Shown: positions 1 to 64,000 of the stretch, piece by piece | Layout of the letters: every line of letters starts with the position of its first letter | Position numbering within the stretch: the stretch's first letter is position 1 | DNA from: Acidobacteriota bacterium | GTDB lineage: Bacteria > Acidobacteriota > UBA6911 > RPQK01 > JAJDTT01 | Assembly: GCA_965209055.1 (NCBI GenBank) | Contig: OZ242374.1 | Span: 5,984,001-6,048,000 of the forward strand | DNA: 64,000 bases | Reading direction: 5' to 3' | Program-made: the position numbers and the translations under genes | The notes under the pieces: generated by a model | Told to the model about the DNA's origin: nothing | The model's input: the letters and a program-made list of their open reading frames with translations, nothing else | The model's database searches: none

Positions 1-366
1 CGCGCCGTCGTTGGCTCCCACGAACTCGAAGGTGTCGTAGAACTTGCTGTCGTAGTGGCTGGCCAGAATCAGGACCCGTTCGTCGCGGCCGGGGAGAATG
101 CCCCGGACGTTGGCCATCCGCAGACGCCCCCGGGGCGTGACCGACCGGAAGGTGTGGGTGTCCACCTGAAGGCCCAGGGCTCCCAACTGTCCGGCAATGT
201 ACTCGCCCGCCTTCCGTTGGGCCTCCGATCCGGGAGGATGGGGACCGTGACGGACGATTTCCCGGGTGTGACGGAGCACCTGAAGCCCGTCGACACCGGC
301 TCCCTGGCCGCAACCGGCGGCAACCGCCAGCAGAATCAGAAGCCGGATGAAGAGTCCCTTGGGCAT
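1..366 (-). CDS. M28 family peptidase / glutaminyl cyclase-like lipoprotein (5' part, runs off window)
   Basis: Not in the ORF track. Manual minus-strand translation from ATG 366: MPKGLFIRLLILLAVAAGC (lipobox)...HPPGS...VLILASHYDSK...FVGANDGA, the M28 zinc-ligand region. Confidence 0.85.
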   Translation of the reverse strand, partial: MPKGLFIRLLILLAVAAGCGQGAGVDGLQVLRHTREIVRHGPHPPGSEAQRKAGEYIAGQLGALGLQVDTHTFRSVTPRGRLRMANVRGILPGRDERVLILASHYDSKFYDTFEFVGANDGA

Positions 367-514
367 GGTGTCGGGAGAACCGGCGCGAACGCCCGGCTGG
401 TGCAACGGAGGAACCAACGGAGCGCGGCGCCGGCCGAACTCCGTGGCGACTTTCGCCACGGACTGCTATCCTACATTGCTCAATTTCGTACTATACCCCA
501 GAAAGGAGCCGTTC

Positions 515-2596
515 ATGAACGTCTACGACAGCAGGGAGATCCGCAACATCGCCCTGATCGGACATGGGGACTCCGGCAAGACCACTCTGGCCAGCGCCAT
601 GCTCTACTCGGCCGGGGCAGTGAACCGCCTGGGTCGGGTGGACGACGGAAACACGGTCACCGACTACGACGAGGACGAGATTGCCCGGCGGATCACCATT
701 AACTCGGTCGTGGCCCACTGCGAGTGGAAATCCACCAAGATCAACATCATCGACACGCCGGGCTATCCGGCTTTCATCCTGGACGCCAAGTCCTCCCTGA
801 TGGGGGCCGACTCGGCCCTGCTGGTGGTCGATTCCACGGCGGGAGTCGAAGTGCAGTCGGAAAAGGCATGGGAGTTTGCCGAAGAGCATCGTCTGGCCCG
901 CGCAGTGGTCTTCAACAAGTTGGACCGGGACCGGGCCAGCTTCGAAAGGAGCCTGGAATCGGTCCACAAGTCCTTCGGCCGGACGGTGGTGCCGGTGCAG
1001 ATTCCCCTGGGCGAGGAGGCGTCCTTCCGGGGAATCATCGACCTGATCGGCGAGAAGGCCTACGTCTACGAATCCGACGGGAGCGGGGATTTCCAGGAAG
1101 CGGCCATTCCGGACGAGCTTCAGGGGGAAGCCGAGCAGCGCCGTGAAGAGCTGATCGAGATGGTGGCCGAGAGCGACGACGACCTGATGGAGAAGTACTT
1201 CGAGGAGGGCACGCTGACCCAGAGCGAGCTGGTTCAGGGGTTGCGGAGTTTCTTTGTCGACCGGTCCATCGTCCCCGCCTTCTGCGTGTCGGCGGGAAAG
1301 AATGCAGGGGTCAAGCAACTTATGGACGCCATGGTGGAGCTTTTCCCCAATCCCTTGGAAAGGACTCCCGTACCGGGCCTGACGGCAGGATCGGAGGAGG
1401 AGGCGGAACTCTCCATTTCCGCGGACGGCCCGGTTACCGCCTACGTCTTCAAGACCCTGGCCGATCCCTTCGCCGGGCGGATCAATCTGGTGAAGGCGAT
1501 CACCGGCACCATCAAGTCGGACTCGAACCTGCGCAACCGGACCGCCGGGTCCAACGAACGCCTGGGCTCGGTCCACATCCCCCAGGGAAAGACCTACGAA
1601 CCTGTCCCGGAGCTCCGGCCGGGAGACCTGGGCGCCGTGATGAAGCTGAAACATACGGCCACAGGCGACACCCTCTCGGTACCCACGGCCCCCAACATCG
1701 TCCGCAAGGTGGAGTTTCCCGAGGCCGCCATCAGCTTCGCCGTGGAGCCCAAGTCGCGGGGCGACGAAGACAAGATCGGCAACGCCATCGCCCGGGTGAT
1801 TGAGGAAGACCCCTCCATCTCGTTTCGCCGCGAAGCACAGACCAAGGAGTTTCTGCTCTCGGGCACCGGGCAGCTGCACGTTGAGGTGACGGTGGCCAAG
1901 CTGGAGCGCAAGTACGGCGTCAACGTCATTCTGAAACCGCCCAAGGTGCCCTACCGCGAAACCATTACGGGGAACGCCGACGTCCACGGGCGGCATAAGA
2001 AACAGACCGGGGGACACGGACAGTTCGGAGACTGCAAGATCCGGATGGAAGGGCTTCCCCGAGGGACCGGATTCGAATTCGAAAACGAGATCTTCGGCGG
2101 ATCCATCCCCAGACAGTTCATCCCCGCCGTGGAAAAGGGAGTTGTGGAGTCGGCGGCGAGGGGGTACGTGGCCGGGTACCCGGTGGTGGACTTCAAGGTC
2201 ACGCTCTACGACGGCAGCTACCACGAAGTGGACTCCTCGGAAATGGCCTTCAAGATCGCCGGATCGCTGGCCTTCCGGAAAGGCATGGAACAGGCCCGGC
2301 CGGTGCTGCTGGAGCCCATCATGAAGGTGGAGGTCTATGTGCCGGAGGAGAACTCGGGGGACATCATGGGCGACCTGAACTCCCGGCGGGGACGGATCCA
2401 GGGCATGGACATCAAGACCGGAATGCAGGTGGTCCAGGCCGAGGTGCCGCTGGCCGAGATGCTCAACTACGCGCCGACGCTGACCTCCATGACGGGAGGC
2501 CGGGGCAGCTTTCACATGGAGACGTCCCATTACGACATCGTCCCGCCGCACTGCGCCGAAAAGGTGATCGAGGAAGCCAAGCGGGACAAGAAGTAG
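515..2596 (+). CDS. fusA: Elongation factor G paralog (EF-G2-like)
   Basis: RNIALIGHGDSGKTT, DTPGY, NKLD, HKKQTGGHGQFG, GSYHEVDSSEMAFK. RBS GAAAGGAG at 501-508 supports ATG 515 rather than 347. Confidence 0.93.
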   Translation: MNVYDSREIRNIALIGHGDSGKTTLASAMLYSAGAVNRLGRVDDGNTVTDYDEDEIARRITINSVVAHCEWKSTKINIIDTPGYPAFILDAKSSLMGADSALLVVDSTAGVEVQSEKAWEFAEEHRLARAVVFNKLDRDRASFERSLESVHKSFGRTVVPVQIPLGEEASFRGIIDLIGEKAYVYESDGSGDFQEAAIPDELQGEAEQRREELIEMVAESDDDLMEKYFEEGTLTQSELVQGLRSFFVDRSIVPAFCVSAGKNAGVKQLMDAMVELFPNPLERTPVPGLTAGSEEEAELSISADGPVTAYVFKTLADPFAGRINLVKAITGTIKSDSNLRNRTAGSNERLGSVHIPQGKTYEPVPELRPGDLGAVMKLKHTATGDTLSVPTAPNIVRKVEFPEAAISFAVEPKSRGDEDKIGNAIARVIEEDPSISFRREAQTKEFLLSGTGQLHVEVTVAKLERKYGVNVILKPPKVPYRETITGNADVHGRHKKQTGGHGQFGDCKIRMEGLPRGTGFEFENEIFGGSIPRQFIPAVEKGVVESAARGYVAGYPVVDFKVTLYDGSYHEVDSSEMAFKIAGSLAFRKGMEQARPVLLEPIMKVEVYVPEENSGDIMGDLNSRRGRIQGMDIKTGMQVVQAEVPLAEMLNYAPTLTSMTGGRGSFHMETSHYDIVPPHCAEKVIEEAKRDKK

Positions 2597-2680
2597 TGGG
2601 AGCGGCGGCTTCCCTGCCGCCGAATGGGAGCGGCGACCTGGAGCGGCGGCTTTCCTGCCGCCGCACTCCCGCCGCACTCC
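2597..2680. repeat. REP-like palindromic repeat cluster (GAGCGGCGG-ctttcc-tGCCGCCG units), possibly also a terminator
   Basis: Two near-identical GC-rich hairpins immediately after the fusA stop; similar units near 13258, 26537 and 38678. Confidence 0.7.
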
Positions 2681-2794
2681 CAATGCAACATGGAAAAATG
2701 GGAAAATAAAAGCAGGCAACAAGAAGGCGCCCCACCCAATGCTCCATCCTGACCTCAACGGTATGCCGGGCGCCACATAGACTCTTCGACCACC

Positions 2795-3598
2795 ATGTTT
2801 CCCAAGCTGTTGGAAATCGGCCCCCTGACCCTTCACACCTATGGGGCGCTGCTGGCGGCCGCCTGCCTGTCGGCCATCTTTCTCTTCGCCCGGCTGGGCG
2901 CCCGCGACGGAGTGCCGCGGCAGCGGAGCTGGGACCTGGGATTCATCATCATCCTCTCGGCCATCGTCGGCGCCAAGCTGCTGATGATCTTGACCGACTG
3001 GGAAACCTATCTGATGCAGGACCCCTCAAGGTTCTTCACCCTGGGGTTCTGGCAGGCCGGCGGCGTCTACTACGGGGGACTGCTGGGCGCCACGGCCGCC
3101 AGCTATCTCTATGTCCGCCGGCAACCGTCCATGGACTTCCGGACGGTGGCCGACGCCGCGGGGCCGGCCATCGCCCTGGGGCAGACCATCGGCCGCCTGG
3201 GCTGTTTCGCGGCCGGATGCGACTACGGACAGCCCTGCTCGCTTCCCTGGGCGGTCACTTTCACCAGCGAGTATGCCCATCGCGTCGTGGGCGTGCCCAT
3301 CAATGTGGCGCTCCACCCGACCCAGCTCTACGAGTCGCTGGCCACCTTCACGCTGTTTCTCGTCCTGCTCTGGCTGCACGGGGCGAGGCGCTTCAAGGGA
3401 CAAGTCTTCGCCGCCTACCTCTTCTGCTACTCGATCCTGCGCTTCGGCATCGAGTTCTTCCGGGGCGACGCCGACCGGGGGTTCGTCTTCGGAGGGGCGC
3501 TTTCCACCTCCCAGTTCATCAGCCTGCTGCTGGTTCCCTGCGCCCTGCTGCTCTACCGCCACATGAGACGCAACCCGGTTCGGGCCCGCCGTGTCTGA
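2795..3598 (+). CDS. lgt: Prolipoprotein diacylglyceryl transferase
   Basis: YGALL, GGVYYGGLLG, GQTIGRLGCF, HPTQLYES, RFGIEFFR; multi-TM. Confidence 0.95.
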   Translation: MFPKLLEIGPLTLHTYGALLAAACLSAIFLFARLGARDGVPRQRSWDLGFIIILSAIVGAKLLMILTDWETYLMQDPSRFFTLGFWQAGGVYYGGLLGATAASYLYVRRQPSMDFRTVADAAGPAIALGQTIGRLGCFAAGCDYGQPCSLPWAVTFTSEYAHRVVGVPINVALHPTQLYESLATFTLFLVLLWLHGARRFKGQVFAAYLFCYSILRFGIEFFRGDADRGFVFGGALSTSQFISLLLVPCALLLYRHMRRNPVRARRV

Positions 3599-4553
3599 AC
3601 CGGAAGGAACCGGGACCGGAACCATCCGCCTCAGGGTGAGCTCCGGCGACGCGGGCCGGCGCCTGGACGCCTATTTGAGCCGCCGGCTCTCCCGGTTCAG
3701 CCGGAGCCGCATCCGGCGGTGGGTGGAAGAGAACCGGGTCCTGGTGCTGGGCCGGCGCCGCAAGCCCAGCTACCTGCTGCGCCCGGGAGACGAGATCCGC
3801 GTGGACCCGCCCCCGCCGCAGCCCACCGGCCTGACGCCCGAACCGATTCCCCTGAACGTGCTCTACGAGGACTCCTTCCTGCTGGTGGTGGACAAACCGG
3901 CGGGACAGGTGGTGCATCCGGGAGCCGGCAACTGGAGCGGGACCCTGGCCAACGCCCTGGCCTACCATCTGGAGAAGTTGAGCCGGGAGGAGACCGTCAG
4001 GCCGGGAATCGTGCACCGGCTGGACAAAGGGACCTCGGGACTCCTGGTGGTGGCAAAGACGGAGCGGGCGCACGATCATCTCTCCGGCCAGTTTGCCCGG
4101 CGGGAGGTCCGGAAGCGGTACCTGGCGCTGGTTTTCGGCGCGGTGGAGAAGGACCGCGGCGAGATCGACGTGCCGCTGGGGCGGCATCCCCGGTCCCGAA
4201 CCCGGATCTCGACCCGGACCCGCAAGCCGCGCTCCGCCCTGACCCGCTACCGGGTGCTCTCGCGGCATCCCGGCTTCACCTATCTGTCGGTCGCGCCCCA
4301 TACCGGACGGACCCACCAGATCCGGGTTCACCTGACCCACCTGGGGCACCCGGTGGTGGGAGACGGCACCTACGGCGGCCGCCGGCTTCGTCGACTGCCC
4401 GAATCGATCCGCGACTCGGAGATGGTGAAGCTGGGTCGGCACTTCCTCCACGCGGCCTCCCTGGCCTTCGTCCACCCCGCCACGGCCCGGCGGGTGCGCT
4501 TCGAGAGTCCCCTTCCGCCGGAGCTTGAAGCGGTTCTGGCGGTTTTGGAATAA
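3591..4553 (+). CDS. rluD: RluA/RluD family pseudouridine synthase
   Basis: N-terminal S4 domain, VVDKPAG, GIVHRLDKGTSG catalytic motif, TGRTHQIRVH, LHAASL. Confidence 0.92.
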   Translation: MSEPEGTGTGTIRLRVSSGDAGRRLDAYLSRRLSRFSRSRIRRWVEENRVLVLGRRRKPSYLLRPGDEIRVDPPPPQPTGLTPEPIPLNVLYEDSFLLVVDKPAGQVVHPGAGNWSGTLANALAYHLEKLSREETVRPGIVHRLDKGTSGLLVVAKTERAHDHLSGQFARREVRKRYLALVFGAVEKDRGEIDVPLGRHPRSRTRISTRTRKPRSALTRYRVLSRHPGFTYLSVAPHTGRTHQIRVHLTHLGHPVVGDGTYGGRRLRRLPESIRDSEMVKLGRHFLHAASLAFVHPATARRVRFESPLPPELEAVLAVLE

Positions 4554-5587
4554 TGAGGTGGCTCATGTCCTCAGAAAACCTCATCATCAGGCTGTTGATC
4601 GTCCTGTTCCTGACGACCGGCCTCCCGGCCCAGTCGGACACCGCCGCCGCAGACGATCCGCTGGAACCGTTCCGGGTGGAGGTGGAGGCGGTGAACGTCC
4701 TGGTTGCGGTCCATGACAAGAAGACGGGCCGGTTCGTCACCAACCTCTCGCCGCAGCACTTCATCGTGAAAGAGGACGGACGCCACCAGCGGATTACCAA
4801 CTTCGCCCCCCAGACCAACCTGCCGCTGACCATCGCCATCTGCGTGGACGCCAGCGCCAGCGTCCGGCTCAAGCTGGGTTTCGAGAAGGAGGTGGCCACC
4901 GATTTCCTCTTTGACGTGATGCGGCCCACCGACAAGGCGCTGCTGGTGGAGTTCGACACGGGCGTGACGCTGCTGCACGACTTCACCTCCAACCCCAACG
5001 CGCTGCTGGCCGAGATCGACAACTTGAGGGCGGGAGGAGGCACGTCCCTTTACGACGCCATCTACCTGATCTCGGAGCAGAAGATGCTGCAGGAGTACGG
5101 CCGCAAGACAATCCTGGTTCTCTCGGACGGGTCGGACCTGACCAGCACCCACAGCTTCGACGAGACGCTCCGGATGGCCTACCTGGCCGAATCCACCATC
5201 TACGCCATCAGCACCACCCGGTTCGGAGCGGGTGAGGACGCCAGAGGCGACGACGCCCTGGAAAAACTGACGGAGAGCACCGGCGGAACCGTCTTCTTCC
5301 CCCATTCCAGCAACAACCTTGCGGAGGCCTTCAAGACCATCGACACGGAGCTGCGGAGCCAGTACAACCTGACCTACGTCCCCACCAACAGGAAGAAGGA
5401 CGGAACCTTCCGGAAGATCGAGATCGAAGTGAAGGCGGACGACGTCCGGGTGCGGCATCGCGTGGGTTACTACGCCCCGTACGACCCCATGGACAAGTGG
5501 AAGCAGCGGGCCCTGGAACGGGAGCAGCGACGGTTCCAGAAAGAGCAGGAAGAGCGGGAAAAGGTCAAGGAAAAAAAGAACAAATAG
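4553..5587 (+). CDS. Secreted VWA domain protein (Acidobacteria-type)
   Basis: Signal peptide, DASAS MIDAS motif, GGTSLYDAI, LSDG, ELRSQYNLTY, DGTFRKIEI. Confidence 0.85.
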   Translation: MRWLMSSENLIIRLLIVLFLTTGLPAQSDTAAADDPLEPFRVEVEAVNVLVAVHDKKTGRFVTNLSPQHFIVKEDGRHQRITNFAPQTNLPLTIAICVDASASVRLKLGFEKEVATDFLFDVMRPTDKALLVEFDTGVTLLHDFTSNPNALLAEIDNLRAGGGTSLYDAIYLISEQKMLQEYGRKTILVLSDGSDLTSTHSFDETLRMAYLAESTIYAISTTRFGAGEDARGDDALEKLTESTGGTVFFPHSSNNLAEAFKTIDTELRSQYNLTYVPTNRKKDGTFRKIEIEVKADDVRVRHRVGYYAPYDPMDKWKQRALEREQRRFQKEQEEREKVKEKKNK

Positions 5588-5593
5588 GTCCGG

Positions 5594-6499
5594 TCAGAAG
5601 CTCAACCGCCGGATTCGCTTCCGGTGCCGCTCGCTCCAGAATTCGCCAAGCCTACGATAGTAGCGACCCGTTTCAGTTCGGCCCCGTTTCTCGGACCCTC
5701 CCGCCAGGATCTCCGACTTGCGGGCGATCTCGGCCGCAGTCCAGGCCTCCTGCTGCAGGCTGAGGACTCCGCTCTCCACGGTCTTCACCATGGCCCGGAC
5801 CCGGAAACGGTCCAGTCCCCACGTACTCCTGGAGAGCTGGTCGGCGTGGCCGCCGGTCTTGACCAGCAGGGGCCGGTCCACGAAGCAGATGGGATGGCGG
5901 GCGAACATGCGCAACCAGAGTTCATAGTCCTCGCAGACGGGGAAATCTTCGTCGAACATTCCGCAGCGGTCCAGGAGTTCTCGCGCGATGAGGATGGAGC
6001 TGGGGCTGATGACGCAGCGGGGGAGAGAGTAGCGGTAGACCCAGCCTCCGTACTTGCGGTGGATCTTCTTGGGATTCACCCGGCGGCCGCGGCGAATCCA
6101 GATCTCGTCGGAATGCACGGCCAAATAGCCCGGGTGAGACTCCAGGGCCGTGAGCTGTGCCTCCAGCTTCTTGGGAAGCCACGTGTCATCACTGTCGAGG
6201 AACGCGATCCAAGGGAATCTCGCCTGCTGAATTCCCAGGTTGCGGGCGGCGCTGACGCCCCGGTGTTCGGTCCGCAGGTACCGGATTCGCGGATCGCCGG
6301 GATTGGACCACTCCCGGTCCGTGCCATCGTTGGAACCGTCATCGACGATGAGAAGATCCCAGTCGCGGAAGGTCTGGGCCTGGACCGATTCCACCGCCCG
6401 CACCAGTATTTCCCGGCGATTGTGGGTGGGAATGATGACGCTGATGCCTGTCGCCGACACGGATCTTTTCCAATCTGACACGCCGCGGTCCGGACCCAA
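5594..6499 (-). CDS. Glycosyltransferase family 2 (start uncertain)
   Basis: ISVIIPTHNR, IVDDGSND, GVSAARNLG, FLDSDD, CEDYELWLR. Confidence 0.9.
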   Translation of the reverse strand: MGPDRGVSDWKRSVSATGISVIIPTHNRREILVRAVESVQAQTFRDWDLLIVDDGSNDGTDREWSNPGDPRIRYLRTEHRGVSAARNLGIQQARFPWIAFLDSDDTWLPKKLEAQLTALESHPGYLAVHSDEIWIRRGRRVNPKKIHRKYGGWVYRYSLPRCVISPSSILIARELLDRCGMFDEDFPVCEDYELWLRMFARHPICFVDRPLLVKTGGHADQLSRSTWGLDRFRVRAMVKTVESGVLSLQQEAWTAAEIARKSEILAGGSEKRGRTETGRYYRRLGEFWSERHRKRIRRLSF

Positions 6500-6676
6500 C
6501 TTGATTTTCCCCCACCGGTGGCGTTAACTACCTCCGTGGCTCGAATGAGCAATTGCCCGCAAAGATTCACGGAATTGGAGGTCTGGAGTCAACGGCTCGG
6601 CGAAGTCGGTCCAGGCCCTCTCTTACCCGAAAGCCCTCACAAGCCCTAACAGATCAATCCTTGGTCTGAACCTCGG

Positions 6677-9600
6677 TTGTCCAACAACCGGACTGTTCTC
6701 TTTCGAGAAGTCGCCTGGCCGGAGTCTCGGGAAATCCTCTGTACCAGTGCAGATCGAAGGAGTGCCCCAGTGTCTTTACGCTACCGAATTCTGCGCCCAT
6801 TGGAACCCGGCCCGGACTTGCGAGTCTACTTGGCCGTTGACGAATGGGATACCGCCCGTTCCAAAGTTCTGAGCCTGCTGCCGGGAAAGATGACCTCCCC
6901 AACCGGCCTCCGCGATGTGGAGCGCTTGTACGACATTCGTACGGCGCTCGACCATCCATGGCTCCATCCGGTCCAAGACATCGCATTTCGAGGGAAACGC
7001 CCCGGGTTCATCTGCGACTTCCTGGCCCGGAAACTCATTGACAAGAAGGGAGGACACCTGACGCCCTGCCAAGCCATCAAGTTTTCCGTGCAACTCGCAG
7101 AGTTGCTGTCCTTTCTTCACCACAGGAATTTCCTCTGCGGCTACCTGAGGCCTTCCCATCTCTTCGTGGGGAAGTCTGGGGATCTGCTTCTCAACCTGCC
7201 GGCTCCCAAGCAGCGTCCGGCCGGAAAATCCTGGCAGACCCAAGCCATTCGGTATGCCTCACCGGAGTGGATCAGCGACCGCACCGCATCGAAGGAAAGC
7301 GACCTCTACTCGTTGGGGATGGTTCTTTACCGACTGTTTACGGGCCACGCTCCCTATATGGGGACGGACTCCGGGACCCTGCGCCAGAAACAGATCCTCT
7401 CCTACCCGGTCCGCCCCCGGATGCTGAATCCCGACATCCCGGCCAGGGTGGAACAATTGATTCTGGATTTGATTCAGAAGGACCGGGAGTTTCGACCCTC
7501 TTCCGCCAACCATGTGAGTGCTGCGCTCCAGGCCGGCGATCGCTTGTCCGCCCCTCCCACCCCTCCATTCCGAACTGCGCTTGTCGGCCGGGAAGATGAG
7601 TCCACGACGCTCCGTGAAATCCTGGATATCCACATCCGGAATCCGAAACCTCGATGGGTCTCTATCGCCGGACACAGCGGAATCGGAAAAACGGCCCTGA
7701 TGGAACGGGTCGAAACGGCGGCGCGGCTCCGGCGAGCCACAACGTTCTCAGTGAGCCATCATCCGGGAGACGGAGCCCTGGACGCATTCCAGTCGGATTC
7801 CGAACCTGGCCAGCGCTGGCGGTTCACCGACGCTTGGAGGGAGGCGGGAAACACGACGCAACTCACCCATTGCCTACTCTCGTTTCTAAGGAAAGCGTCG
7901 TCCCTCGCTCCAGTCGTCTTTTGCATCAACGACCTGCAGTGGATGGATGAGGTTTCCCTGGAACTCTATCGACGAGCGCTTCGAAACGACCCCATTTCCA
8001 TTCTCTTCGTTGCCAACTACCGTACCGATGAACGGCCCGGACACTGGAAGACGTTGAAACTGGAGTTGGAACGGTTCGGACAATTGGACGAGGTCCGGCT
8101 GGCGCGCCTCCATCTCCTCGAGTCGGAGCGCCTCGTCGAATCGTTGCTTGGAGGTCCCGACCCAGCCGCTGTCCCTGCGATACTTCGGGAAAGCACCGGC
8201 ATTCCGCTCTATATTCGTGAGTCTCTCCGCCATATGCGCGAGACGGGACAATTGGCGTTTCGTTCGGGGCGGTGGAGGTCTGCACCGTTCCAAACCAGGA
8301 GTTCGTTCCTGCCGGCGGGCGCATCCAGGAAGATCACCGCCCATCTGAATCGGCTCACGCCGGAGCAAAGAGAAATCCTGGATCATCTGGCCCTCATCGG
8401 CAAACCGATTTCAGCAGCCGGACTTGCACGCATTCTTCAGACCTCGGACGAATCCCTCTCGGAGAAGATCCACGCCCTGGAACGCCTCAATCTGGCTTGC
8501 GTCTCGGGACGCCTCCATGCTCCCGTCTTCTCGGTGGCTCACAATTGGACCGCTCGGACCATCGTCCGACGAGTCGGGGACTCTCCGTCCAAATGCCGAC
8601 AGATTCACAAACGGATCGGCAGTGTCCTCGAGAGGCGGTTCCAGAGGTCGAATGACACTCTCGTTCTGCAGGACTTCGTGCGCCACTACATAGGCGCACA
8701 CGAAATCGGAAAGGTGAGGCAATACATTTGGGCAGCCCTGCTCCGGTTGTGCGAGCGACGAGCATACGCGGACGCGTCCGGACTGCTTCGTCTCGCGCGG
8801 CGCCTGGGAGCGCTGCCCATGGACAGCCGGGACCGCGTCAAGAAATCGGCTGAGATCATGTACGTGGGCGGGAGCCTGAAGGAGTGCCGGGACTTCTGCT
8901 TGAAGCAACTCGATTCCGGACCATCTCAGCCGGATGATCGCGTGTATCTCCTCTCAATGGTCGCCCGGATCCACATCCACGTCGGGAGCATGAAGCGAGG
9001 AATGGAGGCTCTTCAGGAAGCCCTCGGCATCCTGGAACATTCTCCCACCGAATTCTTGAAAGGAGAACTCCAGGCCAAGTGGCTCGACGCCATGAGCCGG
9101 ATGGGAAAGCATCCGGAGGCCGGGCCGGTGGCCGCTCAAATGCTGGCTCAGAGCCAAAAGAACAAGGCACTGGCGGAGAAGTATCATCCCGCCTTCGCCT
9201 CCCTCGCGTGGGCCAACGGGGACCTGGACCAAGCCACCCATTGGCAACTGGCGTCCGTTCGATCAGCGATCCGACGACATCGATCGATCAGCCTGGGCAG
9301 GAGAATCGCGGACCTTTCCGTCCTCTATTCCGATCGCGGCCAATTCAAAGCAGCCCGAAACTCAGCCCGATACAGCCTGTCTCTGGCCAGCGAATACGGC
9401 AATCCCGAAGTGGTGATTCTGGCGCAGAAAGCGCTGGCGATCCACAGCCGAAAGCTGGGTCACCACAGACATGCGGCGCGGCGATTGAGGGATTTGATCG
9501 CCCGGAACCGGGGCTTGAATCAGAACCGGCATACTGAAGTCGAACTCCAGATCGAACTGACGAAAAACCTGAACCATCTGTTGGATCTGGAGACCGCGGT

Positions 9601-11851
9601 CAGCGTCGGCGCCGAGGCGTTGGCAGGGAGTGCCGATCTCGCCCTGTTCCCGTCCTGGGTCGACGCCGCGTTGGCGTCGGGTTGGACCTGGGTTCTGCTG
9701 GGCCGCCCGGACCGGGCGCGAGAGACGATGACGCGTCTCGAGGCGAAGGGTGCGGGTCGCGAAAAGGGACGCTTTCTTCTTTTGAGGAGCAGGATTCACC
9801 ACGATCTGGCGGAGTATGAGCGAGCATGCCATACCGCTTCCGAGGCGATAGAGACCCTCGCGCCGTACCTGCCGTACCATCGAGTGAAGGGGCTCCTGAG
9901 CCTTGCGGAGACTCTCTTGGCGCTGGGCCGATCCTCCGGTGCCGAGAGCTGCATTCGAAAGGCCACGGAGCTTTCGACGGAGCATTCCTATTTGCCTCTG
10001 CTCGCAACGGCGCATCTCCTGAAGGCGAGGCATCTGCTGGCGGACAACTCGCCTGACCGCGCCCGAGTCCTCTCGCTTCGGGCGCTTCAACTGGTAAAGC
10101 ATATGGATCGGCCCGGACTGGAGTCCGAGTTGTACCGGGTTCGGGCCAATGCCGAGGTTGCGAGCGGTGATCTCAAGAAGGGCTTCCGCACCTACTCTCG
10201 ATCCTTGCGGATCTTGAAACAGAGGGCCATACACCTCTCGGCCGATTTGCAAATCACATTCTCCGAACGCTTCATCGCACCTATCGAGACCGAACGCGAC
10301 CGGGCTTTCCGCCGGATTTCCAAGCATCCCGCGCCCGGGCATCTGAGCCATCTGCACGAACTGGTCTCCTCCATGGGGGAACGAGGCGGACTGGCGGAGA
10401 TCGCCGAGGCGGCCCTGAAATGTGTCGCCAAGGGGGTCCCGGGTTTGGGGGCGAATCTGTTCGGCCGGGAGCACAGTTCCAGGCGATTCCGTCTTTTCGC
10501 CCATTGCGGCGCCTGCGTCAGTAGCGGACGCCACCACCTCCTCAAAATGAACGAAGACGCCGCGTTCGACAGATCGCTGGAGCAGGTCCACGGCAAGGAC
10601 GGATCCGTGGCGGTGCGATTCTACGGAGATGGAGAGCCGTTGGCTCTGCTCCATCTGGAGCCACCCCCTCAGGGTATGTCCGAAGAGGATCTGGACCTCC
10701 TGGCTTGCATCATCAAGCTCCTGGAATGGCAGTTGCCGATCCGGACCGAACGCCCTGCAGAGCGGCTCGACGCCCCGGCCGCGCTCACCCTGAAAGATTC
10801 CAGGTCAATCATTGGAGAGCATGATTCCATGAAGACCTTGTTCGGTCACATCCAACGGGCGGCGCGCTCCGACGCCACCGTCCTGATCTTTGGCGAGACC
10901 GGAACGGGCAAGGAACTGGTCGCCCAGGCTCTACATGACTACAGTCGCCGCTCCGACGGCCCCATGACGCCGGTCAACTGCGGTGCGCTCCCCAAGGAGC
11001 TCATCGAGAGCGAATTCTTCGGACACCGGCAGGGGAGTTTCACCGGCGCCGTGCGGGACAAGCCCGGACTCTTCGAGGCCGCGTCGGGCGGAACGTTGTT
11101 TCTGGACGAAATCGGCGCCCTGTCGCTGGACCTGCAGGTTCGGTTGCTCAGAGTGCTTCAGGAGCGGAAGGTGCGGCGCGTGGGCGAGACGAGGGAGAGA
11201 GCCGTGGATGTGAGGATCGTGGCTGCCACCAACCAGCCTCTGGAGGACCTGATCGAGAAGGGCTTGTTTCGGGAAGACCTCTATCACCGGCTGAACGTGT
11301 ACTACCTGGAGATTCCCCCGCTCCGGGAGCGTCCCACGGACATCCCCCACTTGGCCCAGTTCTTCCTGGACTCCTTCAACCGGCGCTGGGGCACCAGGAA
11401 GACCCTTTCCGCAAGAGTTCGGCTCCACTTGACCCGGTATGACTATCCCGGCAACGTCCGGGAGCTGGAAAACATCCTGGAGAGCGCCTATCACCTTTGC
11501 GATGAGGCCATTGACCTGCCCGAGGTCTCTTCACGGCTCGCGCGATCGAAGAAGGAATCCTCGAGGGCCGAGAGGCTCGCCAATCTCGTCGAGCGCATGG
11601 TGGACGGCCACGCCGACTTCTGGGACGACGTCCGGGACGTCTATCTTCGCCGCGATCTCACCCGGGACGACCTTCGCCAGATCGTCTCCGTCGGCTTGGA
11701 GGCCTGCGGTGGGAGCTACCAGCGCCTGGTGCACTGCCTCGGATTGCCCAAGGAGGACTACAAGAAGTTCCTCTCCTTTTTGTCCAACCACGGCTGCAAA
11801 GTCGACTTCCGTCCGTTTCGCGCCCTGAGGCCAAGACCTCCTGGGAGGTAA
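6677..11851 (+). CDS. Giant sigma-54-dependent activator: degenerate Ser/Thr kinase + P-loop ATPase + helical repeats + GAF-like + sigma-54 AAA+
   Basis: YASPE/SDLYSLG kinase lobe; LVGREDE, GHSGIGKT, NDLQWMD; GETGTGKE, VNCGAL, ESEFFGH, GSFTGA, FLDEIG, FREDLYHRL, PGNVRELEN. Start may lie slightly downstream. Confidence 0.88.
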   Translation: MSNNRTVLFREVAWPESREILCTSADRRSAPVSLRYRILRPLEPGPDLRVYLAVDEWDTARSKVLSLLPGKMTSPTGLRDVERLYDIRTALDHPWLHPVQDIAFRGKRPGFICDFLARKLIDKKGGHLTPCQAIKFSVQLAELLSFLHHRNFLCGYLRPSHLFVGKSGDLLLNLPAPKQRPAGKSWQTQAIRYASPEWISDRTASKESDLYSLGMVLYRLFTGHAPYMGTDSGTLRQKQILSYPVRPRMLNPDIPARVEQLILDLIQKDREFRPSSANHVSAALQAGDRLSAPPTPPFRTALVGREDESTTLREILDIHIRNPKPRWVSIAGHSGIGKTALMERVETAARLRRATTFSVSHHPGDGALDAFQSDSEPGQRWRFTDAWREAGNTTQLTHCLLSFLRKASSLAPVVFCINDLQWMDEVSLELYRRALRNDPISILFVANYRTDERPGHWKTLKLELERFGQLDEVRLARLHLLESERLVESLLGGPDPAAVPAILRESTGIPLYIRESLRHMRETGQLAFRSGRWRSAPFQTRSSFLPAGASRKITAHLNRLTPEQREILDHLALIGKPISAAGLARILQTSDESLSEKIHALERLNLACVSGRLHAPVFSVAHNWTARTIVRRVGDSPSKCRQIHKRIGSVLERRFQRSNDTLVLQDFVRHYIGAHEIGKVRQYIWAALLRLCERRAYADASGLLRLARRLGALPMDSRDRVKKSAEIMYVGGSLKECRDFCLKQLDSGPSQPDDRVYLLSMVARIHIHVGSMKRGMEALQEALGILEHSPTEFLKGELQAKWLDAMSRMGKHPEAGPVAAQMLAQSQKNKALAEKYHPAFASLAWANGDLDQATHWQLASVRSAIRRHRSISLGRRIADLSVLYSDRGQFKAARNSARYSLSLASEYGNPEVVILAQKALAIHSRKLGHHRHAARRLRDLIARNRGLNQNRHTEVELQIELTKNLNHLLDLETAVSVGAEALAGSADLALFPSWVDAALASGWTWVLLGRPDRARETMTRLEAKGAGREKGRFLLLRSRIHHDLAEYERACHTASEAIETLAPYLPYHRVKGLLSLAETLLALGRSSGAESCIRKATELSTEHSYLPLLATAHLLKARHLLADNSPDRARVLSLRALQLVKHMDRPGLESELYRVRANAEVASGDLKKGFRTYSRSLRILKQRAIHLSADLQITFSERFIAPIETERDRAFRRISKHPAPGHLSHLHELVSSMGERGGLAEIAEAALKCVAKGVPGLGANLFGREHSSRRFRLFAHCGACVSSGRHHLLKMNEDAAFDRSLEQVHGKDGSVAVRFYGDGEPLALLHLEPPPQGMSEEDLDLLACIIKLLEWQLPIRTERPAERLDAPAALTLKDSRSIIGEHDSMKTLFGHIQRAARSDATVLIFGETGTGKELVAQALHDYSRRSDGPMTPVNCGALPKELIESEFFGHRQGSFTGAVRDKPGLFEAASGGTLFLDEIGALSLDLQVRLLRVLQERKVRRVGETRERAVDVRIVAATNQPLEDLIEKGLFREDLYHRLNVYYLEIPPLRERPTDIPHLAQFFLDSFNRRWGTRKTLSARVRLHLTRYDYPGNVRELENILESAYHLCDEAIDLPEVSSRLARSKKESSRAERLANLVERMVDGHADFWDDVRDVYLRRDLTRDDLRQIVSVGLEACGGSYQRLVHCLGLPKEDYKKFLSFLSNHGCKVDFRPFRALRPRPPGR

Positions 11852-11921
11852 CGAACACGCGAAAGCGCTTCGGGTCGCTCGTGGTCGGTTTGGCGACCCG
11901 GTAAAGGTCGCCACGCCTCAC
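11850..11921 (-). pseudogene. Truncated PemK/MazF toxin remnant
   Basis: GTG overlaps the antitoxin stop (GTGA). MRRGDLYRV...DPKRFRVFV is a PemK-type N-terminus; similarity is lost where it meets the convergent activator gene. Confidence 0.7.
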
Positions 11922-12148
11922 GTTTCCACCTGATAGCCAAGAACATCGACCGCTTCTTCGTTGAGTTCATCGGCATGCATATTGATGATCTCGCGGTCGC
12001 GCTCGTCCATCGCGGCTCGTTCTCTCTCGGCGAAGCTGTCGCGGAGCAGCCTCTCGATCGGTTGAGATCGGCTTTCACCTTCACGAGTCACCGCTTCGAG
12101 GGCGGCCAAAACATCCTCTGCGAGTGTGACTGATGTCTTCAGCTTCAT
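11918..12148 (-). CDS. Ribbon-helix-helix antitoxin
   Basis: MKLKTSVTLAEDVL...SRSQPIERLL RHH pattern, acidic C-terminus (ELNEEAVDVLGYQ), coupled to PemK remnant. Confidence 0.8.
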   Translation of the reverse strand: MKLKTSVTLAEDVLAALEAVTREGESRSQPIERLLRDSFAERERAAMDERDREIINMHADELNEEAVDVLGYQVET

Positions 12149-12333
12149 ACCACAATCACACTCCATCGAAGGTTGTTGTGGGTATTGACAAGGGTCAGCA
12201 GTGAGGCCTATGGAATGCCGACTCGGGCTCCACGTGATCCACGCACGGAGCCGATCGTACGACTGGCTTCCTGCAGGAATCCTGCTGACCGCCGGCTTGT
12301 TCCGAGCCTACGAAAGCACTTGAATCCAGCGTT

Positions 12334-13041
12334 TCACCCGAACACATGAATCCCGACGGAGACCAGCACTCCGTTCGTGGCATACCGGTAGTCGAGCCGC
12401 ACCGACTCGTCGGCGACCACCCAGTCGGTGATCGAACGGATGTAGCGGACTCGGAAATCGACCGGCCACTTGAGGCGCAGCGTGGTTCCCGCGCCGATGG
12501 ACCACGGCCTTCTTCCCAGCCGTTCCCGGTCCTCACCGGCCACTCCGGTCGCGGGATTCGTCGCTCCGCTCGCGAACTCGGTCCAGTTTCGGCGGATCCC
12601 CGCCAGGACGTAGATGTCCGCGAGTCCAGCGGCGGCTCTTCGGCCCAGGATGATGTTTCCGCCCGCGCCCCCCAGGTCGTTGTAGTCCCAACGTCCGGGC
12701 CAGACGTCGTGAACGTTACCGCTCCGGGTCGGCGAGATTGTGCCTTCCAGCATCCGCCGGCTGGAGACGACCGCCTCGAGCTCGCCGCCCACCAGCCAGC
12801 TTCCGGGCAGGCCGAGGCGCGCTCCGAACGCCACGCTGCCCGCCAACGCGGCGCCCGCTGAGGACGACGTGCTGGAACTGGACCCGCCCCCGATGGTCAC
12901 CTTCTTGGTGTGTTCCACCGTGACCTGGCCCGCTTCGGCGCCCACCCGCAGGTAGAAGGGGGACTGGCCGCGGGCGTCGCCCATACCGGAGCCGACGACG
13001 GTCACCGCTATCCAACCGATCCATTTGGCTAGAGATTTCAA
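12334..13041 (-). CDS. Putative outer-membrane beta-barrel protein (start uncertain, TTG)
   Basis: Signal-like N-terminus, alternating beta-strand pattern, aromatic girdle residues, C-terminal VSVGIHVFG. Confidence 0.6.
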   Translation of the reverse strand: MKSLAKWIGWIAVTVVGSGMGDARGQSPFYLRVGAEAGQVTVEHTKKVTIGGGSSSSTSSSAGAALAGSVAFGARLGLPGSWLVGGELEAVVSSRRMLEGTISPTRSGNVHDVWPGRWDYNDLGGAGGNIILGRRAAAGLADIYVLAGIRRNWTEFASGATNPATGVAGEDRERLGRRPWSIGAGTTLRLKWPVDFRVRYIRSITDWVVADESVRLDYRYATNGVLVSVGIHVFG

Positions 13042-13254
13042 GAGCTTCGACTCCCTTCCGGAGAACCACCAAGGAACAACAACCCGAGCCCGCCGATCTG
13101 TGGGAATCAGCCTATGGTTCGTCGAAGCCGCGGTCAACTTCCAGGAACCGGGCTTGCTCTCGATTTCAGGCGGGACGATCAGGCGGGACCGGTTGGGGGG
13201 AGAACCAGGCCGCGGGCGCGGGGACCGATCGGCGTTGAGGGTTCGTCCCCGCGA

Positions 13255-13362
13255 TGAGCGGGAGTTTTCCAGCCGCCACAATTCGTTGGCGAAAAGCGGC
13301 AACGCGGAAGGAGGGGGACAGGAACGTCTCCCCTCCCACTGGGCGACAGGAAAGTCGCCCCT
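13255..13362. repeat. REP-like hairpin cluster
   Basis: GGAGGGGGACAGGAACGTCTCCCCTCC and GGGCGACAGGAAAGTCGCCC hairpins; the latter recurs as CGGCGACAGGAGAGTCGCCG near 63378. Confidence 0.55.
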
Positions 13363-13376
13363 CCTGACTCATGGGC

Positions 13377-13583
13377 CTACTCGGCGAATTTCTGTACGGC
13401 TTTCGGGGCGAATGCGGCGACCAGGAAATACAGGACCAGCTCGGTCTTGCCGCTGCCCGACCCCCAGCCGAACACCTCGACGCACGCGAGCACGGCCGCC
13501 ACGATCAATGCCAACATGGACATCAGGCGCATTGAGGATGGATTGCCGTCGCCATCCGACATGAACTTTTTTGCGTTACTCAT
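13377..13583 (-). CDS. Small 2-TM membrane protein (holin-like architecture)
   Basis: 68 aa, GGAGGA RBS, two hydrophobic segments, basic C-tail AFAPKAVQKFAE. Confidence 0.7.
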   Translation of the reverse strand: MSNAKKFMSDGDGNPSSMRLMSMLALIVAAVLACVEVFGWGSGSGKTELVLYFLVAAFAPKAVQKFAE

Positions 13584-13660
13584 ACCGTCCTCCAAAGCTG
13601 TGAAAATGAATTTTTTTGGAATCGCTCAGGGCTCTTTCTCCCGCGGCACCCCGCTGCGGG

Positions 13661-14185
13661 TCACACGACCCCCGGGAGCCCCGCGATCCTGGCGGCGATC
13701 TTCAGGCTGATGGAAAACGCCTTGAAAACGCCGTTCACCACACCGGCCAGTTCCTTCTGTTCCCGAACCTCCTGCGCCGCGGCGTCGACGCCGGCGCGGA
13801 GGCCGTCCAGTTCGGCTGCGGTGAACAACCGGTCCCAAGTGAGCACGGCGCCGACGGACAGCGTGAACAGCTTCGCGTCGATGTCCCCCTTCTGCTCCAG
13901 GAGATCCGAGTATCCGCGCGCATCGAGTTCGGTGTCGTAGAGGAGCCGGTCGTCGATGACCCTGCGCTCCTGCAGCAGGACTCTCTTGACCTCCCCGCTC
14001 TCGGCGGACCCGGCGGCGCCTGCGCTGTCGACCGCTTCCCTGACCCGCTCGATGGCAGCCATCGCGGCGCTCTCCAATCCGGCCGTCCCGGCGTCGTCTC
14101 GCTGGTCCCGCAGACCCACGGCCTCCTGCAGCAGAGAACGGGTGTCCTTGGCGATTCCCATCAGATTTCCCATGTTCAAATCCAT
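13661..14185 (-). CDS. Hypothetical alpha-helical protein with amphipathic C-terminal helix
   Basis: GAGGAG RBS, 3 bp from upstream gene, C-terminus GVFKAFSISLKIAARIAGL. Confidence 0.7.
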   Translation of the reverse strand: MDLNMGNLMGIAKDTRSLLQEAVGLRDQRDDAGTAGLESAAMAAIERVREAVDSAGAAGSAESGEVKRVLLQERRVIDDRLLYDTELDARGYSDLLEQKGDIDAKLFTLSVGAVLTWDRLFTAAELDGLRAGVDAAAQEVREQKELAGVVNGVFKAFSISLKIAARIAGLPGVV

Positions 14186-14188
14186 GCC

Positions 14189-14878
14189 CTACTCCTCGTC
14201 CGGAACCCGTTCGATCACGCGGTCCAGCACATCCAGAAACTCCCGGAATCCCCTCACGGCTTCCTCCAGGCGGTCCCGCTCTTCCTCGATTCCGGCCGCT
14301 GCCTGTTCCTGCTCGACCGAAGGCGACCGGCGGAGGCGCCGCGCCTCGGCCACGGCCAGGGCGACGCGGGAGAGGTCGATCTCGCCGACCCGCTTGGACA
14401 GCGACGTGTCGGACAGGTACCGGGTCAGTTCCACCTGCCCGATCCTCAACCGGATGACCAGCGAGATCAGCCGGTCGAGCCCGGACCGGCGTTGACCGTC
14501 GATCTCCCGGAGCCGGCGCAACTGGGCCGCGGAGACTTCGTCGGCCGCCAGATCGATCTCGGCGAGACGCATGAGAACCGCTGTCCGGAACGGCTCCTTC
14601 GCCCACGACGTCCGGAGTCGCAGGGCGAGCTCCGCATGGCGGAATTCCCGCCGCTTCAGCCGGGCTTGAGCCAGTTCCGATTCGACGGCGCCGTAATAGA
14701 ACTCCATGGCTTCCTGCCAGGCTTGTTTGTCTTGCCGCAGTTTCTTTTCGATCCGGTCCAGCGCACCGGTGATCTTCTCGGACAACCGGACGATTCCGGC
14801 GGGAGCGTCCTTGGCGGGGGTGGCGGCGGGGAACAGCAAAACGAGGAACAGGGCGAGGAGAGTCCGTGTGCGGGTCAT
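14189..14878 (-). CDS. Hypothetical secreted coiled-coil protein
   Basis: Signal peptide MTRTRTLLALFLVLLFPAATPA; ATGA overlap with upstream gene; heptad-rich. Confidence 0.75.
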   Translation of the reverse strand: MTRTRTLLALFLVLLFPAATPAKDAPAGIVRLSEKITGALDRIEKKLRQDKQAWQEAMEFYYGAVESELAQARLKRREFRHAELALRLRTSWAKEPFRTAVLMRLAEIDLAADEVSAAQLRRLREIDGQRRSGLDRLISLVIRLRIGQVELTRYLSDTSLSKRVGEIDLSRVALAVAEARRLRRSPSVEQEQAAAGIEEERDRLEEAVRGFREFLDVLDRVIERVPDEE

Positions 14879-15390
14879 TGTGGAGTCCCCCCGTCCTGAC
14901 GCTTCAGGAGGCGTTCCAGACCGGAGCCGATCTCCCTCATCCGATCGGCGCCGGGACCAATGTCGGTCATGACGTACTCGTGGATCAGAGACTGGCTCCG
15001 GTACAGCATGTCCAGAAGGCTGCCGAGGACGTCCATCTGCTCTTCGTGTTTCGGCCGCAGTTTCCGCAAGGGGCCCGGCCGGTGCGCTTCCTGGGCCTGA
15101 ATTTGCGCGATCCTCACCGCGATGGCGGCGGAAGCCTCCAGGGGATCGGGGTCATGATTGGCCTTGACCGTCTCGACGGTGCGCTTCAAAACCCGGGCTT
15201 CCCGCCGCAACTCCACAGCGGAAGCGAACAATTCATCCACGTGGGCCTGGTAGTCGGAGACGTTCTGTTGCGCGGACAGCAATCCCTCCAACTGGGTGGC
15301 GGAGGCGTTCTTGATATAGCTGGGCTTGGCGCAGGCGGACAGGGGAAGAATCAGCACTGCGGCGATCAGCGAGCGGCGGATTTCGTGCAT
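14875..15390 (-). CDS. Hypothetical helical lipoprotein
   Basis: MHEIRRSLIAAVLILPLSA-C lipobox; coupled to downstream gene. Confidence 0.75.
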   Translation of the reverse strand: MHEIRRSLIAAVLILPLSACAKPSYIKNASATQLEGLLSAQQNVSDYQAHVDELFASAVELRREARVLKRTVETVKANHDPDPLEASAAIAVRIAQIQAQEAHRPGPLRKLRPKHEEQMDVLGSLLDMLYRSQSLIHEYVMTDIGPGADRMREIGSGLERLLKRQDGGTPQ

Positions 15391-16167
15391 GGCAAAGCAA
15401 ATGCGTGGCATGGGTTCTTCCTTCCCGGAATGCAGGATGACGGATTTGGCCGCGTGGTCGGCGGCCGCGATTTGAGGAGGCGATGCGCCCCGGTCCGAAT
15501 TGAGTTCAGACGGGTAATTGGAAGGCGGCGACGCAGGAGCGGACGACCATTGCCGAGGACGGTAGCACGAATGGGAGGGAGAATGCTACATGCTGTGAAC
15601 AACCAACCCGGACGGCCATTGGCTGCGGATGCCGGCCATCGCCGGCATCCGCGACAAGCATGCCGCCCGTTACGCGGCGATTGGATGTTCGCGCTGTATC
15701 AGGAGACTCCTGGACGGCGTGCGGATCTTTCCCAGGGAACAGCACGCAGGACCTGACCCGGCAACTTCCACGGATTTCCAGGGGCCTCCCGAAGTCGGCA
15801 CACCTGTGTCTTTGTGAAACCACCGGGCTGAGTTTCCGAAATACAACTCCAATGGACTCATCGTCCGGCGCAGGACGAGTTGGTTTAGATGCAGTGGCGG
15901 CTCCTTCATGTGGCGGAGCCGACTTGACGATCCAGCAATGAGCATCACATTAAAACCCTTAACGAATGCTATGGTAGATTATAGACTCATTATGTGATTC
16001 CATCGTGATTATTTGTCCTGTATAGGTGACTTTTTTGTGAATGATCTTGAAGGCGCGTCAATGGACACCGGACAAGTTCGACGTTCCCCGAATCCGGTTC
16101 CTTCATCGAGCGCACACTTGGCAGCATCGAATTACGCCCTGCTCTTCAGGCCGGCGAGGATGGGCCG

Positions 16168-18528
16168 ATGAAAAGCCTCGAAGAGCTGAACAACGAAAAC
16201 AGGGTGTTGCGCGAACGACTCTCCCAGCTAAGCGCCGCCAGTCTGCGGATCAGCGCGAGCCTCGACGTCAACACCGTGTTGCGCGGGGTCGTTGAAAGCG
16301 CCCGGTCCCTGACCCGTTCTCGCTTTGGCGCCATCGTGACCATCGACGGTTCGGGACAGATTCAGGAATTCGTGACTTCCGGCATCACTCCCGAAGAGAA
16401 GCAAGGAATGGCGAACTGGGCCGACGGTCCCCGGCTCTTCGCACACTTCCGGGACCTTCCGGGGGCGCTGAGAATTCGAGACCTGCCCGCCTACGTCGAG
16501 TCGCTCCTGGGCTACTGCCCACCCCAGATTCTGTCGAAGGCCTTCCAGGGAACGCCCATGCGTTATCGGGGAATCTATGTCGGGAACTTCTTTCTGGGCG
16601 AGAAGGAAGGCGGACAGGATTTCACGAGCCAGGACGAGGAAATTCTCGTGATGTTCGCTGCACAGGCAGCGACGGCCATCGCCAACGCCCGCAAGCACCG
16701 GGAGGAGCAGCGTGCCCGGGCCGACCTGGAAGCCCTGATCGACACCTCGCCGGTGGGCGTCGCAGTCTTCGACGCCAAAACCGGCAGTGTGGTGTCGTTT
16801 AACCGGGAGTTGAAGCGGATCGTCGAGAAACTGCGCATGCCGGGCCGGTCCTTGGAGCAGCTACCGGAGGTCATCACCCTGCGGCGCGCCGACGGCCAGG
16901 AGTTCGCCTTCTCGGAACTCCCCCTCTCCGAGGCGCTGAGCCGCGGCGAAACCGTGCGTGCCGAGGAGATTGTTCTCGAGGTCCCCGACGGACGAAGCGT
17001 CACGACCCTGGTCAACCTCACGCCGATCCGTTCGGAAGACGGCGAAGTCGTATCCACGGTCGTCACCCTGCAGGACTTGGCGCCGCTGGAAGAGTTGGAA
17101 CGTTTGAGGGTCGAGTTCCTGGGCCTGGTGAGCCACGAACTACGGACTCCGCTGACCTCCATCAAGGGCTCGACCGCCACCGTGCTGGGCGCTGCGCCGG
17201 CTTTGGATCCGGCAGAGATGCTCCAATTCTTCCGCATCATCGACGAACAGGCCGACCACATGCGCGGCCTGATCAGCGATCTTCTTGACGCGGGACGCAT
17301 CGAGACGGGCACCCTGTCGGTCACTCTCGAAAACACGGCGGTGGCCACTTTGGTGGAACAGGCTCGGAAGACGTTCCTGAGCGGCGGCGGCAGACACATT
17401 ATTCAAATCGACCTGCCCCCGGACCTGCCCCCGGTGATGGCGGACAGCAGGCGCATTGTCCAGGTATTGAACAACCTCTTGTCCAACTCTTCCCGGAATT
17501 CTCCCGAATCTTCTCCCATCGGGATCTCCGCCGTGAGAGATGACGTTTACGTGTCGATCTCGGTATCGGACAAGGGCCGAGGGGTGCCGCCGGAACTGCT
17601 GCCGCCCCTGTTCAGGAAATATGCACGCGTCGACGGCGGTGATCGGGGGATCGCGGGTTCCGGTCTCGGCTTGGCCATCTGCAAGGGTCTGGTGGAGGCT
17701 CACGGGGGGCGAATCCGGGCCGAAAGCGGCGGTCCCGGAATGGGCGCCGTGTTCACTTTTACGATTCCGGTGGCCGAAGCAGAAGACGTCGCCGCGACGG
17801 CCAGCAAAGTCCGCAGCACGATCCGGCCGCATCGGGAAGAGCCGAAGCGAACGCCCATCCTGGTGGTCGACGACGACCCGCACACGCTCCATCACGTCCG
17901 GGACGCGCTGGCAACGGCCGGCTACACCCCGCTCCTGACGGGTGATCCTCAGGAGGTGTCCGAACTGATCAGAATCAAGAAACCGCGGCTGGTGCTGCTT
18001 GACCTGATGCTTCCCGGGACCGATGGAATAGAACTGATGGAGCGCCATCCCGAGATGGCCGAGCTGCCGGTCATCTTCATCTCCGGCTACGGAAGGGATG
18101 AAACCATCGCGAGGGCCTTGGAGGTCGGGGCTGCCGACTACATCGTCAAACCCTTTTCGCCGACGGAACTTGCCGCGAGAGTCGGGGCGGCGCTGCGGCG
18201 GAGCCATGAGCCGGCCGCACCCTTCCGGGTGGGAGACCTGGCCATCCACTACGCGGAACGCCGTGTGACCCTCGCCGGCCGTCCAGTACAGTTGACGGCT
18301 ACCGAATACGAACTGCTCCGCGTCCTCTCCGTCAATGCTGGACGGGTCACGACGTACGAGGCCCTGTTGCGCCAAGTCTGGGGCCGACTCAATTCCGGCG
18401 ATTATCGTCCGGTGCGCGCCTTCGTCAAGAAGCTCCGCTACAAGCTGGGCGACAAAGCGTCCAGTCCGACCTACATCTTTACCGAGCGCCAGGTCGGCTA
18501 CCGGATGGGCGCGCCCGACGACTTGTAA
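16168..18528 (+). CDS. Hybrid sensor: GAF-PAS-HisKA-HATPase-REC-OmpR winged helix
   Basis: VSHELRTPL H-box, NNLLSN, DKGRG, GSGLGL; ILVVDDD, LLDLMLP, KPF; LTATEYELL...LRYKL...VGYR. Confidence 0.92.
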   Translation: MKSLEELNNENRVLRERLSQLSAASLRISASLDVNTVLRGVVESARSLTRSRFGAIVTIDGSGQIQEFVTSGITPEEKQGMANWADGPRLFAHFRDLPGALRIRDLPAYVESLLGYCPPQILSKAFQGTPMRYRGIYVGNFFLGEKEGGQDFTSQDEEILVMFAAQAATAIANARKHREEQRARADLEALIDTSPVGVAVFDAKTGSVVSFNRELKRIVEKLRMPGRSLEQLPEVITLRRADGQEFAFSELPLSEALSRGETVRAEEIVLEVPDGRSVTTLVNLTPIRSEDGEVVSTVVTLQDLAPLEELERLRVEFLGLVSHELRTPLTSIKGSTATVLGAAPALDPAEMLQFFRIIDEQADHMRGLISDLLDAGRIETGTLSVTLENTAVATLVEQARKTFLSGGGRHIIQIDLPPDLPPVMADSRRIVQVLNNLLSNSSRNSPESSPIGISAVRDDVYVSISVSDKGRGVPPELLPPLFRKYARVDGGDRGIAGSGLGLAICKGLVEAHGGRIRAESGGPGMGAVFTFTIPVAEAEDVAATASKVRSTIRPHREEPKRTPILVVDDDPHTLHHVRDALATAGYTPLLTGDPQEVSELIRIKKPRLVLLDLMLPGTDGIELMERHPEMAELPVIFISGYGRDETIARALEVGAADYIVKPFSPTELAARVGAALRRSHEPAAPFRVGDLAIHYAERRVTLAGRPVQLTATEYELLRVLSVNAGRVTTYEALLRQVWGRLNSGDYRPVRAFVKKLRYKLGDKASSPTYIFTERQVGYRMGAPDDL

Positions 18529-18612
18529 GAACCCGCGTTTCCAGGTCGTAGAGGACTGCCGCAGGAATCCGACAACGGAATTGTCTGCCGGCAGGTTCCA
18601 GCCCGCACCCGA

Positions 18613-20037
18613 TCAAGAGGGTTCGCCGATGGGCAGGAGTTGGACCCCTTCCCCCTCCTCGGGTTTCTTGATGCGGAACCGGACCGACGTCACCTCGGCC
18701 CCATGCGGGCCGAATCGGTTCTTGAAGCCTTCCCGCTGGCCGACCATGAAGATGGAGCCGTCCTCCAGAACGCAGGCATTGGGGTAGTAGGACTTGGGAT
18801 CGCACTTGAAGCCGCGTCCCGGCGCCGGCTTCACCCAGGTCCTTCCGTTGTCGCGGCTGTAGATCACTTCTCCGTTGTTGGGCACCTTGGGATCGTCGCT
18901 TTCGAGTTTGTGGCGGCCCCCGAAGACGACGGCGGTCACCCCGCCGGGCGTCGCCACCACGTCTCCCCGACGGAGCAGTTTGGGGCCGAGAAACTCGCTT
19001 CCGAAGTTGGGATCTTCGATGATCGGGTCGGTCAGGAGCAGGCGCGGCGGGGACCAGGTGCTTCCGTCGTCGTAGGACTGAAACCAGGCCGACGTCGGCC
19101 GGCAGAAAAATCCCAGACTGCCGTCCGGCAAATAGGCGATCGTGCCCTCGTCCATGTCGTAGTCATTGCTGCCGATCACCGAGACGGTCGACCAGGTGAG
19201 GCCCTTGTCCAGGGAGCGCATGAGGAGCATGAGCCAGCGAGGATATTCCTTGGGCCATCCCTTTCCCCCGGGAATGGGCGCGCCGGACGCGAAGAGGCGC
19301 AACGAGCCGTCCTTGCCCTCGAACATGCTGTAGGGAGCGTCCATATCGGCGAGCCCGGTGAAGCGTGTCACCTCCTTCCAGTTGTCGCCATTGTCGTCGC
19401 TCCGGAAGATGAGGATCTTCGATTGCCGGTTGGCCGCAATTCGGGCGTATTCCAGGGCAGTCGTCGGCATCTGGTTGAAGTAGCCCCAATGGGGTTTCAG
19501 CCGGACGCCCGCAAACATCGTCCCGTCACTCATCTGCGCCACGTCACCGACGTAGTAGGTCCCTCGCACCGCCGGAAACGAGCGGGGACGGCTCCAGGTC
19601 TTCCCCTGGTCCCGGCTGCGGACCCACATCATCCTCCCACCTTCGGGAGCATCCCAATCTGCGAGCCACTCAAGAGCTCCCCGTGTAAAGCGCTCCTTTT
19701 CCGGTGCCGGAATGTCCCAGGGGGTGGGCCAGGAAGCGTGCCAATAGCCGGCTGAGAAGGTCACGAACAGGTCGCCGTTCTGCAGTCGGCATACCGTGGG
19801 CCACCCGCAGTAGCCGCCAAATCCGCGGAAGGGCTCCGGCGGGTTGACGTCGGGGGAGACAATGATCTTTCGGTATTTCTCGAAATCGACCTGGGGCTCG
19901 TGGCCTGTGATCAGAGCCTCGACCGGTGGAATGGCAGCCGCGGCCGGCTTCCCTCTGCTCGCGCGGGCGAAGCCGCCGGTCGCCAAACCGGTTGCAGAAA
20001 CGGACAGGACCTCCCGGCGGGTCAATCGGAATGACAT
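18613..20037 (-). CDS. Tat-exported sialidase-like / BNR (Asp-box) repeat protein
   Basis: TRREVL Tat motif; Asp boxes SRDQGKTW, SDDNGDNW, SLDKGLTW, SYDDGSTW, SRDNGRTW. Confidence 0.85.
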   Translation of the reverse strand: MSFRLTRREVLSVSATGLATGGFARASRGKPAAAAIPPVEALITGHEPQVDFEKYRKIIVSPDVNPPEPFRGFGGYCGWPTVCRLQNGDLFVTFSAGYWHASWPTPWDIPAPEKERFTRGALEWLADWDAPEGGRMMWVRSRDQGKTWSRPRSFPAVRGTYYVGDVAQMSDGTMFAGVRLKPHWGYFNQMPTTALEYARIAANRQSKILIFRSDDNGDNWKEVTRFTGLADMDAPYSMFEGKDGSLRLFASGAPIPGGKGWPKEYPRWLMLLMRSLDKGLTWSTVSVIGSNDYDMDEGTIAYLPDGSLGFFCRPTSAWFQSYDDGSTWSPPRLLLTDPIIEDPNFGSEFLGPKLLRRGDVVATPGGVTAVVFGGRHKLESDDPKVPNNGEVIYSRDNGRTWVKPAPGRGFKCDPKSYYPNACVLEDGSIFMVGQREGFKNRFGPHGAEVTSVRFRIKKPEEGEGVQLLPIGEPS

Positions 20038-20091
20038 TGCTCAGTTTCCCTTTCGCACCAAGACAGGAGACGTTTCCGTCGCCTGAGCCTT

Positions 20092-20688
20092 CTATTTGTC
20101 GACCCACCGGCCTTCTCCCTCCACGAACCTCGCTTCTCCGATCACCCGCCCATCTCTGAGCGCGACCCACTTCCCATGCTGCTTTCCGTCCCGATAAGAA
20201 CCCTCATGGGTGGTCCCGTATCCGTCGCGAATGACCCACCTGCCATGCCGCCGGCCCCTCACATACCGGCCTTCGCCGACGGTCCCGTTGGTCCAGCGCT
20301 CGACCCAGCGCCCGTGCCGCCGACCCTTCGCAAACTTGCCTTCCGAGACGCCCCCGTCCGCCCAGTGCATGACCCATCGCCCGTGCCGCTTCCCGGCGCG
20401 CAGGCGGCCTGTGGTTTCGATGGTTTCCCGGTCTTCCTCCCAGACCCACTTCAGGGTTCCGGTGCCGCCGGCCATTCCATCGGCGCAATCGGCTGTCCAA
20501 GTCACGGAAGCGTCCGGCTCGTGGTTGGAAATCCAGACATGGCATCCCGGCCGGTTGGACAACTCCCGCCAGCAAGCCGTGCCCTTGGGCTTGCCGCCGC
20601 ACGTGGGCTCGCCCTGGAAAGAAGGCGTCGCGGCCTGTAGGGCGCTCGACAGAATCAGGACGAGAACACCCGGAATCCCTATGGACAT
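20092..20688 (-). CDS. Secreted MORN-like repeat protein
   Basis: Signal peptide, Cys-rich cap, four ~22-aa repeats G-x-Y/F-x2-G-K/R-R-H-G-x-W-V. Confidence 0.8.
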   Translation of the reverse strand: MSIGIPGVLVLILSSALQAATPSFQGEPTCGGKPKGTACWRELSNRPGCHVWISNHEPDASVTWTADCADGMAGGTGTLKWVWEEDRETIETTGRLRAGKRHGRWVMHWADGGVSEGKFAKGRRHGRWVERWTNGTVGEGRYVRGRRHGRWVIRDGYGTTHEGSYRDGKQHGKWVALRDGRVIGEARFVEGEGRWVDK

Positions 20689-20754
20689 GGGCGTTGGCTC
20701 TCTTGGTTGGCTTGTGCCATCTGCGGCGGGTTCGCAGGGATGGGCGGCATCGCT

Positions 20755-22851
20755 TCAGGCCAGGGGCGAGATCAACAGATTTCCGTATCGGTCCACATCC
20801 ACCCGATAGCCCGATTGAACCAGGGTCGTGGAATCGATTTCCTCCACGATGGCGGGGCCCTCGATCCTCTGACCGGCCTTGAGCCGGGCGCGGTCGTAGA
20901 TGGCCGTCGGCACAAAAGCGCCGTGTGACCCGAAATACACGGGCCGCTCCGCCGCCGCGGCCGCTGGGGCGCCGTTTGCCGGCAGGATCTCCCGGAGTCG
21001 GGGTTTCTGAATGGCCCCCACCGCGGTCAGCCGGAAATTCACCAGCTCGATGGGCTGGTCCGGATAACCGTGACCGTAGGCCCGGTCGTGCTCGACGTGG
21101 AACCTCTTCACCACGTCCTCCAGTTCGGCGGCGGCCACTCGGCTCCCCGGGCATTCGATGGGCAGCTCGTAGGACTGCCCCGCGTAGCGCATTTCGATCT
21201 GCCGCTGAAAACTGATGTCACCTTCCGCCAACCGCTCCCGTCTCAGGACCTCCCTCCCCTGCTCTTCCATGGCGGAGAAGATGCGATTGATCTCGTCGAA
21301 ATCCGCCCGGTCCCTGGGCATGATCCGGGTCTGGGAAAACTCGTGCTTGAGATCGGTGACCAGCAGGCCCAGCGCCGAGGCCGTCCCGGGACTCGGAGGC
21401 ACAATGAGCAGCGGGATCTGCATTTCGGCGCACAGGCGATTCGCGTGCAGCGGGCCGGCCCCGCCGAAGGCCACCATCACCAGGTCCCTGGGATCGTAGC
21501 CGCGCCGCACCGTGATGATCCGCAGCGCGTTGGTCATCTCGGCATTGGCGATCTCCACGATCCCGTTGGCGCACTCCACCGCTTCCATCCCCAGGCGCCC
21601 GGCGCATCGGCCGCGGATCCCGCGGCCGGCGGCGTCCCGGTCCAGGCCCATCTCCCCGCCCAGAAAGAACTCGGGATTGAGCCGTCCGAGAACCAGGTTG
21701 GCGTCCGTGATGGTGGGTTCCGCTCCGCCGTGTCCATAGCAGATGGGGCCCGGGTCGGCTCCCGCGCTCCGAGGTCCCACCCGCAAGATCCCTCCCGTGT
21801 CCACCCAGGCGATGCTTCCGCCTCCCGCGCCGATCTCCACCAGATCGATGACGGGGGTCCGGATCGGGTATCCGCTGCCGCGGGACTGGCCGGCCCCGGG
21901 CAACGCCTGGGCGCCGACTTCGTACTCCTTGGTCACCTTGGGGCGTCCGTCCAGAATCAGGCCCACCTTGGCCGTGGTGCCGCCCATGTCGAATGAGATG
22001 ATGTCCTGGTAGTCCAGGCCGGCGGCGATGTGGTTGGAGACGATTACGCCGGCGGCCGGCCCCGACTCCACCATGTAAGCGGGCTTCTCGGCCCCCGTTT
22101 CGAAGGTCAGGACGCCGCCGCTGGACTGCATGACCAGCAGCTCGCCGGACACCCCCTTTCCCCTCAGCCGGCGCTCGATCCCCTGCAGGTAGCTGGTGAT
22201 CACCGGCCGGACGCAGGCGTTGATGACGGTGGTGCTGGCGCGGAAATACTCGCGGAACTCGGGGCAGACGATGGAAGAGAGGGAGATGACGAGGTCCGGG
22301 TTCCGTTCCCGCAGGATTTCACCGACCCGCAGCTCATGCGCCGGATTCAGGTACGAGTGCAGGAGGCAGACGGCCACGGAGACCACGCCCTCTCCTGATA
22401 GCCGGGCGGCGATCTCTTGCACCCGGTCTTCGTCCAGCGCCAACAACACGTTTCCCTCGGCGTCCAGCCGTTCGGGGACCTCGAAGCAGAGGTCGCGGGG
22501 AACCAGAGGACGCGCCTTTTCGAAATGGATGTCGTAGAGGGAGGGCCGCACCTGGCGTCCGATCTCCAGCATGTCGCGGAAGCCCAGCGTGGTGATGAAG
22601 GCCGTGCGCGGGGTCTTCCCCTCGATCAGGGAATTGGTGGCGACCGTGGTGCCGTGCACCAGGTAGGAGACCTGATCCGGTTCCAATCCCTCCTTCAGGA
22701 TCCGGTCCACGGCGTTCACGAAACCGACGGCGGGGTCGCTGGGAGTCGAAGGAACCTTCGCGGTCCGGGTCTCTCCGGTCTCTTCCGAGATCAGGACCGC
22801 ATCGGTGAAGGTGCCTCCCACGTCGACACCCAAACGAAATCGGGTCTTCAT
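20755..22851 (-). CDS. hyuA: Hydantoinase A / oxoprolinase family (ATP-binding subunit)
   Basis: MKTRFRLGVDVGGTFTD, HGTTVATN, ESGPAAG, DMGGTT, GAGGGS, AFGGAGPLHA; ATGA overlap at 22848-22851. Confidence 0.92.
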   Translation of the reverse strand: MKTRFRLGVDVGGTFTDAVLISEETGETRTAKVPSTPSDPAVGFVNAVDRILKEGLEPDQVSYLVHGTTVATNSLIEGKTPRTAFITTLGFRDMLEIGRQVRPSLYDIHFEKARPLVPRDLCFEVPERLDAEGNVLLALDEDRVQEIAARLSGEGVVSVAVCLLHSYLNPAHELRVGEILRERNPDLVISLSSIVCPEFREYFRASTTVINACVRPVITSYLQGIERRLRGKGVSGELLVMQSSGGVLTFETGAEKPAYMVESGPAAGVIVSNHIAAGLDYQDIISFDMGGTTAKVGLILDGRPKVTKEYEVGAQALPGAGQSRGSGYPIRTPVIDLVEIGAGGGSIAWVDTGGILRVGPRSAGADPGPICYGHGGAEPTITDANLVLGRLNPEFFLGGEMGLDRDAAGRGIRGRCAGRLGMEAVECANGIVEIANAEMTNALRIITVRRGYDPRDLVMVAFGGAGPLHANRLCAEMQIPLLIVPPSPGTASALGLLVTDLKHEFSQTRIMPRDRADFDEINRIFSAMEEQGREVLRRERLAEGDISFQRQIEMRYAGQSYELPIECPGSRVAAAELEDVVKRFHVEHDRAYGHGYPDQPIELVNFRLTAVGAIQKPRLREILPANGAPAAAAAERPVYFGSHGAFVPTAIYDRARLKAGQRIEGPAIVEEIDSTTLVQSGYRVDVDRYGNLLISPLA

Positions 22852-24623
22852 TCGCGGCTTCCCCGGTCCTTCAACTGCCGGCGCAGCCGCTTGGTCTCGG
22901 CCGGTTCGACGGTCCAGCGATCCGTGTCGACCGACACTCCGTAGGCGTCGCGGGCCCGGGCCGGACTGATCTTCTCCTCGCGCACGTCGCGCAGCACCAA
23001 TTCCGGGTCCCGCTCCCAGGGCGGCCCGTATCCTCCCCCGCCGCAGGTCTCGACCCGGACGTGCTCGCCGACTCCCACCGGAGCCGTTCCCTTGGAGGGC
23101 AGCTTTCGAGGGTTCCCGGCGGAGATGGACAGGTAGCGGGCCGGCTGCCCGTCCCTGCCCTGAAACAGGCCCCAGGGCGGGAACTTGGCCCGGTCCGCCA
23201 GGGTCGTGAAAACGGGTTCGTGCTCCGGGAAGACGTATTCCCGGCAGAGACCCAGACCACCGCGGAAACGTCCGGCGCCCTCCGAGTCCGGGATCAGGTT
23301 GTAACGCGTGATGCGCACCGGATAGTTGAGTTCCGTCTCTTCGATGGGCGCATTCTGAGTGTTCTGGATGTGGGTCTGGACGGCGTCGGGCCCATCGGAA
23401 CGGTTTCGGCCGCCGTAACCCCCGGCCAAAGTCTCGAGAAACGTGTAGTACTCCCCGGTCCGGGGATCCTCTCCGCCGAACCCCACATGGCAGATCATCC
23501 CCTTGGTTCCGGCCGGGACCCGCTCCGGAACCGCCGCCGACAGGGCCTTGAAGAGGACCTCGCAAACCCGCATGGAGACCTCCCAACCTCCCACTATGGC
23601 GCCCGGGTGGCGGGCGTTCAGGGCCGACCCCTTGGGAGCGATCACCTCGATGGGCTGGTAGAAGCCCTCGTTGACGGGGATGTCCGGATCCACCAGGCAC
23701 TTCAGAACGTAGACGCAGGCGGTGAAGGTCTGCGTGAGGTTGCTGTTCATGGGAGCCGATCGCTGCGGGTCCGCTCCCGTGAAGTCGAAGGCGATCTTCC
23801 GGTCCTTCAGGGTCACCTTGGCCCTCAGGTGGACGGGACGGTCCGTGATGCCGTCGTCATCCAGACATCCTTCCGCTTCGTACGTGCCCTGGGGCAGGTT
23901 TTCCAATTCCCCTTCGATTCTCCGCGCCGTGTACTCCAGCAGCCGTTCGATGTAGAAGTCGAGGGTCTCTTTTCCGTACCGGTCCAGCAGGGCGGTCAGC
24001 CGCCGCATTCCCATGTTGTTGGCGGCGATCTGGGCCCGGAGGTCGCCGGCCACTTCCTTGGCGGCCCTCACGTTGGCCAGGATCATCTTCCAGAGCCCGG
24101 GATGGACTTCGCCCCGGGAAACCAGCTTCACCACGGGGAGGATGATTCCCTCCTGGTAGATCTCCCGAAAGGCTCCGATGCTGGCGGGAGCTCCGCCGCC
24201 CACGTCCACGTGGTGGCAGCAGTTGCTCAGGTAGCCCACCAGCTCCCCCCGGTGGAAAAACGGAGCGATGAGGAAAATGTCGTTCAGGTGGCTCGCCTGC
24301 CGGTGAGGGTCGTTGACCACCAGCATGTCGCCCGGCTCCAGGTTCCCGGCGCCGTATTCGCGGATCGCGCGCGGCACCAGGCGGCCGATGGTGACCAGGT
24401 GGGCCGGTTGGCAAAAGGCCTGGGCCACCATCCGGCCCTGCGAGTCCACGAAGGCGCAGGAATAGTCGAGCCGGGTCTTGACGTTGGTGGAGAAGGCGCT
24501 GCGCTGAATGGAGACCGACATTTCCTCCGTGGCCTCCACCAGCGCGTTTCGAATCACCTCGAAGAGGATCGGATCGAATCTTCGGTTGCCGGGTGTGGAG
24601 CCCTCTTCTTCCTTACGGATCAT
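22848..24623 (-). CDS. hyuB: Hydantoinase B / oxoprolinase family
   Basis: DPILFEVIRNAL, NDPH...HLND, HHVDVGG, EIYQEG, GAGRFRGG, CGGGGYG; ATGA overlap at 24620-24623. Confidence 0.92.
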   Translation of the reverse strand: MIRKEEEGSTPGNRRFDPILFEVIRNALVEATEEMSVSIQRSAFSTNVKTRLDYSCAFVDSQGRMVAQAFCQPAHLVTIGRLVPRAIREYGAGNLEPGDMLVVNDPHRQASHLNDIFLIAPFFHRGELVGYLSNCCHHVDVGGGAPASIGAFREIYQEGIILPVVKLVSRGEVHPGLWKMILANVRAAKEVAGDLRAQIAANNMGMRRLTALLDRYGKETLDFYIERLLEYTARRIEGELENLPQGTYEAEGCLDDDGITDRPVHLRAKVTLKDRKIAFDFTGADPQRSAPMNSNLTQTFTACVYVLKCLVDPDIPVNEGFYQPIEVIAPKGSALNARHPGAIVGGWEVSMRVCEVLFKALSAAVPERVPAGTKGMICHVGFGGEDPRTGEYYTFLETLAGGYGGRNRSDGPDAVQTHIQNTQNAPIEETELNYPVRITRYNLIPDSEGAGRFRGGLGLCREYVFPEHEPVFTTLADRAKFPPWGLFQGRDGQPARYLSISAGNPRKLPSKGTAPVGVGEHVRVETCGGGGYGPPWERDPELVLRDVREEKISPARARDAYGVSVDTDRWTVEPAETKRLRRQLKDRGSRE

Positions 24624-26392
24624 TCCGGGTCCTCGGGTGGGATGACCGGGAGCAGAATATGGGAGGGGTGGCGTCGGTCGTGGTAGACCCTCTGGGTGGC
24701 CACCACGATCTCCGGATCGATTCCGGGGGCCCCGCCGTTGTTGAGGTTGCGGTCGAAACGGGGGAAGTTGCTGCTGGAGACCTGGATGCGGATGCGGTGG
24801 CCCGGCAGGAAGGCGTGGCCCGTCACACCCATCTTGACGTTGAACTCGTAGACCGTGCCCGGCGTCATCAGGACCGGCTTTTCGAAGGACTCCCGAAAGC
24901 GGGCGCGCAGGATCCCCTCGCACAGGTTGACCGACCGGCCATCGGGAAAGACGTCGAGCAGCCGGACGGTCCAGTCGGTGTCCAACGCGGAGCTGCTGGC
25001 GTAAATCCTGGCGTTCACCGGTCCCGTGACCTCCAGTTCCTTCCCCATCGGCCGACTCGTATAGACGAGCACGTCGTCCCTGCGCTCGATGGGCCGGTGA
25101 TCGGCGGGGGGATGGGATCCGTCCCGGATTCCGGTCACCAGGGGGACCGGGTCTTCGGGGTCGTAGACGTAGGAGTCCGCCGGCTGCTCGCCGTCCGGTT
25201 GCCGGACATCCAGAGCTCCGTCCCCGAACAAGGTGTTGGCGCGGCCCTCGCTGCGAAGGTAGTAGGGCGTCCAGCGGGTCTCGGGCAGCGGCCACTCTTG
25301 GGCCTCCCTCCACTCGTTCCTGCCCATGATGAAGAGCTGCAGCGGCGGCAGGCCTTCGATGCCGTTGCCGATCCCCTTGAGCCAGCGATCCATCCATCCC
25401 AGCCAGAGTTCGTAGAGATCGACGACCGATTCTTCGCCGAAGTCGATGATGCCGGTCTTTTGCTCCGGCTTCTCGGTGTGGACCCACGGCCCCATGACGA
25501 CCTTCTGGAGCCGCTTCGCCCGCTCGGTTCCTTCGGTCCGGATGCCTTCGTAGTTGGCGAACAGGGACACGCCATGGATGTCCCACCAGCCGGCGATCTG
25601 CAGGATGGGCAGGTCCATCCTGCCGAACTTGCCGTAGTTGCCGATCTTCTTCCAGAAGTCGTCCCAACTCGAATGCCGCACCCAGTCCCGGTAGAAATCA
25701 ATGGCCCGGCCGGTGGCCTCCTCGTCCGCGGTCAGGATCGGCACGTGGCGGAAGAGCCGGTCCCAGTCGTAGAAGCTGAGCGGCTGCCGGGTCCTGGAGC
25801 TGTTGGCCATGGCCCAGGGCAGGTTGATGTGCAGTTGAAAGGCGCCTCCCGTGTAGTTCATCCCGTAGAGGTAGAAGTCCGCCGGCGCCATCTGGGGAAT
25901 GATGGTCTTGAGGTAGGGAGATCCGGTGGGGGCCGCCATCCATTGGACCAGGCCCATGTAGGACATCCCGTTCATGCCGACGTTGCCGTCCGACCAGGAT
26001 TGGGTCCCGCACCAGTCGAGTGTGTCCCTTCCGTCGTTGATCTCATGGGACCAGGCGTACCACTTGCCGTCGGAGTCGTTCCGCCCGCGGCAATCCTGAA
26101 CCACGTAGGCGTAACCCCGGCGGGCGAAGTACCGCGCCCGGTTCACGTAGAAGTTTCTACTGTTGTCGTAGGGGGTCCGTTCCAGGATGACCGGCCATTC
26201 CCCCCCCTTGTCGGGAAGATAGACGTCCGCGGACAGCTCGACGCCGTCCCGCATGGGAACCCGGACGTCGATCCGGACCGCCACCTCGTGGTCGGGCTGG
26301 GACAGGCGGTTTTGCCAACTGTGAGATTCACCCGACAGGGCCGAAGCCGAAACGAATGCGAGGAGTCCCGGGAGAAGAATATGGCGTGTCAG
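24620..26392 (-). CDS. CocE/NonD family serine hydrolase (start approximate)
   Basis: VPMRDGVEL, RTPY, DCRGR, GMSYMG nucleophile, GWWD, GPWVH, SSNFPRFDRN. Confidence 0.9.
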   Translation of the reverse strand: MTRHILLPGLLAFVSASALSGESHSWQNRLSQPDHEVAVRIDVRVPMRDGVELSADVYLPDKGGEWPVILERTPYDNSRNFYVNRARYFARRGYAYVVQDCRGRNDSDGKWYAWSHEINDGRDTLDWCGTQSWSDGNVGMNGMSYMGLVQWMAAPTGSPYLKTIIPQMAPADFYLYGMNYTGGAFQLHINLPWAMANSSRTRQPLSFYDWDRLFRHVPILTADEEATGRAIDFYRDWVRHSSWDDFWKKIGNYGKFGRMDLPILQIAGWWDIHGVSLFANYEGIRTEGTERAKRLQKVVMGPWVHTEKPEQKTGIIDFGEESVVDLYELWLGWMDRWLKGIGNGIEGLPPLQLFIMGRNEWREAQEWPLPETRWTPYYLRSEGRANTLFGDGALDVRQPDGEQPADSYVYDPEDPVPLVTGIRDGSHPPADHRPIERRDDVLVYTSRPMGKELEVTGPVNARIYASSSALDTDWTVRLLDVFPDGRSVNLCEGILRARFRESFEKPVLMTPGTVYEFNVKMGVTGHAFLPGHRIRIQVSSSNFPRFDRNLNNGGAPGIDPEIVVATQRVYHDRRHPSHILLPVIPPEDPE

Positions 26393-26519
26393 ATCAATTC
26401 TCGACGTTGTTCGGGAAGTCGGCCGGGAACTCAATCGCTCCTCCCCTGCGAAATGTCCGCCAAGAGCCGGAGGAAATGTACGCCAGAGACTAACGGCTGG
26501 GGGGTCTTCGGTCAATCGG

Positions 26520-26570
26520 AGGAGCGCCGGTTGGAGGGAACGGCGGTTTCCAACCGCCGACTCCGGGGGA
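26520..26570. repeat. REP-like hairpin
   Basis: CGGCGGTTTCCAACCGCCG, same family as 2597-2680. Confidence 0.5.
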
Positions 26571-26598
26571 CGGCGCGCAAAGCCCCCCCTTCCGGCGC

Positions 26599-29500
26599 TC
26601 AATCTCCTGCCGAACTCGTCAAGAAGCTCAACAGGTCGGCCATCTCCTTCACGCCGATCTCTTCCTCCAGCCCCTCCGGCATGCCGGACACACTGGAGAC
26701 GAACATGGCCCGGATATTCTCCCGGGGAATCGCGGTCTCCGAACCGTCTTCCCTGCGGAGGGTCACCGAAACCGGAGTCCGGGAGGCGATCACCCCTTCC
26801 TGAAGAACCCCGTTGTTCAGTTCCACCACGTACAGTTGGTAGTTGTCCGCAATCGCCCGGCTCGGCAGCATGATGTCCGACAGTAGCTCCTGCCGCGATC
26901 GATGCCGGACAGCCCCCAGATCGGGTCCGAAGCCGGTGTCGGCGCCCTCGATCTCGTGGCATTTCTCGCAGTTCTTCTCGAAAACCGCGGCGCCCTGAGC
27001 CGGGTTCCCCGCGACACCCAGCGCAGCCCGATAGCGTTCCAGGGCGGCGAGGCGCCGTCCTTCCAGCTTGCGCATCAGGTCATGGACCCGAGCCCGGATC
27101 GACGGGTCCGTGTGCATCACCAAGCGCGACTTGTGCCTCTGGCTGACGGTCCAGAAGGGGATGTCCCCGTTTTCGATGGACGTCAGCAGGAGCTCGACGG
27201 TCTCCGGTCTGGAAAGCAGCGTCGCGGTGGCTCCCAACCGCACGTCGGTCGTCATTTCCCTCCACTTGGAAATCAGCAGTTTCCCCGCCCCGTCGCCTTC
27301 CGTCCGCGCCAACGCCCGGACCGCCGCGACCTGGACTTGCTCCGGTTCCCGGTTGTCCAGGAGTCCGGCCAACAGGTCGAACCTGGACTTCGCGTCCAGG
27401 AGCGCCAGGAGACGCACCGAATCGGCCCTCAGAGCGGGGGACAACGTCCGGTCCCCGATCCTGGAGAGGACCCGATCCGGGAGGGATTTACCGACCCGGC
27501 TCAGCGGCTTCGGCGCCAGATCCAACAACTGCAGCGCCGCGCTGCGCAGCAACGGTGAGGACGATTCGGCCAGCTTCAACAGACGGCCGGTCGAGATGCC
27601 TGGTGTGCCATCGTCGCGCGATTCCCGGCGAAGCCCCCGGGCCAGCCCCTCCAGGCCGGCGGCGCGCCACCAGTCCGAAGCCGGCTTGCCCCTCCCGGAG
27701 ACCCTTTCGAAGAGCCGCCGCAGGGCCGAAGGATCGCCCGCCGCGCCGACAAGCGTCCCGATCTGCCGAAAAAATTCGACCCTCTGTTTCGATGCCGATC
27801 CGGAGAACTCGGATACGGCCAGTTCGAGCAGCTCGAGCGAACGGGGCGCGGAGGCGCTCAGCGCCGCGAGCTGAACCCAGGGGTCTTCCATGTCCTGCAG
27901 CAGCAACTGGCGGCGCGCCCGGCGGGCGGAAGGCGAATCCAGCCATCCCAGCGCGCAGAGCAGCTGGAAGCGCACCGCGGGATGGGCGTCCCCGGTCATC
28001 GCCAACAGGTCCTGCACCAGAGCGGGCGCCTGATCCAATCTCGACTCGGCGAGACGGATCGCATTTTCCCGGACTCCGGGCTCCGCGTCTTGGAGAGCAA
28101 CCTGGATGTCGGAAGTTCCCAGCGCTCCCAGACCCTCGAGCGTCCAGAGGGCGTGCAGCCGCGTGTCGGGACTGGAACTCGAACCGAACATCTCCCTCAG
28201 AGGTTCGACAGCCTCTCGACTCCGGCGGTCCACCAGCAATCGCTGCGCGTGAGTCCTCCACCAGCCGTTGGGGTGGTCCAGTGACTCCACCAGTTCCCGG
28301 TCCGAAGCCGGACCCAAGGCCAGCTTCGGATTCCATGGCGCCGGATTCTCAGATTCCGGAGTGATCCGGTAGATCCGCCCGTGCCGCCCGCCCTCGTAGA
28401 GGGCCTCCGGCCCCGGTCCGGGGTCGTGGTACTCGTCCGACATCCATTCCGGGTGCTCGATGATTCGACGGTAGTAGTCGACGACGTAAAGAGCTCCGTC
28501 CGGTCCCGCGTAAACGAAGACGGGACGGAACCAATGGTCCGTGGAGGCCAGGAACTCCGCCTCGTCCCGAATCCGGCTGGCCCTCAGCGAGACCCCGCCC
28601 TCCTTGAGGAGGTCGCTGTGCACCAGGTTGTGCGCCGGGTCGGCCACGAAAGAGGCCCGATCGTAGGGGGCGGGAAAGAGGCCGCCCGAATAGACGGCAA
28701 TCCCGCAGGCCGAAGTGAAATTCCCGATATCGGTCAGGATCCGATGTTTCGGATTCAGCGTGACCGGATAGACGCGAGGTGGATGATCGGAGACGTCCTT
28801 GGAGGTGGAGGCGGCTCCCAGCGCAGGGTTCCGGCTCAGGTACGGGGCGGCCAGAACCTGCTGGCGAATGTGCCGGACGCTGTTCAGAGTCAACAGCCGT
28901 CCCCAGCGGTCGAAACTCAAGCCGAACCCGCTGCTTCCGGAAACGGCCTCCAGTTGGTGCGTATCGGGCCGGAAACGGAGATTGCCGATTCGGTTCTCCA
29001 GGCGAGCGCCCTCGTCCCGGCCGGGGAACCGGATTTTGGAGCCCTCGTCGCCGAACTTATCCCGGAAGATGACGGTCCGGATGGGGGGCTCGTGAGCCAG
29101 GTAGATCCAGTTGTCCAGCCCGTAGCGCGGGTTGCTGACCGTGTGCTGGGGGTTGGTCAGGGCGAAACCGGTCAGAACGGCGGTCTTGACGTCGGCCCGG
29201 TTGTCGCCGTCGGTGTCCTCCAGATACCAGATGTCGGGAGCGTCGGTGACCAGCACGCCCTGCTTCCAGCGCAGGACCCCGGTGGGCAGCATGAGGTCGT
29301 CGGCAAAGACCGTGCTGCGGTCGGGCCATCCGTCGCCGTCGGTGTCCTCCAGCAACTTGACCTGCCCGTTCCGTCCTGTATTCAACGGGTAGCCGATCAT
29401 CTCCACCACGTAGACGCGGCCCTCCTCGTCGATCTCCATGGCGACCGGATCTCGAATCAGAGGTTCCGCGGCGAAGACCTCGATCCGGAAGCCCTCTTCC

Positions 29501-29664
29501 AGCACAAAAGTCTCAAGCGCTTGCTGCGGGCTGAATGGCGGGCCGGACCGGGTGCATCCGGCGAACAGCAGCGTGGTTCCCAGAAGGGAATGGAGCGCAC
29601 GCCGCCACGGCGGCGGAACTATTTTCCGAACGAGTTGGTCGTGGACGTTGAATTGAGTCGTCAC
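26599..29664 (-). CDS. PVC-type heme-binding CxxCH protein (propeller dehydrogenase domain, HEAT repeats, cytochrome c); start uncertain
   Basis: FAAEPLIRDPVAM, LEDTDGDG, FRPV..GPDGALYVVDYYR, HEAT-like repeats, CEKCH, GPDL, SGMPEGLE; lipobox LFAGC. Confidence 0.88.
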   Translation of the reverse strand: MTTQFNVHDQLVRKIVPPPWRRALHSLLGTTLLFAGCTRSGPPFSPQQALETFVLEEGFRIEVFAAEPLIRDPVAMEIDEEGRVYVVEMIGYPLNTGRNGQVKLLEDTDGDGWPDRSTVFADDLMLPTGVLRWKQGVLVTDAPDIWYLEDTDGDNRADVKTAVLTGFALTNPQHTVSNPRYGLDNWIYLAHEPPIRTVIFRDKFGDEGSKIRFPGRDEGARLENRIGNLRFRPDTHQLEAVSGSSGFGLSFDRWGRLLTLNSVRHIRQQVLAAPYLSRNPALGAASTSKDVSDHPPRVYPVTLNPKHRILTDIGNFTSACGIAVYSGGLFPAPYDRASFVADPAHNLVHSDLLKEGGVSLRASRIRDEAEFLASTDHWFRPVFVYAGPDGALYVVDYYRRIIEHPEWMSDEYHDPGPGPEALYEGGRHGRIYRITPESENPAPWNPKLALGPASDRELVESLDHPNGWWRTHAQRLLVDRRSREAVEPLREMFGSSSSPDTRLHALWTLEGLGALGTSDIQVALQDAEPGVRENAIRLAESRLDQAPALVQDLLAMTGDAHPAVRFQLLCALGWLDSPSARRARRQLLLQDMEDPWVQLAALSASAPRSLELLELAVSEFSGSASKQRVEFFRQIGTLVGAAGDPSALRRLFERVSGRGKPASDWWRAAGLEGLARGLRRESRDDGTPGISTGRLLKLAESSSPLLRSAALQLLDLAPKPLSRVGKSLPDRVLSRIGDRTLSPALRADSVRLLALLDAKSRFDLLAGLLDNREPEQVQVAAVRALARTEGDGAGKLLISKWREMTTDVRLGATATLLSRPETVELLLTSIENGDIPFWTVSQRHKSRLVMHTDPSIRARVHDLMRKLEGRRLAALERYRAALGVAGNPAQGAAVFEKNCEKCHEIEGADTGFGPDLGAVRHRSRQELLSDIMLPSRAIADNYQLYVVELNNGVLQEGVIASRTPVSVTLRREDGSETAIPRENIRAMFVSSVSGMPEGLEEEIGVKEMADLLSFLTSSAGD

Positions 29665-29837
29665 GAGTGCAGATTCTAGGAGTCTGCGCCGTAGAAATGA
29701 TCGTAGCGAGAAAGTGGAGAATCGAGGACAGATTTTCACGATTTTGAGGTGCATAGTTGTTCTATTCACCGAGAAATCGCACGAATATGGACCGATTCGC
29801 CGCTTTCGCAGTAGATTGATTTCTGCGGCGCAGGCTC

Positions 29838-30803
29838 CTAGTCCGCTTTCTGAAGCTTCTTCCTCATCTTGTCGAGCATGTCGTCGACCATGCGGTCCAT
29901 GTCGTACCCGGGTTCCCAACCCCATTCCCGCCGCGCGGCGCTGTCGTCGAGCGAGCGGGGCCAGGAATCGGCGATGGCCTGGCGGAGCGGGTCGATCTCG
30001 TAGTCCATCTCGAATTCGGGGATTCTCTTGCGAACGGCGCCGGCCAGTTCGGCGGGGGTGAAGCTCATGGCGGCGACGTTGAAGTCGGCATGGTGCCTGA
30101 GCCGGGCGAAATCGGCCTCCGCCAGGTCGATGACGGCCTTGATGGCATCGGGCATGTACATCATGGGCAGGCGTGTGTCCGGCTTGAGGAAGCAGGTGTA
30201 CCGCTTCTCCCGAATGGCCCCGAAGAAGATCAGGACGGCGTAGTCCGTGGTGCCGGCGGTCGGTTCCTGGTCCATGCAGCTGACGATTCCGGGCAGCCGC
30301 AGTCCACGGACGTCCAGGCCCACTTTCGTCGAGTAGTAGTTTCCCAGCAGCTCGCCGAACACCTTGGCGATTCCGTAGAGGGTGTTCGGCTTCTGGATGG
30401 TGTCGTTGGGGGTGGGTTCGCGGGGCGTCTCCGGACCGAACGCCGCGATGGAGCTGGGAGCGACGACCTTCTCCACTCCGCAGGCGTGGGCGGCCTCCAG
30501 AACGTTGTAGAGGCCGTTGATGTTGACCTCATGCCCACGCTGCCGCTCCTGCTCCGCCAGTGCGGAGAGGATGGTGCTCAGGTGATGGATGGCGCCGATC
30601 TCGTATTTCCAAATCGTGTCGACGACCTGGCTGTAGTCGGTGACGTCGACCACGGTGGCGGGGCCGCCTCTGATCACGGAATCGGGCAGGGCCGTCCTGT
30701 GGCCGGCCGCCACGACCATCTCGCCCCCGTAACGCGCTCTCAACGCGGGAACCAGATCCTGGCCGATCTGACCGGCCGCGCCTGTGACCAATATTCGCTT
30801 CAT
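29838..30803 (-). CDS. NAD-dependent epimerase/dehydratase, SDR-type L-threonine 3-dehydrogenase-like
   Basis: TGAAGQIG, PSSIAAFG, YGIAK, GTTDYAV, LPMMYMPD, RQAIADSWP. Confidence 0.85.
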   Translation of the reverse strand: MKRILVTGAAGQIGQDLVPALRARYGGEMVVAAGHRTALPDSVIRGGPATVVDVTDYSQVVDTIWKYEIGAIHHLSTILSALAEQERQRGHEVNINGLYNVLEAAHACGVEKVVAPSSIAAFGPETPREPTPNDTIQKPNTLYGIAKVFGELLGNYYSTKVGLDVRGLRLPGIVSCMDQEPTAGTTDYAVLIFFGAIREKRYTCFLKPDTRLPMMYMPDAIKAVIDLAEADFARLRHHADFNVAAMSFTPAELAGAVRKRIPEFEMDYEIDPLRQAIADSWPRSLDDSAARREWGWEPGYDMDRMVDDMLDKMRKKLQKAD

Positions 30804-30838
30804 GGACTTGCCCCACAACGGTCGGGAAATGACACGCG

Positions 30839-31405
30839 TCACCCTTCCAACGGTTCGGTTCCGGTCCCGGCATCACCATGTGCCAGGGAATCGGCGACTC
30901 GCTCCACGGCCTGTCGAAATGATTTCGGATCGATGGCTGGATACCGATACAGCTTGGACTCGATGGCGGCAAAAAGACGCATCAGATTCTCCGGCTCGAT
31001 CCATCCGCCCCGACCCAGCGCTTCCACGTCCTTCAGATCCTGGGCATGGCGCCGCTCAATCTTCGCGAGCGCTTGAGAATAGGGATCGTAATGATAGAAG
31101 GACACCCTTCCCTCACGGGCAACGAACAGGCTTCGCTCCCTCCACCCGGGCAGTTCGGGGATGAAGTCGGACGGTGACGCCAGCTCGATGTTTATTTTCA
31201 GATCCTCTTTCAGCCGCGGGACCGACCTGAAAACCTGATCGGTTTCGGGGAAAAACCGGATATCGACGTCGACTGTGGTCGAGCGCCAGCCCAGCAGAAC
31301 CGCAGTCGCGCCGCCGGTGAAGTACAACCGGGTCTCGACCGGCGCCGCTCGACCGACCGCGCGCATGAAACGGCGGATTCGGTCCAGGTCTGCTAGTTTG
31401 CGCAT
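30839..31405 (-). CDS. DUF6036-like nucleotidyltransferase
   Basis: LYFTGGATAVLLGWRSTTVDVD (GG...DxD), LAKIERRHAQDLKD. Confidence 0.75.
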   Translation of the reverse strand: MRKLADLDRIRRFMRAVGRAAPVETRLYFTGGATAVLLGWRSTTVDVDIRFFPETDQVFRSVPRLKEDLKINIELASPSDFIPELPGWRERSLFVAREGRVSFYHYDPYSQALAKIERRHAQDLKDVEALGRGGWIEPENLMRLFAAIESKLYRYPAIDPKSFRQAVERVADSLAHGDAGTGTEPLEG

Positions 31406-31668
31406 TCCGCCGCCCGCTCGAAGCTGACAAGCCGCCGGATCAGCGCGTTGTATTTCGAATGAGCCCCGTCAGGGTCGGATTGAGCGAGGTGCAGATACAG
31501 TTTGATTTCCGGTGAACGGATGACCCGTCTGGGAATCGGAAGCCCGATTTCGCGCAATCGGGGCGCGCCTATCGAGACCAAAAGCGCAGACACCGTCGTC
31601 TCCCCGCGCCGGAGGTCCTCGATTCCCTCGCGTACAATCTCGACTCCGGGGAATCTCTCCATATTCAT
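31393..31668 (-). CDS. Small hypothetical protein coupled to nucleotidyltransferase (putative antitoxin)
   Basis: 91 aa, overlaps the downstream NTase start; HSKYNALIRRLVSFERA. Confidence 0.65.
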   Translation of the reverse strand: MNMERFPGVEIVREGIEDLRRGETTVSALLVSIGAPRLREIGLPIPRRVIRSPEIKLYLHLAQSDPDGAHSKYNALIRRLVSFERAAECAN

Positions 31669-31713
31669 GGCCTCATTTTATCAGCCGGCGACAGGCACGA
31701 TTCGGCGCTTCGT

Positions 31714-32892
31714 TTACCGTTGCGCCGCTGCCGCGCAGATCCTTCGGGCTGCTCCCGTCACCTCCTCGTCGGTCCCGCCGAACAGCAGCCGGATGTGATT
31801 TACGGACCCGAAAAGGTCGCCCGGTTCCGCCAGGACGCCCCAGTCGAAGAGGAGCGTTCGCGCGAACTCCGCTCCCGTCAGCCCCAGTCCGCTGCTGTTG
31901 ACGAACAGGAAGGGAGCGCCTCTGGGAACGACATGGGAAAGGCCGGCGGCCGGCTCCAGTCCGGCCAGCATCAGGTCGCGGCTTCGCTGGTATCTCGGGG
32001 AAATCTCGTCGATCCATTCCTGGGGCCCCTCGATGGCGGCCTGGCCGGCGCGCTGAGCGACGTGCCCGCACTTGAGGACGCCCCACTCCAGGATCTTCCG
32101 CATGTACCGGATCAGGCGAGGCGACGCGGCGATGAACCCCAGCCTCCAGGGCTGCAGGGCGAAGGTCTTGGTGAAGCTGCAGATGGTGACGATCCGGTCC
32201 CGGTCTTCCGCAACCGAGGCGAAACGGACATGGCGGGCGCCGTCGTAGAGCATGTTGTCGTAACATTCGTCCGACACCACGTAGAGATCGTGCCGGGCCG
32301 CCACTTCCACGATGGCGCGCAGGTCCTCTTCGCCGGCCACGAATCCGGTGGGGTTGGCCGGAGAGCTCACCACGATGGCCTTGGTCCTGGGGGTGATCAC
32401 GGCCTCCAGCGCCTCCGGCGTCCACTGCCAGCCGTCCTCCTCCCGGGTTCTTGCGTAAACCGGGACGGCCCCCGCCAACTCGACCAGGCCGAAGAAGAAG
32501 AAGCTGGGACTGAAGATGACCGCCTCGTCTCCCGGGTCCAGCAGCGTGGTGAAGACGACGTCCAGCGCGTGCATGGCGCCCGCCGTCACCAGGATCTCGG
32601 CCGCCGGGTCGAAGGAGATCCCGTCCCGGTCCTCCAAGCGTCCGGCGATGGCCCGGCGAAGTCCCGGGAAGCCGCTGGAGGGAGGCTGCCGGTTGCTCTG
32701 AGCCGCCCTCGTGGCCGCTTCGATGACGTGACCGGGCGGGGCCCAGAAGGGGGCGCCCTTGAGAATGATGACCTCCTTGCCGTCCGCGATGAGCGCCTGC
32801 GCGTGATCGGCCGCTTCGCTGGAGGGCACGCGTGGCAGTCTGGCCCGCTTGGCGATGTCCAAAGACTTCCGCGCCGGTATCGACTCTCCCAT
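31714..32892 (-). CDS. PLP-dependent aminotransferase class I/II
   Basis: ILVTAGAM, SPANPTG, SDECY, SFTKTFALQPWRLG. Confidence 0.92.
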   Translation of the reverse strand: MGESIPARKSLDIAKRARLPRVPSSEAADHAQALIADGKEVIILKGAPFWAPPGHVIEAATRAAQSNRQPPSSGFPGLRRAIAGRLEDRDGISFDPAAEILVTAGAMHALDVVFTTLLDPGDEAVIFSPSFFFFGLVELAGAVPVYARTREEDGWQWTPEALEAVITPRTKAIVVSSPANPTGFVAGEEDLRAIVEVAARHDLYVVSDECYDNMLYDGARHVRFASVAEDRDRIVTICSFTKTFALQPWRLGFIAASPRLIRYMRKILEWGVLKCGHVAQRAGQAAIEGPQEWIDEISPRYQRSRDLMLAGLEPAAGLSHVVPRGAPFLFVNSSGLGLTGAEFARTLLFDWGVLAEPGDLFGSVNHIRLLFGGTDEEVTGAARRICAAAAQR

Positions 32893-32899
32893 CCCCGCC

Positions 32900-34996
32900 T
32901 CAGTTCAGTTTCCTGGGCACCGTGACCGACCAGCTCCTCTGGAAGTGCCGCGCCCCGTTGACGGTCACTTCCACATCCACCACATGATGAAAGGCCGCTT
33001 TGTCGCTGGAGGTGACCTCGTTTGCCCTGACTTCGATTTCGGAGTCCGGACGCTTGACCACGTAATCGGAAGTCGCCGCCAGAACGGCATTGGCGGGTTC
33101 CGCTTCCGACACGGTGAATCTGGAGCGGGTCACCGTGCGTTCCGATCCCTCTCCCCGGGCACCACTCGTCTCGCGGCCAAGCCGTACGGTCACCGCGTTT
33201 CCCGTGAGATCGTGGGTGATCGAATATTCCAGGGGCCTCCTCAGCAGCTTGGGGTCGGCCGTGGGGAGTTCCACAAGGTCCGGTTTCGGGAGTTTCGGAC
33301 TCTGCTCCGGAATCACCGGCAGCAGGATATGCGACGGATAACGGCGGCTGCGGTGCAGCGTGTTCACCGCCGCCTGCCCCGTAGGCCAGGCGTTTTGAAT
33401 GTCGGAGCCGGCGATGGCCACGCGAATCCGGTGCCCGGCGGCGAAGACGTAGGACATCTCCTTCACGTCCACTCCCAGCTCGTAGACCTCGCCGGGCGCC
33501 ATCGCTTCCGGCTCGAAATGCGAGTTCCGGTGAGTTCCGCTGAGACCGCCGTAGCGCACCAGCTTGGAGGTTCCGTCCGGCGCCACGTCGATGAGCTTGA
33601 CTCGGAAATAAGCCACTTCCGCCGTGGAGGAGACATGCAGCGTGGCCCGTGGGGCGCCCGACACCTCCATGTCCTCTTCCAGGGGAGGCGTGGTGTAGGT
33701 CAGGGAGTAGGCCTCGTCGGGACGCTGATCGATGGGCATGGCCCAGGGCAGAATGCCCCCGCCCCAATGCATGCCCGAGGTGACGCCGACGGTGGGCTTG
33801 TAGCCGTAACTGTCCGCGGCTTTCCCGGACCCGGGGGACGGCTCCCGGCTCAGCTTGCCGTCCTCGCGGAAGTAAAGCCTGATGGGCATGGCCCGGGCGA
33901 TGGGCCACTCCGCCTCGGAACGCCAGAATCCCGGCTCTTCCAGCGGCATCCGGGACGCGGGAGGTGCGTATTTCCGGACATACACGGTGACCGGCGGTTC
34001 GTCCACCACGCCGTTGTCAATGCCCTTGAGCCAGTAGTCGAACCATTTCAGATAGATGGGGCGGGTGTCGACGCGGGGCCCCGGGACGGCGTGCTTCTCC
34101 TCTCCGTACCAGTGTCCCCAGGGACCGACCAAGGCCTTCTTGAAGGGGACGTCCAGCCGGTCGAAGGCGCGCAGCAGAGCGGTGGGGTAGACGTCGGACC
34201 AGCCCGCCACCACGAAGACCGGACACTTGACCCGGCTGTAGCCGACGGACAGGGAGCGGTCCTGCCAATACGGTCCCTCGGTCGGGTGGGAGATGTAGCC
34301 GATCCCCCAGGGGCGATTGTTCTCCAGCCGATGCTGCCAGATCTCGCTCCATTTCACGCCGGCGATCTCGGGATCGGGAGGGGCGAAATTGAAGGCGGTC
34401 ATGAGAGGAGAGTAGCTGTCGAACATGTAGGGGCGAAGGACGCCCCCGGGATAGGTCCACTCGGTGTAGACGCTGTCGTTGGCCGAGCGGACGATGATGG
34501 TCTTGAGGTGGGGAGGGTTCTGGACGGCCACCTGCCATTGGACCACCCCGCTGTAGGACTTCCCCAGCATGCCCACGTTGCCGTTGCACCAGGGCTGGGC
34601 GGCGATCCACTCCACCATTTCGTAGGCGTCACGCCGCTCGTCGGCGGCGTAGATGTCCCGGCTCCATCCGCCGGAGTTGCCCGTGCCGCGCACGTCGTAC
34701 TGCACCACCACGTAGCCCCGCTCCGCCAGATAGGGAACGGCGGGCGGATATTCGTCCCGGTAGTCCGGCAGGGCAGGTTTCACCCGCCGGTAGGGGTTGT
34801 ATTCCATGATGGCGGGATATTTCCCCTCGGCGTCAGGCCGGGTGATCCTCAACGCCAGCTCCACGCCGTCCCGCATGGGGACGTACCGGTGGGTCACCTT
34901 GACCTTTCCCTCGTACACGGGCTGGGAAGGGCTTGCCGCGGATTGGCCGAAAACGTTGGCGGAAAGTCCGATCGTCATGAAAATGAATAAAAGCAT
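32900..34996 (-). CDS. Secreted CocE/NonD family hydrolase with C-terminal extension
   Basis: PMRDGVEL, YNPY, DVRGTG, GKSYSG, GWSDVY, GPWGH; signal peptide. Confidence 0.9.
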   Translation of the reverse strand: MLLFIFMTIGLSANVFGQSAASPSQPVYEGKVKVTHRYVPMRDGVELALRITRPDAEGKYPAIMEYNPYRRVKPALPDYRDEYPPAVPYLAERGYVVVQYDVRGTGNSGGWSRDIYAADERRDAYEMVEWIAAQPWCNGNVGMLGKSYSGVVQWQVAVQNPPHLKTIIVRSANDSVYTEWTYPGGVLRPYMFDSYSPLMTAFNFAPPDPEIAGVKWSEIWQHRLENNRPWGIGYISHPTEGPYWQDRSLSVGYSRVKCPVFVVAGWSDVYPTALLRAFDRLDVPFKKALVGPWGHWYGEEKHAVPGPRVDTRPIYLKWFDYWLKGIDNGVVDEPPVTVYVRKYAPPASRMPLEEPGFWRSEAEWPIARAMPIRLYFREDGKLSREPSPGSGKAADSYGYKPTVGVTSGMHWGGGILPWAMPIDQRPDEAYSLTYTTPPLEEDMEVSGAPRATLHVSSTAEVAYFRVKLIDVAPDGTSKLVRYGGLSGTHRNSHFEPEAMAPGEVYELGVDVKEMSYVFAAGHRIRVAIAGSDIQNAWPTGQAAVNTLHRSRRYPSHILLPVIPEQSPKLPKPDLVELPTADPKLLRRPLEYSITHDLTGNAVTVRLGRETSGARGEGSERTVTRSRFTVSEAEPANAVLAATSDYVVKRPDSEIEVRANEVTSSDKAAFHHVVDVEVTVNGARHFQRSWSVTVPRKLN

Positions 34997-35022
34997 CGTC
35001 TTCTGCCGGATCAACGTTGTCG

Positions 35023-36345
35023 TCAGCCGTTGCTCCAGTCGTATCGCCGGCGGTTCTTCCACTGGCCTTCCGTATAGTCAGGCACCTCCTGGGTGGCCCC
35101 GTTCTCACGGACGGATTTCGCAGAGAGGGGGATGAGGGAGCTCCAAGTGACGGCGTCGTAGACGTCGATCCCCGGGGTCCTGTCTTCCGTCAGGCACTTG
35201 TAGAAATGCTCGACGACGAAATAGTCGCCGCCGCCATGCCCGGTCCGCAATGCCGCCTCCCCGTGCCGGGTCCAGAAGGGGTGATCGTAACGCTCGTAGT
35301 AGTCCGGGACGGGGTCCCAGTCCTTCGACTTTCCGTCAACGAACATCCCCGCTTCGTCGTCGTACGAGGCCTTGGTGCCCTGAAGCGTGTAGTAGTCGAT
35401 GTGGTGCGGCCGCGGGGAACAGATGTCGAAGCGGAGGAAGATCACGGCTCCGTTCTCGGTCCGAATCAGGCTCACGGTGTTGTCCCCGTTCCAGGTGGCC
35501 GTAGCTCCCGGACTGTCCGGACCGAATCGCCGGATGGCGTATTCGCGAAAGCTGTAGGCCGGCGTCATCATGCTCACGCATTGCCGGAGTTGATCGCCCC
35601 GCGGGATTCCGAACCACATGGAGGTGGGGCCGAGGGCATGGGTCGGATAGGTGTTGGCGATCAGGTCCGTCCGGCTGTTGAGCGATCCGCGCCAGTTCAG
35701 CGATCCGTCCTCATCGAACTGCAGGTTCCGGGCTTCGTGGATATAGCCGCACTCGGCGAAGGTGAGGGTTCCGAAGACCCCCTTCTCGACCGCGTTCAGG
35801 ATCATCATGTTGCTGCGGGTGAAGCACAGGTTCTCCGCCATGAAATACTTGGCGTCCGTCTCCTGAGCCGCCCGCACCAGGTCCCAGCCTTCCTGAATGG
35901 TGTTGCAGGCGGGCACCTCGCTGAAGACGTGCTTGTGCGCCCGCAAGCTGTCGATGGCCATGGGTCCGTGCCACCAGGTGGGCGTAGTGATGAAGACGGC
36001 GTCGACGTCGTCGCGCTCGAGCAAGCGCCGGTAGTCGTTGGGACCGTCGGTGTAGGTGTCGGGCTCGTACCCGAGCTTTTCCCGCACCATCTCGACTCCC
36101 CGTTGAGCCGCCTCCTCCCGGAAGTCGCACAGCGCCGGAACGTCGACGTTGAACCGGTCGAGGGACGCCTTGAGGAAGAGCGTGCCCCGGCTCCCAACGC
36201 CGATGATGGCGATCCTGAACTTCTTGGAGCCGTGCTTGCCGGAGACGGCCGGCGGCGCTGCGCCGAGGGCGGCCGGAGCCACGGAGGCCGCCAATGCGGT
36301 GCCGCTCCCGGTTTGGACAAATTCCCGGCGGTTCAGTTTCTTCAT
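35023..36345 (-). CDS. Tat-exported Gfo/Idh/MocA oxidoreductase (GH109-like)
   Basis: NRREFV Tat motif, IGVGSRG, SEVP, YPTHALGP, GHGGGDY. Confidence 0.88.
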   Translation of the reverse strand: MKKLNRREFVQTGSGTALAASVAPAALGAAPPAVSGKHGSKKFRIAIIGVGSRGTLFLKASLDRFNVDVPALCDFREEAAQRGVEMVREKLGYEPDTYTDGPNDYRRLLERDDVDAVFITTPTWWHGPMAIDSLRAHKHVFSEVPACNTIQEGWDLVRAAQETDAKYFMAENLCFTRSNMMILNAVEKGVFGTLTFAECGYIHEARNLQFDEDGSLNWRGSLNSRTDLIANTYPTHALGPTSMWFGIPRGDQLRQCVSMMTPAYSFREYAIRRFGPDSPGATATWNGDNTVSLIRTENGAVIFLRFDICSPRPHHIDYYTLQGTKASYDDEAGMFVDGKSKDWDPVPDYYERYDHPFWTRHGEAALRTGHGGGDYFVVEHFYKCLTEDRTPGIDVYDAVTWSSLIPLSAKSVRENGATQEVPDYTEGQWKNRRRYDWSNG

Positions 36346-36502
36346 CGCGAATGACCTTCCTGTTGTCGGAGTGAAGACCCGGAGGGGGGATGTGAAGGTG
36401 GGCCTTTCCGGTCCCCCCGATGCCATGCGTCGGAGCTCGAGAACCCCCGGCCCCATCCCGGCCGGCTCCAGATCACCAATCTCCCAATCCTCACCGGCAA
36501 CA

Positions 36503-38581
36503 CTAGTTCAACTGGCGGGGAACCGTGATCGACCAGCTCTTGTTGAAGTGGCGGGCTCCATTGACGGTGACCTCCACGTCCGCCACGTAGCGAAACGAGG
36601 TCTCGTTGCTGGTCGTCAGCTCGTTGGATTCCACCCGAATCTTCGATTCCGGCCGATCCAAGGTATAGACCGCCTTGGCGTTGACCGTGGCCCGGGCCGG
36701 ATTCTCCGACGAGACCGTGAAACGGGAATCGATAAGGAAAGTGCCTCTCACCACGTGGAGCCGGAGCGTCGTGGTCTTGCTCACCAGATCGCGGGTAATG
36801 GAGTACTCCTTGGGCTGGGACAGGTCGTCGGGATCGGCATTGGCAAGGCGCTTCAGTCCGGGCGCGGGCAACTCCGGGTTCTGCGCAGGCACCACCGGAA
36901 TCACCAGGTGGGACGGACGACCTCTGTCCCGGTGCAGTGTAATCACCGCCGGCTTGGGCGTGGGCCAGGCATTCGGCATATCGCCGCCGGCGACGGCGAC
37001 CCGGATCCGGTGCCCCTTCGCGAACACGTAGGACATGGCCTTCAGATCGAACCTCAGTTCGTGGACGGCGCCCGTCTCCAGCGGTTCCGGACGGGAGTGC
37101 GAGTTCCGATGAGTGGCGTTGAGTCCCCCGTAGCGGACCAGCTTGGACGTTTTGTCCGGGGCCACGTCGATGAGCTTGACCCGGAAATAAGCCACCTCGG
37201 CAGTCGATGAGACGTGGAGCACCGCGGTGGGATTTCCGGTGACCTCCAAATCCTCCTCCAACGGCTCGGACGTGTAGACGAGGGAATGGGCCTCGTCCAG
37301 GCGTTGGTCCACGGGCATCCCCCAGGGATTGATGCTCCCTCCGGCATGGATGCCCGAGGTGATGCCGACGGCCGGGTCGTATTCGTAACGGTCGGATCCG
37401 GACTCCGTTCCCGACGGCCGTTCTCGGCCGAGCCGGCCGCCGTCGTGAAAGTACATGGGCGTGTTTTGGGTTCTGGGAACCGGCCAATCCATCTCCGACT
37501 GCCAGAAGCCCGGCTCCTCCAGGTACATCCTCGCCGAGGGTTCTTTGTACTGCCGCTTGAAGAGGGTCACCGGGGGTTCGTCCATCACTCCGTTGTCGAT
37601 TCCCTTGAGCCAGTAGTCGAACCACTTCAGGTATTCCAGGCGCCCGTCGATCCGGGGTCCGGGAACGGTGTTGTGGACTTCCGGCCACCAGTGTCCCCAG
37701 GGGCCGACGAGGGCCCGCTTGGGCACCTTCAGCTTGGAGAAGGCCCGAAGCAGGGCGGTCGGGTACCAGTCGGCCCAGCCGCCGATCACGAACACGGCGC
37801 ACTTGACCCGGTCGTAGCCGGGCGCCAGGGACTGGCCGCGCCAGTAGGGACCATCCAGCATGTGCTTGACGTAGCCGTAGCCCCAGGGCCGGTTGTTCTG
37901 GAGATGCTCCTCCCAGATCGCGCTCCACTTCTCCCCGGTCAGTTCCGGGTCCGGGGGAGCAAAGTTCATGGCGGTCATCTGGGGCGCATACCGCCACATG
38001 ACGAAGGGCCGGAGCACTCCGCCGGGATAGATGAACTCGGTGTAGTTGTCGTCGTTTCCGGAGCGGACGATGATGGCCTTCAGGTGCGGGGGCGCCTGCT
38101 TGGCCACCTGCCACTGCACCACTCCCCCGTAGGAAATCCCCATCATTCCGACCTTCCGGTTGCACCAGGGTCGGGCGGCGATCCACTCCACCATTTCGTA
38201 GCCGTCCCGTTGCTCGTCCTGGTTGTACATGTCCCGGGTGGAACCGCCGGAGTTGCCGGTCCCGCGGGTGTCGTACTGAACGATGGCGTAGCCCTGCCCG
38301 GCCAGGTAGAGCATGGGTTGAAACGGCCACGGCTCGTCGTCGTACTCCAGGGCGCCCTGCTTCAGGAAACGGTAGGGGTAATAGATCATGACGGCCGGAA
38401 ACCGGCCCTCGGCATCGGGGCGAATGATGCGCACCGCCAGCTCCACGCCGTCCCGCATGGCGACGCGCTCGTAGCTCACCTTGAGCTTGTCGCCGTAGGG
38501 GGTGCCGGCCATGGGGTCGCCGGAGGGTTCGGCGGAAAGGCTCACCGAAGCGAGGGTCGCGAACAGGAGAAGAAAGAACAT
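36503..38581 (-). CDS. Secreted CocE/NonD family hydrolase, close paralog of 32900-34996
   Basis: GISYGG, GWADWY, GPWGHW; colinear with the 32900 protein through to SWSITVPRQLN. Confidence 0.9.
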   Translation of the reverse strand: MFFLLLFATLASVSLSAEPSGDPMAGTPYGDKLKVSYERVAMRDGVELAVRIIRPDAEGRFPAVMIYYPYRFLKQGALEYDDEPWPFQPMLYLAGQGYAIVQYDTRGTGNSGGSTRDMYNQDEQRDGYEMVEWIAARPWCNRKVGMMGISYGGVVQWQVAKQAPPHLKAIIVRSGNDDNYTEFIYPGGVLRPFVMWRYAPQMTAMNFAPPDPELTGEKWSAIWEEHLQNNRPWGYGYVKHMLDGPYWRGQSLAPGYDRVKCAVFVIGGWADWYPTALLRAFSKLKVPKRALVGPWGHWWPEVHNTVPGPRIDGRLEYLKWFDYWLKGIDNGVMDEPPVTLFKRQYKEPSARMYLEEPGFWQSEMDWPVPRTQNTPMYFHDGGRLGRERPSGTESGSDRYEYDPAVGITSGIHAGGSINPWGMPVDQRLDEAHSLVYTSEPLEEDLEVTGNPTAVLHVSSTAEVAYFRVKLIDVAPDKTSKLVRYGGLNATHRNSHSRPEPLETGAVHELRFDLKAMSYVFAKGHRIRVAVAGGDMPNAWPTPKPAVITLHRDRGRPSHLVIPVVPAQNPELPAPGLKRLANADPDDLSQPKEYSITRDLVSKTTTLRLHVVRGTFLIDSRFTVSSENPARATVNAKAVYTLDRPESKIRVESNELTTSNETSFRYVADVEVTVNGARHFNKSWSITVPRQLN

Positions 38582-38676
38582 TTCGGGCCCCTCCGTTAAC
38601 GGCTGGTTTGCAGGGTTTCGACGAGAGGGAAAAGGATTTCGCGAGTCTATGCCCTGCCCCGACGCCGGTCAACCCG

Positions 38677-38767
38677 GGGAGCGGCGGCTCTCCAGCCGCC
38701 GCAACAGGAGCGAGGGTGGTTCACCCCCGCGTCCGGGGTCCGAAGGGGACTAACAGTCCCTCCTCCA
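38677..38767. repeat. REP-like cluster containing an intact copy of the island target hairpin
   Basis: GGAGCGGCGGCTCTCCAGCCGCCG, plus GGGGACTAACAGTCCC (38745-38760), which contains the reverse complement of the att core GGGACTGTTAGTCC. Confidence 0.7.
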
Positions 38768-38846
38768 GTTCGCGTTGCCGGGGTATCCTTGCTAGCATTC
38801 CCTCAAACGACAAGTCCACATATCTCGCCGGGACGCTGATCGAACG

Positions 38847-40865
38847 ATGGAAGGATTTCTAACATCGGTCCATCGCCGATGTATCTTCGCAGCCGGACTT
38901 CTCCTGCCGGCATGCCTGCTTCTGATTGTTTTCGCGGGATGTCGGCCCCATCCGCCGACGACCCTTTCCGTTGAAGTGAGTCCGGATCGTTTTCGGGTAG
39001 ACGACGAAGGCCGTTTGCTTTTTCGCATCCGGGTCAAGGAGGGCAAGCTGTCGTCCGGTTCCCGCATCAGCCTGGCTCTGCCGGGGAGTTGGACATGGCA
39101 CACCATCCGCCCCACCCGGAGAGAGGACGGCAAACTGGGTCCGACCCTGCGGGTTCCAAGCCAGGGGTTGATGGAATACTTCGCTCTGCTGCCTACGGGG
39201 AGAGCGGACCGGTGGCGGCTGGAAGTCCTTGAGGAGCACCACGACGGGACCTATCACCGCTTCGACCGCCGGTTGGTGCTGACGTGCCTTGCGGGCGAAC
39301 TTGGGGCCGGCCAGGAGATCACGCTCCAGTACGGCACCGCCGCCCGCCCGATCCGGACCTCGCGCCTGGCCGAGACCGTCCCGATCCCGGTCCGGTTCGA
39401 CCTCGGCGACGGCCGATGGCGCGAGCTCCACGATCCCCCTCGGTTGACGACGTTCGCCGGCGCCTTCCATACCATTCTCATCACGGCGGACTCGGTGGGG
39501 ACCGTGGGCCAACCGGTCGACGTCCATGTCACGGCGCGGGACCGGCTGGGCAATACAGCCGAGTTGCCGAGTGGTCTTGAACTCCGTTCCTCCGACCCCG
39601 GAATGCAGCCCTTGAGCCTCAACACGGAGGGCGCCGTCTGGAAGGGACAGGCGCGCTTCACGACTCCTGGATTCCAGACGCTGGAGGTGGGCAACGGCGC
39701 CGTCGGGCTCCATCGGTCCAATCCGATTCGGGTGACCGAAGAAGACGCGCCCCTGAAACTCTACTGGGGCGATCTGCATTCCCACTCCACCATGAGCAAG
39801 GACGCCATGGGAGTCGACCCGTTCACCTTCGCCCGGGATCAGGCGAACCTGGACTTCTTCGCTTCTTCGGAGCACTCCTCGGGAGACCGGCGGGACGAGG
39901 GAATCACCGACTCGGAATGGCGGGCGATCCAGGCGAACGTCCGGTCCTTCTACGATCCGGGACGTTTCGTGACGCTGCTGGGCTACGAGTGTTCCCTGCC
40001 CGCTCCGTTCGGTCATCACAACGTCTATTTCGCGGATGACGAGGCTCCCCTCTATCGGAAGCTGGAGGTGAAGACCCTGGAGGAGTTGTGGCGCCGGCTT
40101 TCCTCGCACCGGGCGTTCACGGTTCCTCATCATACTGGCGTCCACTGGGCCGCCGCGGTCTTGGACCGGGACCACTCCCTGCGTCCCCTCTTCGAGATCT
40201 TCTCGGTTCATGGACAGAGCGAACTCTTCGAACCGGAACATCCGCTGAGCTACGATCAACTGGTCGGCATGGCGCCGTACGGGACCTATCCCATCGGCAG
40301 CGAGCTGGTTCCCGAAGAGCATCGGGGCATGGTCCCCATCTCCAACAGCGCCCAAGGCCCTCACTATGCCCGGGACGCCTGGGCCGCCGGTTTGAAACTG
40401 GGGACGATCGCGGCGTCCGACGATCACACCGCTCGTCCGGGTCAGCCCTATTGGGGACTCGCGGCCGTCTGGGCGGAGCGGCTGGACCGCGAAACCATCT
40501 TCCAGGCGCTTGCGAAGCGGCAGACCTACGCCACGACCGGCCAGCGGATCTACCTGGACTTTCGAATCAACGGCGGGATGCCCGGGACGATGGTCACGAC
40601 CGGCGGACCGCCCCGGATTGAACTCGAGGTCCACGGCACGGATGACATCGCCTGGGTCGAGCTGGCCGCCTTCGACCGCCGCCGGGAAGCGTATTCCCTG
40701 GTGAAGAGATGGACACCCCGCGGCTCCCGCCTGCGGGAATCCTTGACCGACGAGGGATATTCGGACCGGGCGTTCTATTACGTCCGGGTGCGGCAGCGCG
40801 GGCTGGTGGAGCACCGGGCCGTCATGGCCTGGTCCAGTCCCATCTGGATCGAGAGTGGCCCCTGA
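38847..40865 (+). CDS. DUF3604 / PHP-like metallohydrolase lipoprotein
   Basis: FAGC lipobox; YWGDLHSHS, SEH, GYE, HHNVYF, PHH, ASDDH, RQTYATTG, AWSSPIW. Confidence 0.8.
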   Translation: MEGFLTSVHRRCIFAAGLLLPACLLLIVFAGCRPHPPTTLSVEVSPDRFRVDDEGRLLFRIRVKEGKLSSGSRISLALPGSWTWHTIRPTRREDGKLGPTLRVPSQGLMEYFALLPTGRADRWRLEVLEEHHDGTYHRFDRRLVLTCLAGELGAGQEITLQYGTAARPIRTSRLAETVPIPVRFDLGDGRWRELHDPPRLTTFAGAFHTILITADSVGTVGQPVDVHVTARDRLGNTAELPSGLELRSSDPGMQPLSLNTEGAVWKGQARFTTPGFQTLEVGNGAVGLHRSNPIRVTEEDAPLKLYWGDLHSHSTMSKDAMGVDPFTFARDQANLDFFASSEHSSGDRRDEGITDSEWRAIQANVRSFYDPGRFVTLLGYECSLPAPFGHHNVYFADDEAPLYRKLEVKTLEELWRRLSSHRAFTVPHHTGVHWAAAVLDRDHSLRPLFEIFSVHGQSELFEPEHPLSYDQLVGMAPYGTYPIGSELVPEEHRGMVPISNSAQGPHYARDAWAAGLKLGTIAASDDHTARPGQPYWGLAAVWAERLDRETIFQALAKRQTYATTGQRIYLDFRINGGMPGTMVTTGGPPRIELEVHGTDDIAWVELAAFDRRREAYSLVKRWTPRGSRLRESLTDEGYSDRAFYYVRVRQRGLVEHRAVMAWSSPIWIESGP

Positions 40866-40929
40866 GCCGGCGAAGAAAACCGAATGGAATTGTTATGGAA
40901 GGACTTGCTGCCCCGGAGGAGACCTCAAC

Positions 40930-42844
40930 ATGAAAGAGCCAACGATTGTGATTTCGATGATCGCGCTCTGTGTCGTCAGTTCGGCATTTTCGCAGGGCGC
41001 CAAGACCGGAAAGACCTGGGACGTGGCCGTATTGAAAAATGTCATGATCCCCATGCGGGACGGCGTGAAGCTGGCCACCGACATCTACCTGCCGGCCGAA
41101 AACGGGCAACCCGCCGACGAGAAGTTCCCGGTGGTCATGCAGAGGACTCCCTACGACAAGGAAGGAAATTTCTTCAAGGAGGCGGCCGAGTTCTATGCCC
41201 GCAACGGCTATGTCTCGGTGATCCAGGACTGCCGCGGCCGTTTCCAGTCCGAGGGGGTGTTCTTTCCCTTCGTCGACGACCCCGAGGACGGCTACGACAC
41301 GGTGGAATGGATGGCGAAGCACCCGTCCAGCAACGGCAGGGTCGGCACCTACGGAGTCTCCTACATGGCCTGGGGCCTGGGTCCAATTCCATCTGGCCGC
41401 TCTGAATCCACCCAGCCTGGTGACCATGATCCCCATGGAGGGTCCCATCAACGCCTACCACTACAGCATGCGCTCAGGCGGCGCCCTGCACCTGGGGCTC
41501 CTGCAGTGGATCGTGGCGGTGGCCGCCAGCAGCCAGGAAGCGAAGGACAAGCCCTTCATCGCCGAACCCATCATGACCATGAGGACCGGGCAGAACTTCC
41601 TGGACTGGGCCTCCCGCATCCCCTGGCGGCGGGGACAGACTCCCCTCGGCCTGACACCGCAGTATGAGAACGCGGCGTTCAAGCTCTACTTCGACAACAA
41701 CGAATACACCGACTTCTGGCGCCAGCCGGGCCTGGGAATGGACGAGTACTTCGAGGACTACCCCAAGATGCCCATCCTGTGGGTGGTCGGCTGGTACGAC
41801 TGGTACCCGAGAACCATCAGCGACGGCTACCAGAAAATGGTCCAACTGGGACGCGAGAACCAGTATCTGTTGATCGGACCCTGGACCCACAACAACTTCG
41901 ACACATCCCAGGGAGACCTCAATTTCGGCAACCGGGGGGACGGCATCGACACCTACGACAAGTTCCGCCAGTTGGAGCTGAAATGGTTCGACCGCTGGAT
42001 GAAGGACGACGAGAGCGTCGACCTGGGGAAGCCGATCCAGGTGTTCGTCATGGGCGGTGGAGATGGCCGGAAGGCTCCGGACGGCCGCCTGAATCACGGC
42101 GGCGAATGGCACTACACGGGCCAGTGGCCTCCGGAGGGAGTCCGGCCCACGAAGTTCTTTCTGCACGCGAACGGAAGCCTGTCGGATGAGAAGCCGGCTG
42201 CCTCAGGCTCATCCACCACCTACACCTACGATCCCAACGATACGGTCTCCAGCAACGGCCGCTGCATCATCTCCTACGGTCCGGCGCTCAAGCTGGGCTT
42301 TCGGGGCATGGGTCCCCGCGACCAGATCGAGCTGGAGAGCCTGCCGGGACACGGCATTCCGGGTTTGCCCATCTCCTCGCGCCCGGACGTTCTCGTCTAC
42401 CAGACCGCTCCCTTGGCCGGGGACGTTCGGATCGCGGGCAACGTCAAGGCGGTGCTCTGGGTCTCCTCCGATGCCCCCGACACCGACTTCTACGTCAAGC
42501 TGGTCGACCTCTATCCGCCCAGTGCGGACTACCCGGCCGGATATGGCGTGCCCGTGTCGGAGGGGATCTTGCGCGCGCGGTACCGGGAGAGTTTCGAAAA
42601 ATCGGTCCTCATGGAGGAGGGGAAGAAATACCGGCTCGAATTTCCGCTGCAGCCGGCGGCCAACATCTTCAAGGCGAACCACCGGATTCAGATCCACGTC
42701 GCCAGCAGCAACTTTCCCAACTTCGATATCAATCGGAATACCGGCAACCCGCACGACCGGGGATGGCGCGTCGCCAACAATACCGTCTATCACCAGGCGG
42801 AGAACGCATCCTTCATCGAATTGCCGCTCTATCCGGTGAAGTAA
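40930..42844 (+). pseudogene. CocE/NonD hydrolase frameshifted by a 7-bp duplication
   Basis: GGAGGA RBS, ATG 40930. GGCCTGG is tandemly repeated (41367-41373, 41374-41380); removing one copy joins GVSYMAW to VQFHLAALNPPSLVTMIP in frame with ORF 41420-42844. Confidence 0.88.
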
Positions 42845-42851
42845 TGGAGGG

Positions 42852-42865
42852 GGGACTGTTAGTCC
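42852..42865 (+). repeat. attL core GGGACTGTTAGTCC
   Basis: Identical to 63283-63296. Confidence 0.88.
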
Positions 42866-42893
42866 GGCGCTCTGCCCAACTGAGATACGGGAT
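42855..42893 (-). other. Degenerate tRNA-like 5' half in island left arm (not a complete tRNA)
   Basis: Minus strand ATCCCG-TA-TCTC-AGTTGGGCA-GAGC-G-CCGGA-CTAACAG-T: D-arm plus 5' anticodon stem and 7-nt loop spacing; no T-arm nearby. Confidence 0.6.
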
Positions 42894-42932
42894 TTATCCT
42901 TTATTTTCAATAGTTTAGACCGATTCTCCCCT

Positions 42933-44027
42933 CTAATTGTTCCTCCTATTTCCTGCCCGTTGCCTGTTTGTTTCCGGTTGCGTTTGTGAGTCTTCGTTAG
43001 CCTGTGCCTCCCGAATGCTGGCCAGCGCGTGGGAACTGACGTACCCGGCGTAGCGCATCGTCGTGCTGATGGCCGAGTGCCCCATCAGCTTCTGCACCGT
43101 CCTCACGTCCACCCCCTGCATCAGCCAATGGCTGCACCGGAATCGTCTCAGGTCGTGAAATCCGACCTTCAACCCCACTCGCTCGGCGGCTCGACGTAGC
43201 GGCTTGTCCGGATTCACCCATCTCGTCCCTGTCCGGATGTTGACGAAGACGTAAGGGGTGTTCAGGTAGCGAACCAGCCGGACCAGATATCCGGTGGCGT
43301 ACTTCGACAGCGGAATCTCCCTCGGCTCGTCGTTCTTGGTGAATTCCACCCATAGCAGCCTCCGGGTTAGGTCCACCCGATTCCAGGTGAGCGACAACGC
43401 TTCGCCTTTCCGTATCCCCGTCTCGCCGATCACCGCAATCATGGCTTGCAGGTAAGGATTGTCCACCGCCTCGACCAGGTCGCGGAACTGTTGAACCGTC
43501 AAAGGCCGGAAGACCTTCTTGGGTTCTTTGAGTTTGGGGAACCTCACCAGCGGGTGCGTGTCCACTTCCCCGCACTCCAGCGCGTAGGAAAACAGCTTGC
43601 TGATGGCGGCAATGTCGCGGTTCACCGTGGCCGGTTGCACCTGCTTCTTCCTCTGGGCGACGTAGCGGTACAGGTCCTTGCGTTGGAACTCCTTCAGGGG
43701 AATGTTCCCCAGCATGGCGTTGAGACTCTTGAACGAGAGCGCATAGCGACGCCGGGAGCGCATGCGAGGTTTGCAGTACTCCTCGAAGAAACGCTCGTAG
43801 AAGCTCCGGACCGTCCAGATCTTGCGGTTCCCGCCGACAAGCTCCTCCTTGAGCTGCTTCCAGGTGCCATCCAGGATGCTCGACTCGATTCGTGTTTGAA
43901 GCGCCTGTGCGCTCCGGTAGTTGGGGGCGTACATTCGAAGCCGACCGGATCCGTTCGGCCAGTACTTGCTGACGACGAAACGTCGTCTCCCCCGGCGATC
44001 CTTCACCTTGTAGATGCCCATATGCAT
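42933..44027 (-). CDS. Tyrosine recombinase / phage-type integrase
   Basis: ATVNRD, ETGIRKGEA (R), TKN (K), FHDLRR (HxxR), LMGHS, TTMRY (Y); RBS AAAGGAGG (start 44027 or 44021). Confidence 0.95.
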   Translation of the reverse strand: MHMGIYKVKDRRGRRRFVVSKYWPNGSGRLRMYAPNYRSAQALQTRIESSILDGTWKQLKEELVGGNRKIWTVRSFYERFFEEYCKPRMRSRRRYALSFKSLNAMLGNIPLKEFQRKDLYRYVAQRKKQVQPATVNRDIAAISKLFSYALECGEVDTHPLVRFPKLKEPKKVFRPLTVQQFRDLVEAVDNPYLQAMIAVIGETGIRKGEALSLTWNRVDLTRRLLWVEFTKNDEPREIPLSKYATGYLVRLVRYLNTPYVFVNIRTGTRWVNPDKPLRRAAERVGLKVGFHDLRRFRCSHWLMQGVDVRTVQKLMGHSAISTTMRYAGYVSSHALASIREAQANEDSQTQPETNRQRAGNRRNN

Positions 44028-44341
44028 CTCCTCCTTTCTGGATCCGGGTTCTTCGCCGTGAGGAGAATCCTACCACGGCTCCAAGAGAATCAGCATAGGC
44101 GTTCAAGTCTTCCAAGGCGAAGACGCGGTGGCCGGCGGGGTCAATCTGGACCGTGGACCGGTTGCAGCCCGTGTGTTAGGGGTGACCTGTCCCTGGTAGC
44201 TTGAAATCCCTGGAACTTGGAAAATCCATCTGCCATCATGAGAGCCTAATGGGCTGTCACGGTGATGGAAACAAAGCAGTGACTGCGGCCGCAATCCCAT
44301 TGGATCTTCCATAGAAGGCGGCTTTTGGGTGTGGAGGAAAA

Positions 44342-44710
44342 ATGCGCCTGAATTGGATCAAATGTGTGGAAGACAAGTGGTGCCCGTTTCTTACAGTGAA
44401 TCTTGATCATCCTCACTTTGACGGTCTCGGTGGCGTCTACGTCATCTGGCACGGAGGTAATGGCTGGCACGGAGGCAGCGACCCGTGGACGGTTTACGTG
44501 GGGAGTGGACATATTTCCGCTCGTCTCGCGGAACATCGAACGAACCCAAACCTTCTCAAGTATTCCGACCGAGGGCTCTTTGTTACTTGGGCAATGGTCG
44601 CCCCGGAAAGTCAGAGGGGTGTAGAGGCGTATCTGGGTGATGAACTGGGCCCGCTGGAGTCCATTCGTCTTCCTGACGCTACTCCTATTCCTGTCAATCT
44701 TCCGTGGTAG
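44342..44710 (+). CDS. Small GIY-YIG-like nuclease
   Basis: GGAGGA RBS; GVYVIW...VYVGSG..I..RL..H...VE pattern. Confidence 0.7.
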   Translation: MRLNWIKCVEDKWCPFLTVNLDHPHFDGLGGVYVIWHGGNGWHGGSDPWTVYVGSGHISARLAEHRTNPNLLKYSDRGLFVTWAMVAPESQRGVEAYLGDELGPLESIRLPDATPIPVNLPW

Positions 44711-44720
44711 ACCGTTTCGC

Positions 44721-45059
44721 ATGGGACCTGGACAAGACCCCAAGGTAGTTACTCACCCAGCTCCAACAATAGTAATCTACCAAGTCACCGATGAAACGCT
44801 CCAAAGAATTGAAGAAGGAGTCTCCCAAGCGGGACCTAGTTCAACACTTGCAGGAACGACCTTGACCATCTTCGTAGCTCTCTGCATCGCAATTGCCACC
44901 ACGAGTCCTTCACCTTTTTGGCGAACACTTTTCATCATCGGCATATCTATTTCGGGCATCCTTTGCGTTGTGGGGTTTTCGCAATGGAGGCGTAGTCGCA
45001 AGACTGTTCATCAAGTCATTGAAAGAATCCGGGAACGAAAAGACGACCCCAACGCTTGA
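44721..45059 (+). CDS. Hypothetical 2-TM membrane protein
   Basis: Starts 10 bp after the GIY-YIG stop; two hydrophobic helices then basic WRRSRK..IERIRER tail. Confidence 0.7.
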   Translation: MGPGQDPKVVTHPAPTIVIYQVTDETLQRIEEGVSQAGPSSTLAGTTLTIFVALCIAIATTSPSPFWRTLFIIGISISGILCVVGFSQWRRSRKTVHQVIERIRERKDDPNA

Positions 45060-45580
45060 TGGAGACTCATGGTCGTTGTTCTTTCCCAGATTGGAGCGAT
45101 TGTTATTTGGGTCCTCTTGTTGAAGTCCTGAACCAAGCACCCCCTCCACCTCTGATTCCGCTGGCCCTGCTTGGTCCCAGCCACATCCATCTAACCCTGA
45201 AGTGTACCCCAGTGATGGAGGCGGGTCTGTCCGAATTGCTCCCGGTTTCAAATCAGGACACTACGCTTTTCTGCAACCTGCAAGGCGCGTAGCGCGCGGA
45301 CCGGCACCATTGTCGCCGGGTCCCATTCGGGATAGAGTCTGCAATGATGACCGTGCTTCCGGCCTGCTGCCCCGCTCCGGTCGCTCCATTCTTTTCGCGG
45401 GACGGCAGCCGAACCGGAACATTTTGATCCCGGTTGACAATGAAACAGAACGTATGCGTTTTGCCCTCGCGATGGTGTGCGTGCTGACACTGTTGAGTTA
45501 CCCACGCCGGGAGAACCGAGGAAGACGACCTTGTTCCCTGAAGGCTGTAGAATCCGACAACACCTGTCCTGAAGGAAAGC

Positions 45581-46423
45581 ATGCCGCATACTGTTTGTGA
45601 CCTCCGCTCTTGGGAGGAGTTAGAGGAGGAACTGAAAAAACTCCAGGAGCACTCGCTTGAACAGCGCCACTCAGCACCCCTGACGTTTCTGTATCGTGGG
45701 CAGGAAAACTCTTGCTGGCCCGTAAAGACAACGCTTGAACGATGGGCGGAGGGGCGAGAGGTTTCGTTCCGGCGATACTATGAGTTCATTTACCGAGTAA
45801 AGCCAGAGCTTGAGAGCTTCACCGAAGAGCGTTGGGATATCCCGGACCCCCAAGAGGTAGAACGCCTGACAAAACGTCGCGAGCCTTTTTCTTGCGATAC
45901 GGCGAAAGCCTTCAAAACTTGGGGGCTAGTTGGGAGCTACATGGTGCACTTGCGCCACCATGGGTTTCCCTCACCTTTCCTCGATTGGACTCGTTCACCC
46001 TATGTTGCGTCCTTTTTTGCTTTCCGGCAACCGATCAGGGATGCGAAAAAGGTGTCTCTTATCGTTTATCGAGAAATGCGAAATCCATCCGAGCATCCCA
46101 AGGTCTACTCTAGTGACTGGCCGGAAATATACATCCTGCCAAAGCTATACTCACCAACGCACCGAAGGCACTTCCTTCAGCAGGCGGAGTACACATTTTG
46201 CGTACAAAATAAGAAGAGCAAATGGCACTTTGGGCCACATGAGAGTGCACTCGGGCGGGGCGATTCCAATGTAGACGTCATTTGGAAGTTCAATCTCCCC
46301 GTAACCGAACGCCTGAAGGTTTTGAAGTTACTTGACAGGTCTAACATGAATGCGTTCTCGCTGTTTCAGTCTGAGGAAAGCCTAATGGAGACTGTGGCGT
46401 TTCGAGAACTGGATTGGCTGTAG
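45581..46423 (+). CDS. FRG domain protein
   Basis: FLYRGQ..W..KTTLER, LRHHGFPSPFLDWTRSPYVASFFA, R..QQA.Y, L...NMNAFSLF. Confidence 0.85.
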   Translation: MPHTVCDLRSWEELEEELKKLQEHSLEQRHSAPLTFLYRGQENSCWPVKTTLERWAEGREVSFRRYYEFIYRVKPELESFTEERWDIPDPQEVERLTKRREPFSCDTAKAFKTWGLVGSYMVHLRHHGFPSPFLDWTRSPYVASFFAFRQPIRDAKKVSLIVYREMRNPSEHPKVYSSDWPEIYILPKLYSPTHRRHFLQQAEYTFCVQNKKSKWHFGPHESALGRGDSNVDVIWKFNLPVTERLKVLKLLDRSNMNAFSLFQSEESLMETVAFRELDWL

Positions 46424-46695
46424 TTTCCATGGAAGCGTGGCGCTCACGGGGCCAGGGACAAGGATCAGCATCGAGCCACACGGAAACACGGGTCAGAAGA
46501 ATTTCACCCGGGATGTTGGCAAGTCCCCATTCGGTTCTGCCAAGTCGACACAGTGCCCTATTGGCACAAGTGCGAGTACTTGAGACACCGACCAGTTTGG
46601 GTGGACACGGACTGCCAAGACAATCCTCCAACAGAATGGCGACGCTTAGAGCTAAGTCGTACGAGGACTGGATTTTGGCATGCACGGTCGGATGG

Positions 46696-46862
46696 TGAAA
46701 GGCAATGAGATCGGGGAAAGCGGATTTGTGAATCACCGGGACCGCCATTTGTGAATCCACCCTGCGTGTCCCATTCACACTCCCGGATCGGCACGAGACC
46801 CCCTTTGCGCCCTGCCGAAACGAGTCCTCGTCAGCCTTTATGCCGGCCAAGTGGCAGTCGCC
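46696..46862 (+). repeat. ~165-bp direct repeat, copy 1
   Basis: ATTTGTGAATCACCGGGACCGC..TTTGTGAATCCACCC..TGTCCCATTCACA..TCCCGGATCGG..GAGACCC..CTGCCGAAAC..TCAGCCTTT..GCCAAGTG, aligns with 57162-57330. Confidence 0.85.
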
Positions 46863-47163
46863 GTCGAGATCGAGCCGAAGGGCGATCCGCGAGTTGAAGG
46901 GTTGCTCCGGCGTCTTCATGTCCCGAACGGTGAAGACGGATCCACCGGCAGGTCAACTGGTAGGAAGAATTCGACCTTCCAAGGCATTCCAAGGAAGCCC
47001 AGAAGCCGTCGCGCCTGCTGACACCGCCGCCTGCGGCGTGTCGAATCCCCCCGGCGGGATTCCCGTGAAGTCTGGTAGAGGGTTCGGGAGGATCGGAGAT
47101 TGAGGGCGGCGGAGTTGCGCACGGACCCCGTCGGCTCACCATCCGGGCAGCCCCGACGAGGGC

Positions 47164-47955
47164 TTACGGGACCGTCTGGGACCTTCCCCATCCCTCGTCA
47201 GCAAGACGGGTGCAGTTTAGCTCCTCGACACGGAGACGCCACTGGGGCATCACCCGGTCCAAGATCTCCCGGAATCGGTCGTTGTGCGTGGGTTCGACGA
47301 GGTGGGCCATCTCGTGCACGACGACGTACTCGATGCAGGAAAGCGGCTTCTTGGCCAGTTCGGAGTTGAGCCAGATGCGGCGGGCCGGAGCGTTGCAGGT
47401 TCCCCAGCGTGTCTTCATGCGCCGGATGCGCCAGTCGGCCACCCGCACCCCGATCCTCGGCTCCCACTTGGCGGTCCACGCCGGGATACGCTCGCGGAGC
47501 CGAGCCCGGTACCATGCGTACAGCATCGCCTCGCGGGAATCGCGACCGGTAGGAGGACGGACCCGCATTTCGATCCAGGCGTTGCCCCTCACCCGCACGC
47601 CGGTCGGGCCGGGCGATTCGATCACGTCCAGCCGGTAGCGCCGGCCCTCGAAGTAGTGACTCTCGCCGGACACGAACTCGCGGCGGGACTGGCGCTCCTG
47701 CTTCAGGAACCCGTCGCGTTTTCGCCGAATCCAGGCCAGCCGCGATATCACCGCCAACCGCACGGCCTCGTCGTCGAGGCGCAACGGGGCGGCAACGCGC
47801 ACCCGTCCCTCCGGGGGGTAGACGCCCAAGTGCAGGTGCTTGATGTCCTTGCGGACGACCTCGACGGAGATGCCACCGACCTCAATGTGCGCGGATAGAA
47901 CCGATCTCCGGGAACTGGCGGGGCGGGAGGTCGGCCCGTGAAAATCAGTATTCAT
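47164..47955 (-). CDS. M48/YgjP-like zinc metalloprotease-domain protein (type I R-M associated)
   Basis: MKTRWGTCN, IWLNSEL, YVVVHEMAHL..HNDRF; overlaps hsdR stop. Confidence 0.88.
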   Translation of the reverse strand: MNTDFHGPTSRPASSRRSVLSAHIEVGGISVEVVRKDIKHLHLGVYPPEGRVRVAAPLRLDDEAVRLAVISRLAWIRRKRDGFLKQERQSRREFVSGESHYFEGRRYRLDVIESPGPTGVRVRGNAWIEMRVRPPTGRDSREAMLYAWYRARLRERIPAWTAKWEPRIGVRVADWRIRRMKTRWGTCNAPARRIWLNSELAKKPLSCIEYVVVHEMAHLVEPTHNDRFREILDRVMPQWRLRVEELNCTRLADEGWGRSQTVP

Positions 47956-50900
47956 TCCGTGCCTTCACGATGTCGAAGGTCGCGGCCGCGTTGGCCCCGT
48001 AGGCACCAAGCGCCTCGTGGATCGCCTTCCGGATGAGCGTCTCCTTGATCGGGTGGCCGCGCCACCCGTCCATCCGAGCCTTCCGAACCGCCTGATCGAC
48101 GGCCAGCGCGACGGACTCGCGTGTGCCGGTCCCAGGTTCAGTTATCGTCATCGGCGGCTCTTCCGGGAGGTTGTCGTAGATCGCGCGCAAGGCTGCGGTG
48201 TCGATGTTCGCTGGACGCGACCCGCCGTCCTCGCCGCACTTCACCTTCGCGGCCAGCGCGCTCACCCGCTTCAGGTAGTCTCCGTACGCGATCACCTCCT
48301 CGCGCCGTTGCCGGATCAACTCGTCGAGCAGCCTGGACATCCGTTCGTAGTACTTCGGGTTGACGGACATCTCATCCACGATCAGGCGCCGGACGTTGTT
48401 CTCGATGGTTTCCGCGACGGCGCGGCGGTTCCCCCGGATCCCGTCGGGCAGCGAGTCTACGGCGTCCCCGGCGCGTTCGACAAGGAGATCGACGAGCGTC
48501 ATGTCGTCGAAGGTGGAAAGAACCCCGGAGTCGTCGGCCCGGATGTAGGCGTCCAGAAGATGCCGCATCGCGGGCTCGAACATTTTCAGGTCCACGAAGT
48601 CGCCGCTGTTCAGTTTGACCTCTTGACGGACCTTCTCGTAGTGGTCCACTTCGTCCCGCGTGTCCCTCCGTTGGGCCTCCGTGTAGCCCGCCGCGATCAT
48701 CTCGTTGGCCAGGTCCGCGTAGCTGCGGAGGAACGCGGCGACGAGCCGGTAGAGGGTGAGGCGCTTGCGTTCGTTCGCGGCCAGTTGGCGAGCCGCCTCC
48801 TCACCGTCGCCCGTGCCGTCCTGGCAGAAGTAGCGCAGGTACGCTGCGGTATCGCGGGGCGGGTCGACCCCTTCGCAGAGCGCCCGAACCGCTTCGCGGG
48901 CCTCTTCCAGCCGCTCCCGCCCCCGTTCCAGGCGATCCGTCAACAGCTCTTCTACATCCTCGCGGCTGTAGCCCTCGAAGGCTTCGCCCGTGTAGTCCTG
49001 GATCGCGCCCTCCAGCGAGCGGAAGAGGTCCCTGTAGTCGATGATGTGGCCGTACTCCTTGTCCTCGCCATCGAGGCGGTTGACCCGGCAGATCGCCTGA
49101 AACAGAGCATGGTCCTGCATCTTCTTGTCGATGTAGAGGTACGTCGCGGGCGGGGCGTCGAACCCGGTCAGCAGCTTGTCCACGACGATCATGAGCTTCA
49201 TTTGCGCTGGGTCATTCACGAACCGTCGCTTGACCTCCTGCTCGAACTCATCGGCCTTGTGCATGGCCGTGTCCTCGGACTCTCCGAAGTGGTCTGCGAG
49301 CATGCGCCGGTAGACCTCGTACTTGAGCAGTTTCTCGGCCGGACCCTCCCCGGGGTCCTCGCCCGCGATGTCGCTGGCAGCCGGCTGGTATGACGTGATG
49401 ATCGCGCACCTGCCCTTCAGGTCGGTCGCACTGAAGCGCTGAAAGAAGCGGCAAGCTGCGTAGATGCTGTCGGACACGAGCATGGCGTTGCCCCGCCCGC
49501 TTTTCAGCCGGTCGCGCGTTTCCATGTCCATGAGGATGTCGTCCACGATCTTGTCGATCCGTTCGCGCGAACTCGTGACCTTCCGCATCGTGCCCCAGCG
49601 CTGGCGGAGCTGCGCCTTGGCAAGGTCGCTGAGCCCCTGGGTCTTGAGGTCGAACCACTGGTCGATCTTCGCCTCGGAGGTCAGGTGCTGGTCGATGTCG
49701 CGCGCCTCGTAACGCAGGTCGAGTACCACCTTGTCGCGGATCGCCTCGTCGTACTTGTAGGTGTGGATATACGGGCCGAAGGTCTCGATGCTGCGCGGCT
49801 TGTCGGACTTGAGCAGCGGCGTTCCCGTGAAGCCGATCAGGGTGGCCTCGGGCAGGAGTTTCTTCATCGCGCCGTGGAGTTTACCGGACTGTGTGCGGTG
49901 GCATTCGTCCACGAAGACATAGATGTCTCCGGCGGGGCGAAAGCCGCCGGAGATGTGGGCGCGAAGGTCGCTCACATAGCGGTCGATGTCGCCCTCTTCC
50001 GAACGGCCGAACTTGTGGACGAGCGAACAGATCAGCGACTTGGCGGGATCGCGAAGGGCCTCGGCAAGGTCCGCACCGCTCTTCGTGCGGTGGATGTCCT
50101 CGTCCACGCCAAGAAAGACCTTCTCGATCTGCTCGTCGAGTTCCTTGCGGTCGGTGATGACGAGCACGCGGCCATCGGTAACCTTCTCGCGGATCCACTT
50201 CGCGAGCCACACCATCGTGAGGCTCTTCCCGCTGCCCTGGGTGTGCCAGATGATCCCCCCATCCCGTCGCTTCACATGGGATTGCGCTGCCTTCACGCCG
50301 AAATACTGGTTGTGACGGCAGATCTTCTTGGTGCCCGCGTCAAACACCACGAAGTCGTGGACCAGTTCGAGGAGACGGCCCGGTGCACAGAGGTCGGCGA
50401 GTTCTTGGAGAAGGGACGAAGCGGCGTTCGACGCGGGTGAAGACGCGGCAGCCTCCTTCCAGCGCAGCCAGTACTTTTCCGGTGTGCCGACCACGCCGTA
50501 GCGGAGCCCCTGCGTGTCGTTGCCCGCCATCACCAACTGCACGGTGGTAAAGAAATGCGGGATGAAGTGCTTCTTCTGGTTGGCCAGGTTCTGGCGGATC
50601 CCCTCGGCCACCGACACGGTCGAGCGCTTGAGTTCGATGACCCCCAGCGCGATGCCGTTCACGTAGAGGACGAGATCGGGCCGCTTGGTGTTCCGGCCGC
50701 TGACCGTGACCTCTTCGGCGATGGCGAAGTCGTTGGCGAACGGATTGCTCCAGTCGATCAGATCGACGGTAACTGCCTTCCTGCCGACTCCGGGACTCAC
50801 CTTCACGCCGTACCGGAGGAGGCCGTAAACGTTCCGGTTAGCTTCGTAGAGCGTGCGGCTTCCGCCCAGTGCGGCGGCTTGCTCGAGCTTCGCAATGGCC

Positions 50901-51082
50901 TTCGCGATCAGACTCGCGGGATGGCCGCCGCGCTTGAGAAAACGGGTGAGGATCCGGGACTCCACGTTGCAGTTGCCGTCCCGGTCCTGCCAGTCGCCAA
51001 GGTAACGGTAGCCGAGACTGTCCCGGAAGAGCGCGATGACCCGCCGTTGCGTTTTGATCTCCTTTTCGCCGACGGGGGTCAT
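47945..51082 (-). CDS. hsdR: Type I restriction enzyme R subunit
   Basis: RPDLVLYVNGIALGVIELK, WHTQGSGKS, DECHR, GFTGTP, VVDKLLTGFD, QAICRVNR; ATGA overlap start 51082. Confidence 0.95.
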   Translation of the reverse strand: MTPVGEKEIKTQRRVIALFRDSLGYRYLGDWQDRDGNCNVESRILTRFLKRGGHPASLIAKAIAKLEQAAALGGSRTLYEANRNVYGLLRYGVKVSPGVGRKAVTVDLIDWSNPFANDFAIAEEVTVSGRNTKRPDLVLYVNGIALGVIELKRSTVSVAEGIRQNLANQKKHFIPHFFTTVQLVMAGNDTQGLRYGVVGTPEKYWLRWKEAAASSPASNAASSLLQELADLCAPGRLLELVHDFVVFDAGTKKICRHNQYFGVKAAQSHVKRRDGGIIWHTQGSGKSLTMVWLAKWIREKVTDGRVLVITDRKELDEQIEKVFLGVDEDIHRTKSGADLAEALRDPAKSLICSLVHKFGRSEEGDIDRYVSDLRAHISGGFRPAGDIYVFVDECHRTQSGKLHGAMKKLLPEATLIGFTGTPLLKSDKPRSIETFGPYIHTYKYDEAIRDKVVLDLRYEARDIDQHLTSEAKIDQWFDLKTQGLSDLAKAQLRQRWGTMRKVTSSRERIDKIVDDILMDMETRDRLKSGRGNAMLVSDSIYAACRFFQRFSATDLKGRCAIITSYQPAASDIAGEDPGEGPAEKLLKYEVYRRMLADHFGESEDTAMHKADEFEQEVKRRFVNDPAQMKLMIVVDKLLTGFDAPPATYLYIDKKMQDHALFQAICRVNRLDGEDKEYGHIIDYRDLFRSLEGAIQDYTGEAFEGYSREDVEELLTDRLERGRERLEEAREAVRALCEGVDPPRDTAAYLRYFCQDGTGDGEEAARQLAANERKRLTLYRLVAAFLRSYADLANEMIAAGYTEAQRRDTRDEVDHYEKVRQEVKLNSGDFVDLKMFEPAMRHLLDAYIRADDSGVLSTFDDMTLVDLLVERAGDAVDSLPDGIRGNRRAVAETIENNVRRLIVDEMSVNPKYYERMSRLLDELIRQRREEVIAYGDYLKRVSALAAKVKCGEDGGSRPANIDTAALRAIYDNLPEEPPMTITEPGTGTRESVALAVDQAVRKARMDGWRGHPIKETLIRKAIHEALGAYGANAAATFDIVKARNEY

Positions 51083-52650
51083 GGCTTGGTTGATTCGGAT
51101 TCGAGGATTTCCCAGCGCCCCTTCTTGGTCGGTCCCACATGACGGATGCGACCCGCCTTCCGGAGCTTGTCGAGATGGTATTTGACGCCTTCCGGCGTGA
51201 TCCCGATTCGGGAGGCCAGGGCGACGCGCGTCAATGTCGGATCCCTTCGCAGGAGAGCGAGAATGCGGTCGCGGGTAGGCATCGAATCTGGCTTGCGGCC
51301 TTCTTGGGCAGCTTCGCCGGTTTCCTGGGTAGTCTCGGCGAGTTGCTGGGTAGTCTCGCGGCCTTCTTGGGTAGTCCCTCGCTTGGCGCCTTGGGTTTCT
51401 TGGGTGGCCGCGCGAACGGAGCCAAGCTGCTTGCCATTGCCGCCCGCCCGCAAGATTCGGGTGATAAACCCCGCGCCCGCCTCGAACTCGGGCTCCGGCA
51501 GGCCCGCCTCTGCGCAACGCCGGATCATGTCCACCGTCCCGGTTCCCATCTTCTCGATGTAGCGGAGCAGGTACATTGACTCCGCGATCAGCGGATTGGC
51601 GGGCAGCGACTGGTGCGCCACGCGCAGTTTCTCCACCGTAAGCGGCGGCGGCAAGCGGCCGGAGTTCATGACCTCCAGCCGGTCGGCGAAGAGCATTACC
51701 TGAACACTGCTGTTGTCGGTGTAGTCCCGGTGCGCCACCGCGTTGACGATGGCCTCCGTCACGACCTCCTTCGGGATCTCGTAGGCCACAGGGGCTTGGA
51801 CCGTCTCCGCCCTCGTCCCAACGGTCAGAGCGATCTTGCTCAACACGAAGTCCACCGCTTGATCCACAAGCTCGAAGACCGTGCCCTTGTACACCTGGTG
51901 GGAAGGGATCGGCTTGGCGACCTCGGTTCCGTGGAAGTGCGCGCACTTGACCTCGGAAGAGATCAGGAAGCGTTGCGGGGTGCTGCCGAACAGCAGCACG
52001 GCGGCGTTCGTGAGCCGTCCCCGGTTCAGCAGGTTCAGGTGCCTGAGCAGGTCCGCTGGCGGAGTCCCCTCCGGCAGTGGGAACTGCCGCGATCTTCGCG
52101 CCTCGCGGATGAAGCGGTACATGCCCTCGACGTTCAGGTCGTCAAGTGTGGCTCCCGAGCAGCCGGACGCGTCGAACGGCCCGAAGCGCAACATTTGCCT
52201 CGCTTCCAAGTACTGGACGAGAGCGGCGTACAGGCCTGCCACCAACTCGGCCCGGGTAGCGAAACGCCTTCTCACCAGACCAGCTTGCGCCCTGCCGATC
52301 AGTGCCCACATCTTCGGGTGCCGCTCGGCTCCCTCGGAGCCCTTCAGAAAGATCAGCCGGTGCTTCTCCAGATCGGTGGCCCGGTCGAACTCGCGCTCGG
52401 TGGGCGAGATTCCGTTCCCGTCCTCGAACCCGTAGTCTGTACCGAATAGGCCAACGTAGATCTCGCACCGCTCGACTTCGCTCAGATAGACCTCGTCGGG
52501 TCTCCGGTCAGAAGCCGAGACGTCCTCGAATAGGAAGACTTCAAAGAAACGCCGCATCATCGGATCGCCGCGCAGGTAATCACGCAAATGCTCCCGCTCC
52601 CGTGCGAACTCGTACTGGACACTGCTGATGAAGATCCGGATCGGCGTCAT
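51079..52650 (-). CDS. DUF4062 + RecG-C/HATPase-like + HTH protein inserted between hsdS and hsdR
   Basis: RIFISSVQ.EF..ER, YVGLFG..YG, SPTEREF; EAIVNAVAHRDY, DRLEV.NSG, IEKMGTG; C-terminal winged HTH. Confidence 0.85.
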   Translation of the reverse strand: MTPIRIFISSVQYEFAREREHLRDYLRGDPMMRRFFEVFLFEDVSASDRRPDEVYLSEVERCEIYVGLFGTDYGFEDGNGISPTEREFDRATDLEKHRLIFLKGSEGAERHPKMWALIGRAQAGLVRRRFATRAELVAGLYAALVQYLEARQMLRFGPFDASGCSGATLDDLNVEGMYRFIREARRSRQFPLPEGTPPADLLRHLNLLNRGRLTNAAVLLFGSTPQRFLISSEVKCAHFHGTEVAKPIPSHQVYKGTVFELVDQAVDFVLSKIALTVGTRAETVQAPVAYEIPKEVVTEAIVNAVAHRDYTDNSSVQVMLFADRLEVMNSGRLPPPLTVEKLRVAHQSLPANPLIAESMYLLRYIEKMGTGTVDMIRRCAEAGLPEPEFEAGAGFITRILRAGGNGKQLGSVRAATQETQGAKRGTTQEGRETTQQLAETTQETGEAAQEGRKPDSMPTRDRILALLRRDPTLTRVALASRIGITPEGVKYHLDKLRKAGRIRHVGPTKKGRWEILESESTKP

Positions 52651-53945
52651 TGGCACGGTCCGTTTTCGTAGACAGCATCCTGGATCGGAAGTCGAATCGA
52701 ACCGGTAAGAAGCTGCTGCATCATGCCCTGCTTGAGGGCGCGCGTCTTGTCGCGACGCCGGTCTAGCGCGGCGATCTCCGCGTCCATGTCTGAGAGGGCG
52801 GCGGCGATAGCCCGCTGCTCTTGGGGGGGCGGGAATCGAAGCTCCGCAGAGGCGATATGGGCGCGGTTGGTGGCGTACACTTTCGTGCCGGCCGCGAGCC
52901 TCCGGAGATGATCCCGGAATCGGGGGAAAAACTGCAAGTACGCCTTGAAGCCGTCGGCGAGCACCGCCTTATTGAACCTCACCGCGATGGTGTGCAGTCC
53001 GGATACGAGTTGGTGACCCTCGCTCCCCATGATCTCGATGGACTTTCCCACACCTCCAACGTCCTCGGAAGCGTCAACGAACACGAGGTCTCCGTCGCTC
53101 AACCGATCAAGCCTTCTAGCATAATCCTTCGCCAAGGCCGGCAAAGCGGTGGCCGTCGGGTCAAGGTACACACGGGCGGATGTATGGATGTCTCCATAAT
53201 GGAGGTACTTCACTCCACCGCCGACTTCGCCGTTAGGCGCGAGGTAAGAGCGTGGGAAGCTACCATGCCGAAGGAATCGGAGATGGTTCCCCAGCCGCCT
53301 CGTCTCCCACTCACCTCGGAACCCCGGCAGCCGGGTCCTGCCGGTCAGAAGTTGCTGCATCGCCGCCTGCTTGATTGCCCGCTTCTTGGCGATCAGCGCC
53401 TCCAGCGACCCGATCAGGGCGTCTACGTCCATGAGGACGGCGGCGATGGCCCGTTGCTCGTGGAGGGGTGGGAGGGGGATAACATGCTGATGAACGTCAT
53501 TTCGATTCAGCGTTGGAACCCCGGAACCGGCGAGAAACCGAGCAACGCGGATATGGGTGTACAGGTAATAGATGAATCGCGGATCGTTGCGACGATAGGA
53601 TACAACCCAGAGAGCCGTGTTGTGTGGCCAATAGTCCTCCGCCACGAAGTGTACCTTGCCGATTGTTCCAGATCGTCCCGTCACCACACCTGGGCCCTTC
53701 ACCATAGCGCGGTTGTGGCGTCGCAAAATTCCGTTGGAATAGACAACGGGGTAACGTCCTGATCGGACTTGCGATGTAGGGAGATCGAATCCTCGCTGTA
53801 AGGGAGCAACATCACGGAGCGCCTTCGAGGCCCAGCCCGCCGGAAAGACGACCGCCTCGGAGCTTTGGCACCGTACGGCTTCGACCGGCGCATCCGCCGC
53901 ACGGTTCGAGGCAATGGCTATGCTGCGCCCCCGTCCTTCACTCAC
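52647..53945 (-). CDS. hsdS: Type I R-M specificity subunit
   Basis: Two TRDs with conserved PPLHEQRAIA...KQAAMQQLLTG and PPPQEQRAIA...KQGMMQQLLTG. Confidence 0.93.
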   Translation of the reverse strand: MSEGRGRSIAIASNRAADAPVEAVRCQSSEAVVFPAGWASKALRDVAPLQRGFDLPTSQVRSGRYPVVYSNGILRRHNRAMVKGPGVVTGRSGTIGKVHFVAEDYWPHNTALWVVSYRRNDPRFIYYLYTHIRVARFLAGSGVPTLNRNDVHQHVIPLPPLHEQRAIAAVLMDVDALIGSLEALIAKKRAIKQAAMQQLLTGRTRLPGFRGEWETRRLGNHLRFLRHGSFPRSYLAPNGEVGGGVKYLHYGDIHTSARVYLDPTATALPALAKDYARRLDRLSDGDLVFVDASEDVGGVGKSIEIMGSEGHQLVSGLHTIAVRFNKAVLADGFKAYLQFFPRFRDHLRRLAAGTKVYATNRAHIASAELRFPPPQEQRAIAAALSDMDAEIAALDRRRDKTRALKQGMMQQLLTGSIRLPIQDAVYENGPCQ

Positions 53946-54035
53946 TGCCGACCCACCTACACACGGATTCTGCAGACGCTGTCTGCGGAATCTCGCCGAA
54001 CGGTGCGTCTCGACGCTCGAACCGGAGCGGACGGC

Positions 54036-56482
54036 TCATGTCGAGAGCCCCATTCGCCTAAGGTGACCCTCGACCATGGTGCCGTAGTCGTCAACCTGAC
54101 GCACGAGCTCCGGCAGCGCCTCGGAATACCGCGCTTCAAGCACCGTGATCCGTTCCACGAGCCCGTTCGTCAGGCGGTCCACCTGCCGGCCGATCCCGTC
54201 CTCCAAGCTGGCCATCCACTTGCCGCGCACCACCATGTTGGCGACCTCTGATGGAGTCAGAGCCACGTATCGCACTAGTATTTCCGCATCAAGCAAGGCT
54301 TGCGCATCCTTCGCTGCTTTCTTCGCCTTGGCTTCCGCCTTCATGAGATCCAGGCAGACCTCCAACGCGTCGCGCTCGTCGGGATTCCCGGAGCCACCGC
54401 GAATCTCCTTGAGCCGAGCCCTTACGGCCGTCTGCGTCACCTTCCCGGTGTCCGTCGTGGCACCGTGCAGCAGCCCGTCCTGCCCGTGTTCTCTTCTACA
54501 AACGCCTCCACCTCGCGCCCGATCTTCTCCTGCTCGCCCAGCAGGGCCTCCACCTCGCGCTGCTCGTCCGCGAAGTAGCGGCCGGCCACAAGATCGGGTG
54601 GAAGCAGGTCCATCTTGTACTTCGTGCGCCTGACCGTCAGGTCGGGAGACTCACCCGCTTGCCGTTTCCCGACCAGCACTCGCGGCCGCGCCGCCTCCGA
54701 CCAACCGCCGGTCACCACTAGGTACAGGTCGTCCTGCATGACCTCGTCCCAGTAGTCCATCAGACATTGGTAGACATCGTAGGGGTCGATGAGTGGAAGA
54801 TCGGCGAAACGTCCCAGTAGATCCTCGGATAGCTTCCCTATCAATGCCCTCGGGGATTCGCCCTCTCCGAGTCCGTATAAACGGGACTCATGCTCACGCC
54901 ACCAATCGTCGAAAGCGCTCCACACTCGCTCCCGGTACGCCGTGAATTCATCATGTCCGAGAACAACTACTCTGACCTCGTCCGGAGACCTGCACGCTTC
55001 GCTGTATCCCGGACGGCCACCCGGCACGAACAACGCCCGCCGCAAGCCGGGTAACACCTTCCAATAGCGGTCGAGAGCGTCGATGTCGGGGTCAGGGATC
55101 CCTCCATGGAGGTGCGCGCCGAGGTCGTGAAGATCCTCCGGCTCGCCGGAGTCGATGTAACGGGGGATGTTAAGGTTGTAGTCGTTTGCCTCGCTGGCGA
55201 TCTCGTCGAGTGGCACCATCCGCGCGTAGCCGGGCGTGTCGCGCTGGTCGTTGAAGACATCGACGATGCGGTGAATGTCGCGCTCGCGGAGACGGTTCTT
55301 GGCGCCGTCCTTACGAAAGCCCCCGCTGGCATCCACCATGAAGATGCCCTTGCGGGTGGCCGCGTCCTCCTTGTCGATCACAACGATGCACGCCGGGATA
55401 CCGGTGCCGTAGAAGAGGTTGGCGGGCAACCCGATGACACCCCGGATAAGTCCGCGCCTGACGAGATTGCGGCGGATGCGAGCCTCGCGGTTGCCGCGGA
55501 AGAGTACCCCGTGCGGGAGGATGATCGCACCCTTGCCCGTGCTCTTGAGCGATGCAACGAGGTGAAGGAGGAAGGCGTAGTCGCCATTTTTCGCGGGCGG
55601 GATGCCGTACTCGAATCGGCGGAATTCGTCGTGGTCCGGATCGAGACCGTTCGACCACGCCTTCGTGGAAAACGGAGGATTGGCGACGGCGAAATCGAAT
55701 CGCTTCAGGCGTCCGGGGCCGTCGGTGAATCGCGGTGCGGCCAGTGTGTTGTCGCGCTTGATCTCGGCTGCCACGTTACCGTGGAGGATCATGTTCATGC
55801 AGGCCATGGTCCACGTCGCGACATCCATCTCCTGACCGTAGATCGTCAGCCCGTTCGGTGCTTCGTCCGCCGCCTTAATGAGGAGTGACCCGGAGCCACA
55901 GGTGGGGTCATAGACGGCGCGGTCGAGGCCGGTGTCCGCGTCGATCCCGACCACCCGGGCCATGATGCGTGAGACCTCGGCAGGGGTGTAAAACTGCCCC
56001 TTGCTTTTGCCGGACTGCGTCGCAAAGTGCCGCATGAGGTACTCGTATGCGTCGCCAAGGAGGTCGTCGCCCTGGGCGCGATTCGCCTGGAAGTCGAGCC
56101 GCTCGAAGATCCCGACCAGCTTCGTGAGCCGGTCTGTCATCTCCCGGCCCCTGCCGAGCTTGCTCTCGTCGTTGAAGTCCGCTTGGTCGATCACGCCCTT
56201 GAGGAGGAAGTCGTTGGTGTCGGCGAGCTTCCGAATAACGACGTTGATGCCGTCGCCGATTTCCTTGCTCCCCTTGAGTGCCACCATGTCCGCGAATCCG
56301 CCCCCGGGCGGCACCTTGATCTCGGAATACTCGTCGTCTGCGCCCGAGTACTTGTCCGAGACGTACTTCATGAACAGCAGCGTCAGGACGTAATCCTTGT
56401 ACTGCGAGGCGTCCATGCCGCCACGGAGCTGGTCGCAGCTCTGCCAGAGCGAGGCGTGCAGTTGGGACTTGCGCAGGGCCAT
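54036..56482 (-). pseudogene. hsdM: Type I R-M methyltransferase, frameshifted near 54482
   Basis: LRGGMDASQYKDY, GQFYTP, YDPTCGSG, ANPPF, YNLNIPRY. Frame breaks after EENTG; adding one base continues DGLLHGATTDTGKVTQ into ORF 54036-54440. Confidence 0.88.
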
Positions 56483-57007
56483 GGTCGGCTCAACTTCCTG
56501 GCGCGGGCGGGCGCCGTGCGGGCACTGGACCACAACCTTCGAGCCGGCACAGGGATCGGAGGAAACGAGTCGCCCCGCCCCGGTCGGAGAACGGCGCCCC
56601 GCCGGGCCGGATCAGACGCTGGGACGTGTCTCCCCCGAGGACGTCGCGTAACAGGTCGGCCACTGCCCGACGGGAATTCGGAACCTCGGTCTTGGCCATG
56701 CCTCAATTTAGCATGTCGGGCCGGGCCAGTCCGGTGCGGCTTCCGTGTCGGGATCGGAGCAGGGCGTCAGACGCCGGCTGCGGCGATGACAAGCTGCACC
56801 CGCTTCTTCGTGGGCACGAACAGCACTGCCAGCAGTCCCAGCCCGATCAGTGCGTATTGAACGCGGACCGCCGAAGCGAGCACCGCCAGGCAGGCAGACC
56901 ACCACGCCGTCCAGGCATCTTGCGCGGACTGATGCGCCATCAAGGCGAGCACTGCCAGCAGCAGTGCCCAGGAATCTTCGCAGGAGCCTTCCCGCCAGGG
57001 ATATTTT

Positions 57008-57106
57008 GGACGGGAGCGACCCCACCAGGGAGTGTTGCGCAGATGTGAATTGCGCAACACCCCCGCGCCCGCACCGGGCAGCAAAAAGGGGGGGTCGCTC
57101 CCGTCC
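57008..57106. other. Nested inverted-repeat structure
   Basis: 16-bp perfect IR GGACGGGAGCGACCCC (57008-57023) / GGGGTCGCTCCCGTCC (57091-57106) enclosing GTGTTGCGCA-9nt-TGCGCAACAC (57032-57060). Confidence 0.8.
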
Positions 57107-57161
57107 ACCTCCATTTTCCCCGTGCGGCCACCCGGTGGCCGGAAATGGGGCCGCAACTGAC

Positions 57162-57330
57162 TGAAAGGAAACAAGCTCGGGGAGAGTGCATTTGTGAATC
57201 ACCGGGACCGCTTTTTGTGAATCCACCCCCCTTGTCCCATTCACATCCCGGATCGGGCGCGAGACCCTCTTTTCGCACTGCCGAAACAGCCCTCAATCAG
57301 CCTTTGCGACTGCCAAGTGCGTTCACCGCC
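57162..57330 (+). repeat. ~165-bp direct repeat, copy 2
   Basis: Aligns with 46696-46862. Confidence 0.85.
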
Positions 57331-57949
57331 AATCACGACCTGGAAGGAGTAACTTTCCGCCGTTGTTTGCCGCTCGACCGACTGCTTAAGTGCGGCCGTA
57401 ACCCGGCCGTAGGAGTTGAGCAGGCCTTGGTCGGTCGAGTGCCCCGGATCGACACGGACGAAGACGGTCCGGTCCGCATCGACGGCAAGCGGCGGCTTGA
57501 GCGCGAAGTCACGTAGGGTCTTCCCCACCGCCCCCGGCACACGCGCCGAGGAAGCCGTTGCCAGTGGACAGCGAGTGTGTCAGGGTTCGAGCGTTGCCCT
57601 GCGGTGCTGGCCAAAGATCGACACGGCCTTAAGAGTTTCAAGAAGATTCGGCATGGCCGGAAGCTAACACCGAAAGCTGACAATCGGGTCTTGTTCCCGG
57701 AGGGCCAGACGACGACGGCCCGCGCGGGTTTCTTCCCTTGCCCCCCCTTCGGTCCCTACGGTTCAGCCCGGATCGGGCAGGGGTCCCCATGGGGTCATGC
57801 GGCGTTGACAAGACAGGTCATGAGGAGGGCCAGAAGGATCAGCGCACTTGCGAGCTTGAGAGCGGTGGACCAATCGTTGAAGGGCCGACGGGGGCAATAG
57901 GTGCAGACCGTTTCATTTGGGGATTATATACGAAAGTTCCAGATTCCCC

Positions 57950-57978
57950 TTGACACACTTGGAACTTTCCTGTAATAT
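57950..57978 (+). promoter_or_regulatory. Putative sigma-70 promoter of transposase
   Basis: TTGACA-17 bp-TAATAT, then AAGGAG RBS. The spacer contains GGAACTTTC, an inverted copy of the TIR motif GAAAGTTCC. Confidence 0.6.
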
Positions 57979-58001
57979 CTCCTTGTAAGTAAGGAGATCG
58001 T

Positions 58002-58976
58002 ATGGCTTTCAAGGCACCCGGAAAACATTTCAGAGAAGGTCTTTCAGTCAAGCAGTTCTTCCGTCTCTTCCCGGATGACAAGGCTGCCGAGGCATGGTTC
58101 GCCAAGGAACGCTGGCCGGAAGAGGTCTGCTGCCCCTACTGCGGATCGGTCAAGGTCAACACCAAGACCAATCACAAGTCCATGCCCTACCGGTGCAAAG
58201 AGACGAAGTGCCGCAAGTGGTTTTCGGTCAAGACGGGAACGCCGATGCAGTCCTCGAAGCTGGGCTATCAGGACTGGCTCTATGTCCTGTACTGCATGGC
58301 GACGAATCTGAAATCGGTGTCCTCCATGAAGATGCACCGAGACCTGGAGATCACACAGAAGTCGGCCTGGTTCGCCATGCACCGCGCCCGCCACGTCTGG
58401 AACACGGACCCCGAGGAGCGGTTTGAGGGGCCGACAGAGGCCGACACCACGCACATCGGCGGCAAGCGAAAGAACAAGCCGTTGAAGGTTCGGGCCAAGC
58501 TGGAAGGCCGGGGAGCCGTGGATATGACCACGGTGGTCGGCATCAAAGACCGCAAGACCAATCAGGTCCGGGCGAAGGTCGTGCCGGACGAGAAGGGAAT
58601 CACGCTCCGGGGTTTCGTCTACGATCACACCGAACCGGAGGCGAAGGTCTACACTGACGACGCATCCGCCTACGAGCGGCTGCCGAATCATGATTCCGTG
58701 AATCACTCCCGGCTGGAATACGTCAAGGGTGAAGTCCACACCAACGGGATCGAGTCATTCTGGTCCATGCTCAAACGCTCCCATACCGGGACGTTCCACA
58801 AGCTCTCCCCGAAGCACTTGGACCGGTATGTCGGAGAGTTCTATGGCCGGCACAATATGCGCGGCAAGGGCACTCTGTCTCAACTGGCGGAGATGGCTGA
58901 CCGGCTGATCGGGCAGAGACTCCGATACAGCGACTTGACCGCCGATAACGGGCTCCCCTCCGGCGCCAGAAGCTAA
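58002..58976 (+). CDS. IS1595 family transposase
   Basis: Zn ribbon CPYC...C...C, FSVKTGT, TQKSAW..HR, EADTTHIGG, VYTD, HTNGIESFWSMLKR, HLDRYV.EF..RHN. Confidence 0.95.
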   Translation: MAFKAPGKHFREGLSVKQFFRLFPDDKAAEAWFAKERWPEEVCCPYCGSVKVNTKTNHKSMPYRCKETKCRKWFSVKTGTPMQSSKLGYQDWLYVLYCMATNLKSVSSMKMHRDLEITQKSAWFAMHRARHVWNTDPEERFEGPTEADTTHIGGKRKNKPLKVRAKLEGRGAVDMTTVVGIKDRKTNQVRAKVVPDEKGITLRGFVYDHTEPEAKVYTDDASAYERLPNHDSVNHSRLEYVKGEVHTNGIESFWSMLKRSHTGTFHKLSPKHLDRYVGEFYGRHNMRGKGTLSQLAEMADRLIGQRLRYSDLTADNGLPSGARS

Positions 58977-59057
58977 CTGAGGAAAAGCTGTGGGAAGGTC
59001 GTTGGGAAACCTGTTAAGTTCTTGTGTATCAACTGTTTACGGACGATTTTTGTTGAC

Positions 59058-59951
59058 ATGCCAAGTCTAGCAACCTACCCTGACGCCGTGTTAACGGAGT
59101 TCCCGGTCTCTCGACTTCCTGCCGTCAATGTCGCGCAGGTTCCTCAGCGTAGCCCGTTGAGGTATCCCGGGGGGAAAACGTGGCTGATCCCGCACATTCG
59201 GGAATGGCTCAAATCCGCAAGCGCGGAGATTCTGATTGAGCCCTTTGCCGGAGGCGGAATTGTCTCCCTGACAGCCGTGATGGAGGAACTGGTCGAACAA
59301 GCCGTGATGGTCGAGATTGACCATGATGTCGCGGCGTTCTGGCACGCGGCCCTGAGAAACGGACGCCGGATGGCGGATCAGATCCAAGAGTTCAATCCCA
59401 CCAGAGAGACGCTTATCGAGTGGGAAACTAGCCGCCCGCAGTGCGTCAATGAGCATGGCTTCCAGACCCTGGTATTCAACCGCACTCGACGCGGCGGGAT
59501 CCTCGCTTCGGGAGCGTCCTACATGAAGCAGGGAGAGAACGGGCGGGGAATACTGTCTCGCTGGTATCCCAAGACACTGGCCCGGAGACTGGCCGAGATC
59601 GAACGCCACGCAAGCAAGATCATCTTTTGCGAGGGGGATGGCCTCAAGCTACTCCCGCCTCTATTGCAGGGATGGGGAGATCGGGCCGCCGTGTTTCTCG
59701 ATCCTCCGTACACGGCTGGCGGGAAACGGGCGGGACGGCGCCTCTACACGGATCACCAAGTGGACCACGCCGAACTATTTTCCATACTGGCATCGTCCGA
59801 CGCCGACTTCCTGATGACCTATGATCTATCACCCGAAATCGTGGAGCTGGTCGAGCAACACGGGTTTCACGCCGTCGCCGTGGTGATGAAGAACACCCAT
59901 CACAACCGCATGGCGGAAATCATCATCACTCGGGAAAGCCTCTTCGAATGA
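59058..59951 (+). CDS. Dam-like (alpha class) amino DNA methyltransferase (start uncertain)
   Basis: SPLRYPGGK, EPFAGGG (motif I), FLDPPY (motif IV), LMTYD. Confidence 0.9.
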   Translation: MPSLATYPDAVLTEFPVSRLPAVNVAQVPQRSPLRYPGGKTWLIPHIREWLKSASAEILIEPFAGGGIVSLTAVMEELVEQAVMVEIDHDVAAFWHAALRNGRRMADQIQEFNPTRETLIEWETSRPQCVNEHGFQTLVFNRTRRGGILASGASYMKQGENGRGILSRWYPKTLARRLAEIERHASKIIFCEGDGLKLLPPLLQGWGDRAAVFLDPPYTAGGKRAGRRLYTDHQVDHAELFSILASSDADFLMTYDLSPEIVELVEQHGFHAVAVVMKNTHHNRMAEIIITRESLFE

Positions 59952-60799
59952 TCCGCTACGGGATCTCGGAGTGGTTCGGGCGTCCGTTCCTGTCCCTGAG
60001 TCCAAGTCAGAGACAATCCCTCGCCAGAGCTGCATTGCGCCACGATCCAGTCCCGCCCTGCCCCTTTCGTCGTGGATTGCCGGACTGCACCAAGAGAGGC
60101 GGAGTCTGTTCCATCCAGGAGTATCAGGGGGAAGGAAGCCGGATTGGAACGCCTACCGGTAATCCGGTGAGCGTGTGTCCGTACCGCTTCGAGGAGCGGG
60201 ATATCTCGGCTCTATGGCTGGCCGAGATCGTGGACTTTGGCGAGGTCTACATGGCTCGGGAAGTGCCCTTCATGGAGGGTGTGACCACCGGGAAACCCGC
60301 AGGGAAGATTGACTTGGTCCTGTCGAAAGACGAGGTGGCGTCAGAATGGGTCGGGCTGGAAATCCAGGCCGTCTACTTCTCTGGAAAGGCAATGGACAAC
60401 GACTTCAACGTCCTGCTCACTGATTCCGGTGATTCGCCCCCTATGGCCACGAAGAGCCGGAGGCCGGACTGGAGATCGTCCACAAAGCGGCTGCGATATC
60501 AGTTGGAGGTAAAGGTTCCGACGCTGCGAACGTGGGGAAAGAAACTCGCGGTTTCGGTGGACCTTCCCTTCTTCAACTCTATCGGGGGACCAAGTTCTAC
60601 ACCATCACACGATCTGAACGAGGGTGACATTCTCTGGATCGTTCCCCTGATTGACCTGGACCGCGGCTTGGTCCGCCACCACTGGGAAGTCCTTTCCCTG
60701 GAGGCATCCAGCCGCAAGCTGCTAGATGCCGCGCCCGTTAAACGTCGAGACTTCGAGTCTTACCTGCGCCGGAAGCTGGCACGACTGGAGACGCAATGA
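59948..60799 (+). CDS. NotI-family restriction endonuclease
   Basis: Four Cys (CPF, C.K.GGVCS, VCPYRF), IDLVL, LEIQAVYFSG, RRPDWRSS.KRL..QL..K; ATGA-coupled to the MTase. Confidence 0.85.
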   Translation: MIRYGISEWFGRPFLSLSPSQRQSLARAALRHDPVPPCPFRRGLPDCTKRGGVCSIQEYQGEGSRIGTPTGNPVSVCPYRFEERDISALWLAEIVDFGEVYMAREVPFMEGVTTGKPAGKIDLVLSKDEVASEWVGLEIQAVYFSGKAMDNDFNVLLTDSGDSPPMATKSRRPDWRSSTKRLRYQLEVKVPTLRTWGKKLAVSVDLPFFNSIGGPSSTPSHDLNEGDILWIVPLIDLDRGLVRHHWEVLSLEASSRKLLDAAPVKRRDFESYLRRKLARLETQ

Positions 60800-61005
60800 C
60801 CAAGCGAAAGAAGCCGAAGATCAAAGACGGGCGGACCATCGAACTGGTGAAGCACACCTACCAGCCGAACAAGGCCGAACTGGAGGAGGAGTTCAGCGTA
60901 GACGTTCCCGGTGCGACGGCCCTGGAGAAGTTCAAGCGGCTCACCCGTGCGATGGTGCAGCCGGTCAACGCTCGGCTGATCTCGAAACCGAGGAACCGGC
61001 GTTGA
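60796..61005 (+). CDS. Small basic hypothetical protein, IS passenger
   Basis: 69 aa, ATGA-coupled, ends 3 bp before right TIR; YQPNKAELEEE. Confidence 0.65.
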   Translation: MTKRKKPKIKDGRTIELVKHTYQPNKAELEEEFSVDVPGATALEKFKRLTRAMVQPVNARLISKPRNRR

Positions 61006-61435
61006 GCCGGAATCTGGAACTTTCGTATATAATCCCCTTTCATTTTGCCAATAGAGATTCTCCATTCGGCCATAGCTTCCCATGCGGCGTCGAGATCGTT
61101 GCGATCATCGGACAGTTCCACGGCGAACTGTTCATTGGCCGCTTTGTATTCAGGACCGTGAGCCCATTCTTCATTCATACGGTCAGCAATGGAATTACCC
61201 CGTTCAGTGAGTAGCTCTTCCTGCTTCGCCAGAAAGTCTTTCGTCTCTTCGAATATTGCCAGGTGAAGTTGCTCGGTATTCCCTTTGCGAATGCAAAGCT
61301 GTATGGTGTCGCGCACGATCTGTTGGGCAGTCATTTGTTTCTCTCCCCCCGCGCCCCCCTCTCTTCCAAGGGAAAGTTGAGTCGTGAGTTTTTCGTGGTC
61401 CATATCTGTCCTTGGTAGTACCTATCAGGGGCCGC

Positions 61436-61954
61436 CTAGTCCGCCGTCCCAAAACTCACCCACTTCCCCTCGTGGCAGTAGTAGGCAACAGCGGCCTTGT
61501 CGAGGAAGTAATCGTTGATGGCATCGTGGGTGCGCCTCTCGGGCAGTCCCTCGTCCATCTTGAAAAGAGGACCGACGTCAGGGGGGAGTGAACTGATGAC
61601 GCACGAGTACACCATTCCGAACTCACCCCACCCCTGAGTGCAACCGCTATCCGGACTCGCCCTGTCCAATACGCGGTTGCACTGCGCTCGTCCTCCCCAA
61701 AGGACGATGGTCTCCGACTGCCCATCCCGTGAACAGATCGCTGCCCAATCGGTCTGACCGGGCGCGGCGAACTCGCCGGAAATGATGTTCAGGGGTCTGC
61801 CAGACTTGAACGTGAAAAACGAGTGGGGCTGCGGGATCATGCAGCCCATTTCGTAGAATTCCTCTCTGATGTAGGCAGGCACCTTCTCGAAATCGAGCGG
61901 CGACATGTACTTGATATTTGGTGTCAACACCAGCAACGGCAGGAGCAGCAACAT
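61436..61954 (-). CDS. Putative exported Cys-containing protein (candidate immunity)
   Basis: Short hydrophobic N-terminus, several Cys, NIISGEFAAPGQTDWAAIC; 13 bp downstream of peptidase gene. Confidence 0.6.
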   Translation of the reverse strand: MLLLLPLLVLTPNIKYMSPLDFEKVPAYIREEFYEMGCMIPQPHSFFTFKSGRPLNIISGEFAAPGQTDWAAICSRDGQSETIVLWGGRAQCNRVLDRASPDSGCTQGWGEFGMVYSCVISSLPPDVGPLFKMDEGLPERRTHDAINDYFLDKAAVAYYCHEGKWVSFGTAD

Positions 61955-61967
61955 GAGGGCGTTCCCC

Positions 61968-62747
61968 CTATTTCGTCAGGTGCCAGTGGTCGGGTTTGCC
62001 AGGACCAGACGGATGCACGGCCACCGTGAACCCCAAGCTCCTGGCGGTACTCTCGAAGTAGGTTCTTTCCGTGCTGGACATTTCGCTTCGGTTCATGTCC
62101 ACGTTATGACCCGTTTGGTGGGTGATGTGCGGTGTCGTCCAGTTGTCGTTGATATCGAATAGGCCACCCGTCGGTAGGCTCATGTCGTTCACATGGAGGG
62201 GCTTGTCGAACCTCCCATAGAATGCGCGAGCCAGAGCCTTTATGCCGTTCACCAGAGTGGCGGTGCCGTAGTGGTTGCCAGGGTGTTCGGTCGTGCTCCC
62301 TTGAAGCGTGATGTAGGTGGAACCCAACAGCGGCGTAAGACCGATTAGAGCCACATTGTTGAAATCGGTGTCTATCGTGCCGTCACTGAACACCCCTCTC
62401 TGCCGGATCATACCCGCTGCGGAAGGTGCTGTGAACGTCACCTTCACGTTCTGAGGGTTTGGTCCGTAGAGCGTGATTGAGGATGGACTGACCGACCCGA
62501 CTGGTCCCCCTGAGTGGTGATGGCCACCTGTGTTGGGCAACCGGTCCAGGCTGATATCCACGCTGGCCCCCTCCAGGCCACTGACGTACCAGAGATTGGT
62601 GCCGCCTGGGTCGCAGGTCTTGGTAGCGCCCTGCGGTACTCGCTTGTAACTCTCTCTGATTTCGTAGGGAGAGATTACTGCGCAGGGTTTAGAGACATCG
62701 ATGATTTCTGGGTGGTTGTAGTTTGCAACCTCGGACCTTTCGGACAT
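61968..62747 (-). CDS. MepA/M74-like murein endopeptidase-domain protein
   Basis: HYGT, NDMSLPTGG.F, PHITHQTGHNVD (H-x6-D), C-terminal HWH zinc motif; GGAGG RBS. Confidence 0.7.
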   Translation of the reverse strand: MSERSEVANYNHPEIIDVSKPCAVISPYEIRESYKRVPQGATKTCDPGGTNLWYVSGLEGASVDISLDRLPNTGGHHHSGGPVGSVSPSSITLYGPNPQNVKVTFTAPSAAGMIRQRGVFSDGTIDTDFNNVALIGLTPLLGSTYITLQGSTTEHPGNHYGTATLVNGIKALARAFYGRFDKPLHVNDMSLPTGGLFDINDNWTTPHITHQTGHNVDMNRSEMSSTERTYFESTARSLGFTVAVHPSGPGKPDHWHLTK

Positions 62748-63282
62748 TCCTTGGTTCCTCCGATCTGCGGTTCTAGTTATCTAGAGAGGCGCCTGGCCCC
62801 AACAGCGGTGCCGGTGCTCCAAGAACTTCGAATGTAATACTGTTCTGGATTTGTACATATCTTGAAGTGCCCAACCGGACAACGCCTCTCCTAAGACCGA
62901 AATGCGGCGGCGGACGTTGTGGTGAACTTTTGGCCTTGGCGAACCGCACGCCGTAGCAGGAGTGCCGAAACCTCCCCGCCGCCGGGACCCGAAATCTATC
63001 AAGGACTATTTCAAGACGCAAAATAGACTGATGACGGAGGGGGGAGGGAAGCTTGTTAAGTTCAATAATTAATCCCCGATCGACACAGCACCATGTGTTC
63101 CGAATCTGGGGGACAAGAGAAAACGGGAAGAGGAGTCAGTATTCGAGAGCCAATGCTGCTGCCTGTTTGTTGCCTGTTCAGGACGTCGAACGTTGGGAGT
63201 CAACCACTTTACTGATTCGGCGAAGAACCCGGTAATCCATTGAAAACGTTAATGTTCGGTAGTCTTTGACTGTGGAGCAATC

Positions 63283-63296
63283 GGGACTGTTAGTCC
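63283..63296 (+). repeat. attR core GGGACTGTTAGTCC
   Basis: Identical to 42852-42865. Confidence 0.88.
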
Positions 63297-63365
63297 CCCC
63301 GTCTTCTTCCGTATTGTTGTGCGATTCGGACGCGGGAAAGCGTAGAGCGGGGACTGCCGTTTCCC

Positions 63366-64000
63366 CTACCCCCTCTGTCGGCGACAGGAGAGTCGCCGCT
63401 CCACTTGATCTTTGCCCAGGATCAGATGGCGGCGGTCCCTCTCGCTGACGCCAGTCCGAACCTTGCCGGCAATCACCCAAAAGAACAGGCCCAGCAGCAA
63501 TCCGCCAATAAAGAGGCTCCACTCCAGGGGAAAACCGTCGGAGTTTGCGAACGGCTCGTAGACCGCAACAGCCAAAAAGAAGAGCGTGCCGGCGACCCCC
63601 AGGCCGGCGATGTAGACGCCGCCCGGGACGCGGAAGGGACGAGGGGCGTTCGGCTGTTTCACCCGCAGGATCAGGACTCCCAGGCAGACGAAAAAGAAGA
63701 CCGTGGCCAGGCACATGACAGCCATGCCGACGATGGGAGAGAGGCCACCCCGGCCCAGGAAACTGCCCAACGCGCCGATCAGGCCGACCAGGAGGACCGC
63801 TCGTCCGGGAGATCCGAAAAGGGGGTGGACCGCGGCGAATCCGGCCGGGATCATGCGGGCCCGGCCCAATGCGAAGACCAGCCGCGAGGCCGCAATGAAG
63901 ATGGGATTGAGCGTCGTGATGAGGCCCAGCAGCCCCGTGAACACGATGATTCTTCCGAACATCGGCGAATCGAAACTGGATTCGTAGGTGGCGGCGGTGG
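63366..64000 (-). CDS. APC-family amino acid permease (3' part)
   Basis: ASRLVFALGR..MIP..FAAVHP.FGSP, LRVKQPNAPRPFRVPGG; multi-TM. Confidence 0.88.
   Translation of the reverse strand, partial: TAATYESSFDSPMFGRIIVFTGLLGLITTLNPIFIAASRLVFALGRARMIPAGFAAVHPLFGSPGRAVLLVGLIGALGSFLGRGGLSPIVGMAVMCLATVFFFVCLGVLILRVKQPNAPRPFRVPGGVYIAGLGVAGTLFFLAVAVYEPFANSDGFPLEWSLFIGGLLLGLFFWVIAGKVRTGVSERDRRHLILGKDQVERRLSCRRQRG

What the first reader, a model, noticed from the sequence alone, without database searches (positions are those of the whole stretch)
42846..63300. Integrase island inserted in a REP-like hairpin that mimics a tRNA anticodon arm
Seen: GGGACTGTTAGTCC is directly repeated at 42852-42865 and 63283-63296. 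Removing the island rebuilds a perfect hairpin GGGGGGACT-GTT-AGTCCCCCC between two convergent host genes, with no tRNA there. An uninterrupted copy with similar flanks (TGGAGG before, CGGACGCGGG after) lies inverted at 38745-38760, so the target looks like a dispersed repeat. Established: many tyrosine integrases cross over in the 7-nt anticodon loop of tRNA genes, and the tRNA-Asn arm reads GGA-CTGTTAA-TCC, one base from this core. Inference: this integrase targets a multi-copy, neutral repeat by anticodon-arm mimicry, giving it many landing sites per genome.
Basis: partly seen in the sequence, partly recalled or inferred. Interest (0 to 1): 0.9.

Follow-up and report, generated by a model that had tools for sequence, protein, structure and literature searches.

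The report
Integrase islands retargeted from tRNA-Arg to hairpin repeats
A 20-kb island of anti-phage defence genes was inserted by a tyrosine integrase into the loop of a short hairpin repeat scattered over the genome, and it belongs to a family of about 25 such islands whose integrase relatives insert into a tRNA-Arg gene.

Summary
GGGACTGTTAGTCC flanks a 20,445-bp island (window 42852-63296). Removing the island rebuilds a perfect hairpin between a peptidase gene and a permease gene.

The motif is a dispersed host repeat with 44 exact copies in the 6.08-Mb genome. Thirty of them flank 15 complete sister elements, 2 are unpaired element ends and 12 are empty hairpins. The elements' integrases are 91-100% identical.

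- One related species has 18 copies of the motif and no integrase.
- Another has 11 integrases and no copy of this motif.
- Two relatives have the uninterrupted peptidase-hairpin-permease site.

Ten further elements in this genome sit in other hairpin repeats, with identity to the target as short as 7 bp. Every element carries, next to the integrase gene, a vestigial 5' half of tRNA-Arg placed so that the 7-bp crossover region sits where the anticodon loop would be.

More distant integrase homologues lie beside real tRNA-Arg genes, and one 47-kb island there was mapped end to end. The "anticodon-arm mimicry" idea therefore holds, but the model is tRNA-Arg, not tRNA-Asn.

The cargo is mostly defence genes: restriction-modification, Abi and CRISPR-Cas. 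Excision and current activity are not shown.

The parts
42849..42865 (+). Left junction (attL). The host 5' half of the split hairpin is GGGGGGACT. The 14-bp direct repeat GGGACTGTTAGTCC lies at 42852-42865.
   Evidence: The upstream flank GGAGGG is shared with other copies of the repeat.
42861..42891 (-). Vestigial 5' half of tRNA-Arg in the element arm (acceptor 3' part, D arm, 5' strand of the anticodon stem). It ends in the core, so the 7-nt centre CTAACAG lies where the anticodon loop would be.
   Evidence: local alignment to tRNA-Arg(TCT) positions 3-34 scores 21-23, against a maximum of 14 in shuffles. Searches show the sequences. Rfam at E<=0.1 and ARAGORN do not call it a tRNA.
42933..44027 (-). 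Tyrosine integrase gene, 364 aa.
   Evidence: PF00589 at 2.8e-26, plus Int_N and SAM-like N-terminal domains; aligns to solved Xer and phage integrases; R206, K231, H291, R294, H317 and Y326 are present.
42959..42968 (+). Candidate arm-type integrase binding motif GTTGCCTGTT, inside the 3' end of the integrase gene.
   Evidence: Conserved at this distance in all 15 sister elements and in the tRNA-Arg island of G003. That it binds the integrase is inferred.
44041..44056 (-). GCGAAGAACCCGG motif just upstream of the integrase start codon. It is inverted relative to the copy at the far end, so the two copies bracket the cargo.
   Evidence: genome position 6028041, minus strand.
45581..46423 (+). 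FRG-domain protein; matches the candidate defence family PDC-S15.
47164..47955 (-). YgjP-like metallopeptidase.
47945..51946 (-). Type I restriction subunit HsdR. The family match covers residues 289-1310 of the ORF, so the true start is probably near 51082.
51079..52656 (-). DUF4062 / HATPase_c_4 / winged-helix protein inside the type I operon.
   Evidence: with weak PADLOC matches.
52647..53945 (-). Type I specificity subunit HsdS.
54437..56533 (-). Type I methyltransferase HsdM.
58002..58976 (+). IS1595-family transposase, a secondary insertion within the cargo.
59022..60799 (+). D12-class adenine methyltransferase (59022-59951) and NotI-like restriction endonuclease (59948-60799).
63157..63178 (+). 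Two tandem candidate arm-type motifs (TGCTGCCTGTT, TGTTGCCTGTT) at the far end.
63220..63282 (+). Conserved far-end arm: GCGAAGAACCCGGTAA, then AACGTTAATGTTCGGTAGTCTTTGACT, then the core.
   Evidence: Homologous to the far end of the tRNA-Arg island in G003.
63283..63300 (+). Right junction (attR): the 14-bp direct repeat (63283-63296) and the host 3' half of the hairpin, AGTCCCCCC.
38747..38760 (-). Uninterrupted (empty) copy of the same hairpin repeat. It is followed by a second hairpin of another repeat family.

Best explanation
The stretch 42852-63296 is an integrative element. A lambda-type tyrosine integrase (42933-44027) inserted it by site-specific recombination into the loop of a REP-like hairpin that lies between two host genes.

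The core site has the usual tyrosine-recombinase layout: two short inverted arms (GGGA and TCCC) around a 7-bp overlap (CTGTTAG). The element's attP is inferred from its joined ends. Strand exchange needs the overlap to be identical in both partners.

The element belongs to a family that inserts into the anticodon loop of tRNA-Arg genes, with attP carrying the 5' half of the tRNA. In this genus the 7-bp overlap of attP has changed repeatedly. Copies now match the 7-nt centres of several genus-wide hairpin repeats whose G-rich and C-rich stems stand in for the anticodon stem.

Because the targets are multi-copy, the elements have multiplied like insertion sequences, to about 25 complete copies (roughly 0.26 Mb) in this genome. 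Their cargo is mostly anti-phage defence genes.

Shown:
- junction anatomy;
- empty sites in this genome and in relatives;
- independence of the repeat from the elements;
- the tRNA-Arg remnant;
- the mapped tRNA-Arg island;
- the integrase tree;
- the cargo.

Inferred:
- the cleavage positions;
- the arm-type binding sites;
- the way the overlap changes (excision after a mismatched insertion);
- present-day activity.
For: 1. Junctions and repeat.
- The motif has 44 exact copies, and every one is classified: 30 flank 15 complete elements, 2 are unpaired element ends and 12 are empty hairpins.
- All 15 elements have an integrase 91-100% identical to the window's, next to the same end, and conserved ends.

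2. Empty sites.
- G001 has peptidase stop codon - GGAGGGGGGCCCGTTCGTCCCCCC-GTCTTC... - permease flank with no island. G008 likewise has a variant hairpin and no island.

3. The repeat and the elements are independent.
- G001 has 18 motifs and 0 integrases at E<=1e-40.
- G004 has 11 integrase matches and 0 motifs.
- A second target repeat has 79 copies here and 7-43 copies in five relatives.

4. The 7-bp overlap.
- Ten other elements in this genome lie in other hairpins.
- computed identity blocks of 11 bp (five elements), 10 bp (one) and exactly 7 bp (one, TTGGAAA).
- For the three TAGGAAA elements the script picked chance matches. I read a 7-bp identity by eye from the sequences.
- Relatives use six further 7-mers.

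5. tRNA-Arg origin.
- 18 of 18 arms match tRNA-Arg best, with scores 21-29 against at most 17 in shuffles.
- The spacing from D stem to overlap is that of a tRNA.
- Homologues at 83, 71, 52 and 49% identity lie just upstream of tRNA-Arg genes.
- In G003 a 47-kb island splits the tRNA-Arg(TCT) locus. It duplicates about 42 nt of the tRNA 5' half and has a far end homologous to the window's.

6. Tree.
- The 30 hairpin-targeting integrases form one clade (support 98/92). G003 is its sister, then G010; G012, G009 and G020 lie outside.

7. Recent mobility.
- Two elements at different sites are 100% identical over 2781 bp, and two others over 2982 bp.

8. Integrase integrity.
- The catalytic residues are intact.

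9. Published support.
- Tyrosine recombinases generally require identity in the overlap (PMC2817482, search listing only).
- Sa3int phages change attP after secondary-site insertion and then integrate better at the new sites (PMC8649754, abstract).
- mv4 integrase has 7-bp inverted core sites around a 7-bp exchange region and tolerates variation in the core sites (bioRxiv 10.1101/2023.11.06.565760, abstract).
Against: - No circular attP junction or excision product was seen. The one read-laying job used assembled contigs, which simply stop at the element ends.
- No excisionase was recognised. The small ORFs of the minimal 2.7-kb elements have no Pfam match even at E<=1.
- Cleavage positions are inferred from identity blocks, not measured.
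- The tRNA-like arm is not called by ARAGORN or by Rfam at E<=0.1.
- The tree is midpoint-rooted and has long outgroup branches.
- Island ends were mapped for one tRNA-Arg homologue only (G003). The other three were seen only as neighbours of the tRNA gene. One outgroup (G009) has no tRNA in its locus.
- The genome is a metagenome assembly with 7.4% estimated contamination, so individual placements of 3-21-kb repeats could be wrong. The window's two flanks, however, are adjacent in G001 and G008.
- Integrases of the two orientation types are intermixed in the tree while their arms differ. This needs recombination between elements, which I did not show.
Confidence: 0.85

Rival explanations
1. 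A one-off insertion of a tRNA-targeting island at a chance secondary site; the hairpin is not a regular target.
For: Close homologues do use tRNA-Arg genes. Secondary-site insertion is well known for tyrosine integrases.
Against: Fifteen complete elements with 91-100% identical integrases lie in the same 14-bp core in one genome. The attP deduced from their ends carries the hairpin's own 7-mer rather than the tRNA-Arg loop. Ten more elements lie in other hairpin families.
Confidence: 0.02
2. The hairpin motif belongs to the elements (terminal repeats or excision scars), or mobile hairpin repeats landed beside islands afterwards. On this view the hairpin is not a pre-existing target.
For: 32 of the 44 exact copies are at element ends. 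Two weak Y1-transposase (RAYT-like) matches exist in the genome, so the repeats might themselves be mobile.
Against: G001 has 18 copies and no integrase. Each junction holds only one half of the extended hairpin: GGAGGG on one side and CCCCGTCTTC on the other. The orthologous uninterrupted sites in G001 and G008 hold a whole hairpin. Variants of the hairpin with other loops occur without elements.
Confidence: 0.04
3. The copies spread by another mechanism, with the integrase as a passenger. Candidates are homologous recombination between repeats, the IS1595 transposase, or assembly artefacts at repeats.
For: Synteny around two sister elements is rearranged relative to five relatives, so recombination between copies does occur. 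The genome is a metagenome assembly. The window's island carries an IS1595 transposase.
Against: An IS1595 transposase was seen only in the window's island: the minimal 2.7-2.8-kb elements hold the integrase and no other Pfam-recognisable ORF, and none turned up among the 20 ORFs sampled from six larger sisters. The junctions are precise to the base at unrelated loci and share a 7-15-bp identity with the target. Transposition would instead give variable target duplications, and homologous recombination would need long shared flanks. The same architecture recurs in four other assemblies.
Confidence: 0.05

Closest known systems
Genomic islands that integrate in tRNA genes at the anticodon-loop sublocation (Islander class A), the minority type that displaces a 5' tRNA fragment
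   Same: Tyrosine integrase at one end, inverted core arms around a 7-bp overlap placed in the anticodon loop, and repeated arm motifs at both ends. The sister lineage in G003 is such an island. In passages of the Islander paper (PMC4383910), 2083 islands have anticodon-centred attP sites, 159 have a 5' fragment and 3760 have a 3' fragment.
   Different: The window's island has no tRNA gene at either end. Identity with the target is 14 bp rather than a tRNA half. The target is multi-copy, so the element is multi-copy. The tRNA piece in attP is a remnant that rebuilds nothing.
Attachment-site adaptation after secondary-site insertion (lambda 'saf' mutants, recalled from memory; Sa3int phages of Staphylococcus aureus, PMC8649754, abstract read)
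   Same: Target preference is reset by changing the attP overlap so that it matches a new site, while the integrase stays nearly the same.
   Different: Here it is a natural radiation over at least nine different 7-mers (three in this genome, six more in relatives), aimed at repeat families, with each variant amplified to several copies. The mechanism of change is inferred, not observed.
Insertion sequences that target REP sequences (IS1397, IS621, IS1594 and others; passages of PMC3184786)
   Same: A dispersed extragenic palindrome serves as a specific, multi-copy landing site.
   Different: Those use DDE or IS110-type transposases and carry no cargo. Here a tyrosine integrase with att sites carries 1.5-24 kb of cargo.
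phiRv1 of Mycobacterium tuberculosis, which integrates in the REP13E12 repeat family (one passage of PMC9317374; other details recalled)
   Same: A site-specific integrase uses a repeated chromosomal element as attB.
   Different: It is a serine recombinase. By recall, the repeat is a long element with few copies, not a 20-30-bp hairpin, and there is no tRNA ancestry.
Integron integrase IntI with folded attC hairpins (recalled from memory)
   Same: A tyrosine recombinase whose sites are imperfect palindromes of very variable sequence.
   Different: IntI recombines single-stranded folded sites without arm-type sites. Here attP is only weakly palindromic (3-4 bp arms) and shares an exact 7-bp overlap with the target. 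That fits ordinary duplex recombination.

Membership tests
Tyrosine recombinase / phage integrase family (PF00589) | Catalytic domain with the R-K-H-R-H/W pentad and the tyrosine nucleophile | tested here: met
   PF00589 at 2.8e-26. Alignment to solved integrase and Xer chains, with R206, K231, H291, R294, H317 and Y326 present.
Heterobivalent (lambda-type) integrases | N-terminal arm-binding domain and repeated arm-type sites in both attP arms, away from the core | tested here: inconclusive
   About 90 residues lie N-terminal to the core-binding domain and have no family match. GTTGCCTGTT-type repeats lie about 95-130 nt from the core at both ends of all 15 elements and of the G003 island. 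Binding was not tested.
Tyrosine-recombinase core site | Two inverted binding arms around a 6-8-bp overlap that is identical in both partners | tested here: met
   The deduced attP is GGGA-N7-TCC. The targets are stem-N7-stem. The identity block is 14-15 bp for this repeat and falls to exactly N7 (TTGGAAA) in one element by script. It also falls to N7 (TAGGAAA) in three elements by my reading. Cleavage points were not measured.
tRNA-gene-integrating genomic island (Islander definition) | The island lies between an intact tRNA gene and a displaced fragment of the same gene | tested here: not met
   No tRNA in the window. The flanks are a peptidase and a permease gene. The definition is met by the homologous island in G003.
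REP (repetitive extragenic palindromic) sequences | Short imperfect palindrome, extragenic, many copies per genome | tested here: met
   44 exact and 59 near-exact copies. A sister repeat has 79 copies. Repeats are present in relatives. Both window copies are intergenic. The copy number is lower than for classical enterobacterial REPs (recalled).
REP (repetitive extragenic palindromic) sequences | Association with a RAYT (Y1 HUH transposase) gene flanked by the repeats | tested here: inconclusive
   Two weak PF01797 matches (30.8 and 23.6 bits; cut-off 23) at 1142970 and 3750831. Their flanks were not examined.
Insertion sequence or transposon | Terminal inverted repeats and a target-site duplication of fixed length but variable sequence | tested here: not met
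   The two ends are unrelated to each other. The flanking repeat has the same sequence at all 15 sites.

The most novel reading that the evidence does not exclude
The integrase reads little more than the shape of the target: any G/C-rich inverted repeat around a 7-nt centre. The 7-bp overlap in attP alone then decides where the element lands.

That would make this a naturally programmable integrase. Together with the genus-wide hairpin repeats, it would act as a chromosome-wide docking system that shuffles defence cassettes between dozens of sites, a dispersed counterpart of an integron.

A stronger form would have it act on extruded or single-stranded hairpins, as IntI does on attC.
Probability: 0.2. 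Interest if true: 0.9.

Novelty: new variant of a known kind. Interest (0 to 1): 0.78.

Why it matters
Tyrosine integrases are usually described as tied to one conserved single-copy site, most often a tRNA gene. Here one integrase lineage (88-100% identical proteins) has left its tRNA-Arg site and spread over several families of hairpin repeats.

- It apparently did this by changing only the 7-bp overlap, and it still carries the tRNA remnant that shows where it came from.
- This gives a natural series of integrase and att pairs for testing how far the overlap alone sets target choice. That question bears on engineering integrases for chosen sites.
- It shows a route by which islands can become multi-copy. 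About 25 copies make up roughly 4% of this genome.
- It shows how restriction-modification, Abi and CRISPR-Cas systems can be moved among many chromosomal sites in an uncultured Acidobacteriota lineage.
- It also marks hairpin repeats as places where island-finding tools that look for tRNA genes will miss islands.

Tried and rejected
- **Rfam scans.** I scanned the window from 38000 to 64000 and two sister loci at E<=0.1. There was no tRNA or other meaningful match; one 30-bit plastid UTR hit I take as chance. The tRNA likeness therefore rests on direct alignment.
- **Folding.** Folding the solo hairpin and the two junctions gives small energies with z-scores of -0.25 to -1.09. These pieces are too short for the test to say anything.
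- **Read laying.** All four runs (X19, X20, X1, X4) were assembled contigs. On a 17-kb sister locus with two elements, the listed contigs end at the element borders, and none of the 15 joints shown (146 more were not shown) crosses an element. This gives no verdict on empty sites or circles. It was the session's only such job, and the window's own island (20,445 bp) exceeds the 20-kb limit.
- **Far end of the G003 island.** Motif searches within 40 kb failed. Mapping the tRNA-Arg locus of G000 onto G003 solved it.
- **Minimal elements.** Looking for an excisionase or other gene gave no Pfam match at E<=1 for three candidate ORFs. Six-frame comparison shows equal conservation in all frames over a roughly 150-nt hairpin-rich module. 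The non-integrase 1.4 kb stays unexplained.
- The longest-common-substring script picked chance matches for three TAGGAAA elements. For these I read the 7-bp identity by eye from the sequences.
- **tRNA-Asn as the model.** Rejected; see the first-reader verdict.
- **Literature.** Searches found no paper describing a tyrosine integrase that targets REP-like repeats. The library is partial, so this is not proof of absence. Supplementary files were not consulted.

Full report
**1. The observation**

- GGGACTGTTAGTCC occurs exactly at 42852-42865 and 63283-63296 on the plus strand and at 38747-38760 on the minus strand. The chance expectation is 0.01 per window.
- The identity between the two junctions is exactly 14 bp.
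- Joining the host flanks gives GGAGGGGGGACT-GTT-AGTCCCCCCGTCTTC, a perfect 9-bp stem with a 3-nt loop. It starts four bases after the stop codon of an S15/PepX_C peptidase gene. It faces the 3' end of an amino-acid permease gene on the other strand.
- ARAGORN finds no tRNA in the window.

**2. The island**

- An intact tyrosine integrase gene lies at 42933-44027 on the minus strand, 67 nt from the left core. It matches PF00589 and keeps all six catalytic residues.
- The cargo comprises:
  - a type I restriction-modification system (HsdR, HsdS, HsdM) with an embedded DUF4062/HATPase_c_4/wHTH gene;
  - a YgjP-like peptidase;
  - an FRG/PDC-S15 protein;
  - a D12 methyltransferase with a NotI-like endonuclease;
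  - an IS1595 transposase;
  - several ORFs without a family.
- GC content drops to 53-55% over 44-47 kb, against 60-67% in the flanking host DNA from 30 to 43 kb.

**3. The motif is a dispersed repeat used by many elements**

The window lies at 5984001-6048000 of a single 6,077,182-bp contig.

- The 14-mer occurs 44 times exactly. The reversed-pattern control gives 0.
- I classified the flanks of all 44 copies:

| Class | Copies |
|---|---|
| Ends of 7 'type A' elements, including the window's | 14 |
| Ends of 8 'type B' elements | 16 |
| Unpaired type B ends | 2 |
| Uninterrupted hairpins with host sequence on both sides | 12 |

- The 15 complete elements measure 2.7 to 21 kb. Each has an integrase 91-100% identical to the window's, next to the same end, and about 130 nt of conserved sequence at each end.
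- Types A and B are the same element in opposite orientation relative to the hairpin. Their deduced attP cores differ by the flipped central triplet (GTT or AAC) and one neighbouring base.
- Two elements at different loci are 100% identical over 2781 bp, and two others share 2982 identical bases. This points to recent movement.

**4. Empty sites and independence of the repeat**

- The orthologous locus in G001 reads stop codon - T-GGAGGGGGGCCCGTTCGTCCCCCC-GTCTTCGTCCGTGTTGTTGTGCGATTCGGACGCGGG. It has the same flanks, a variant hairpin and no island.
- G008 has GGAGGGGGCCTGTTAGTCCCC there. The other relatives carry other hairpin repeats at that spot.
- G001 has 18 exact copies of the motif but no integrase match at E<=1e-40.
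- G004 has 11 integrase matches, nine of them near full length at 79-91% identity, but no copy of the motif.
- The repeat is therefore a host feature, and the elements are not bound to this one repeat.

**5. Other hairpins and the 7-bp overlap**

- G000 has 28 integrase matches: 26 near full length and one broken copy in two pieces.
- The ten full-length copies outside the first set also have the conserved arms and pair with a conserved far end 7-25 kb away.
- Their targets are other hairpins, for example GGGCGA-TTGGAAA-TCGCCC and GTGGGGG-TAGGAAA-ACCCCCAC.
- The identity between element and target is:
  - 11 bp in five elements;
  - 10 bp in one;
  - exactly 7 bp (TTGGAAA) in one;
  - 7 bp (TAGGAAA) in three, read by eye.
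- The deduced attP is always GGGA-N7-TCC.
- In relatives N7 is CTTTCCT, TTTCCTA, TTTCCAA, CTTCCAG, TTTCTAG or CTTTTAG.
- GGCGATTGGAAATCGCC occurs 79 times in G000 and 7-43 times in five relatives.
- This is the standard core-site layout of tyrosine recombinases: inverted arms around an overlap that must match between partners. I infer that N7 is the overlap.

**6. The tRNA connection**

- Between the integrase stop codon and the core, every element has a stretch that reads, in the direction of the integrase gene, like ...CCCGTAGCTCAGTTGGACAGAGC-A-CCGGA-[N7].
- Against the first 48 nt of all 68 tRNAs of the genome, tRNA-Arg(TCT) or (TCG) is the best match for 18 of 18 arms. Scores are 21-29, against at most 17 for 200 shuffles each.
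- The spacing puts N7 exactly at anticodon-loop positions 32-38.
- Integrase homologues in G003 (83% identity), G010 (71%), G012 (52%) and G020 (49%) lie directly upstream of complete tRNA-Arg genes. A fifth, in G009, has no tRNA in its locus.
- In G003 I mapped the island. The tRNA-Arg locus of G000 is split there into two parts about 47 kb apart. About 42 nt of the tRNA 5' half (through ...CTTCTAATCC) are present at both ends. The far end is homologous to the far ends in G000, including the arm motifs.
- The family's attP therefore carries the 5' half of tRNA-Arg. This is the rarer configuration: 159 islands with a 5' fragment against 3760 with a 3' fragment in Islander (passages of PMC4383910).
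- The hairpin core GGACTGTTAGTCC differs from the tRNA-Arg(TCT) arm GGACTTCTAATCC at 3 of 13 positions.

**7. Polarity**

- In a maximum-likelihood tree of 35 integrases (34 distinct sequences), the 30 hairpin-targeting ones form one clade (98/92).
- G003 is sister to that clade, G010 comes next, and G012, G009 and G020 lie outside.
- The 13 integrases that use the window's repeat form one clade (98/98), with both orientation types mixed.
- The root is at the midpoint and the outgroup branches are long, so the polarity is likely but not proven.

**8. Cargo of sister elements**

Of 20 long ORFs sampled from six sisters, 14 had Pfam matches:

| Sister element | Pfam matches |
|---|---|
| A3 | AbiTii, FRG, Abi_alpha |
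| A5 | Cas1, Cas3, Cas_GSU0053, Cas_GSU0054 |
| A6 | MmeI-like enzyme (a second ORF has only a sub-threshold fn3 match) |
| B1 | N6_N4 methylase, ResIII helicase, Schlafen/AlbA_2 |
| B4 | HsdR, HsdM |

B4 also has three further tyrosine recombinases in tandem. The family mainly moves defence genes.

**9. Mechanism proposed**

- The integrase binds the arm-type repeats and the short core arms of attP.
- It pairs attP with a hairpin repeat whose stems offer G-rich and C-rich inverted arms.
- It exchanges strands across the 7-bp overlap.
- A rare insertion at a site with a partly different overlap, followed by excision, would give an attP with the new overlap that then prefers the new repeat. This has been shown for Sa3int phages (PMC8649754, abstract) and, from memory, for lambda saf mutants.
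- Because the window's repeat is palindromic except for its central triplet, the same process can flip orientation.
- These steps are inferred.

**10. Organism and limits**

- Related records are labelled as Acidobacteriota metagenome-assembled genomes. The runs that hold the sequence are mostly labelled sponge metagenomes.
- No experiment or read evidence for excision was obtained, and no excisionase was found.
- Six literature searches found no description of a tyrosine integrase targeting REP-like repeats.
- The nearest known cases are REP-targeting insertion sequences (PMC3184786, passages) and the serine-integrase element phiRv1 in REP13E12 (PMC9317374, one passage).

Noticed in passing
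L054:1161-3072 (G000 784166-786077); also near G000 3708065 and 5308010: A group II intron interrupts the integrase gene of sister element A1 right after its fourth codon (Rfam RF02005 at 160.7 bits and RF00029 at 41 bits). The same intron 5' end follows the same integrase codons at two other places. This looks like homing into this gene.
   Followed up: partly
G000 3379210-3381912 (element B4, element coordinates 5078-7780): Three adjacent tyrosine-recombinase ORFs only distantly related to the island integrase. This is the layout of a 'recombinase in trio' element, carried as cargo.
   Followed up: no
L056 and L057 (G000 3904155-3925235, element A5): A whole type I CRISPR-Cas gene set (Cas1, Cas3, Cas_GSU0053, Cas_GSU0054) sits inside a 21-kb sister element. 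I did not look for a CRISPR array.
   Followed up: no
window 56986-57530 and 46696-46826; also the far halves of the 2.7-3.5-kb sister elements: A roughly 150-550-bp module is shared by most elements in either orientation. It has a long GC-rich inverted repeat (GGGAGCGACCCCCCC ... GGGGGGGTCGCTCCC) and is equally conserved in all six frames, so it is probably non-coding. It has no Rfam match. Its function is unknown.
   Followed up: partly
L051 (G000 6053000-6070000) compared with G001, G002, G004, G005 and G007: The 2.3-kb host segment between sister elements B7 and B8 is inverted relative to all five relatives. In those relatives the flank to the left of B7 lies elsewhere in the genome. The synteny breaks coincide with element ends, which suggests recombination between elements.
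   Followed up: partly
L063 and L065 (G001), compared with L051 and the window: Orthologous intergenic sites in related species hold hairpin repeats with different stems and loops. The repeats seem to be replaced or converted in place.
   Followed up: no
window 38700-38746; many other loci in G000: The hairpin is often followed by a second repeat family, GCGGGGGTTAACAACCCCCGC, forming a compound unit.
   Followed up: no
G000, seven loci, for example 2104898-2104985 inside element A3: ARAGORN reports seven tRNA-Leu(TAA) genes, one of them inside a sister element. That is unusually many copies and they may ride on another repeat.
   Followed up: no
G000 1142970-1143203: A weak Y1-transposase (RAYT-like) match lies beside tandem hairpin repeats and next to the integrase end of another family member.
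   Followed up: no
window 47945-52656: The longest HsdR ORF extends 288 codons upstream of the family match and overlaps the DUF4062/HATPase_c_4 gene. The true HsdR start is probably near 51082.
   Followed up: no

Follow-up and report, generated by a model that had tools for sequence, protein, structure and literature searches.

A probable tRNA-Arg 5' remnant in the attachment site of a multicopy, hairpin-targeting integrase island of an Acidobacteriota bacterium

Introduction

The anticodon loop is reportedly, in the work of Williams 2002, one of the sublocations used by tRNA-targeting tyrosine integrases. The island family described here resembles ordinary tRNA islands in that a tyrosine integrase gene adjoins attP and the crossover appears to fall in a 7-nt anticodon loop flanked by a symmetric stem; ordinary tRNA islands carry and restore the 3' part of the gene, whereas the present family carries a 5' part. 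Hairpins of the REP type are targeted by IS1397, ISKpn1 and IS110-family elements, which are insertion sequences with DDE or DEDD transposases and no cargo, and to our knowledge the known REP-targeting elements all use transposases. The present family shares with them the use of repeated extragenic palindromes as safe multi-copy landing sites; unlike them, it relies on a tyrosine integrase and on conservative site-specific recombination to move islands of 2.5-25 kb. Among the matches listed in a literature search on tyrosine recombinases and REP sequences, no paper contained the REP term, and we found no published integrase family that abandoned a tRNA for REP-like hairpins and multiplied.

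A bacterial integrative element that recombines with the 5' part of a tRNA gene was reportedly described by Zhao & Williams 2002 (J Bacteriol 184:859). As in such 5'-tRNA elements, a relative of our island in genome G003 carries a tRNA 5' segment, and the native upstream flank is separated from the rebuilt gene (41-nt repeat); unlike them, the island studied here lies outside any tRNA gene, keeps only a decayed 5' segment and targets a repeated hairpin. Recombination at the 5'-distal part of tRNA genes is called "considerably less frequent" than at the 3' part (PMC6563490), and Zhao & Williams 2002 is cited both there and in PMC1635311. The account of pTN3 of Thermococcus nautili (Cossu et al. 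2017, PMC5495485) states that attP and attB share 41 bp in the tRNA 5' half, that the minimal site of the integrase is tRNA-Leu 2-44 and that this enzyme catalyses inversions as well; the rearranged 5' fragments in two genomes analysed below (G031 and G033) may be a parallel case. According to the same paper (PMC5495485), pTN3 is archaeal, has an SSV-type integrase that is split by integration and uses a single tRNA target; a switch to repeated hairpins or a multicopy spread is not described in it. The two precedents (PMC6563490 and PMC5495485) therefore place the ancestral 5'-restoring mode of the present family among a known, rare kind. What appears to be new is the move to hairpins, together with the multiplication to 26 copies.

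Results

The island is inserted in the loop of a REP-like hairpin

We analysed a 64-kb stretch of DNA (64,000 nt, hereafter the window), whose relevant features are listed in Table 1. The left neighbour of the island is a plus-strand peptidase S15/PepX_C gene, and the target GGGGGGACT-GTT-AGTCCCCCC is situated just past this gene. Joining the two outer flanks of the island gave a rebuilt attB that aligns over 813 nt with 85.7% identity to an uninterrupted locus in the sister genome G001. The palindromic hairpin after the peptidase stop is intact in G001 (GGAGGGGGGCCCGTTCGTCCCCCC) and in a second sister genome, G008 (GGAGGGGGCCTGTTAGTCCCC), and a 16,060-nt contig from an independent metagenome (run X8) tracks the left flank to exactly position 42865 and then diverges. 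Taken together with the direct repeats, the intact hairpins and the break in the X8 contig identify attB as a REP-like hairpin, into whose loop the island was cleanly inserted. The locus has the recombinase gene at one end, the direct repeats and the empty-site comparison that characterise a tyrosine-integrase island. Its cargo includes an FRG-domain gene, a YgjP-like gene, a type I restriction-modification system, an IS1595 transposase and a D12 methylase with a NotI-like endonuclease. To the left of the island lies an unoccupied hairpin of the same type, possibly a further attachment site. The peptidase gene itself is split over the overlapping frames 40855-41667 and 41420-42844 (+), which points to a frameshift or an assembly error.

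The integrase gene reads outward, toward the left island end. Invariant columns in an 18-sequence alignment of the family include R206, K231, H291, R294, H317 and Y326, which we take to be the tyrosine recombinase catalytic set, and the window integrase is predicted to be active. The spacer behind its stop codon is kept across the integrase family in both tRNA orientations. The motif CCGGGTTCTTCGCC in the 5' leader is a candidate protein-binding site. Repeats resembling CAGGCAACAAACAGGCA were observed at 42940-42990, in the C-terminal coding region of the integrase, and at 63150-63175, in the P' arm, and may be binding sites of the arm type.

Table 1. Position of the island and of the sequence features discussed in the text (window coordinates)
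Feature	Position	Strand	Remarks
Unoccupied hairpin of the same type (GGGGACTAACAGTCCC)	38742..38765	.	Possible further attachment site
Whole integrative island	42852..63296	.	20,431 bp (20.4 kb) between exact direct repeats
Left copy of 14-bp direct repeat GGGACTGTTAGTCC (plus strand)	42852..42865	.	Exact repeat; predicted crossover core
tRNA-like piece	42894..42853	minus	42 nt laid out as tRNA-Arg positions 1-41
Probable relic of tRNA-Arg positions 1-29	42866..42894	minus	P arm of attachment site; alignment to tRNA-Arg
Spacer, integrase stop to tRNA relic (...TAAACTATTGAAAATAAAGGAT...)	42895..42932	minus	26/37 identical to G003
Tyrosine integrase, 364 aa	42933..44027	minus	Pfam PF00589 at 2.8e-26, plus PF24624 and PF02899
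Motif CCGGGTTCTTCGCC in integrase 5' leader	44044..44057	plus	Opposite in orientation to the P' arm copy
P' arm	63130..63282	minus	GGCGAAGAACCCGG at 63219-63232 plus a CAGGCAACAAACAGGCA repeat
Right copy of 14-bp direct repeat	63283..63296	.	Followed by right half of host hairpin and host flank

A tRNA-Arg-like fragment lies between the integrase gene and the left crossover site

The first-pass annotation, made from the sequence alone, had described a fossil tRNA 5' half on the minus strand at 42893..42855. This piece lies between the stop codons of the peptidase and integrase genes and next to the left crossover site of the island. Re-reading the sequence reproduced this minus-strand reading exactly and confirmed the tRNA spacing, the AAC triplet at the anticodon position and the D-stem mismatch, which is T10:C25 in the window copy. 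ARAGORN was silent on attP and attB rebuilt from the window flanks, and therefore the statement that no T-arm is present on either side holds. ARAGORN called no tRNA gene in the 64-kb window, and Rfam reported nothing at the gathering score for the window and nothing at E<=10 for positions 42700-43000. The fragment has neither the complete cloverleaf nor the paired D-stem of a tRNA gene (RF00005). The annotation would have fallen only if a covariance-model signal and related elements with a tRNA 5' fragment were both lacking; the signal is indeed absent, whereas such relatives exist (see below).

We aligned an 81-nt query region with the 68 tRNAs of the genome, a comparison that had been proposed with the original reading. 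The best local alignment was to tRNA-Arg(TCG), with a score of 42 and 27/31 matching bases. Shuffled sequences had a mean score of 18.9 (SD 2.3, maximum 31) and never reached this value in 500 trials, and neither did any of 499 random pieces of the window (maximum 35). Measured against these controls, the resemblance to a tRNA is far beyond chance. A fortuitous likeness, which the silence of Rfam and ARAGORN could be taken to favour, is hence exceedingly improbable and was rejected on account of the shuffle and window controls and of homologous elements that carry a real tRNA-Arg in the same register.

The 29 nt of 42866..42894 comprise the acceptor 5' strand, positions 8-9, the D-arm, position 26 and the first anticodon-stem bases. 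The left direct repeat, read on the integrase strand, consists of GGA, the 7-nt 'anticodon loop' CTAACAG and TCCC, and spans the loop together with the final 3 bp of the "anticodon stem" and the first part of the 3' strand. Because the repeat covers these bases, this part would be the crossover core and only 42866-42894 a relic. The term fossil tRNA half fits the acceptor and D-arm part; the anticodon-arm part is probably a live crossover site, with the crossover inferred to lie within the loop, and in this respect the first description has to be amended.

Our preferred reading, to which we assign a probability of about 0.85, is that the fragment is the leftover 5' part of a tRNA-Arg gene that ancestors of the island rebuilt on insertion, and that the island family now targets hairpins. 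We regard as established the anatomy of the piece, its homology, the clean insertion, the existence of an extant 5'-supplying relative and the decay. Since the fragment lies less than 50 nt from the island edge, it might instead be chromosomal, the remains of a host tRNA-Arg gene that once resided here and was destroyed. The fragment, however, is enclosed by the direct repeats and accompanies the integrase in every readable copy irrespective of the flank, and where the site is uninterrupted, in G001, G008 and run X8, there is just the hairpin. A resident gene is refuted by these empty sites, and we consider it very unlikely.

Twenty-six related islands occupy repeated hairpins of the same genome

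A search of the 6.08-Mb genome with the integrase sequence revealed 26 full-length, stop-free matches with 90-100% identity. The DNA repeat unit extends from about 105 nt upstream of the integrase start codon to the core. The tRNA-like arm was found in 25/25 readable copies, the 26th copy reaching a contig end. The window island and its 25 paralogues are all situated in REP-like hairpins and none in a tRNA gene. On the integrase strand, the core reads CCGGA-CTAACAG-TCCCC in group A, which includes the window island, CGGGA-CTGTTAG-TCCCC in group B, which is the A core with its central triplet inverted, ACGGA-TTTCCTA-CCCCC in group C and ACGGA-TTTCCAA-TCGCC in group D.

The leader copy of CCGGGTTCTTCGCC lies 17-35 nt before the integrase start in 23/26 copies and about 1.9 kb before it in three intron-bearing copies, and an inverted copy was detected 1.45-24 kb upstream of the integrase in all 26. 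About 46 nt outside this far motif, the core recurs as an exact match of at least 10 nt in 19/26 islands; at the far end of a further four the 7-nt overlap agrees, and three were not anchored by our script. The core at the far end is invariably followed by TCCC. Island sizes in the family range from 2.5 to 25 kb. The three interrupted integrase genes (784166, 3710019 and 5306071) contain an insert of about 1.9 kb near codon 6, which ends in a group II intron domain V/VI (RF00029, 41 bits; L019 2574-2647, minus).

The islands target the most frequent perfect hairpins in the genome, which are repeated palindromes in the manner of REP sequences. GGCGATT-NNN-AATCGCC is present in 79 perfect copies (centre tcc/gga), GGCGGTT-NNN-AACCGCC in 52 and GGGACTGTTAGTCCC in 37, att junctions counted. 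Two guessed hairpin patterns for the group C target gave no match in the genome.

Three pairs of islands have identical integrases. The members of two pairs (1126233/5217760 and 4496745/6055740) differ past the island end, and one copy of the third pair (3006031/6076041) reaches a contig end. The site in the window is occupied in some genomes and empty in others (G001, G008 and run X8), and in run X1 the integrase has about 30-fold the word depth of the flank, which agrees with the copy number. The identical integrases at differing sites and the presence or absence of the island lend indirect support to recent mobility.

Relatives carry a complete tRNA-Arg behind the integrase

Starting from the 18-member family alignment we fetched 53 loci (one genome per species), ran ARAGORN on 37 of them and also read the sequences downstream of the integrase. 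Six of the 37 loci have a complete tRNA on the same strand directly behind the integrase. Five of these are tRNA-Arg, next to integrases of 72-86% identity, with anticodon TCG in L033 and L035 and TCT in L036, L037 and L040; the sixth, L043, is a tRNA-Thr(CGT) next to an integrase of 43% identity. A tRNA on the opposite strand, the ordinary convergent layout, was found in 14/37 loci (35-66% identity), no tRNA behind the integrase in 13/37 (53-92%; hairpin-type copies of sister genomes, L032 and the broken L039) and another arrangement in 4/37.

The first-pass annotation had suggested that the attP of related integrases be inspected for intact 5' halves. In L033, L035, L036, L037 and L040 the complete tRNA-Arg begins about 45 nt past the integrase stop, behind a homologous spacer (...TAAACTGTTGAAAAGAAAAGGAT), and spacer and tRNA align base for base with the spacer and relic of the window. 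Compared with the real tRNA-Arg(TCT) of G003, 23/31 of the first 31 bases are identical in the window, versus merely 5/32 beyond position 43. Alignment of the P' arms showed 117/144 identical positions with the tRNA-Arg island of G003 and 108/138 with G031, shuffled scores being far lower; judged by these alignments, each of the two attP arms of the window island has its homologue in G003.

An unoccupied tRNA-Arg(TCT) locus in G000 was used as query against the sister genomes. In G003 the native upstream flank with tRNA bases 1-41 was detected at 2022536-2024120, and the complete tRNA with the native downstream flank at 1973959-1975518, with the integrase directly upstream. The two junctions are about 47 kb apart, with the island between them. 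They share a direct repeat of 41-42 nt that corresponds to tRNA positions 1-41, and the repeat at the far end is followed by the P' arm. Since the island separates the native flank and bases 1-41 from the complete gene, it is the island that supplies the 5' half. A search for a sigma-70-like promoter ahead of the rebuilt G003 tRNA, which is a weak test, found no site. The ancestor postulated in the first description, one that restores a tRNA 5' half, thus has extant counterparts in the five relatives with a same-strand tRNA-Arg, among which the G003 element alone gives a clean 5'-supplying reconstruction. The window island has the outward-reading tRNA 5' segment in attP that is expected of a 5'-half-restoring element; a rebuilt tRNA with a displaced 5' fragment is found in G003 and not in the window, where the target is a hairpin and no tRNA is rebuilt.

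In other genomes the junctions are more complex. In G031, a displaced native 5' fragment that adjoins the P' arm aligned above does not agree with the 5' half of the gene next to the integrase at positions 26-27 and within the D-loop, and therefore the linked gene is a chimera whose 5' half derives from the element. G031 contains two displaced 5' fragments, which do not lie in a simple direct-repeat geometry with the two integrase-tRNA junctions; this layout suggests an inversion between elements. Both fragments carry a TCG loop. The two integrases of this genome (L035 and L036) are identical and adjoin a tRNA-Arg(TCG) and a tRNA-Arg(TCT) with identical 5' halves. The 5' fragments in G031 and G033 are 42-43 nt long and in rearranged positions. 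In G033 the 43%-identical integrase of L043 is followed by its same-strand tRNA-Thr(CGT) at C6:743341-743416, and an exact copy of tRNA-Thr bases 1-43 is present on the other strand about 295 kb away (C6:1038590-1038632); L043 may represent a second independent 5'-type lineage with a later inversion. A 5' fragment was not found in G032. This genome has an exact 3' fragment (bases 30-77) of the L033-linked tRNA-Arg 6.9 kb downstream (C21:314384-314431), so that a 5'-type element and an ordinary 3'-type one appear to occupy a single tRNA gene from opposite sides.

The arms of the family resemble different isoacceptors: that of the window and the native TCG gene of G031 read GAGCGCCGGA, the TCT-type genes GAGCAACGGA. 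This mixture suggests sequence exchange within the 41-nt repeat, and the arm type of sister integrase copies such as 2829232 and 4662907 disagrees with the integrase phylogeny. Both observations would suit a history in which the 5' half was captured, for example by imprecise or homologous excision from an Arg tRNA locus, without a flip of attP, the same-strand layout being secondary. The conservation of the spacer in both orientation classes fits an in-place inversion of a tRNA-derived block, and we view capture as a rather unlikely, though serious, alternative; it leaves the identity of the fragment unchanged.

Hairpin-type integrases form one clade nested among tRNA-Arg integrases

To place the window family, we computed a maximum-likelihood tree of 46 integrases by a quick search, with the root on outgroup rows that have long branches. 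The set excludes L031, L039 and L050, which have internal stops, as well as L040 and the three copies with an intron. The hairpin-type integrases, 32 in all, group together in a single clade (SH-aLRT 93). The next sequence outside this clade is L037, the integrase of G003 (99), followed by L033, L035 and L036 (99), and the opposite-strand types fall outside the whole group. This nesting, with the window island and its 25 paralogues in hairpins, bears out the target switch that had been assumed in the first description. The relic gives the direction of change independently of the tree, because a hairpin cannot give rise to a tRNA-like arm.

The acceptor and D-arm part of the relic is decaying at constant length

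Comparing the hairpin-type copies with the real tRNA of G003 showed identities of 0.52 for the acceptor strand, 0.85 for the D-arm, 0.85 for the 5' strand of the anticodon stem, 0.68 for the spacer and 0.25 beyond position 43, compared with 0.59 for the four-fold degenerate sites of the integrase gene. The real tRNA side of this comparison is frozen, and therefore the fairer comparison is among the hairpin-type copies themselves, where identity is 0.78 for the D-arm, 0.79 for four-fold sites and 0.55 for the acceptor strand. The D-stem is fully paired in 16/29 distinct arms and broken in 13/29, with almost no compensation. The 42-nt arm has no indels in 36 copies. The decay of the fragment asserted in the first-pass annotation was thereby borne out: the acceptor strand has fallen to 52% identity, the D-stem is broken in 13 of the 29 arms and the D-arm has diverged about as much as the four-fold sites.

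An arm of such constant length, with invariant or near-invariant columns at raw positions 12-14, 19-21, 23-25 and 30-32 and a D-arm closer to the real tRNA than the four-fold sites are (0.85 versus 0.59), could also be kept for a function of its own, as a protein-binding segment of the intasome or as the structured 3' end of the integrase transcript, and so be no relic at all. The latter figures overstate the constraint, however, as the real tRNA is not free to change. Among the hairpin-type copies the D-arm diverges like the four-fold sites and the acceptor strand faster than these, and the frequent breaks in the D-stem with scarce compensation speak against an RNA structure. We hold such a retained function to be unlikely. 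Under the relic reading, the acceptor and D-arm part most likely undergoes neutral sequence drift under a length constraint, as a fixed-length spacer between the core and the arm sites.

Proposed history of the island family

The following model accounts for the data. The ancestral attP would have contained tRNA-Arg positions 1-41 directly behind the integrase gene and on the same strand, and recombination would have taken place within the anticodon arm (GGA, 7-nt loop, TCC). The host 5' half would have stayed behind at the island's far end, still under its own promoter, and a complete gene rebuilt from the island 5' half and the host 3' half. The integrase would then have shifted to chromosomal hairpins of the REP-like kind, which mimic the anticodon arm with their stem-loop. 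From there at least four types of 7-nt overlap would have arisen and the number of islands grown to 26 per genome, with the acceptor and D-arm part freed from making a tRNA and the anticodon-arm part remaining the working core site. Under this model the window integrase would recombine little or not at all with the GGCGATTTCCAATCGCC hairpin.

Somewhat better than even odds can be given, in our judgement, to this scenario as a whole, namely that the lineage reversed its orientation on tRNA-Arg and then escaped the limit of one site via hairpins that mimic the anticodon arm, changes of the overlap, including an inversion, giving at least four specificities and 26 cargo-carrying islands. The data point to mimicry of the anticodon arm as a route off the tRNA gene, and suggest that the 7-nt overlap sets both the choice of target and the orientation. 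Read in this way, the family offers a rare, datable record of a site-specific integrase changing its target, in which the ancestral state (tRNA-Arg, 5' half supplied) and the derived state (hairpin) coexist in sister genomes with both attP arms alignable. It would explain the 26 similar integrase islands in one genome and bears on defence-island annotation and on assembly in uncultured Acidobacteriota. If true, a site-specific integrase behaves here as a proliferating, retargetable transposon, the decaying tRNA half is a mark of its pedigree, and the cargo-carrying islands that have accumulated include defence systems.

Other repeated features of the genome

A conserved noncoding module of about 435-550 nt was observed in most of the 26 islands and elsewhere in the genome; the cargo of a single minimal island, used as blastn query, gave 133 HSPs. 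In the window it is located at about 56986-57530 (minus reading), with a partial copy at 46696-46821. The module contains a long nested hairpin, and ARAGORN miscalls two copies as tRNA-Val. The smallest islands, of about 2.5 kb, have this module as cargo and no convincing ORF; Rfam assigned no family to the module or to the cargo of the smallest islands. It is a candidate for an island-borne structured RNA or a cis-acting site.

ARAGORN also called seven tRNA-Leu(TAA) genes in the genome (e.g. at 477237, 1381642 and 1991443), several of them near-identical. This is an unusual number, and the genes are possibly carried by another repeated element.

Follow-up and report, generated by a model that had tools for sequence, protein, structure and literature searches.

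Can a complete restriction-modification (R-M) system ride as cargo within a single insertion sequence, and is this what lies near the end of the window, i.e. the whole 64,000-nt stretch of an Acidobacteriota genome analysed here? We consider it very probable that positions 57919–61037 represent an intact transporter element (tIS) of the IS1595 family with a NotI-fold R-M operon as its cargo, this being the best explanation of the locus as a whole (Table 1). The unit measures 3.1 kb between the outer edges of its inverted repeats, and inside its ends lie four intact genes on the plus strand, encoding a transposase, a D12-class methyltransferase (MTase), a NotI-fold restriction endonuclease (REase) and a 69-aa protein. 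ATGA overlaps join the MTase to the REase gene (59948–59951) and the REase to the 69-aa gene (60796–60799). An earlier note on this DNA had described an intact IS1595 transporter element, with perfect 29-bp terminal inverted repeats (TIRs) and an 8-bp target site duplication (TSD) enclosing four genes, the last three of them ATGA-coupled, and in all of these points the description was accurate. The search for further TIR copies, which it had proposed as a check, returned the 29-mer at only two sites in the whole 6,077,182-base genome with up to 7 substitutions allowed, namely the two ends themselves, and their pairing is thus not a matter of chance.

Table 1. Features of the element and of its insertion site (window positions)
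Feature	Position	Strand	Remarks
Left TSD copy	57911-57918	.	TTTCATTT, same 8-mer as 61038-61045
Left TIR, 29 nt	57919-57947	+	starts GGGGATTATATAC; 100% complementary to right arm
Sigma-70-like promoter (weak call)	57950-57978	+	TTGACA-17-TAATAT, 10/12 matches; upstream of transposase gene, just inside left end
IS1595-family DDE transposase, 324 aa	58002-58976	+	PF12762, NF033547; N-terminal Cys-rich zinc-ribbon-like region
Cargo gene 1: alpha-type DNA MTase, 297 aa, probably N4-cytosine	59058-59951	+	EPFAGGG, DPPY; motif I before IV
Cargo gene 2: REase of predicted NotI fold, PD-(D/E)xK type, 283 aa	59948-60799	+	PF12183, predicted fold
69-aa gene, part of IS backbone	60796-61005	+	invariant YQPxKxE; ends 3 nt before right TIR
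Right TIR, 29 nt	61009-61037	-	pairs with left arm, 29/29
Right TSD copy	61038-61045	.	TTTCATTT, matches left 8-mer
Interrupted open frame, 5' part, ~97 codons	61046-61334	-	putative; tail ~57846-57918, minus strand

The insertion of the element can be read directly from its sequence. As it is single-copy in its 6.08-Mb genome, it is the 8-bp duplication alone that speaks for its own mobility. Joining the flanks by their coordinates gives a minus-strand frame of ~120 codons that is interrupted near codon 99. The earlier claim that a small ORF is split is upheld in so far as this frame is restored; it is weakened by the rejoined frame matching no Pfam family (best E 0.051) and by the comparison of the flanks with 30 relatives, where no exact empty site was among the matches listed. 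Contigs of three other sequencing runs connect position 57629 with 61403, or 57647 with 61378, so that the IS is missing along with 646 bp of surrounding sequence, which indicates a strain-specific stretch rather than a clean pre-insertion allele. The promoter listed just inside the left end is a weak call, since 2 such sites were found against 1.0 expected in shuffled sequences; it overlaps a 23-nt stretch (57960–57982) that repeats the end imperfectly in inverted orientation (78% complementary). An Rfam search of 56400–61200 returned nothing at E ≤ 0.01.

The transposase scored well above the cut-offs of both PF12762 (E 1.5e-33, 116.4 bits, cut-off 27) and NF033547 (E 4.8e-47, 160.6 bits, cut-off 75), the latter being matched over positions 1–215 of 215. 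Its N-terminus reached 23.3 bits with the zinc-ribbon family PF12760, under the cut-off of 25.4, and CxxC ... CxxxxC is present in the translation. An ISXO2/IS1595-type DDE transposase, terminal inverted repeats and an 8-bp duplication place the element in the IS1595 family, and two R-M genes within its ends, with relatives of the same gene order found three times on one contig with differing duplications, mark it as a tIS. Members of the ISNwi1 subgroup have ends of the form ggnnatTAT, and their passenger-bearing forms measure 1.7–4.7 kb; the GGGGATTATATAC ends and the 3.1-kb size presumably fit this subgroup. The closest transposase was 39% identical among 72,556 plasmid records and 58% identical among 80 metagenome loci.

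Does such a unit move as a whole? A profile of the REase retrieved 573 relatives in all, and gene order was examined at the 80 best genome loci. At 77 of these 80 an MTase homolog lies immediately upstream of the REase on the same strand (at locus L038 the contig ends within this copy), and at 16 of the 80 an IS1595 transposase or its remnants directly precede the MTase, again on the same strand, 8 being near full length. One Dehalococcoidia contig carries three copies (L012, L013 and L015) which have in common a 24-nt inverted repeat beginning GGGAATTATATAC and are bordered by three different 8-bp duplications; from this it follows that such transposase-MTase-REase units transpose whole, as judged from the comparison of these multicopy relatives. 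Further duplications were found at L014 and L027 (8/8), L018 (8/8 with a one-base ambiguity) and L047 (7/8), and the unit recurs in other phyla. In plasmid homologs of the pair the order is R then M. The 13-nt IS end motif (≤3 substitutions) occurs within 600 nt downstream of the REase at 9/39 loci of the IS-linked REase clade, which holds all rows with an IS link, and at 1/32 loci of the other clade, both trees being quick ones with many unresolved forks. All 9 motif-bearing loci of the IS-linked clade also have the transposase or its remnants; an IS origin for the remaining R-M pairs, which we considered as well, is unsupported, as the end motifs coincide with transposase-bearing loci.

These relatives bear on two other readings of the locus. 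An IS1595 copy might have landed beside a resident R-M pair, the right repeat being the solo end of another copy; the single copy in this genome and the missing empty site would suit such a juxtaposition. It is nonetheless scarcely credible: the ends are 29/29 identical and the matching 8-mers on both sides contradict it, the same gene order inside repeats and 8-bp duplications is seen at three places in one genome and in other phyla, and the REase was found in 0/5 same-genus and 0/7 same-family genomes. The other reading concerns the 69-aa gene, which could be a controller or accessory of the R-M pair (a C-protein-like regulator or an antitoxin-like partner) and not a part of the IS. Its start overlaps the REase stop, and small coupled ORFs follow the REase in the R-M-bearing loci L018, L047, L022 and L012. 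We regard this as improbable, since homologs at 55–59% adjoin the right end in same-genus ISs without a NotI-type R-M pair, one of them cargo-free. In three genomes of the same genus (G002, G005 and G007), ISs of 1.76 kb with ends GGGGATTATATACGAAAGT... encode a transposase 58–61% identical to ours, and a 60-aa homolog (55%) abuts their right end; locus L183 (1–876) runs from the 3′ end of a transposase, cut by the locus start, through a 71-aa homolog to the right end with zero cargo between. Other cargo accompanies its homologs at L103 (an N6_N4 MTase-HNH fusion) and at L102 (a D12 MTase with an unknown ORF); a similar ORF is missing downstream of the REase in the majority of R-M pairs that have no IS, and the 69-aa protein has no HTH or other Pfam match. 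Even the window's own genome holds a remnant (5726197–5726405) in which the left end is joined directly to the 3′ part of the 69-aa gene. By its distribution, the 69-aa gene thus belongs to the IS backbone and not to the R-M pair. Its family counts 670 cluster representatives at E ≤ 0.001. The AlphaFold model of the protein is poor (pLDDT 66.9, pTM 0.29), the ESM Atlas gave sub-threshold matches only, cluster look-ups returned no useful names, and the 6 close relatives retrieved by a word-based search are all nameless.

The tIS with an R-M cargo that we favour is built on a backbone of left inverted repeat, promoter, DDE transposase, cargo slot, 69-aa gene and right inverted repeat. The slot is filled by a two-gene type II R-M operon, in which the alpha-type MTase is followed by a translationally coupled NotI-fold REase, and this in turn is coupled to the small backbone gene. 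The transposase would bind both ends and insert all 3.1 kb of the unit, duplicating 8 bp of the target.

As for the cargo, adjacent and intact MTase and REase genes with catalytic motifs and an ATGA overlap constitute a type II R-M pair. The earlier note had called the second enzyme a NotI-like nuclease with four cysteines, paired with a DPPY MTase, and both assignments withstood comparison with profiles and relatives. The REase matched PF12183 NotI with E 2.9e-40 and 138.5 bits (cut-off 22) over 16–224 of 238 profile positions. Its AlphaFold model (pLDDT 91.4) retrieved NotI chains (3c25, 3bvq) at Foldseek ranks 1–4 (E 1.7e-8 to 3.1e-6, TM 0.57–0.61; best chain 3c25_A with E 1.7e-8, probability 1.00 and TM 0.61/0.50); rank 5 stands at E 0.07, all matches at E ≤ 0.001 are NotI, and this is the only strong structural match of the REase. 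Searches of the PDB by sequence and by profile gave no match and no NotI link, and the relationship is one of Pfam profile and predicted fold at 16% identity, with 283 aa in the window REase against 342–354 residues in the PDB chains. Residues C38, C47, C54, C77, D122, E138 and Q140, putative metal-binding and catalytic residues, are invariant in 30/30 aligned relatives. NotI has been described with an Fe-Cys4 motif and with a Q that replaces the catalytic K (PMC4081073); the four invariant N-terminal cysteines of our REase would fit the former, and its E-x-Q motif appears to be placed where NotI has this Q. The REase belongs to a large subfamily of 272–312-aa proteins (1464 at E ≤ 1e-3), and a phage collection searched with it gave no match. 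Word and palindrome statistics of the host genome showed no avoidance of GGCC-containing sites (observed/expected 0.94 for GCGGCCGC, 0.95 for CGGCCG and 0.93 for GGCC), which is uninformative for an element that arrived recently. The element itself has 18 GGCC and zero CGGCCG or GCGGCCGC, of which too few are expected for this to have meaning.

The MTase starts with an ATG at 59058 (an alternative TTG lies at 59022), and its EPFAGGG and DPPY motifs are invariant in 27/27 aligned sequences. Among defence models of PADLOC its best match is PD-Lambda-5_B (1.1e-43), PD-lambda-5 being described as a compact R-M plus Abi system on a prophage (Vassallo et al. 2022, PMC9519451). This identity was rejected: component B alone matches among the genes of the element, and as the REase and the 69-aa gene match no PADLOC model, the other PD-lambda-5 component included, the system is not PD-lambda-5.

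Which base is modified, and what the pair does for the element, each allow two answers. The earlier note had left m6A and m4C side by side, aptly so, and the evidence now leans to m4C. A Dam-like N6-adenine enzyme, with an REase site that contains A instead of being G+C-only as in NotI, is possible and the less favoured of the two. PF02086 (D12 class N6-adenine MTase) matches the N-terminal part only, at E 4.8e-13 and above its curated cut-off, and TIGR00571 "dam" matches weakly; Pfam and NCBIfam label the family adenine-specific, DPPY is classically an adenine-type motif, and the annotation given to homologs of the pair on plasmids is "DNA adenine methylase". Automatic annotations are, however, not experiments, and the TIGR00571 score of 36.7 bits is far under the curated cut-off of 114.85, so that the Dam subfamily was rejected. 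Moreover, the MTase family profile matches 7m6b at E 1.4e-16 over positions 30–291, against 2.9e-4 for DpnII M1 and 1.2e-3 for Dam, N-terminal only for both. The structure 7m6b is that of M.CbeI, which belongs to the alpha-class N4-cytosine MTases and carries DPPY (PMC8616854, section 2.6); according to PMC3425538, M.CbeI methylates GGCC and had a D12/adenine annotation before it was tested. Motif I precedes motif IV in the window MTase as in M.CbeI/DmtB, and DPPY and an RYPGGK-type N-terminal motif are likewise shared; these enzymes are its nearest solved relatives by a wide margin, yet distant (63 bits over 260 residues), and they act on GGCC with a HaeIII-type partner, whereas the partner here is NotI-fold. 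Since the family is far nearer M.CbeI than Dam, the modification would more likely be m4C than m6A, at a G+C-rich site that possibly contains GGCC, judged by the nearest solved relative only. By their families, the MTase would protect host sites while the REase cuts unmodified incoming DNA, and a cell that loses the element may also be penalised by the pair. Addiction-module behaviour has been established for several type II R-M pairs, and the earlier note had proposed a self-stabilising unit, possibly with a new rare-cutter specificity. Perhaps the pair acts chiefly by post-segregational killing, stabilising the IS and its island rather than defending against phages, which we hold to be rather unlikely. 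This established behaviour of other pairs, both genes being kept intact and coupled, and the persistence of three copies in one other genome would agree with it. Nonetheless, segregation does not remove an IS in the chromosome as it can remove a plasmid, nothing in the data separates addiction from phage defence, and the two roles are not exclusive; R-M addiction behaviour is discussed in PMC2853133.

With the tIS of the IS1595 family (Siguier, Gagnevin & Chandler 2009, as cited in PMC3129680, PMC2853133 and 10.1101/2021.05.26.445724) the element has in common a single DDE transposase, short terminal inverted repeats, an 8-bp duplication and passengers inside the ends. R-M genes with flanking inverted repeats and 8-bp direct repeats, and with an empty site in a relative, were reported by Furuta, Abe & Kobayashi 2010 (PMC2853133). 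In their account the N. gonorrhoeae unit has 26/26 inverted repeats and, as in the window element, a transposase-like gene (COG3677); yet the authors regarded this gene as probably inactive and the type IIG gene as truncated, and the X. oryzae unit is described there without a transposase, whereas all genes of the window element are intact and its relatives are multicopy. The window element is therefore a real example of an already described kind of element and not a new kind, and a clean and complete one of an R-M system riding within a single insertion sequence. As its relatives jump as whole units in genomes and have spread across phyla, they directly support the idea that R-M systems are mobile elements. 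Our literature search turned up neither a published example in which a complete type II R-M pair of the NotI family is carried as cargo nor a description of the small conserved gene that closes the cargo slot on its far side. It is conceivable, although we would not count on it, that this IS1595 lineage is a modular shuttle, in which R-M and MTase cargos are swapped across phyla in a fixed slot between the transposase and the YQPxKxE protein, the latter being a new transposition or cargo-control factor and the NotI-fold/m4C-like pair having a new specificity. Two leads emerge: the small conserved gene that borders the right end, with a possible role in cargo-bearing transposition, and a large uncharacterised subfamily of short NotI-fold REases with M.CbeI-like MTases, the site of which might be useful.

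Horizontal transfer very probably brought the element into this genome, where it lies in strain-specific DNA beside an island of type I R-M genes. Its G+C content is 58.1% against 62.8% for the genome, and the nearest relatives of the REase (60–76% identity) come from other phyla; within the host phylum a relative at E ≤ 1e-10 was found in 5/300 other genomes, the best at 41% identity. The earlier note had placed the element in a "defence island", which is a fair name, as its neighbours include an integrase gene as well as a type I R-M system.

The element at 57919-61037 is a real and intact transporter IS (an IS with passenger genes inside its ends) of the IS1595 family, and its cargo is a complete type II R-M pair, composed of a NotI-fold endonuclease (REase) and an M.CbeI-like methyltransferase (MTase). 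A single long inverted repeat is present within 57500-61500, with arms of 29 nt that are 100% complementary, and the 8-bp duplication TTTCATTT lies outside both arms. The earlier note had described 29-bp TIRs, an 8-bp TSD and four genes with ATGA coupling, a layout that was borne out by the repeat search, the flanks and the ORF calls, as ATGA overlaps join the MTase, the REase and the 69-aa gene. A TTGACA-17-TAATAT site, a weak consensus call, was found just inside the left end. ORF 1 is an IS1595-family transposase by PF12762 (1.5e-33) and by NF033547, whose model is covered in full (160.6 bits, cut-off 75). PF12760, the model for the zinc ribbon, falls slightly short of its own cut-off. A check for other TIR copies, proposed in the same note, returned the 29-mer only at the two ends of this element, with up to 7 substitutions permitted (fuzzy search of 6,077,182 bases, one contig), and a DNA search of the own genome detected no full-length second copy of the whole element.

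Features of the element, its surroundings and related elements in the own genome (G000, contig C1)
Feature	Position	Strand	Details
Left duplication	57911-57918		8 bp
Left arm of inverted repeat	57919-57947
ORF 1, transposase	58002-58976	+	324 aa
ORF 2, MTase	59058-59951	+	297 aa counted from ATG; TTG at 59022
ORF 3, REase	59948-60799	+	283 aa
ORF 4, small gene	60796-61005	+	69 aa
Right arm of inverted repeat	61009-61037
Right duplication	61038-61045		8 bp
hsdM	54437-56533	-	type I R-M
hsdS	52647-53945	-	type I R-M
DUF4062/HATPase_c_4/HTH gene	51079-52656		inserted in the type I R-M system
hsdR	47945-51946	-	type I R-M
YgjP-like peptidase	47164-47955
FRG-domain gene	45581-46423	+
Tyrosine integrase	42933-44027
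L187	G000:C1:2732331-2739795		7,465 bp, transposase + cargo; duplication AATCGGAA
L188	G000:C1:1716560-1721358		4,799 bp, transposase + cargo; duplication AATTGAAT
L189	G000:C1:6066994-6068365		1,372-bp cassette without transposase, trypsin-like protease gene; ends GGGGATTATA..., perfect 8-bp duplication
Miniature element	G000:C1:4815243-4815499		257 bp; ends GGGGATTATA..., perfect 8-bp duplication

The reading of the REase as a NotI-family nuclease, on which the earlier note had staked its proposal, stood up to a profile search, with PF12183 matching at 2.9e-40 and 138.5 bits against a cut-off of 22. Neither the sequence itself nor a 30-sequence profile had a match in the PDB. The AlphaFold model built from the 30-sequence alignment (pLDDT 91.4) has NotI as its sole strong structural match (chains 3c25 and 3bvq; E 1.7e-8 to 3.1e-6, TM 0.57-0.61, 16% identity), the next-ranked structure lying at E 0.07. 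Residues C38, C47, C54, C77, D122, E138 and Q140 are invariant among the 30 aligned relatives; this putative Cys4 plus D/E/Q set would fit the account of NotI in a review passage (PMC4081073), where the enzyme has an Fe-Cys4 structural motif and a glutamine replacing the catalytic lysine. Relatives numbered 1464 at E <= 1e-3 among 3462 candidates, nearly all of 272-312 aa, the nearest being 76% identical and the remainder 62% or less.

Pfam assigns the MTase to the D12 class through its N-terminal part only (4.8e-13), and the Dam subfamily model reaches 36.7 against a cut-off of 114.85. EPFAGGG and DPPY are invariant in 27/27 relatives, whose profile matches PDB 7m6b over nearly the whole length (1.4e-16), and DpnII M1 (2.9e-4) and E. 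coli Dam (~1.2e-3) in their N-terminal parts only. Section 2.6 of PMC8616854 gives 7m6b as M.CbeI, an alpha-class N4-cytosine methyltransferase with DPPY; its earlier annotation as a D12 adenine enzyme was overturned by tests that found m4C in GGCC, a product likewise made by its relative DmtB, according to a passage in PMC3425538. Thus, DPPY does not imply m6A. M.CbeI is the nearest characterised relative of the window MTase and makes m4C on a site of G+C only, which suits a NotI-fold partner; we infer that the window MTase leans to m4C. Among PADLOC models its best match is PD-Lambda-5_B (1.1e-43), and the REase matches none. Moreover, plasmid NotI-family genes of 30-39% identity (10 of 72,556 records) adjoin genes annotated as 'DNA adenine methylase', so that the pairing of REase and MTase is general.

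Comparison with relatives indicates that R-M-bearing IS1595 units move as a whole. A scan of species-representative genomes with the REase gave 573 relatives, of which the best 80 loci were kept; in 77 of these 80 the gene just upstream of the REase, in the same orientation, is an MTase homolog, and in 16 an IS1595 transposase, or pieces of it, lies directly upstream of the MTase, again on the same strand. The transposase is near full length in eight of the 16 (L012-L015, L018, L027, L033 and L047). Three of them, L012, L013 and L015, sit on one Dehalococcoidia contig, where they have in common a 24-nt inverted repeat beginning GGGAATTATATAC; each has an 8-bp duplication of its own, the three being TTCTTAAT, CAACAAAT and TATTGTTT. 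Duplications matching at 8/8 positions flank L014 and L027, as well as L018 with a one-base ambiguity, and L047 matches at 7/8; L019, in which the transposase is broken, has no duplication. The REases were also placed in a quick tree; 9 rows with internal stops were dropped, and the 72 rows in the tree form two well-supported clades of 40 and 32 rows. The larger clade takes in every row linked to a transposase (9) and 7 of the 8 rows with transposase remnants (the eighth, L059, was among those dropped); the smaller clade has none of either kind.

The cargo of this IS lineage is varied. NotI-type REases are absent from all 80 metagenome loci gathered with the window's transposase (43-58% identity), 11 of which, representing 9 distinct elements of 1,296-3,112 bp, carry the end motif at left and right, with identical 8-bp flanks. 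Their cargoes include a full D12 MTase with a 236-aa ORF without assigned family and a homolog of the small gene (L102), N6_N4 MTase-HNH fusions (L103/L105 and L130), a KilA-N protein (L133) and a T5orf172 protein (L141). The own genome holds four further elements that share this end motif and are flanked by perfect 8-bp duplications (Table); the cargo ORFs of L187 and L188, up to 538 aa, have no Pfam match, and those scanned with PADLOC have none there. In a quick transposase tree (52 rows), R-M-bearing rows are interleaved with rows of other cargo, L047 (R-M cargo) being sister to L103 (different cargo) with 99% support, and the window's transposase clusters with same-genus ISs (support 90). 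This interleaving suggests that cargo may have been exchanged between IS backbones; by themselves, the starred branches are compatible with a single origin.

Judging from its homologs, we place the 69-aa gene in the IS backbone. When 30 relatives were searched at the DNA level, same-genus genomes proved to hold multicopy ISs with two separate matches, one to the transposase part and one to a piece of the 69-aa gene. Five such ISs (L178-L182; 1.76 kb, ends GGGGATTATATACGAAAGT..., transposase 58-61% identical) have a 60-aa homolog (55%) finishing just before the right end, and a degenerate cargo in which a 110-aa Mrr-like nuclease fragment (PF22722, 2.5e-7) follows a frame resembling an MTase N-terminus. 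In L183 (1-876), where the locus start cuts the transposase, the 3' end of that gene is followed by a 71-aa homolog and then by the right end, with cargo absent between. An own-genome remnant at G000:C1:5726197-5726405 (L002 ~1500-1710, minus strand) has a left-end-like sequence abutting the 3' three-quarters of a homolog of the 69-aa gene (81% nucleotide identity), and looks like an internally deleted copy of a related IS. Shorter relatives stand directly after the REase in L018, L047 and L022. YQPxKxE is invariant in the family, whose profile retrieves 670 cluster representatives with the threshold at E <= 0.001, and 76 with it at 1e-10, most of them 55-70 aa long; the protein has no Pfam family and no useful structure model. 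Perhaps it plays a role in transposition or its control, a guess of low confidence. A different ORF of 78 aa follows the REase in the Chloroflexota R-M elements (L012, 6828-7064; same place in L013-L015 and L027), and its protein shows a CxxC...C...H pattern and matches nothing in Pfam. Elsewhere in L183 (1181-2719; same-genus genome G005), a related IS copy is interrupted by a 470-aa ORF resembling another transposase, a nested insertion.

This kind of element is already known. Transporter ISs are an established category, which a passage of the TnCentral preprint (10.1101/2021.05.26.445724) confines to the IS1595 and IS66 families; the ISsaga paper (PMC3129680) also treats them as established, citing Siguier et al. 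2009. Furuta et al. 2010 (PMC2853133) describe R-M units bounded by inverted repeats and 8-bp duplications, one of which has a transposase-like gene; for the association of R-M or MTase genes with ISs they refer to Siguier 2009. A search of the literature brought up no description of a NotI-family pair as cargo of an IS1595 element; the element itself may already have an entry in ISfinder or REBASE. What is added here is the evidence of whole-unit jumping, a new placing of the small gene, in the IS backbone, and an indication that m4C is the likelier modification.

Upstream of the element, the minus strand carries hsdM, hsdS, the DUF4062/HTH gene, hsdR, the YgjP-like peptidase and the tyrosine integrase, and the FRG-domain gene lies between the last two; because of the type I R-M genes and the integrase, the term defence island, used earlier for this region, is fair. 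The G+C content of the element is 58.1%, that of the genome 62.8%. REase relatives occur in 5 of 300 other genomes of the host's phylum (best 41% identity), and in 0/5 same-genus and 0/7 same-family genomes. In contigs of three other runs, from as many other studies, the sequence passes from 57629 straight to 61403 (two runs) or from 57647 to 61378 (one run), the flanks being 93-99% alike; since they are without the IS and also without 646 bp around it, including the interrupted open frame, the insertion lies within a strain-specific stretch. The exact empty site was not found among these contigs, and the interrupted frame matches no family. A contig of run X1 matches 57448-60891 without mismatch except one extra G after 57881, in a G run, which, if real, would shift the tail of the interrupted frame. 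Directly left of the insertion region, a repeat of ~550-640 bp (56986-57627) has at least 8 other copies in the own genome (87-92% identity) and many in same-genus genomes, and its right-hand boundary falls at the 57629 joint. Rfam gave no match over 56400-61200; hairpins are present inside the repeat, at 57007-57107.
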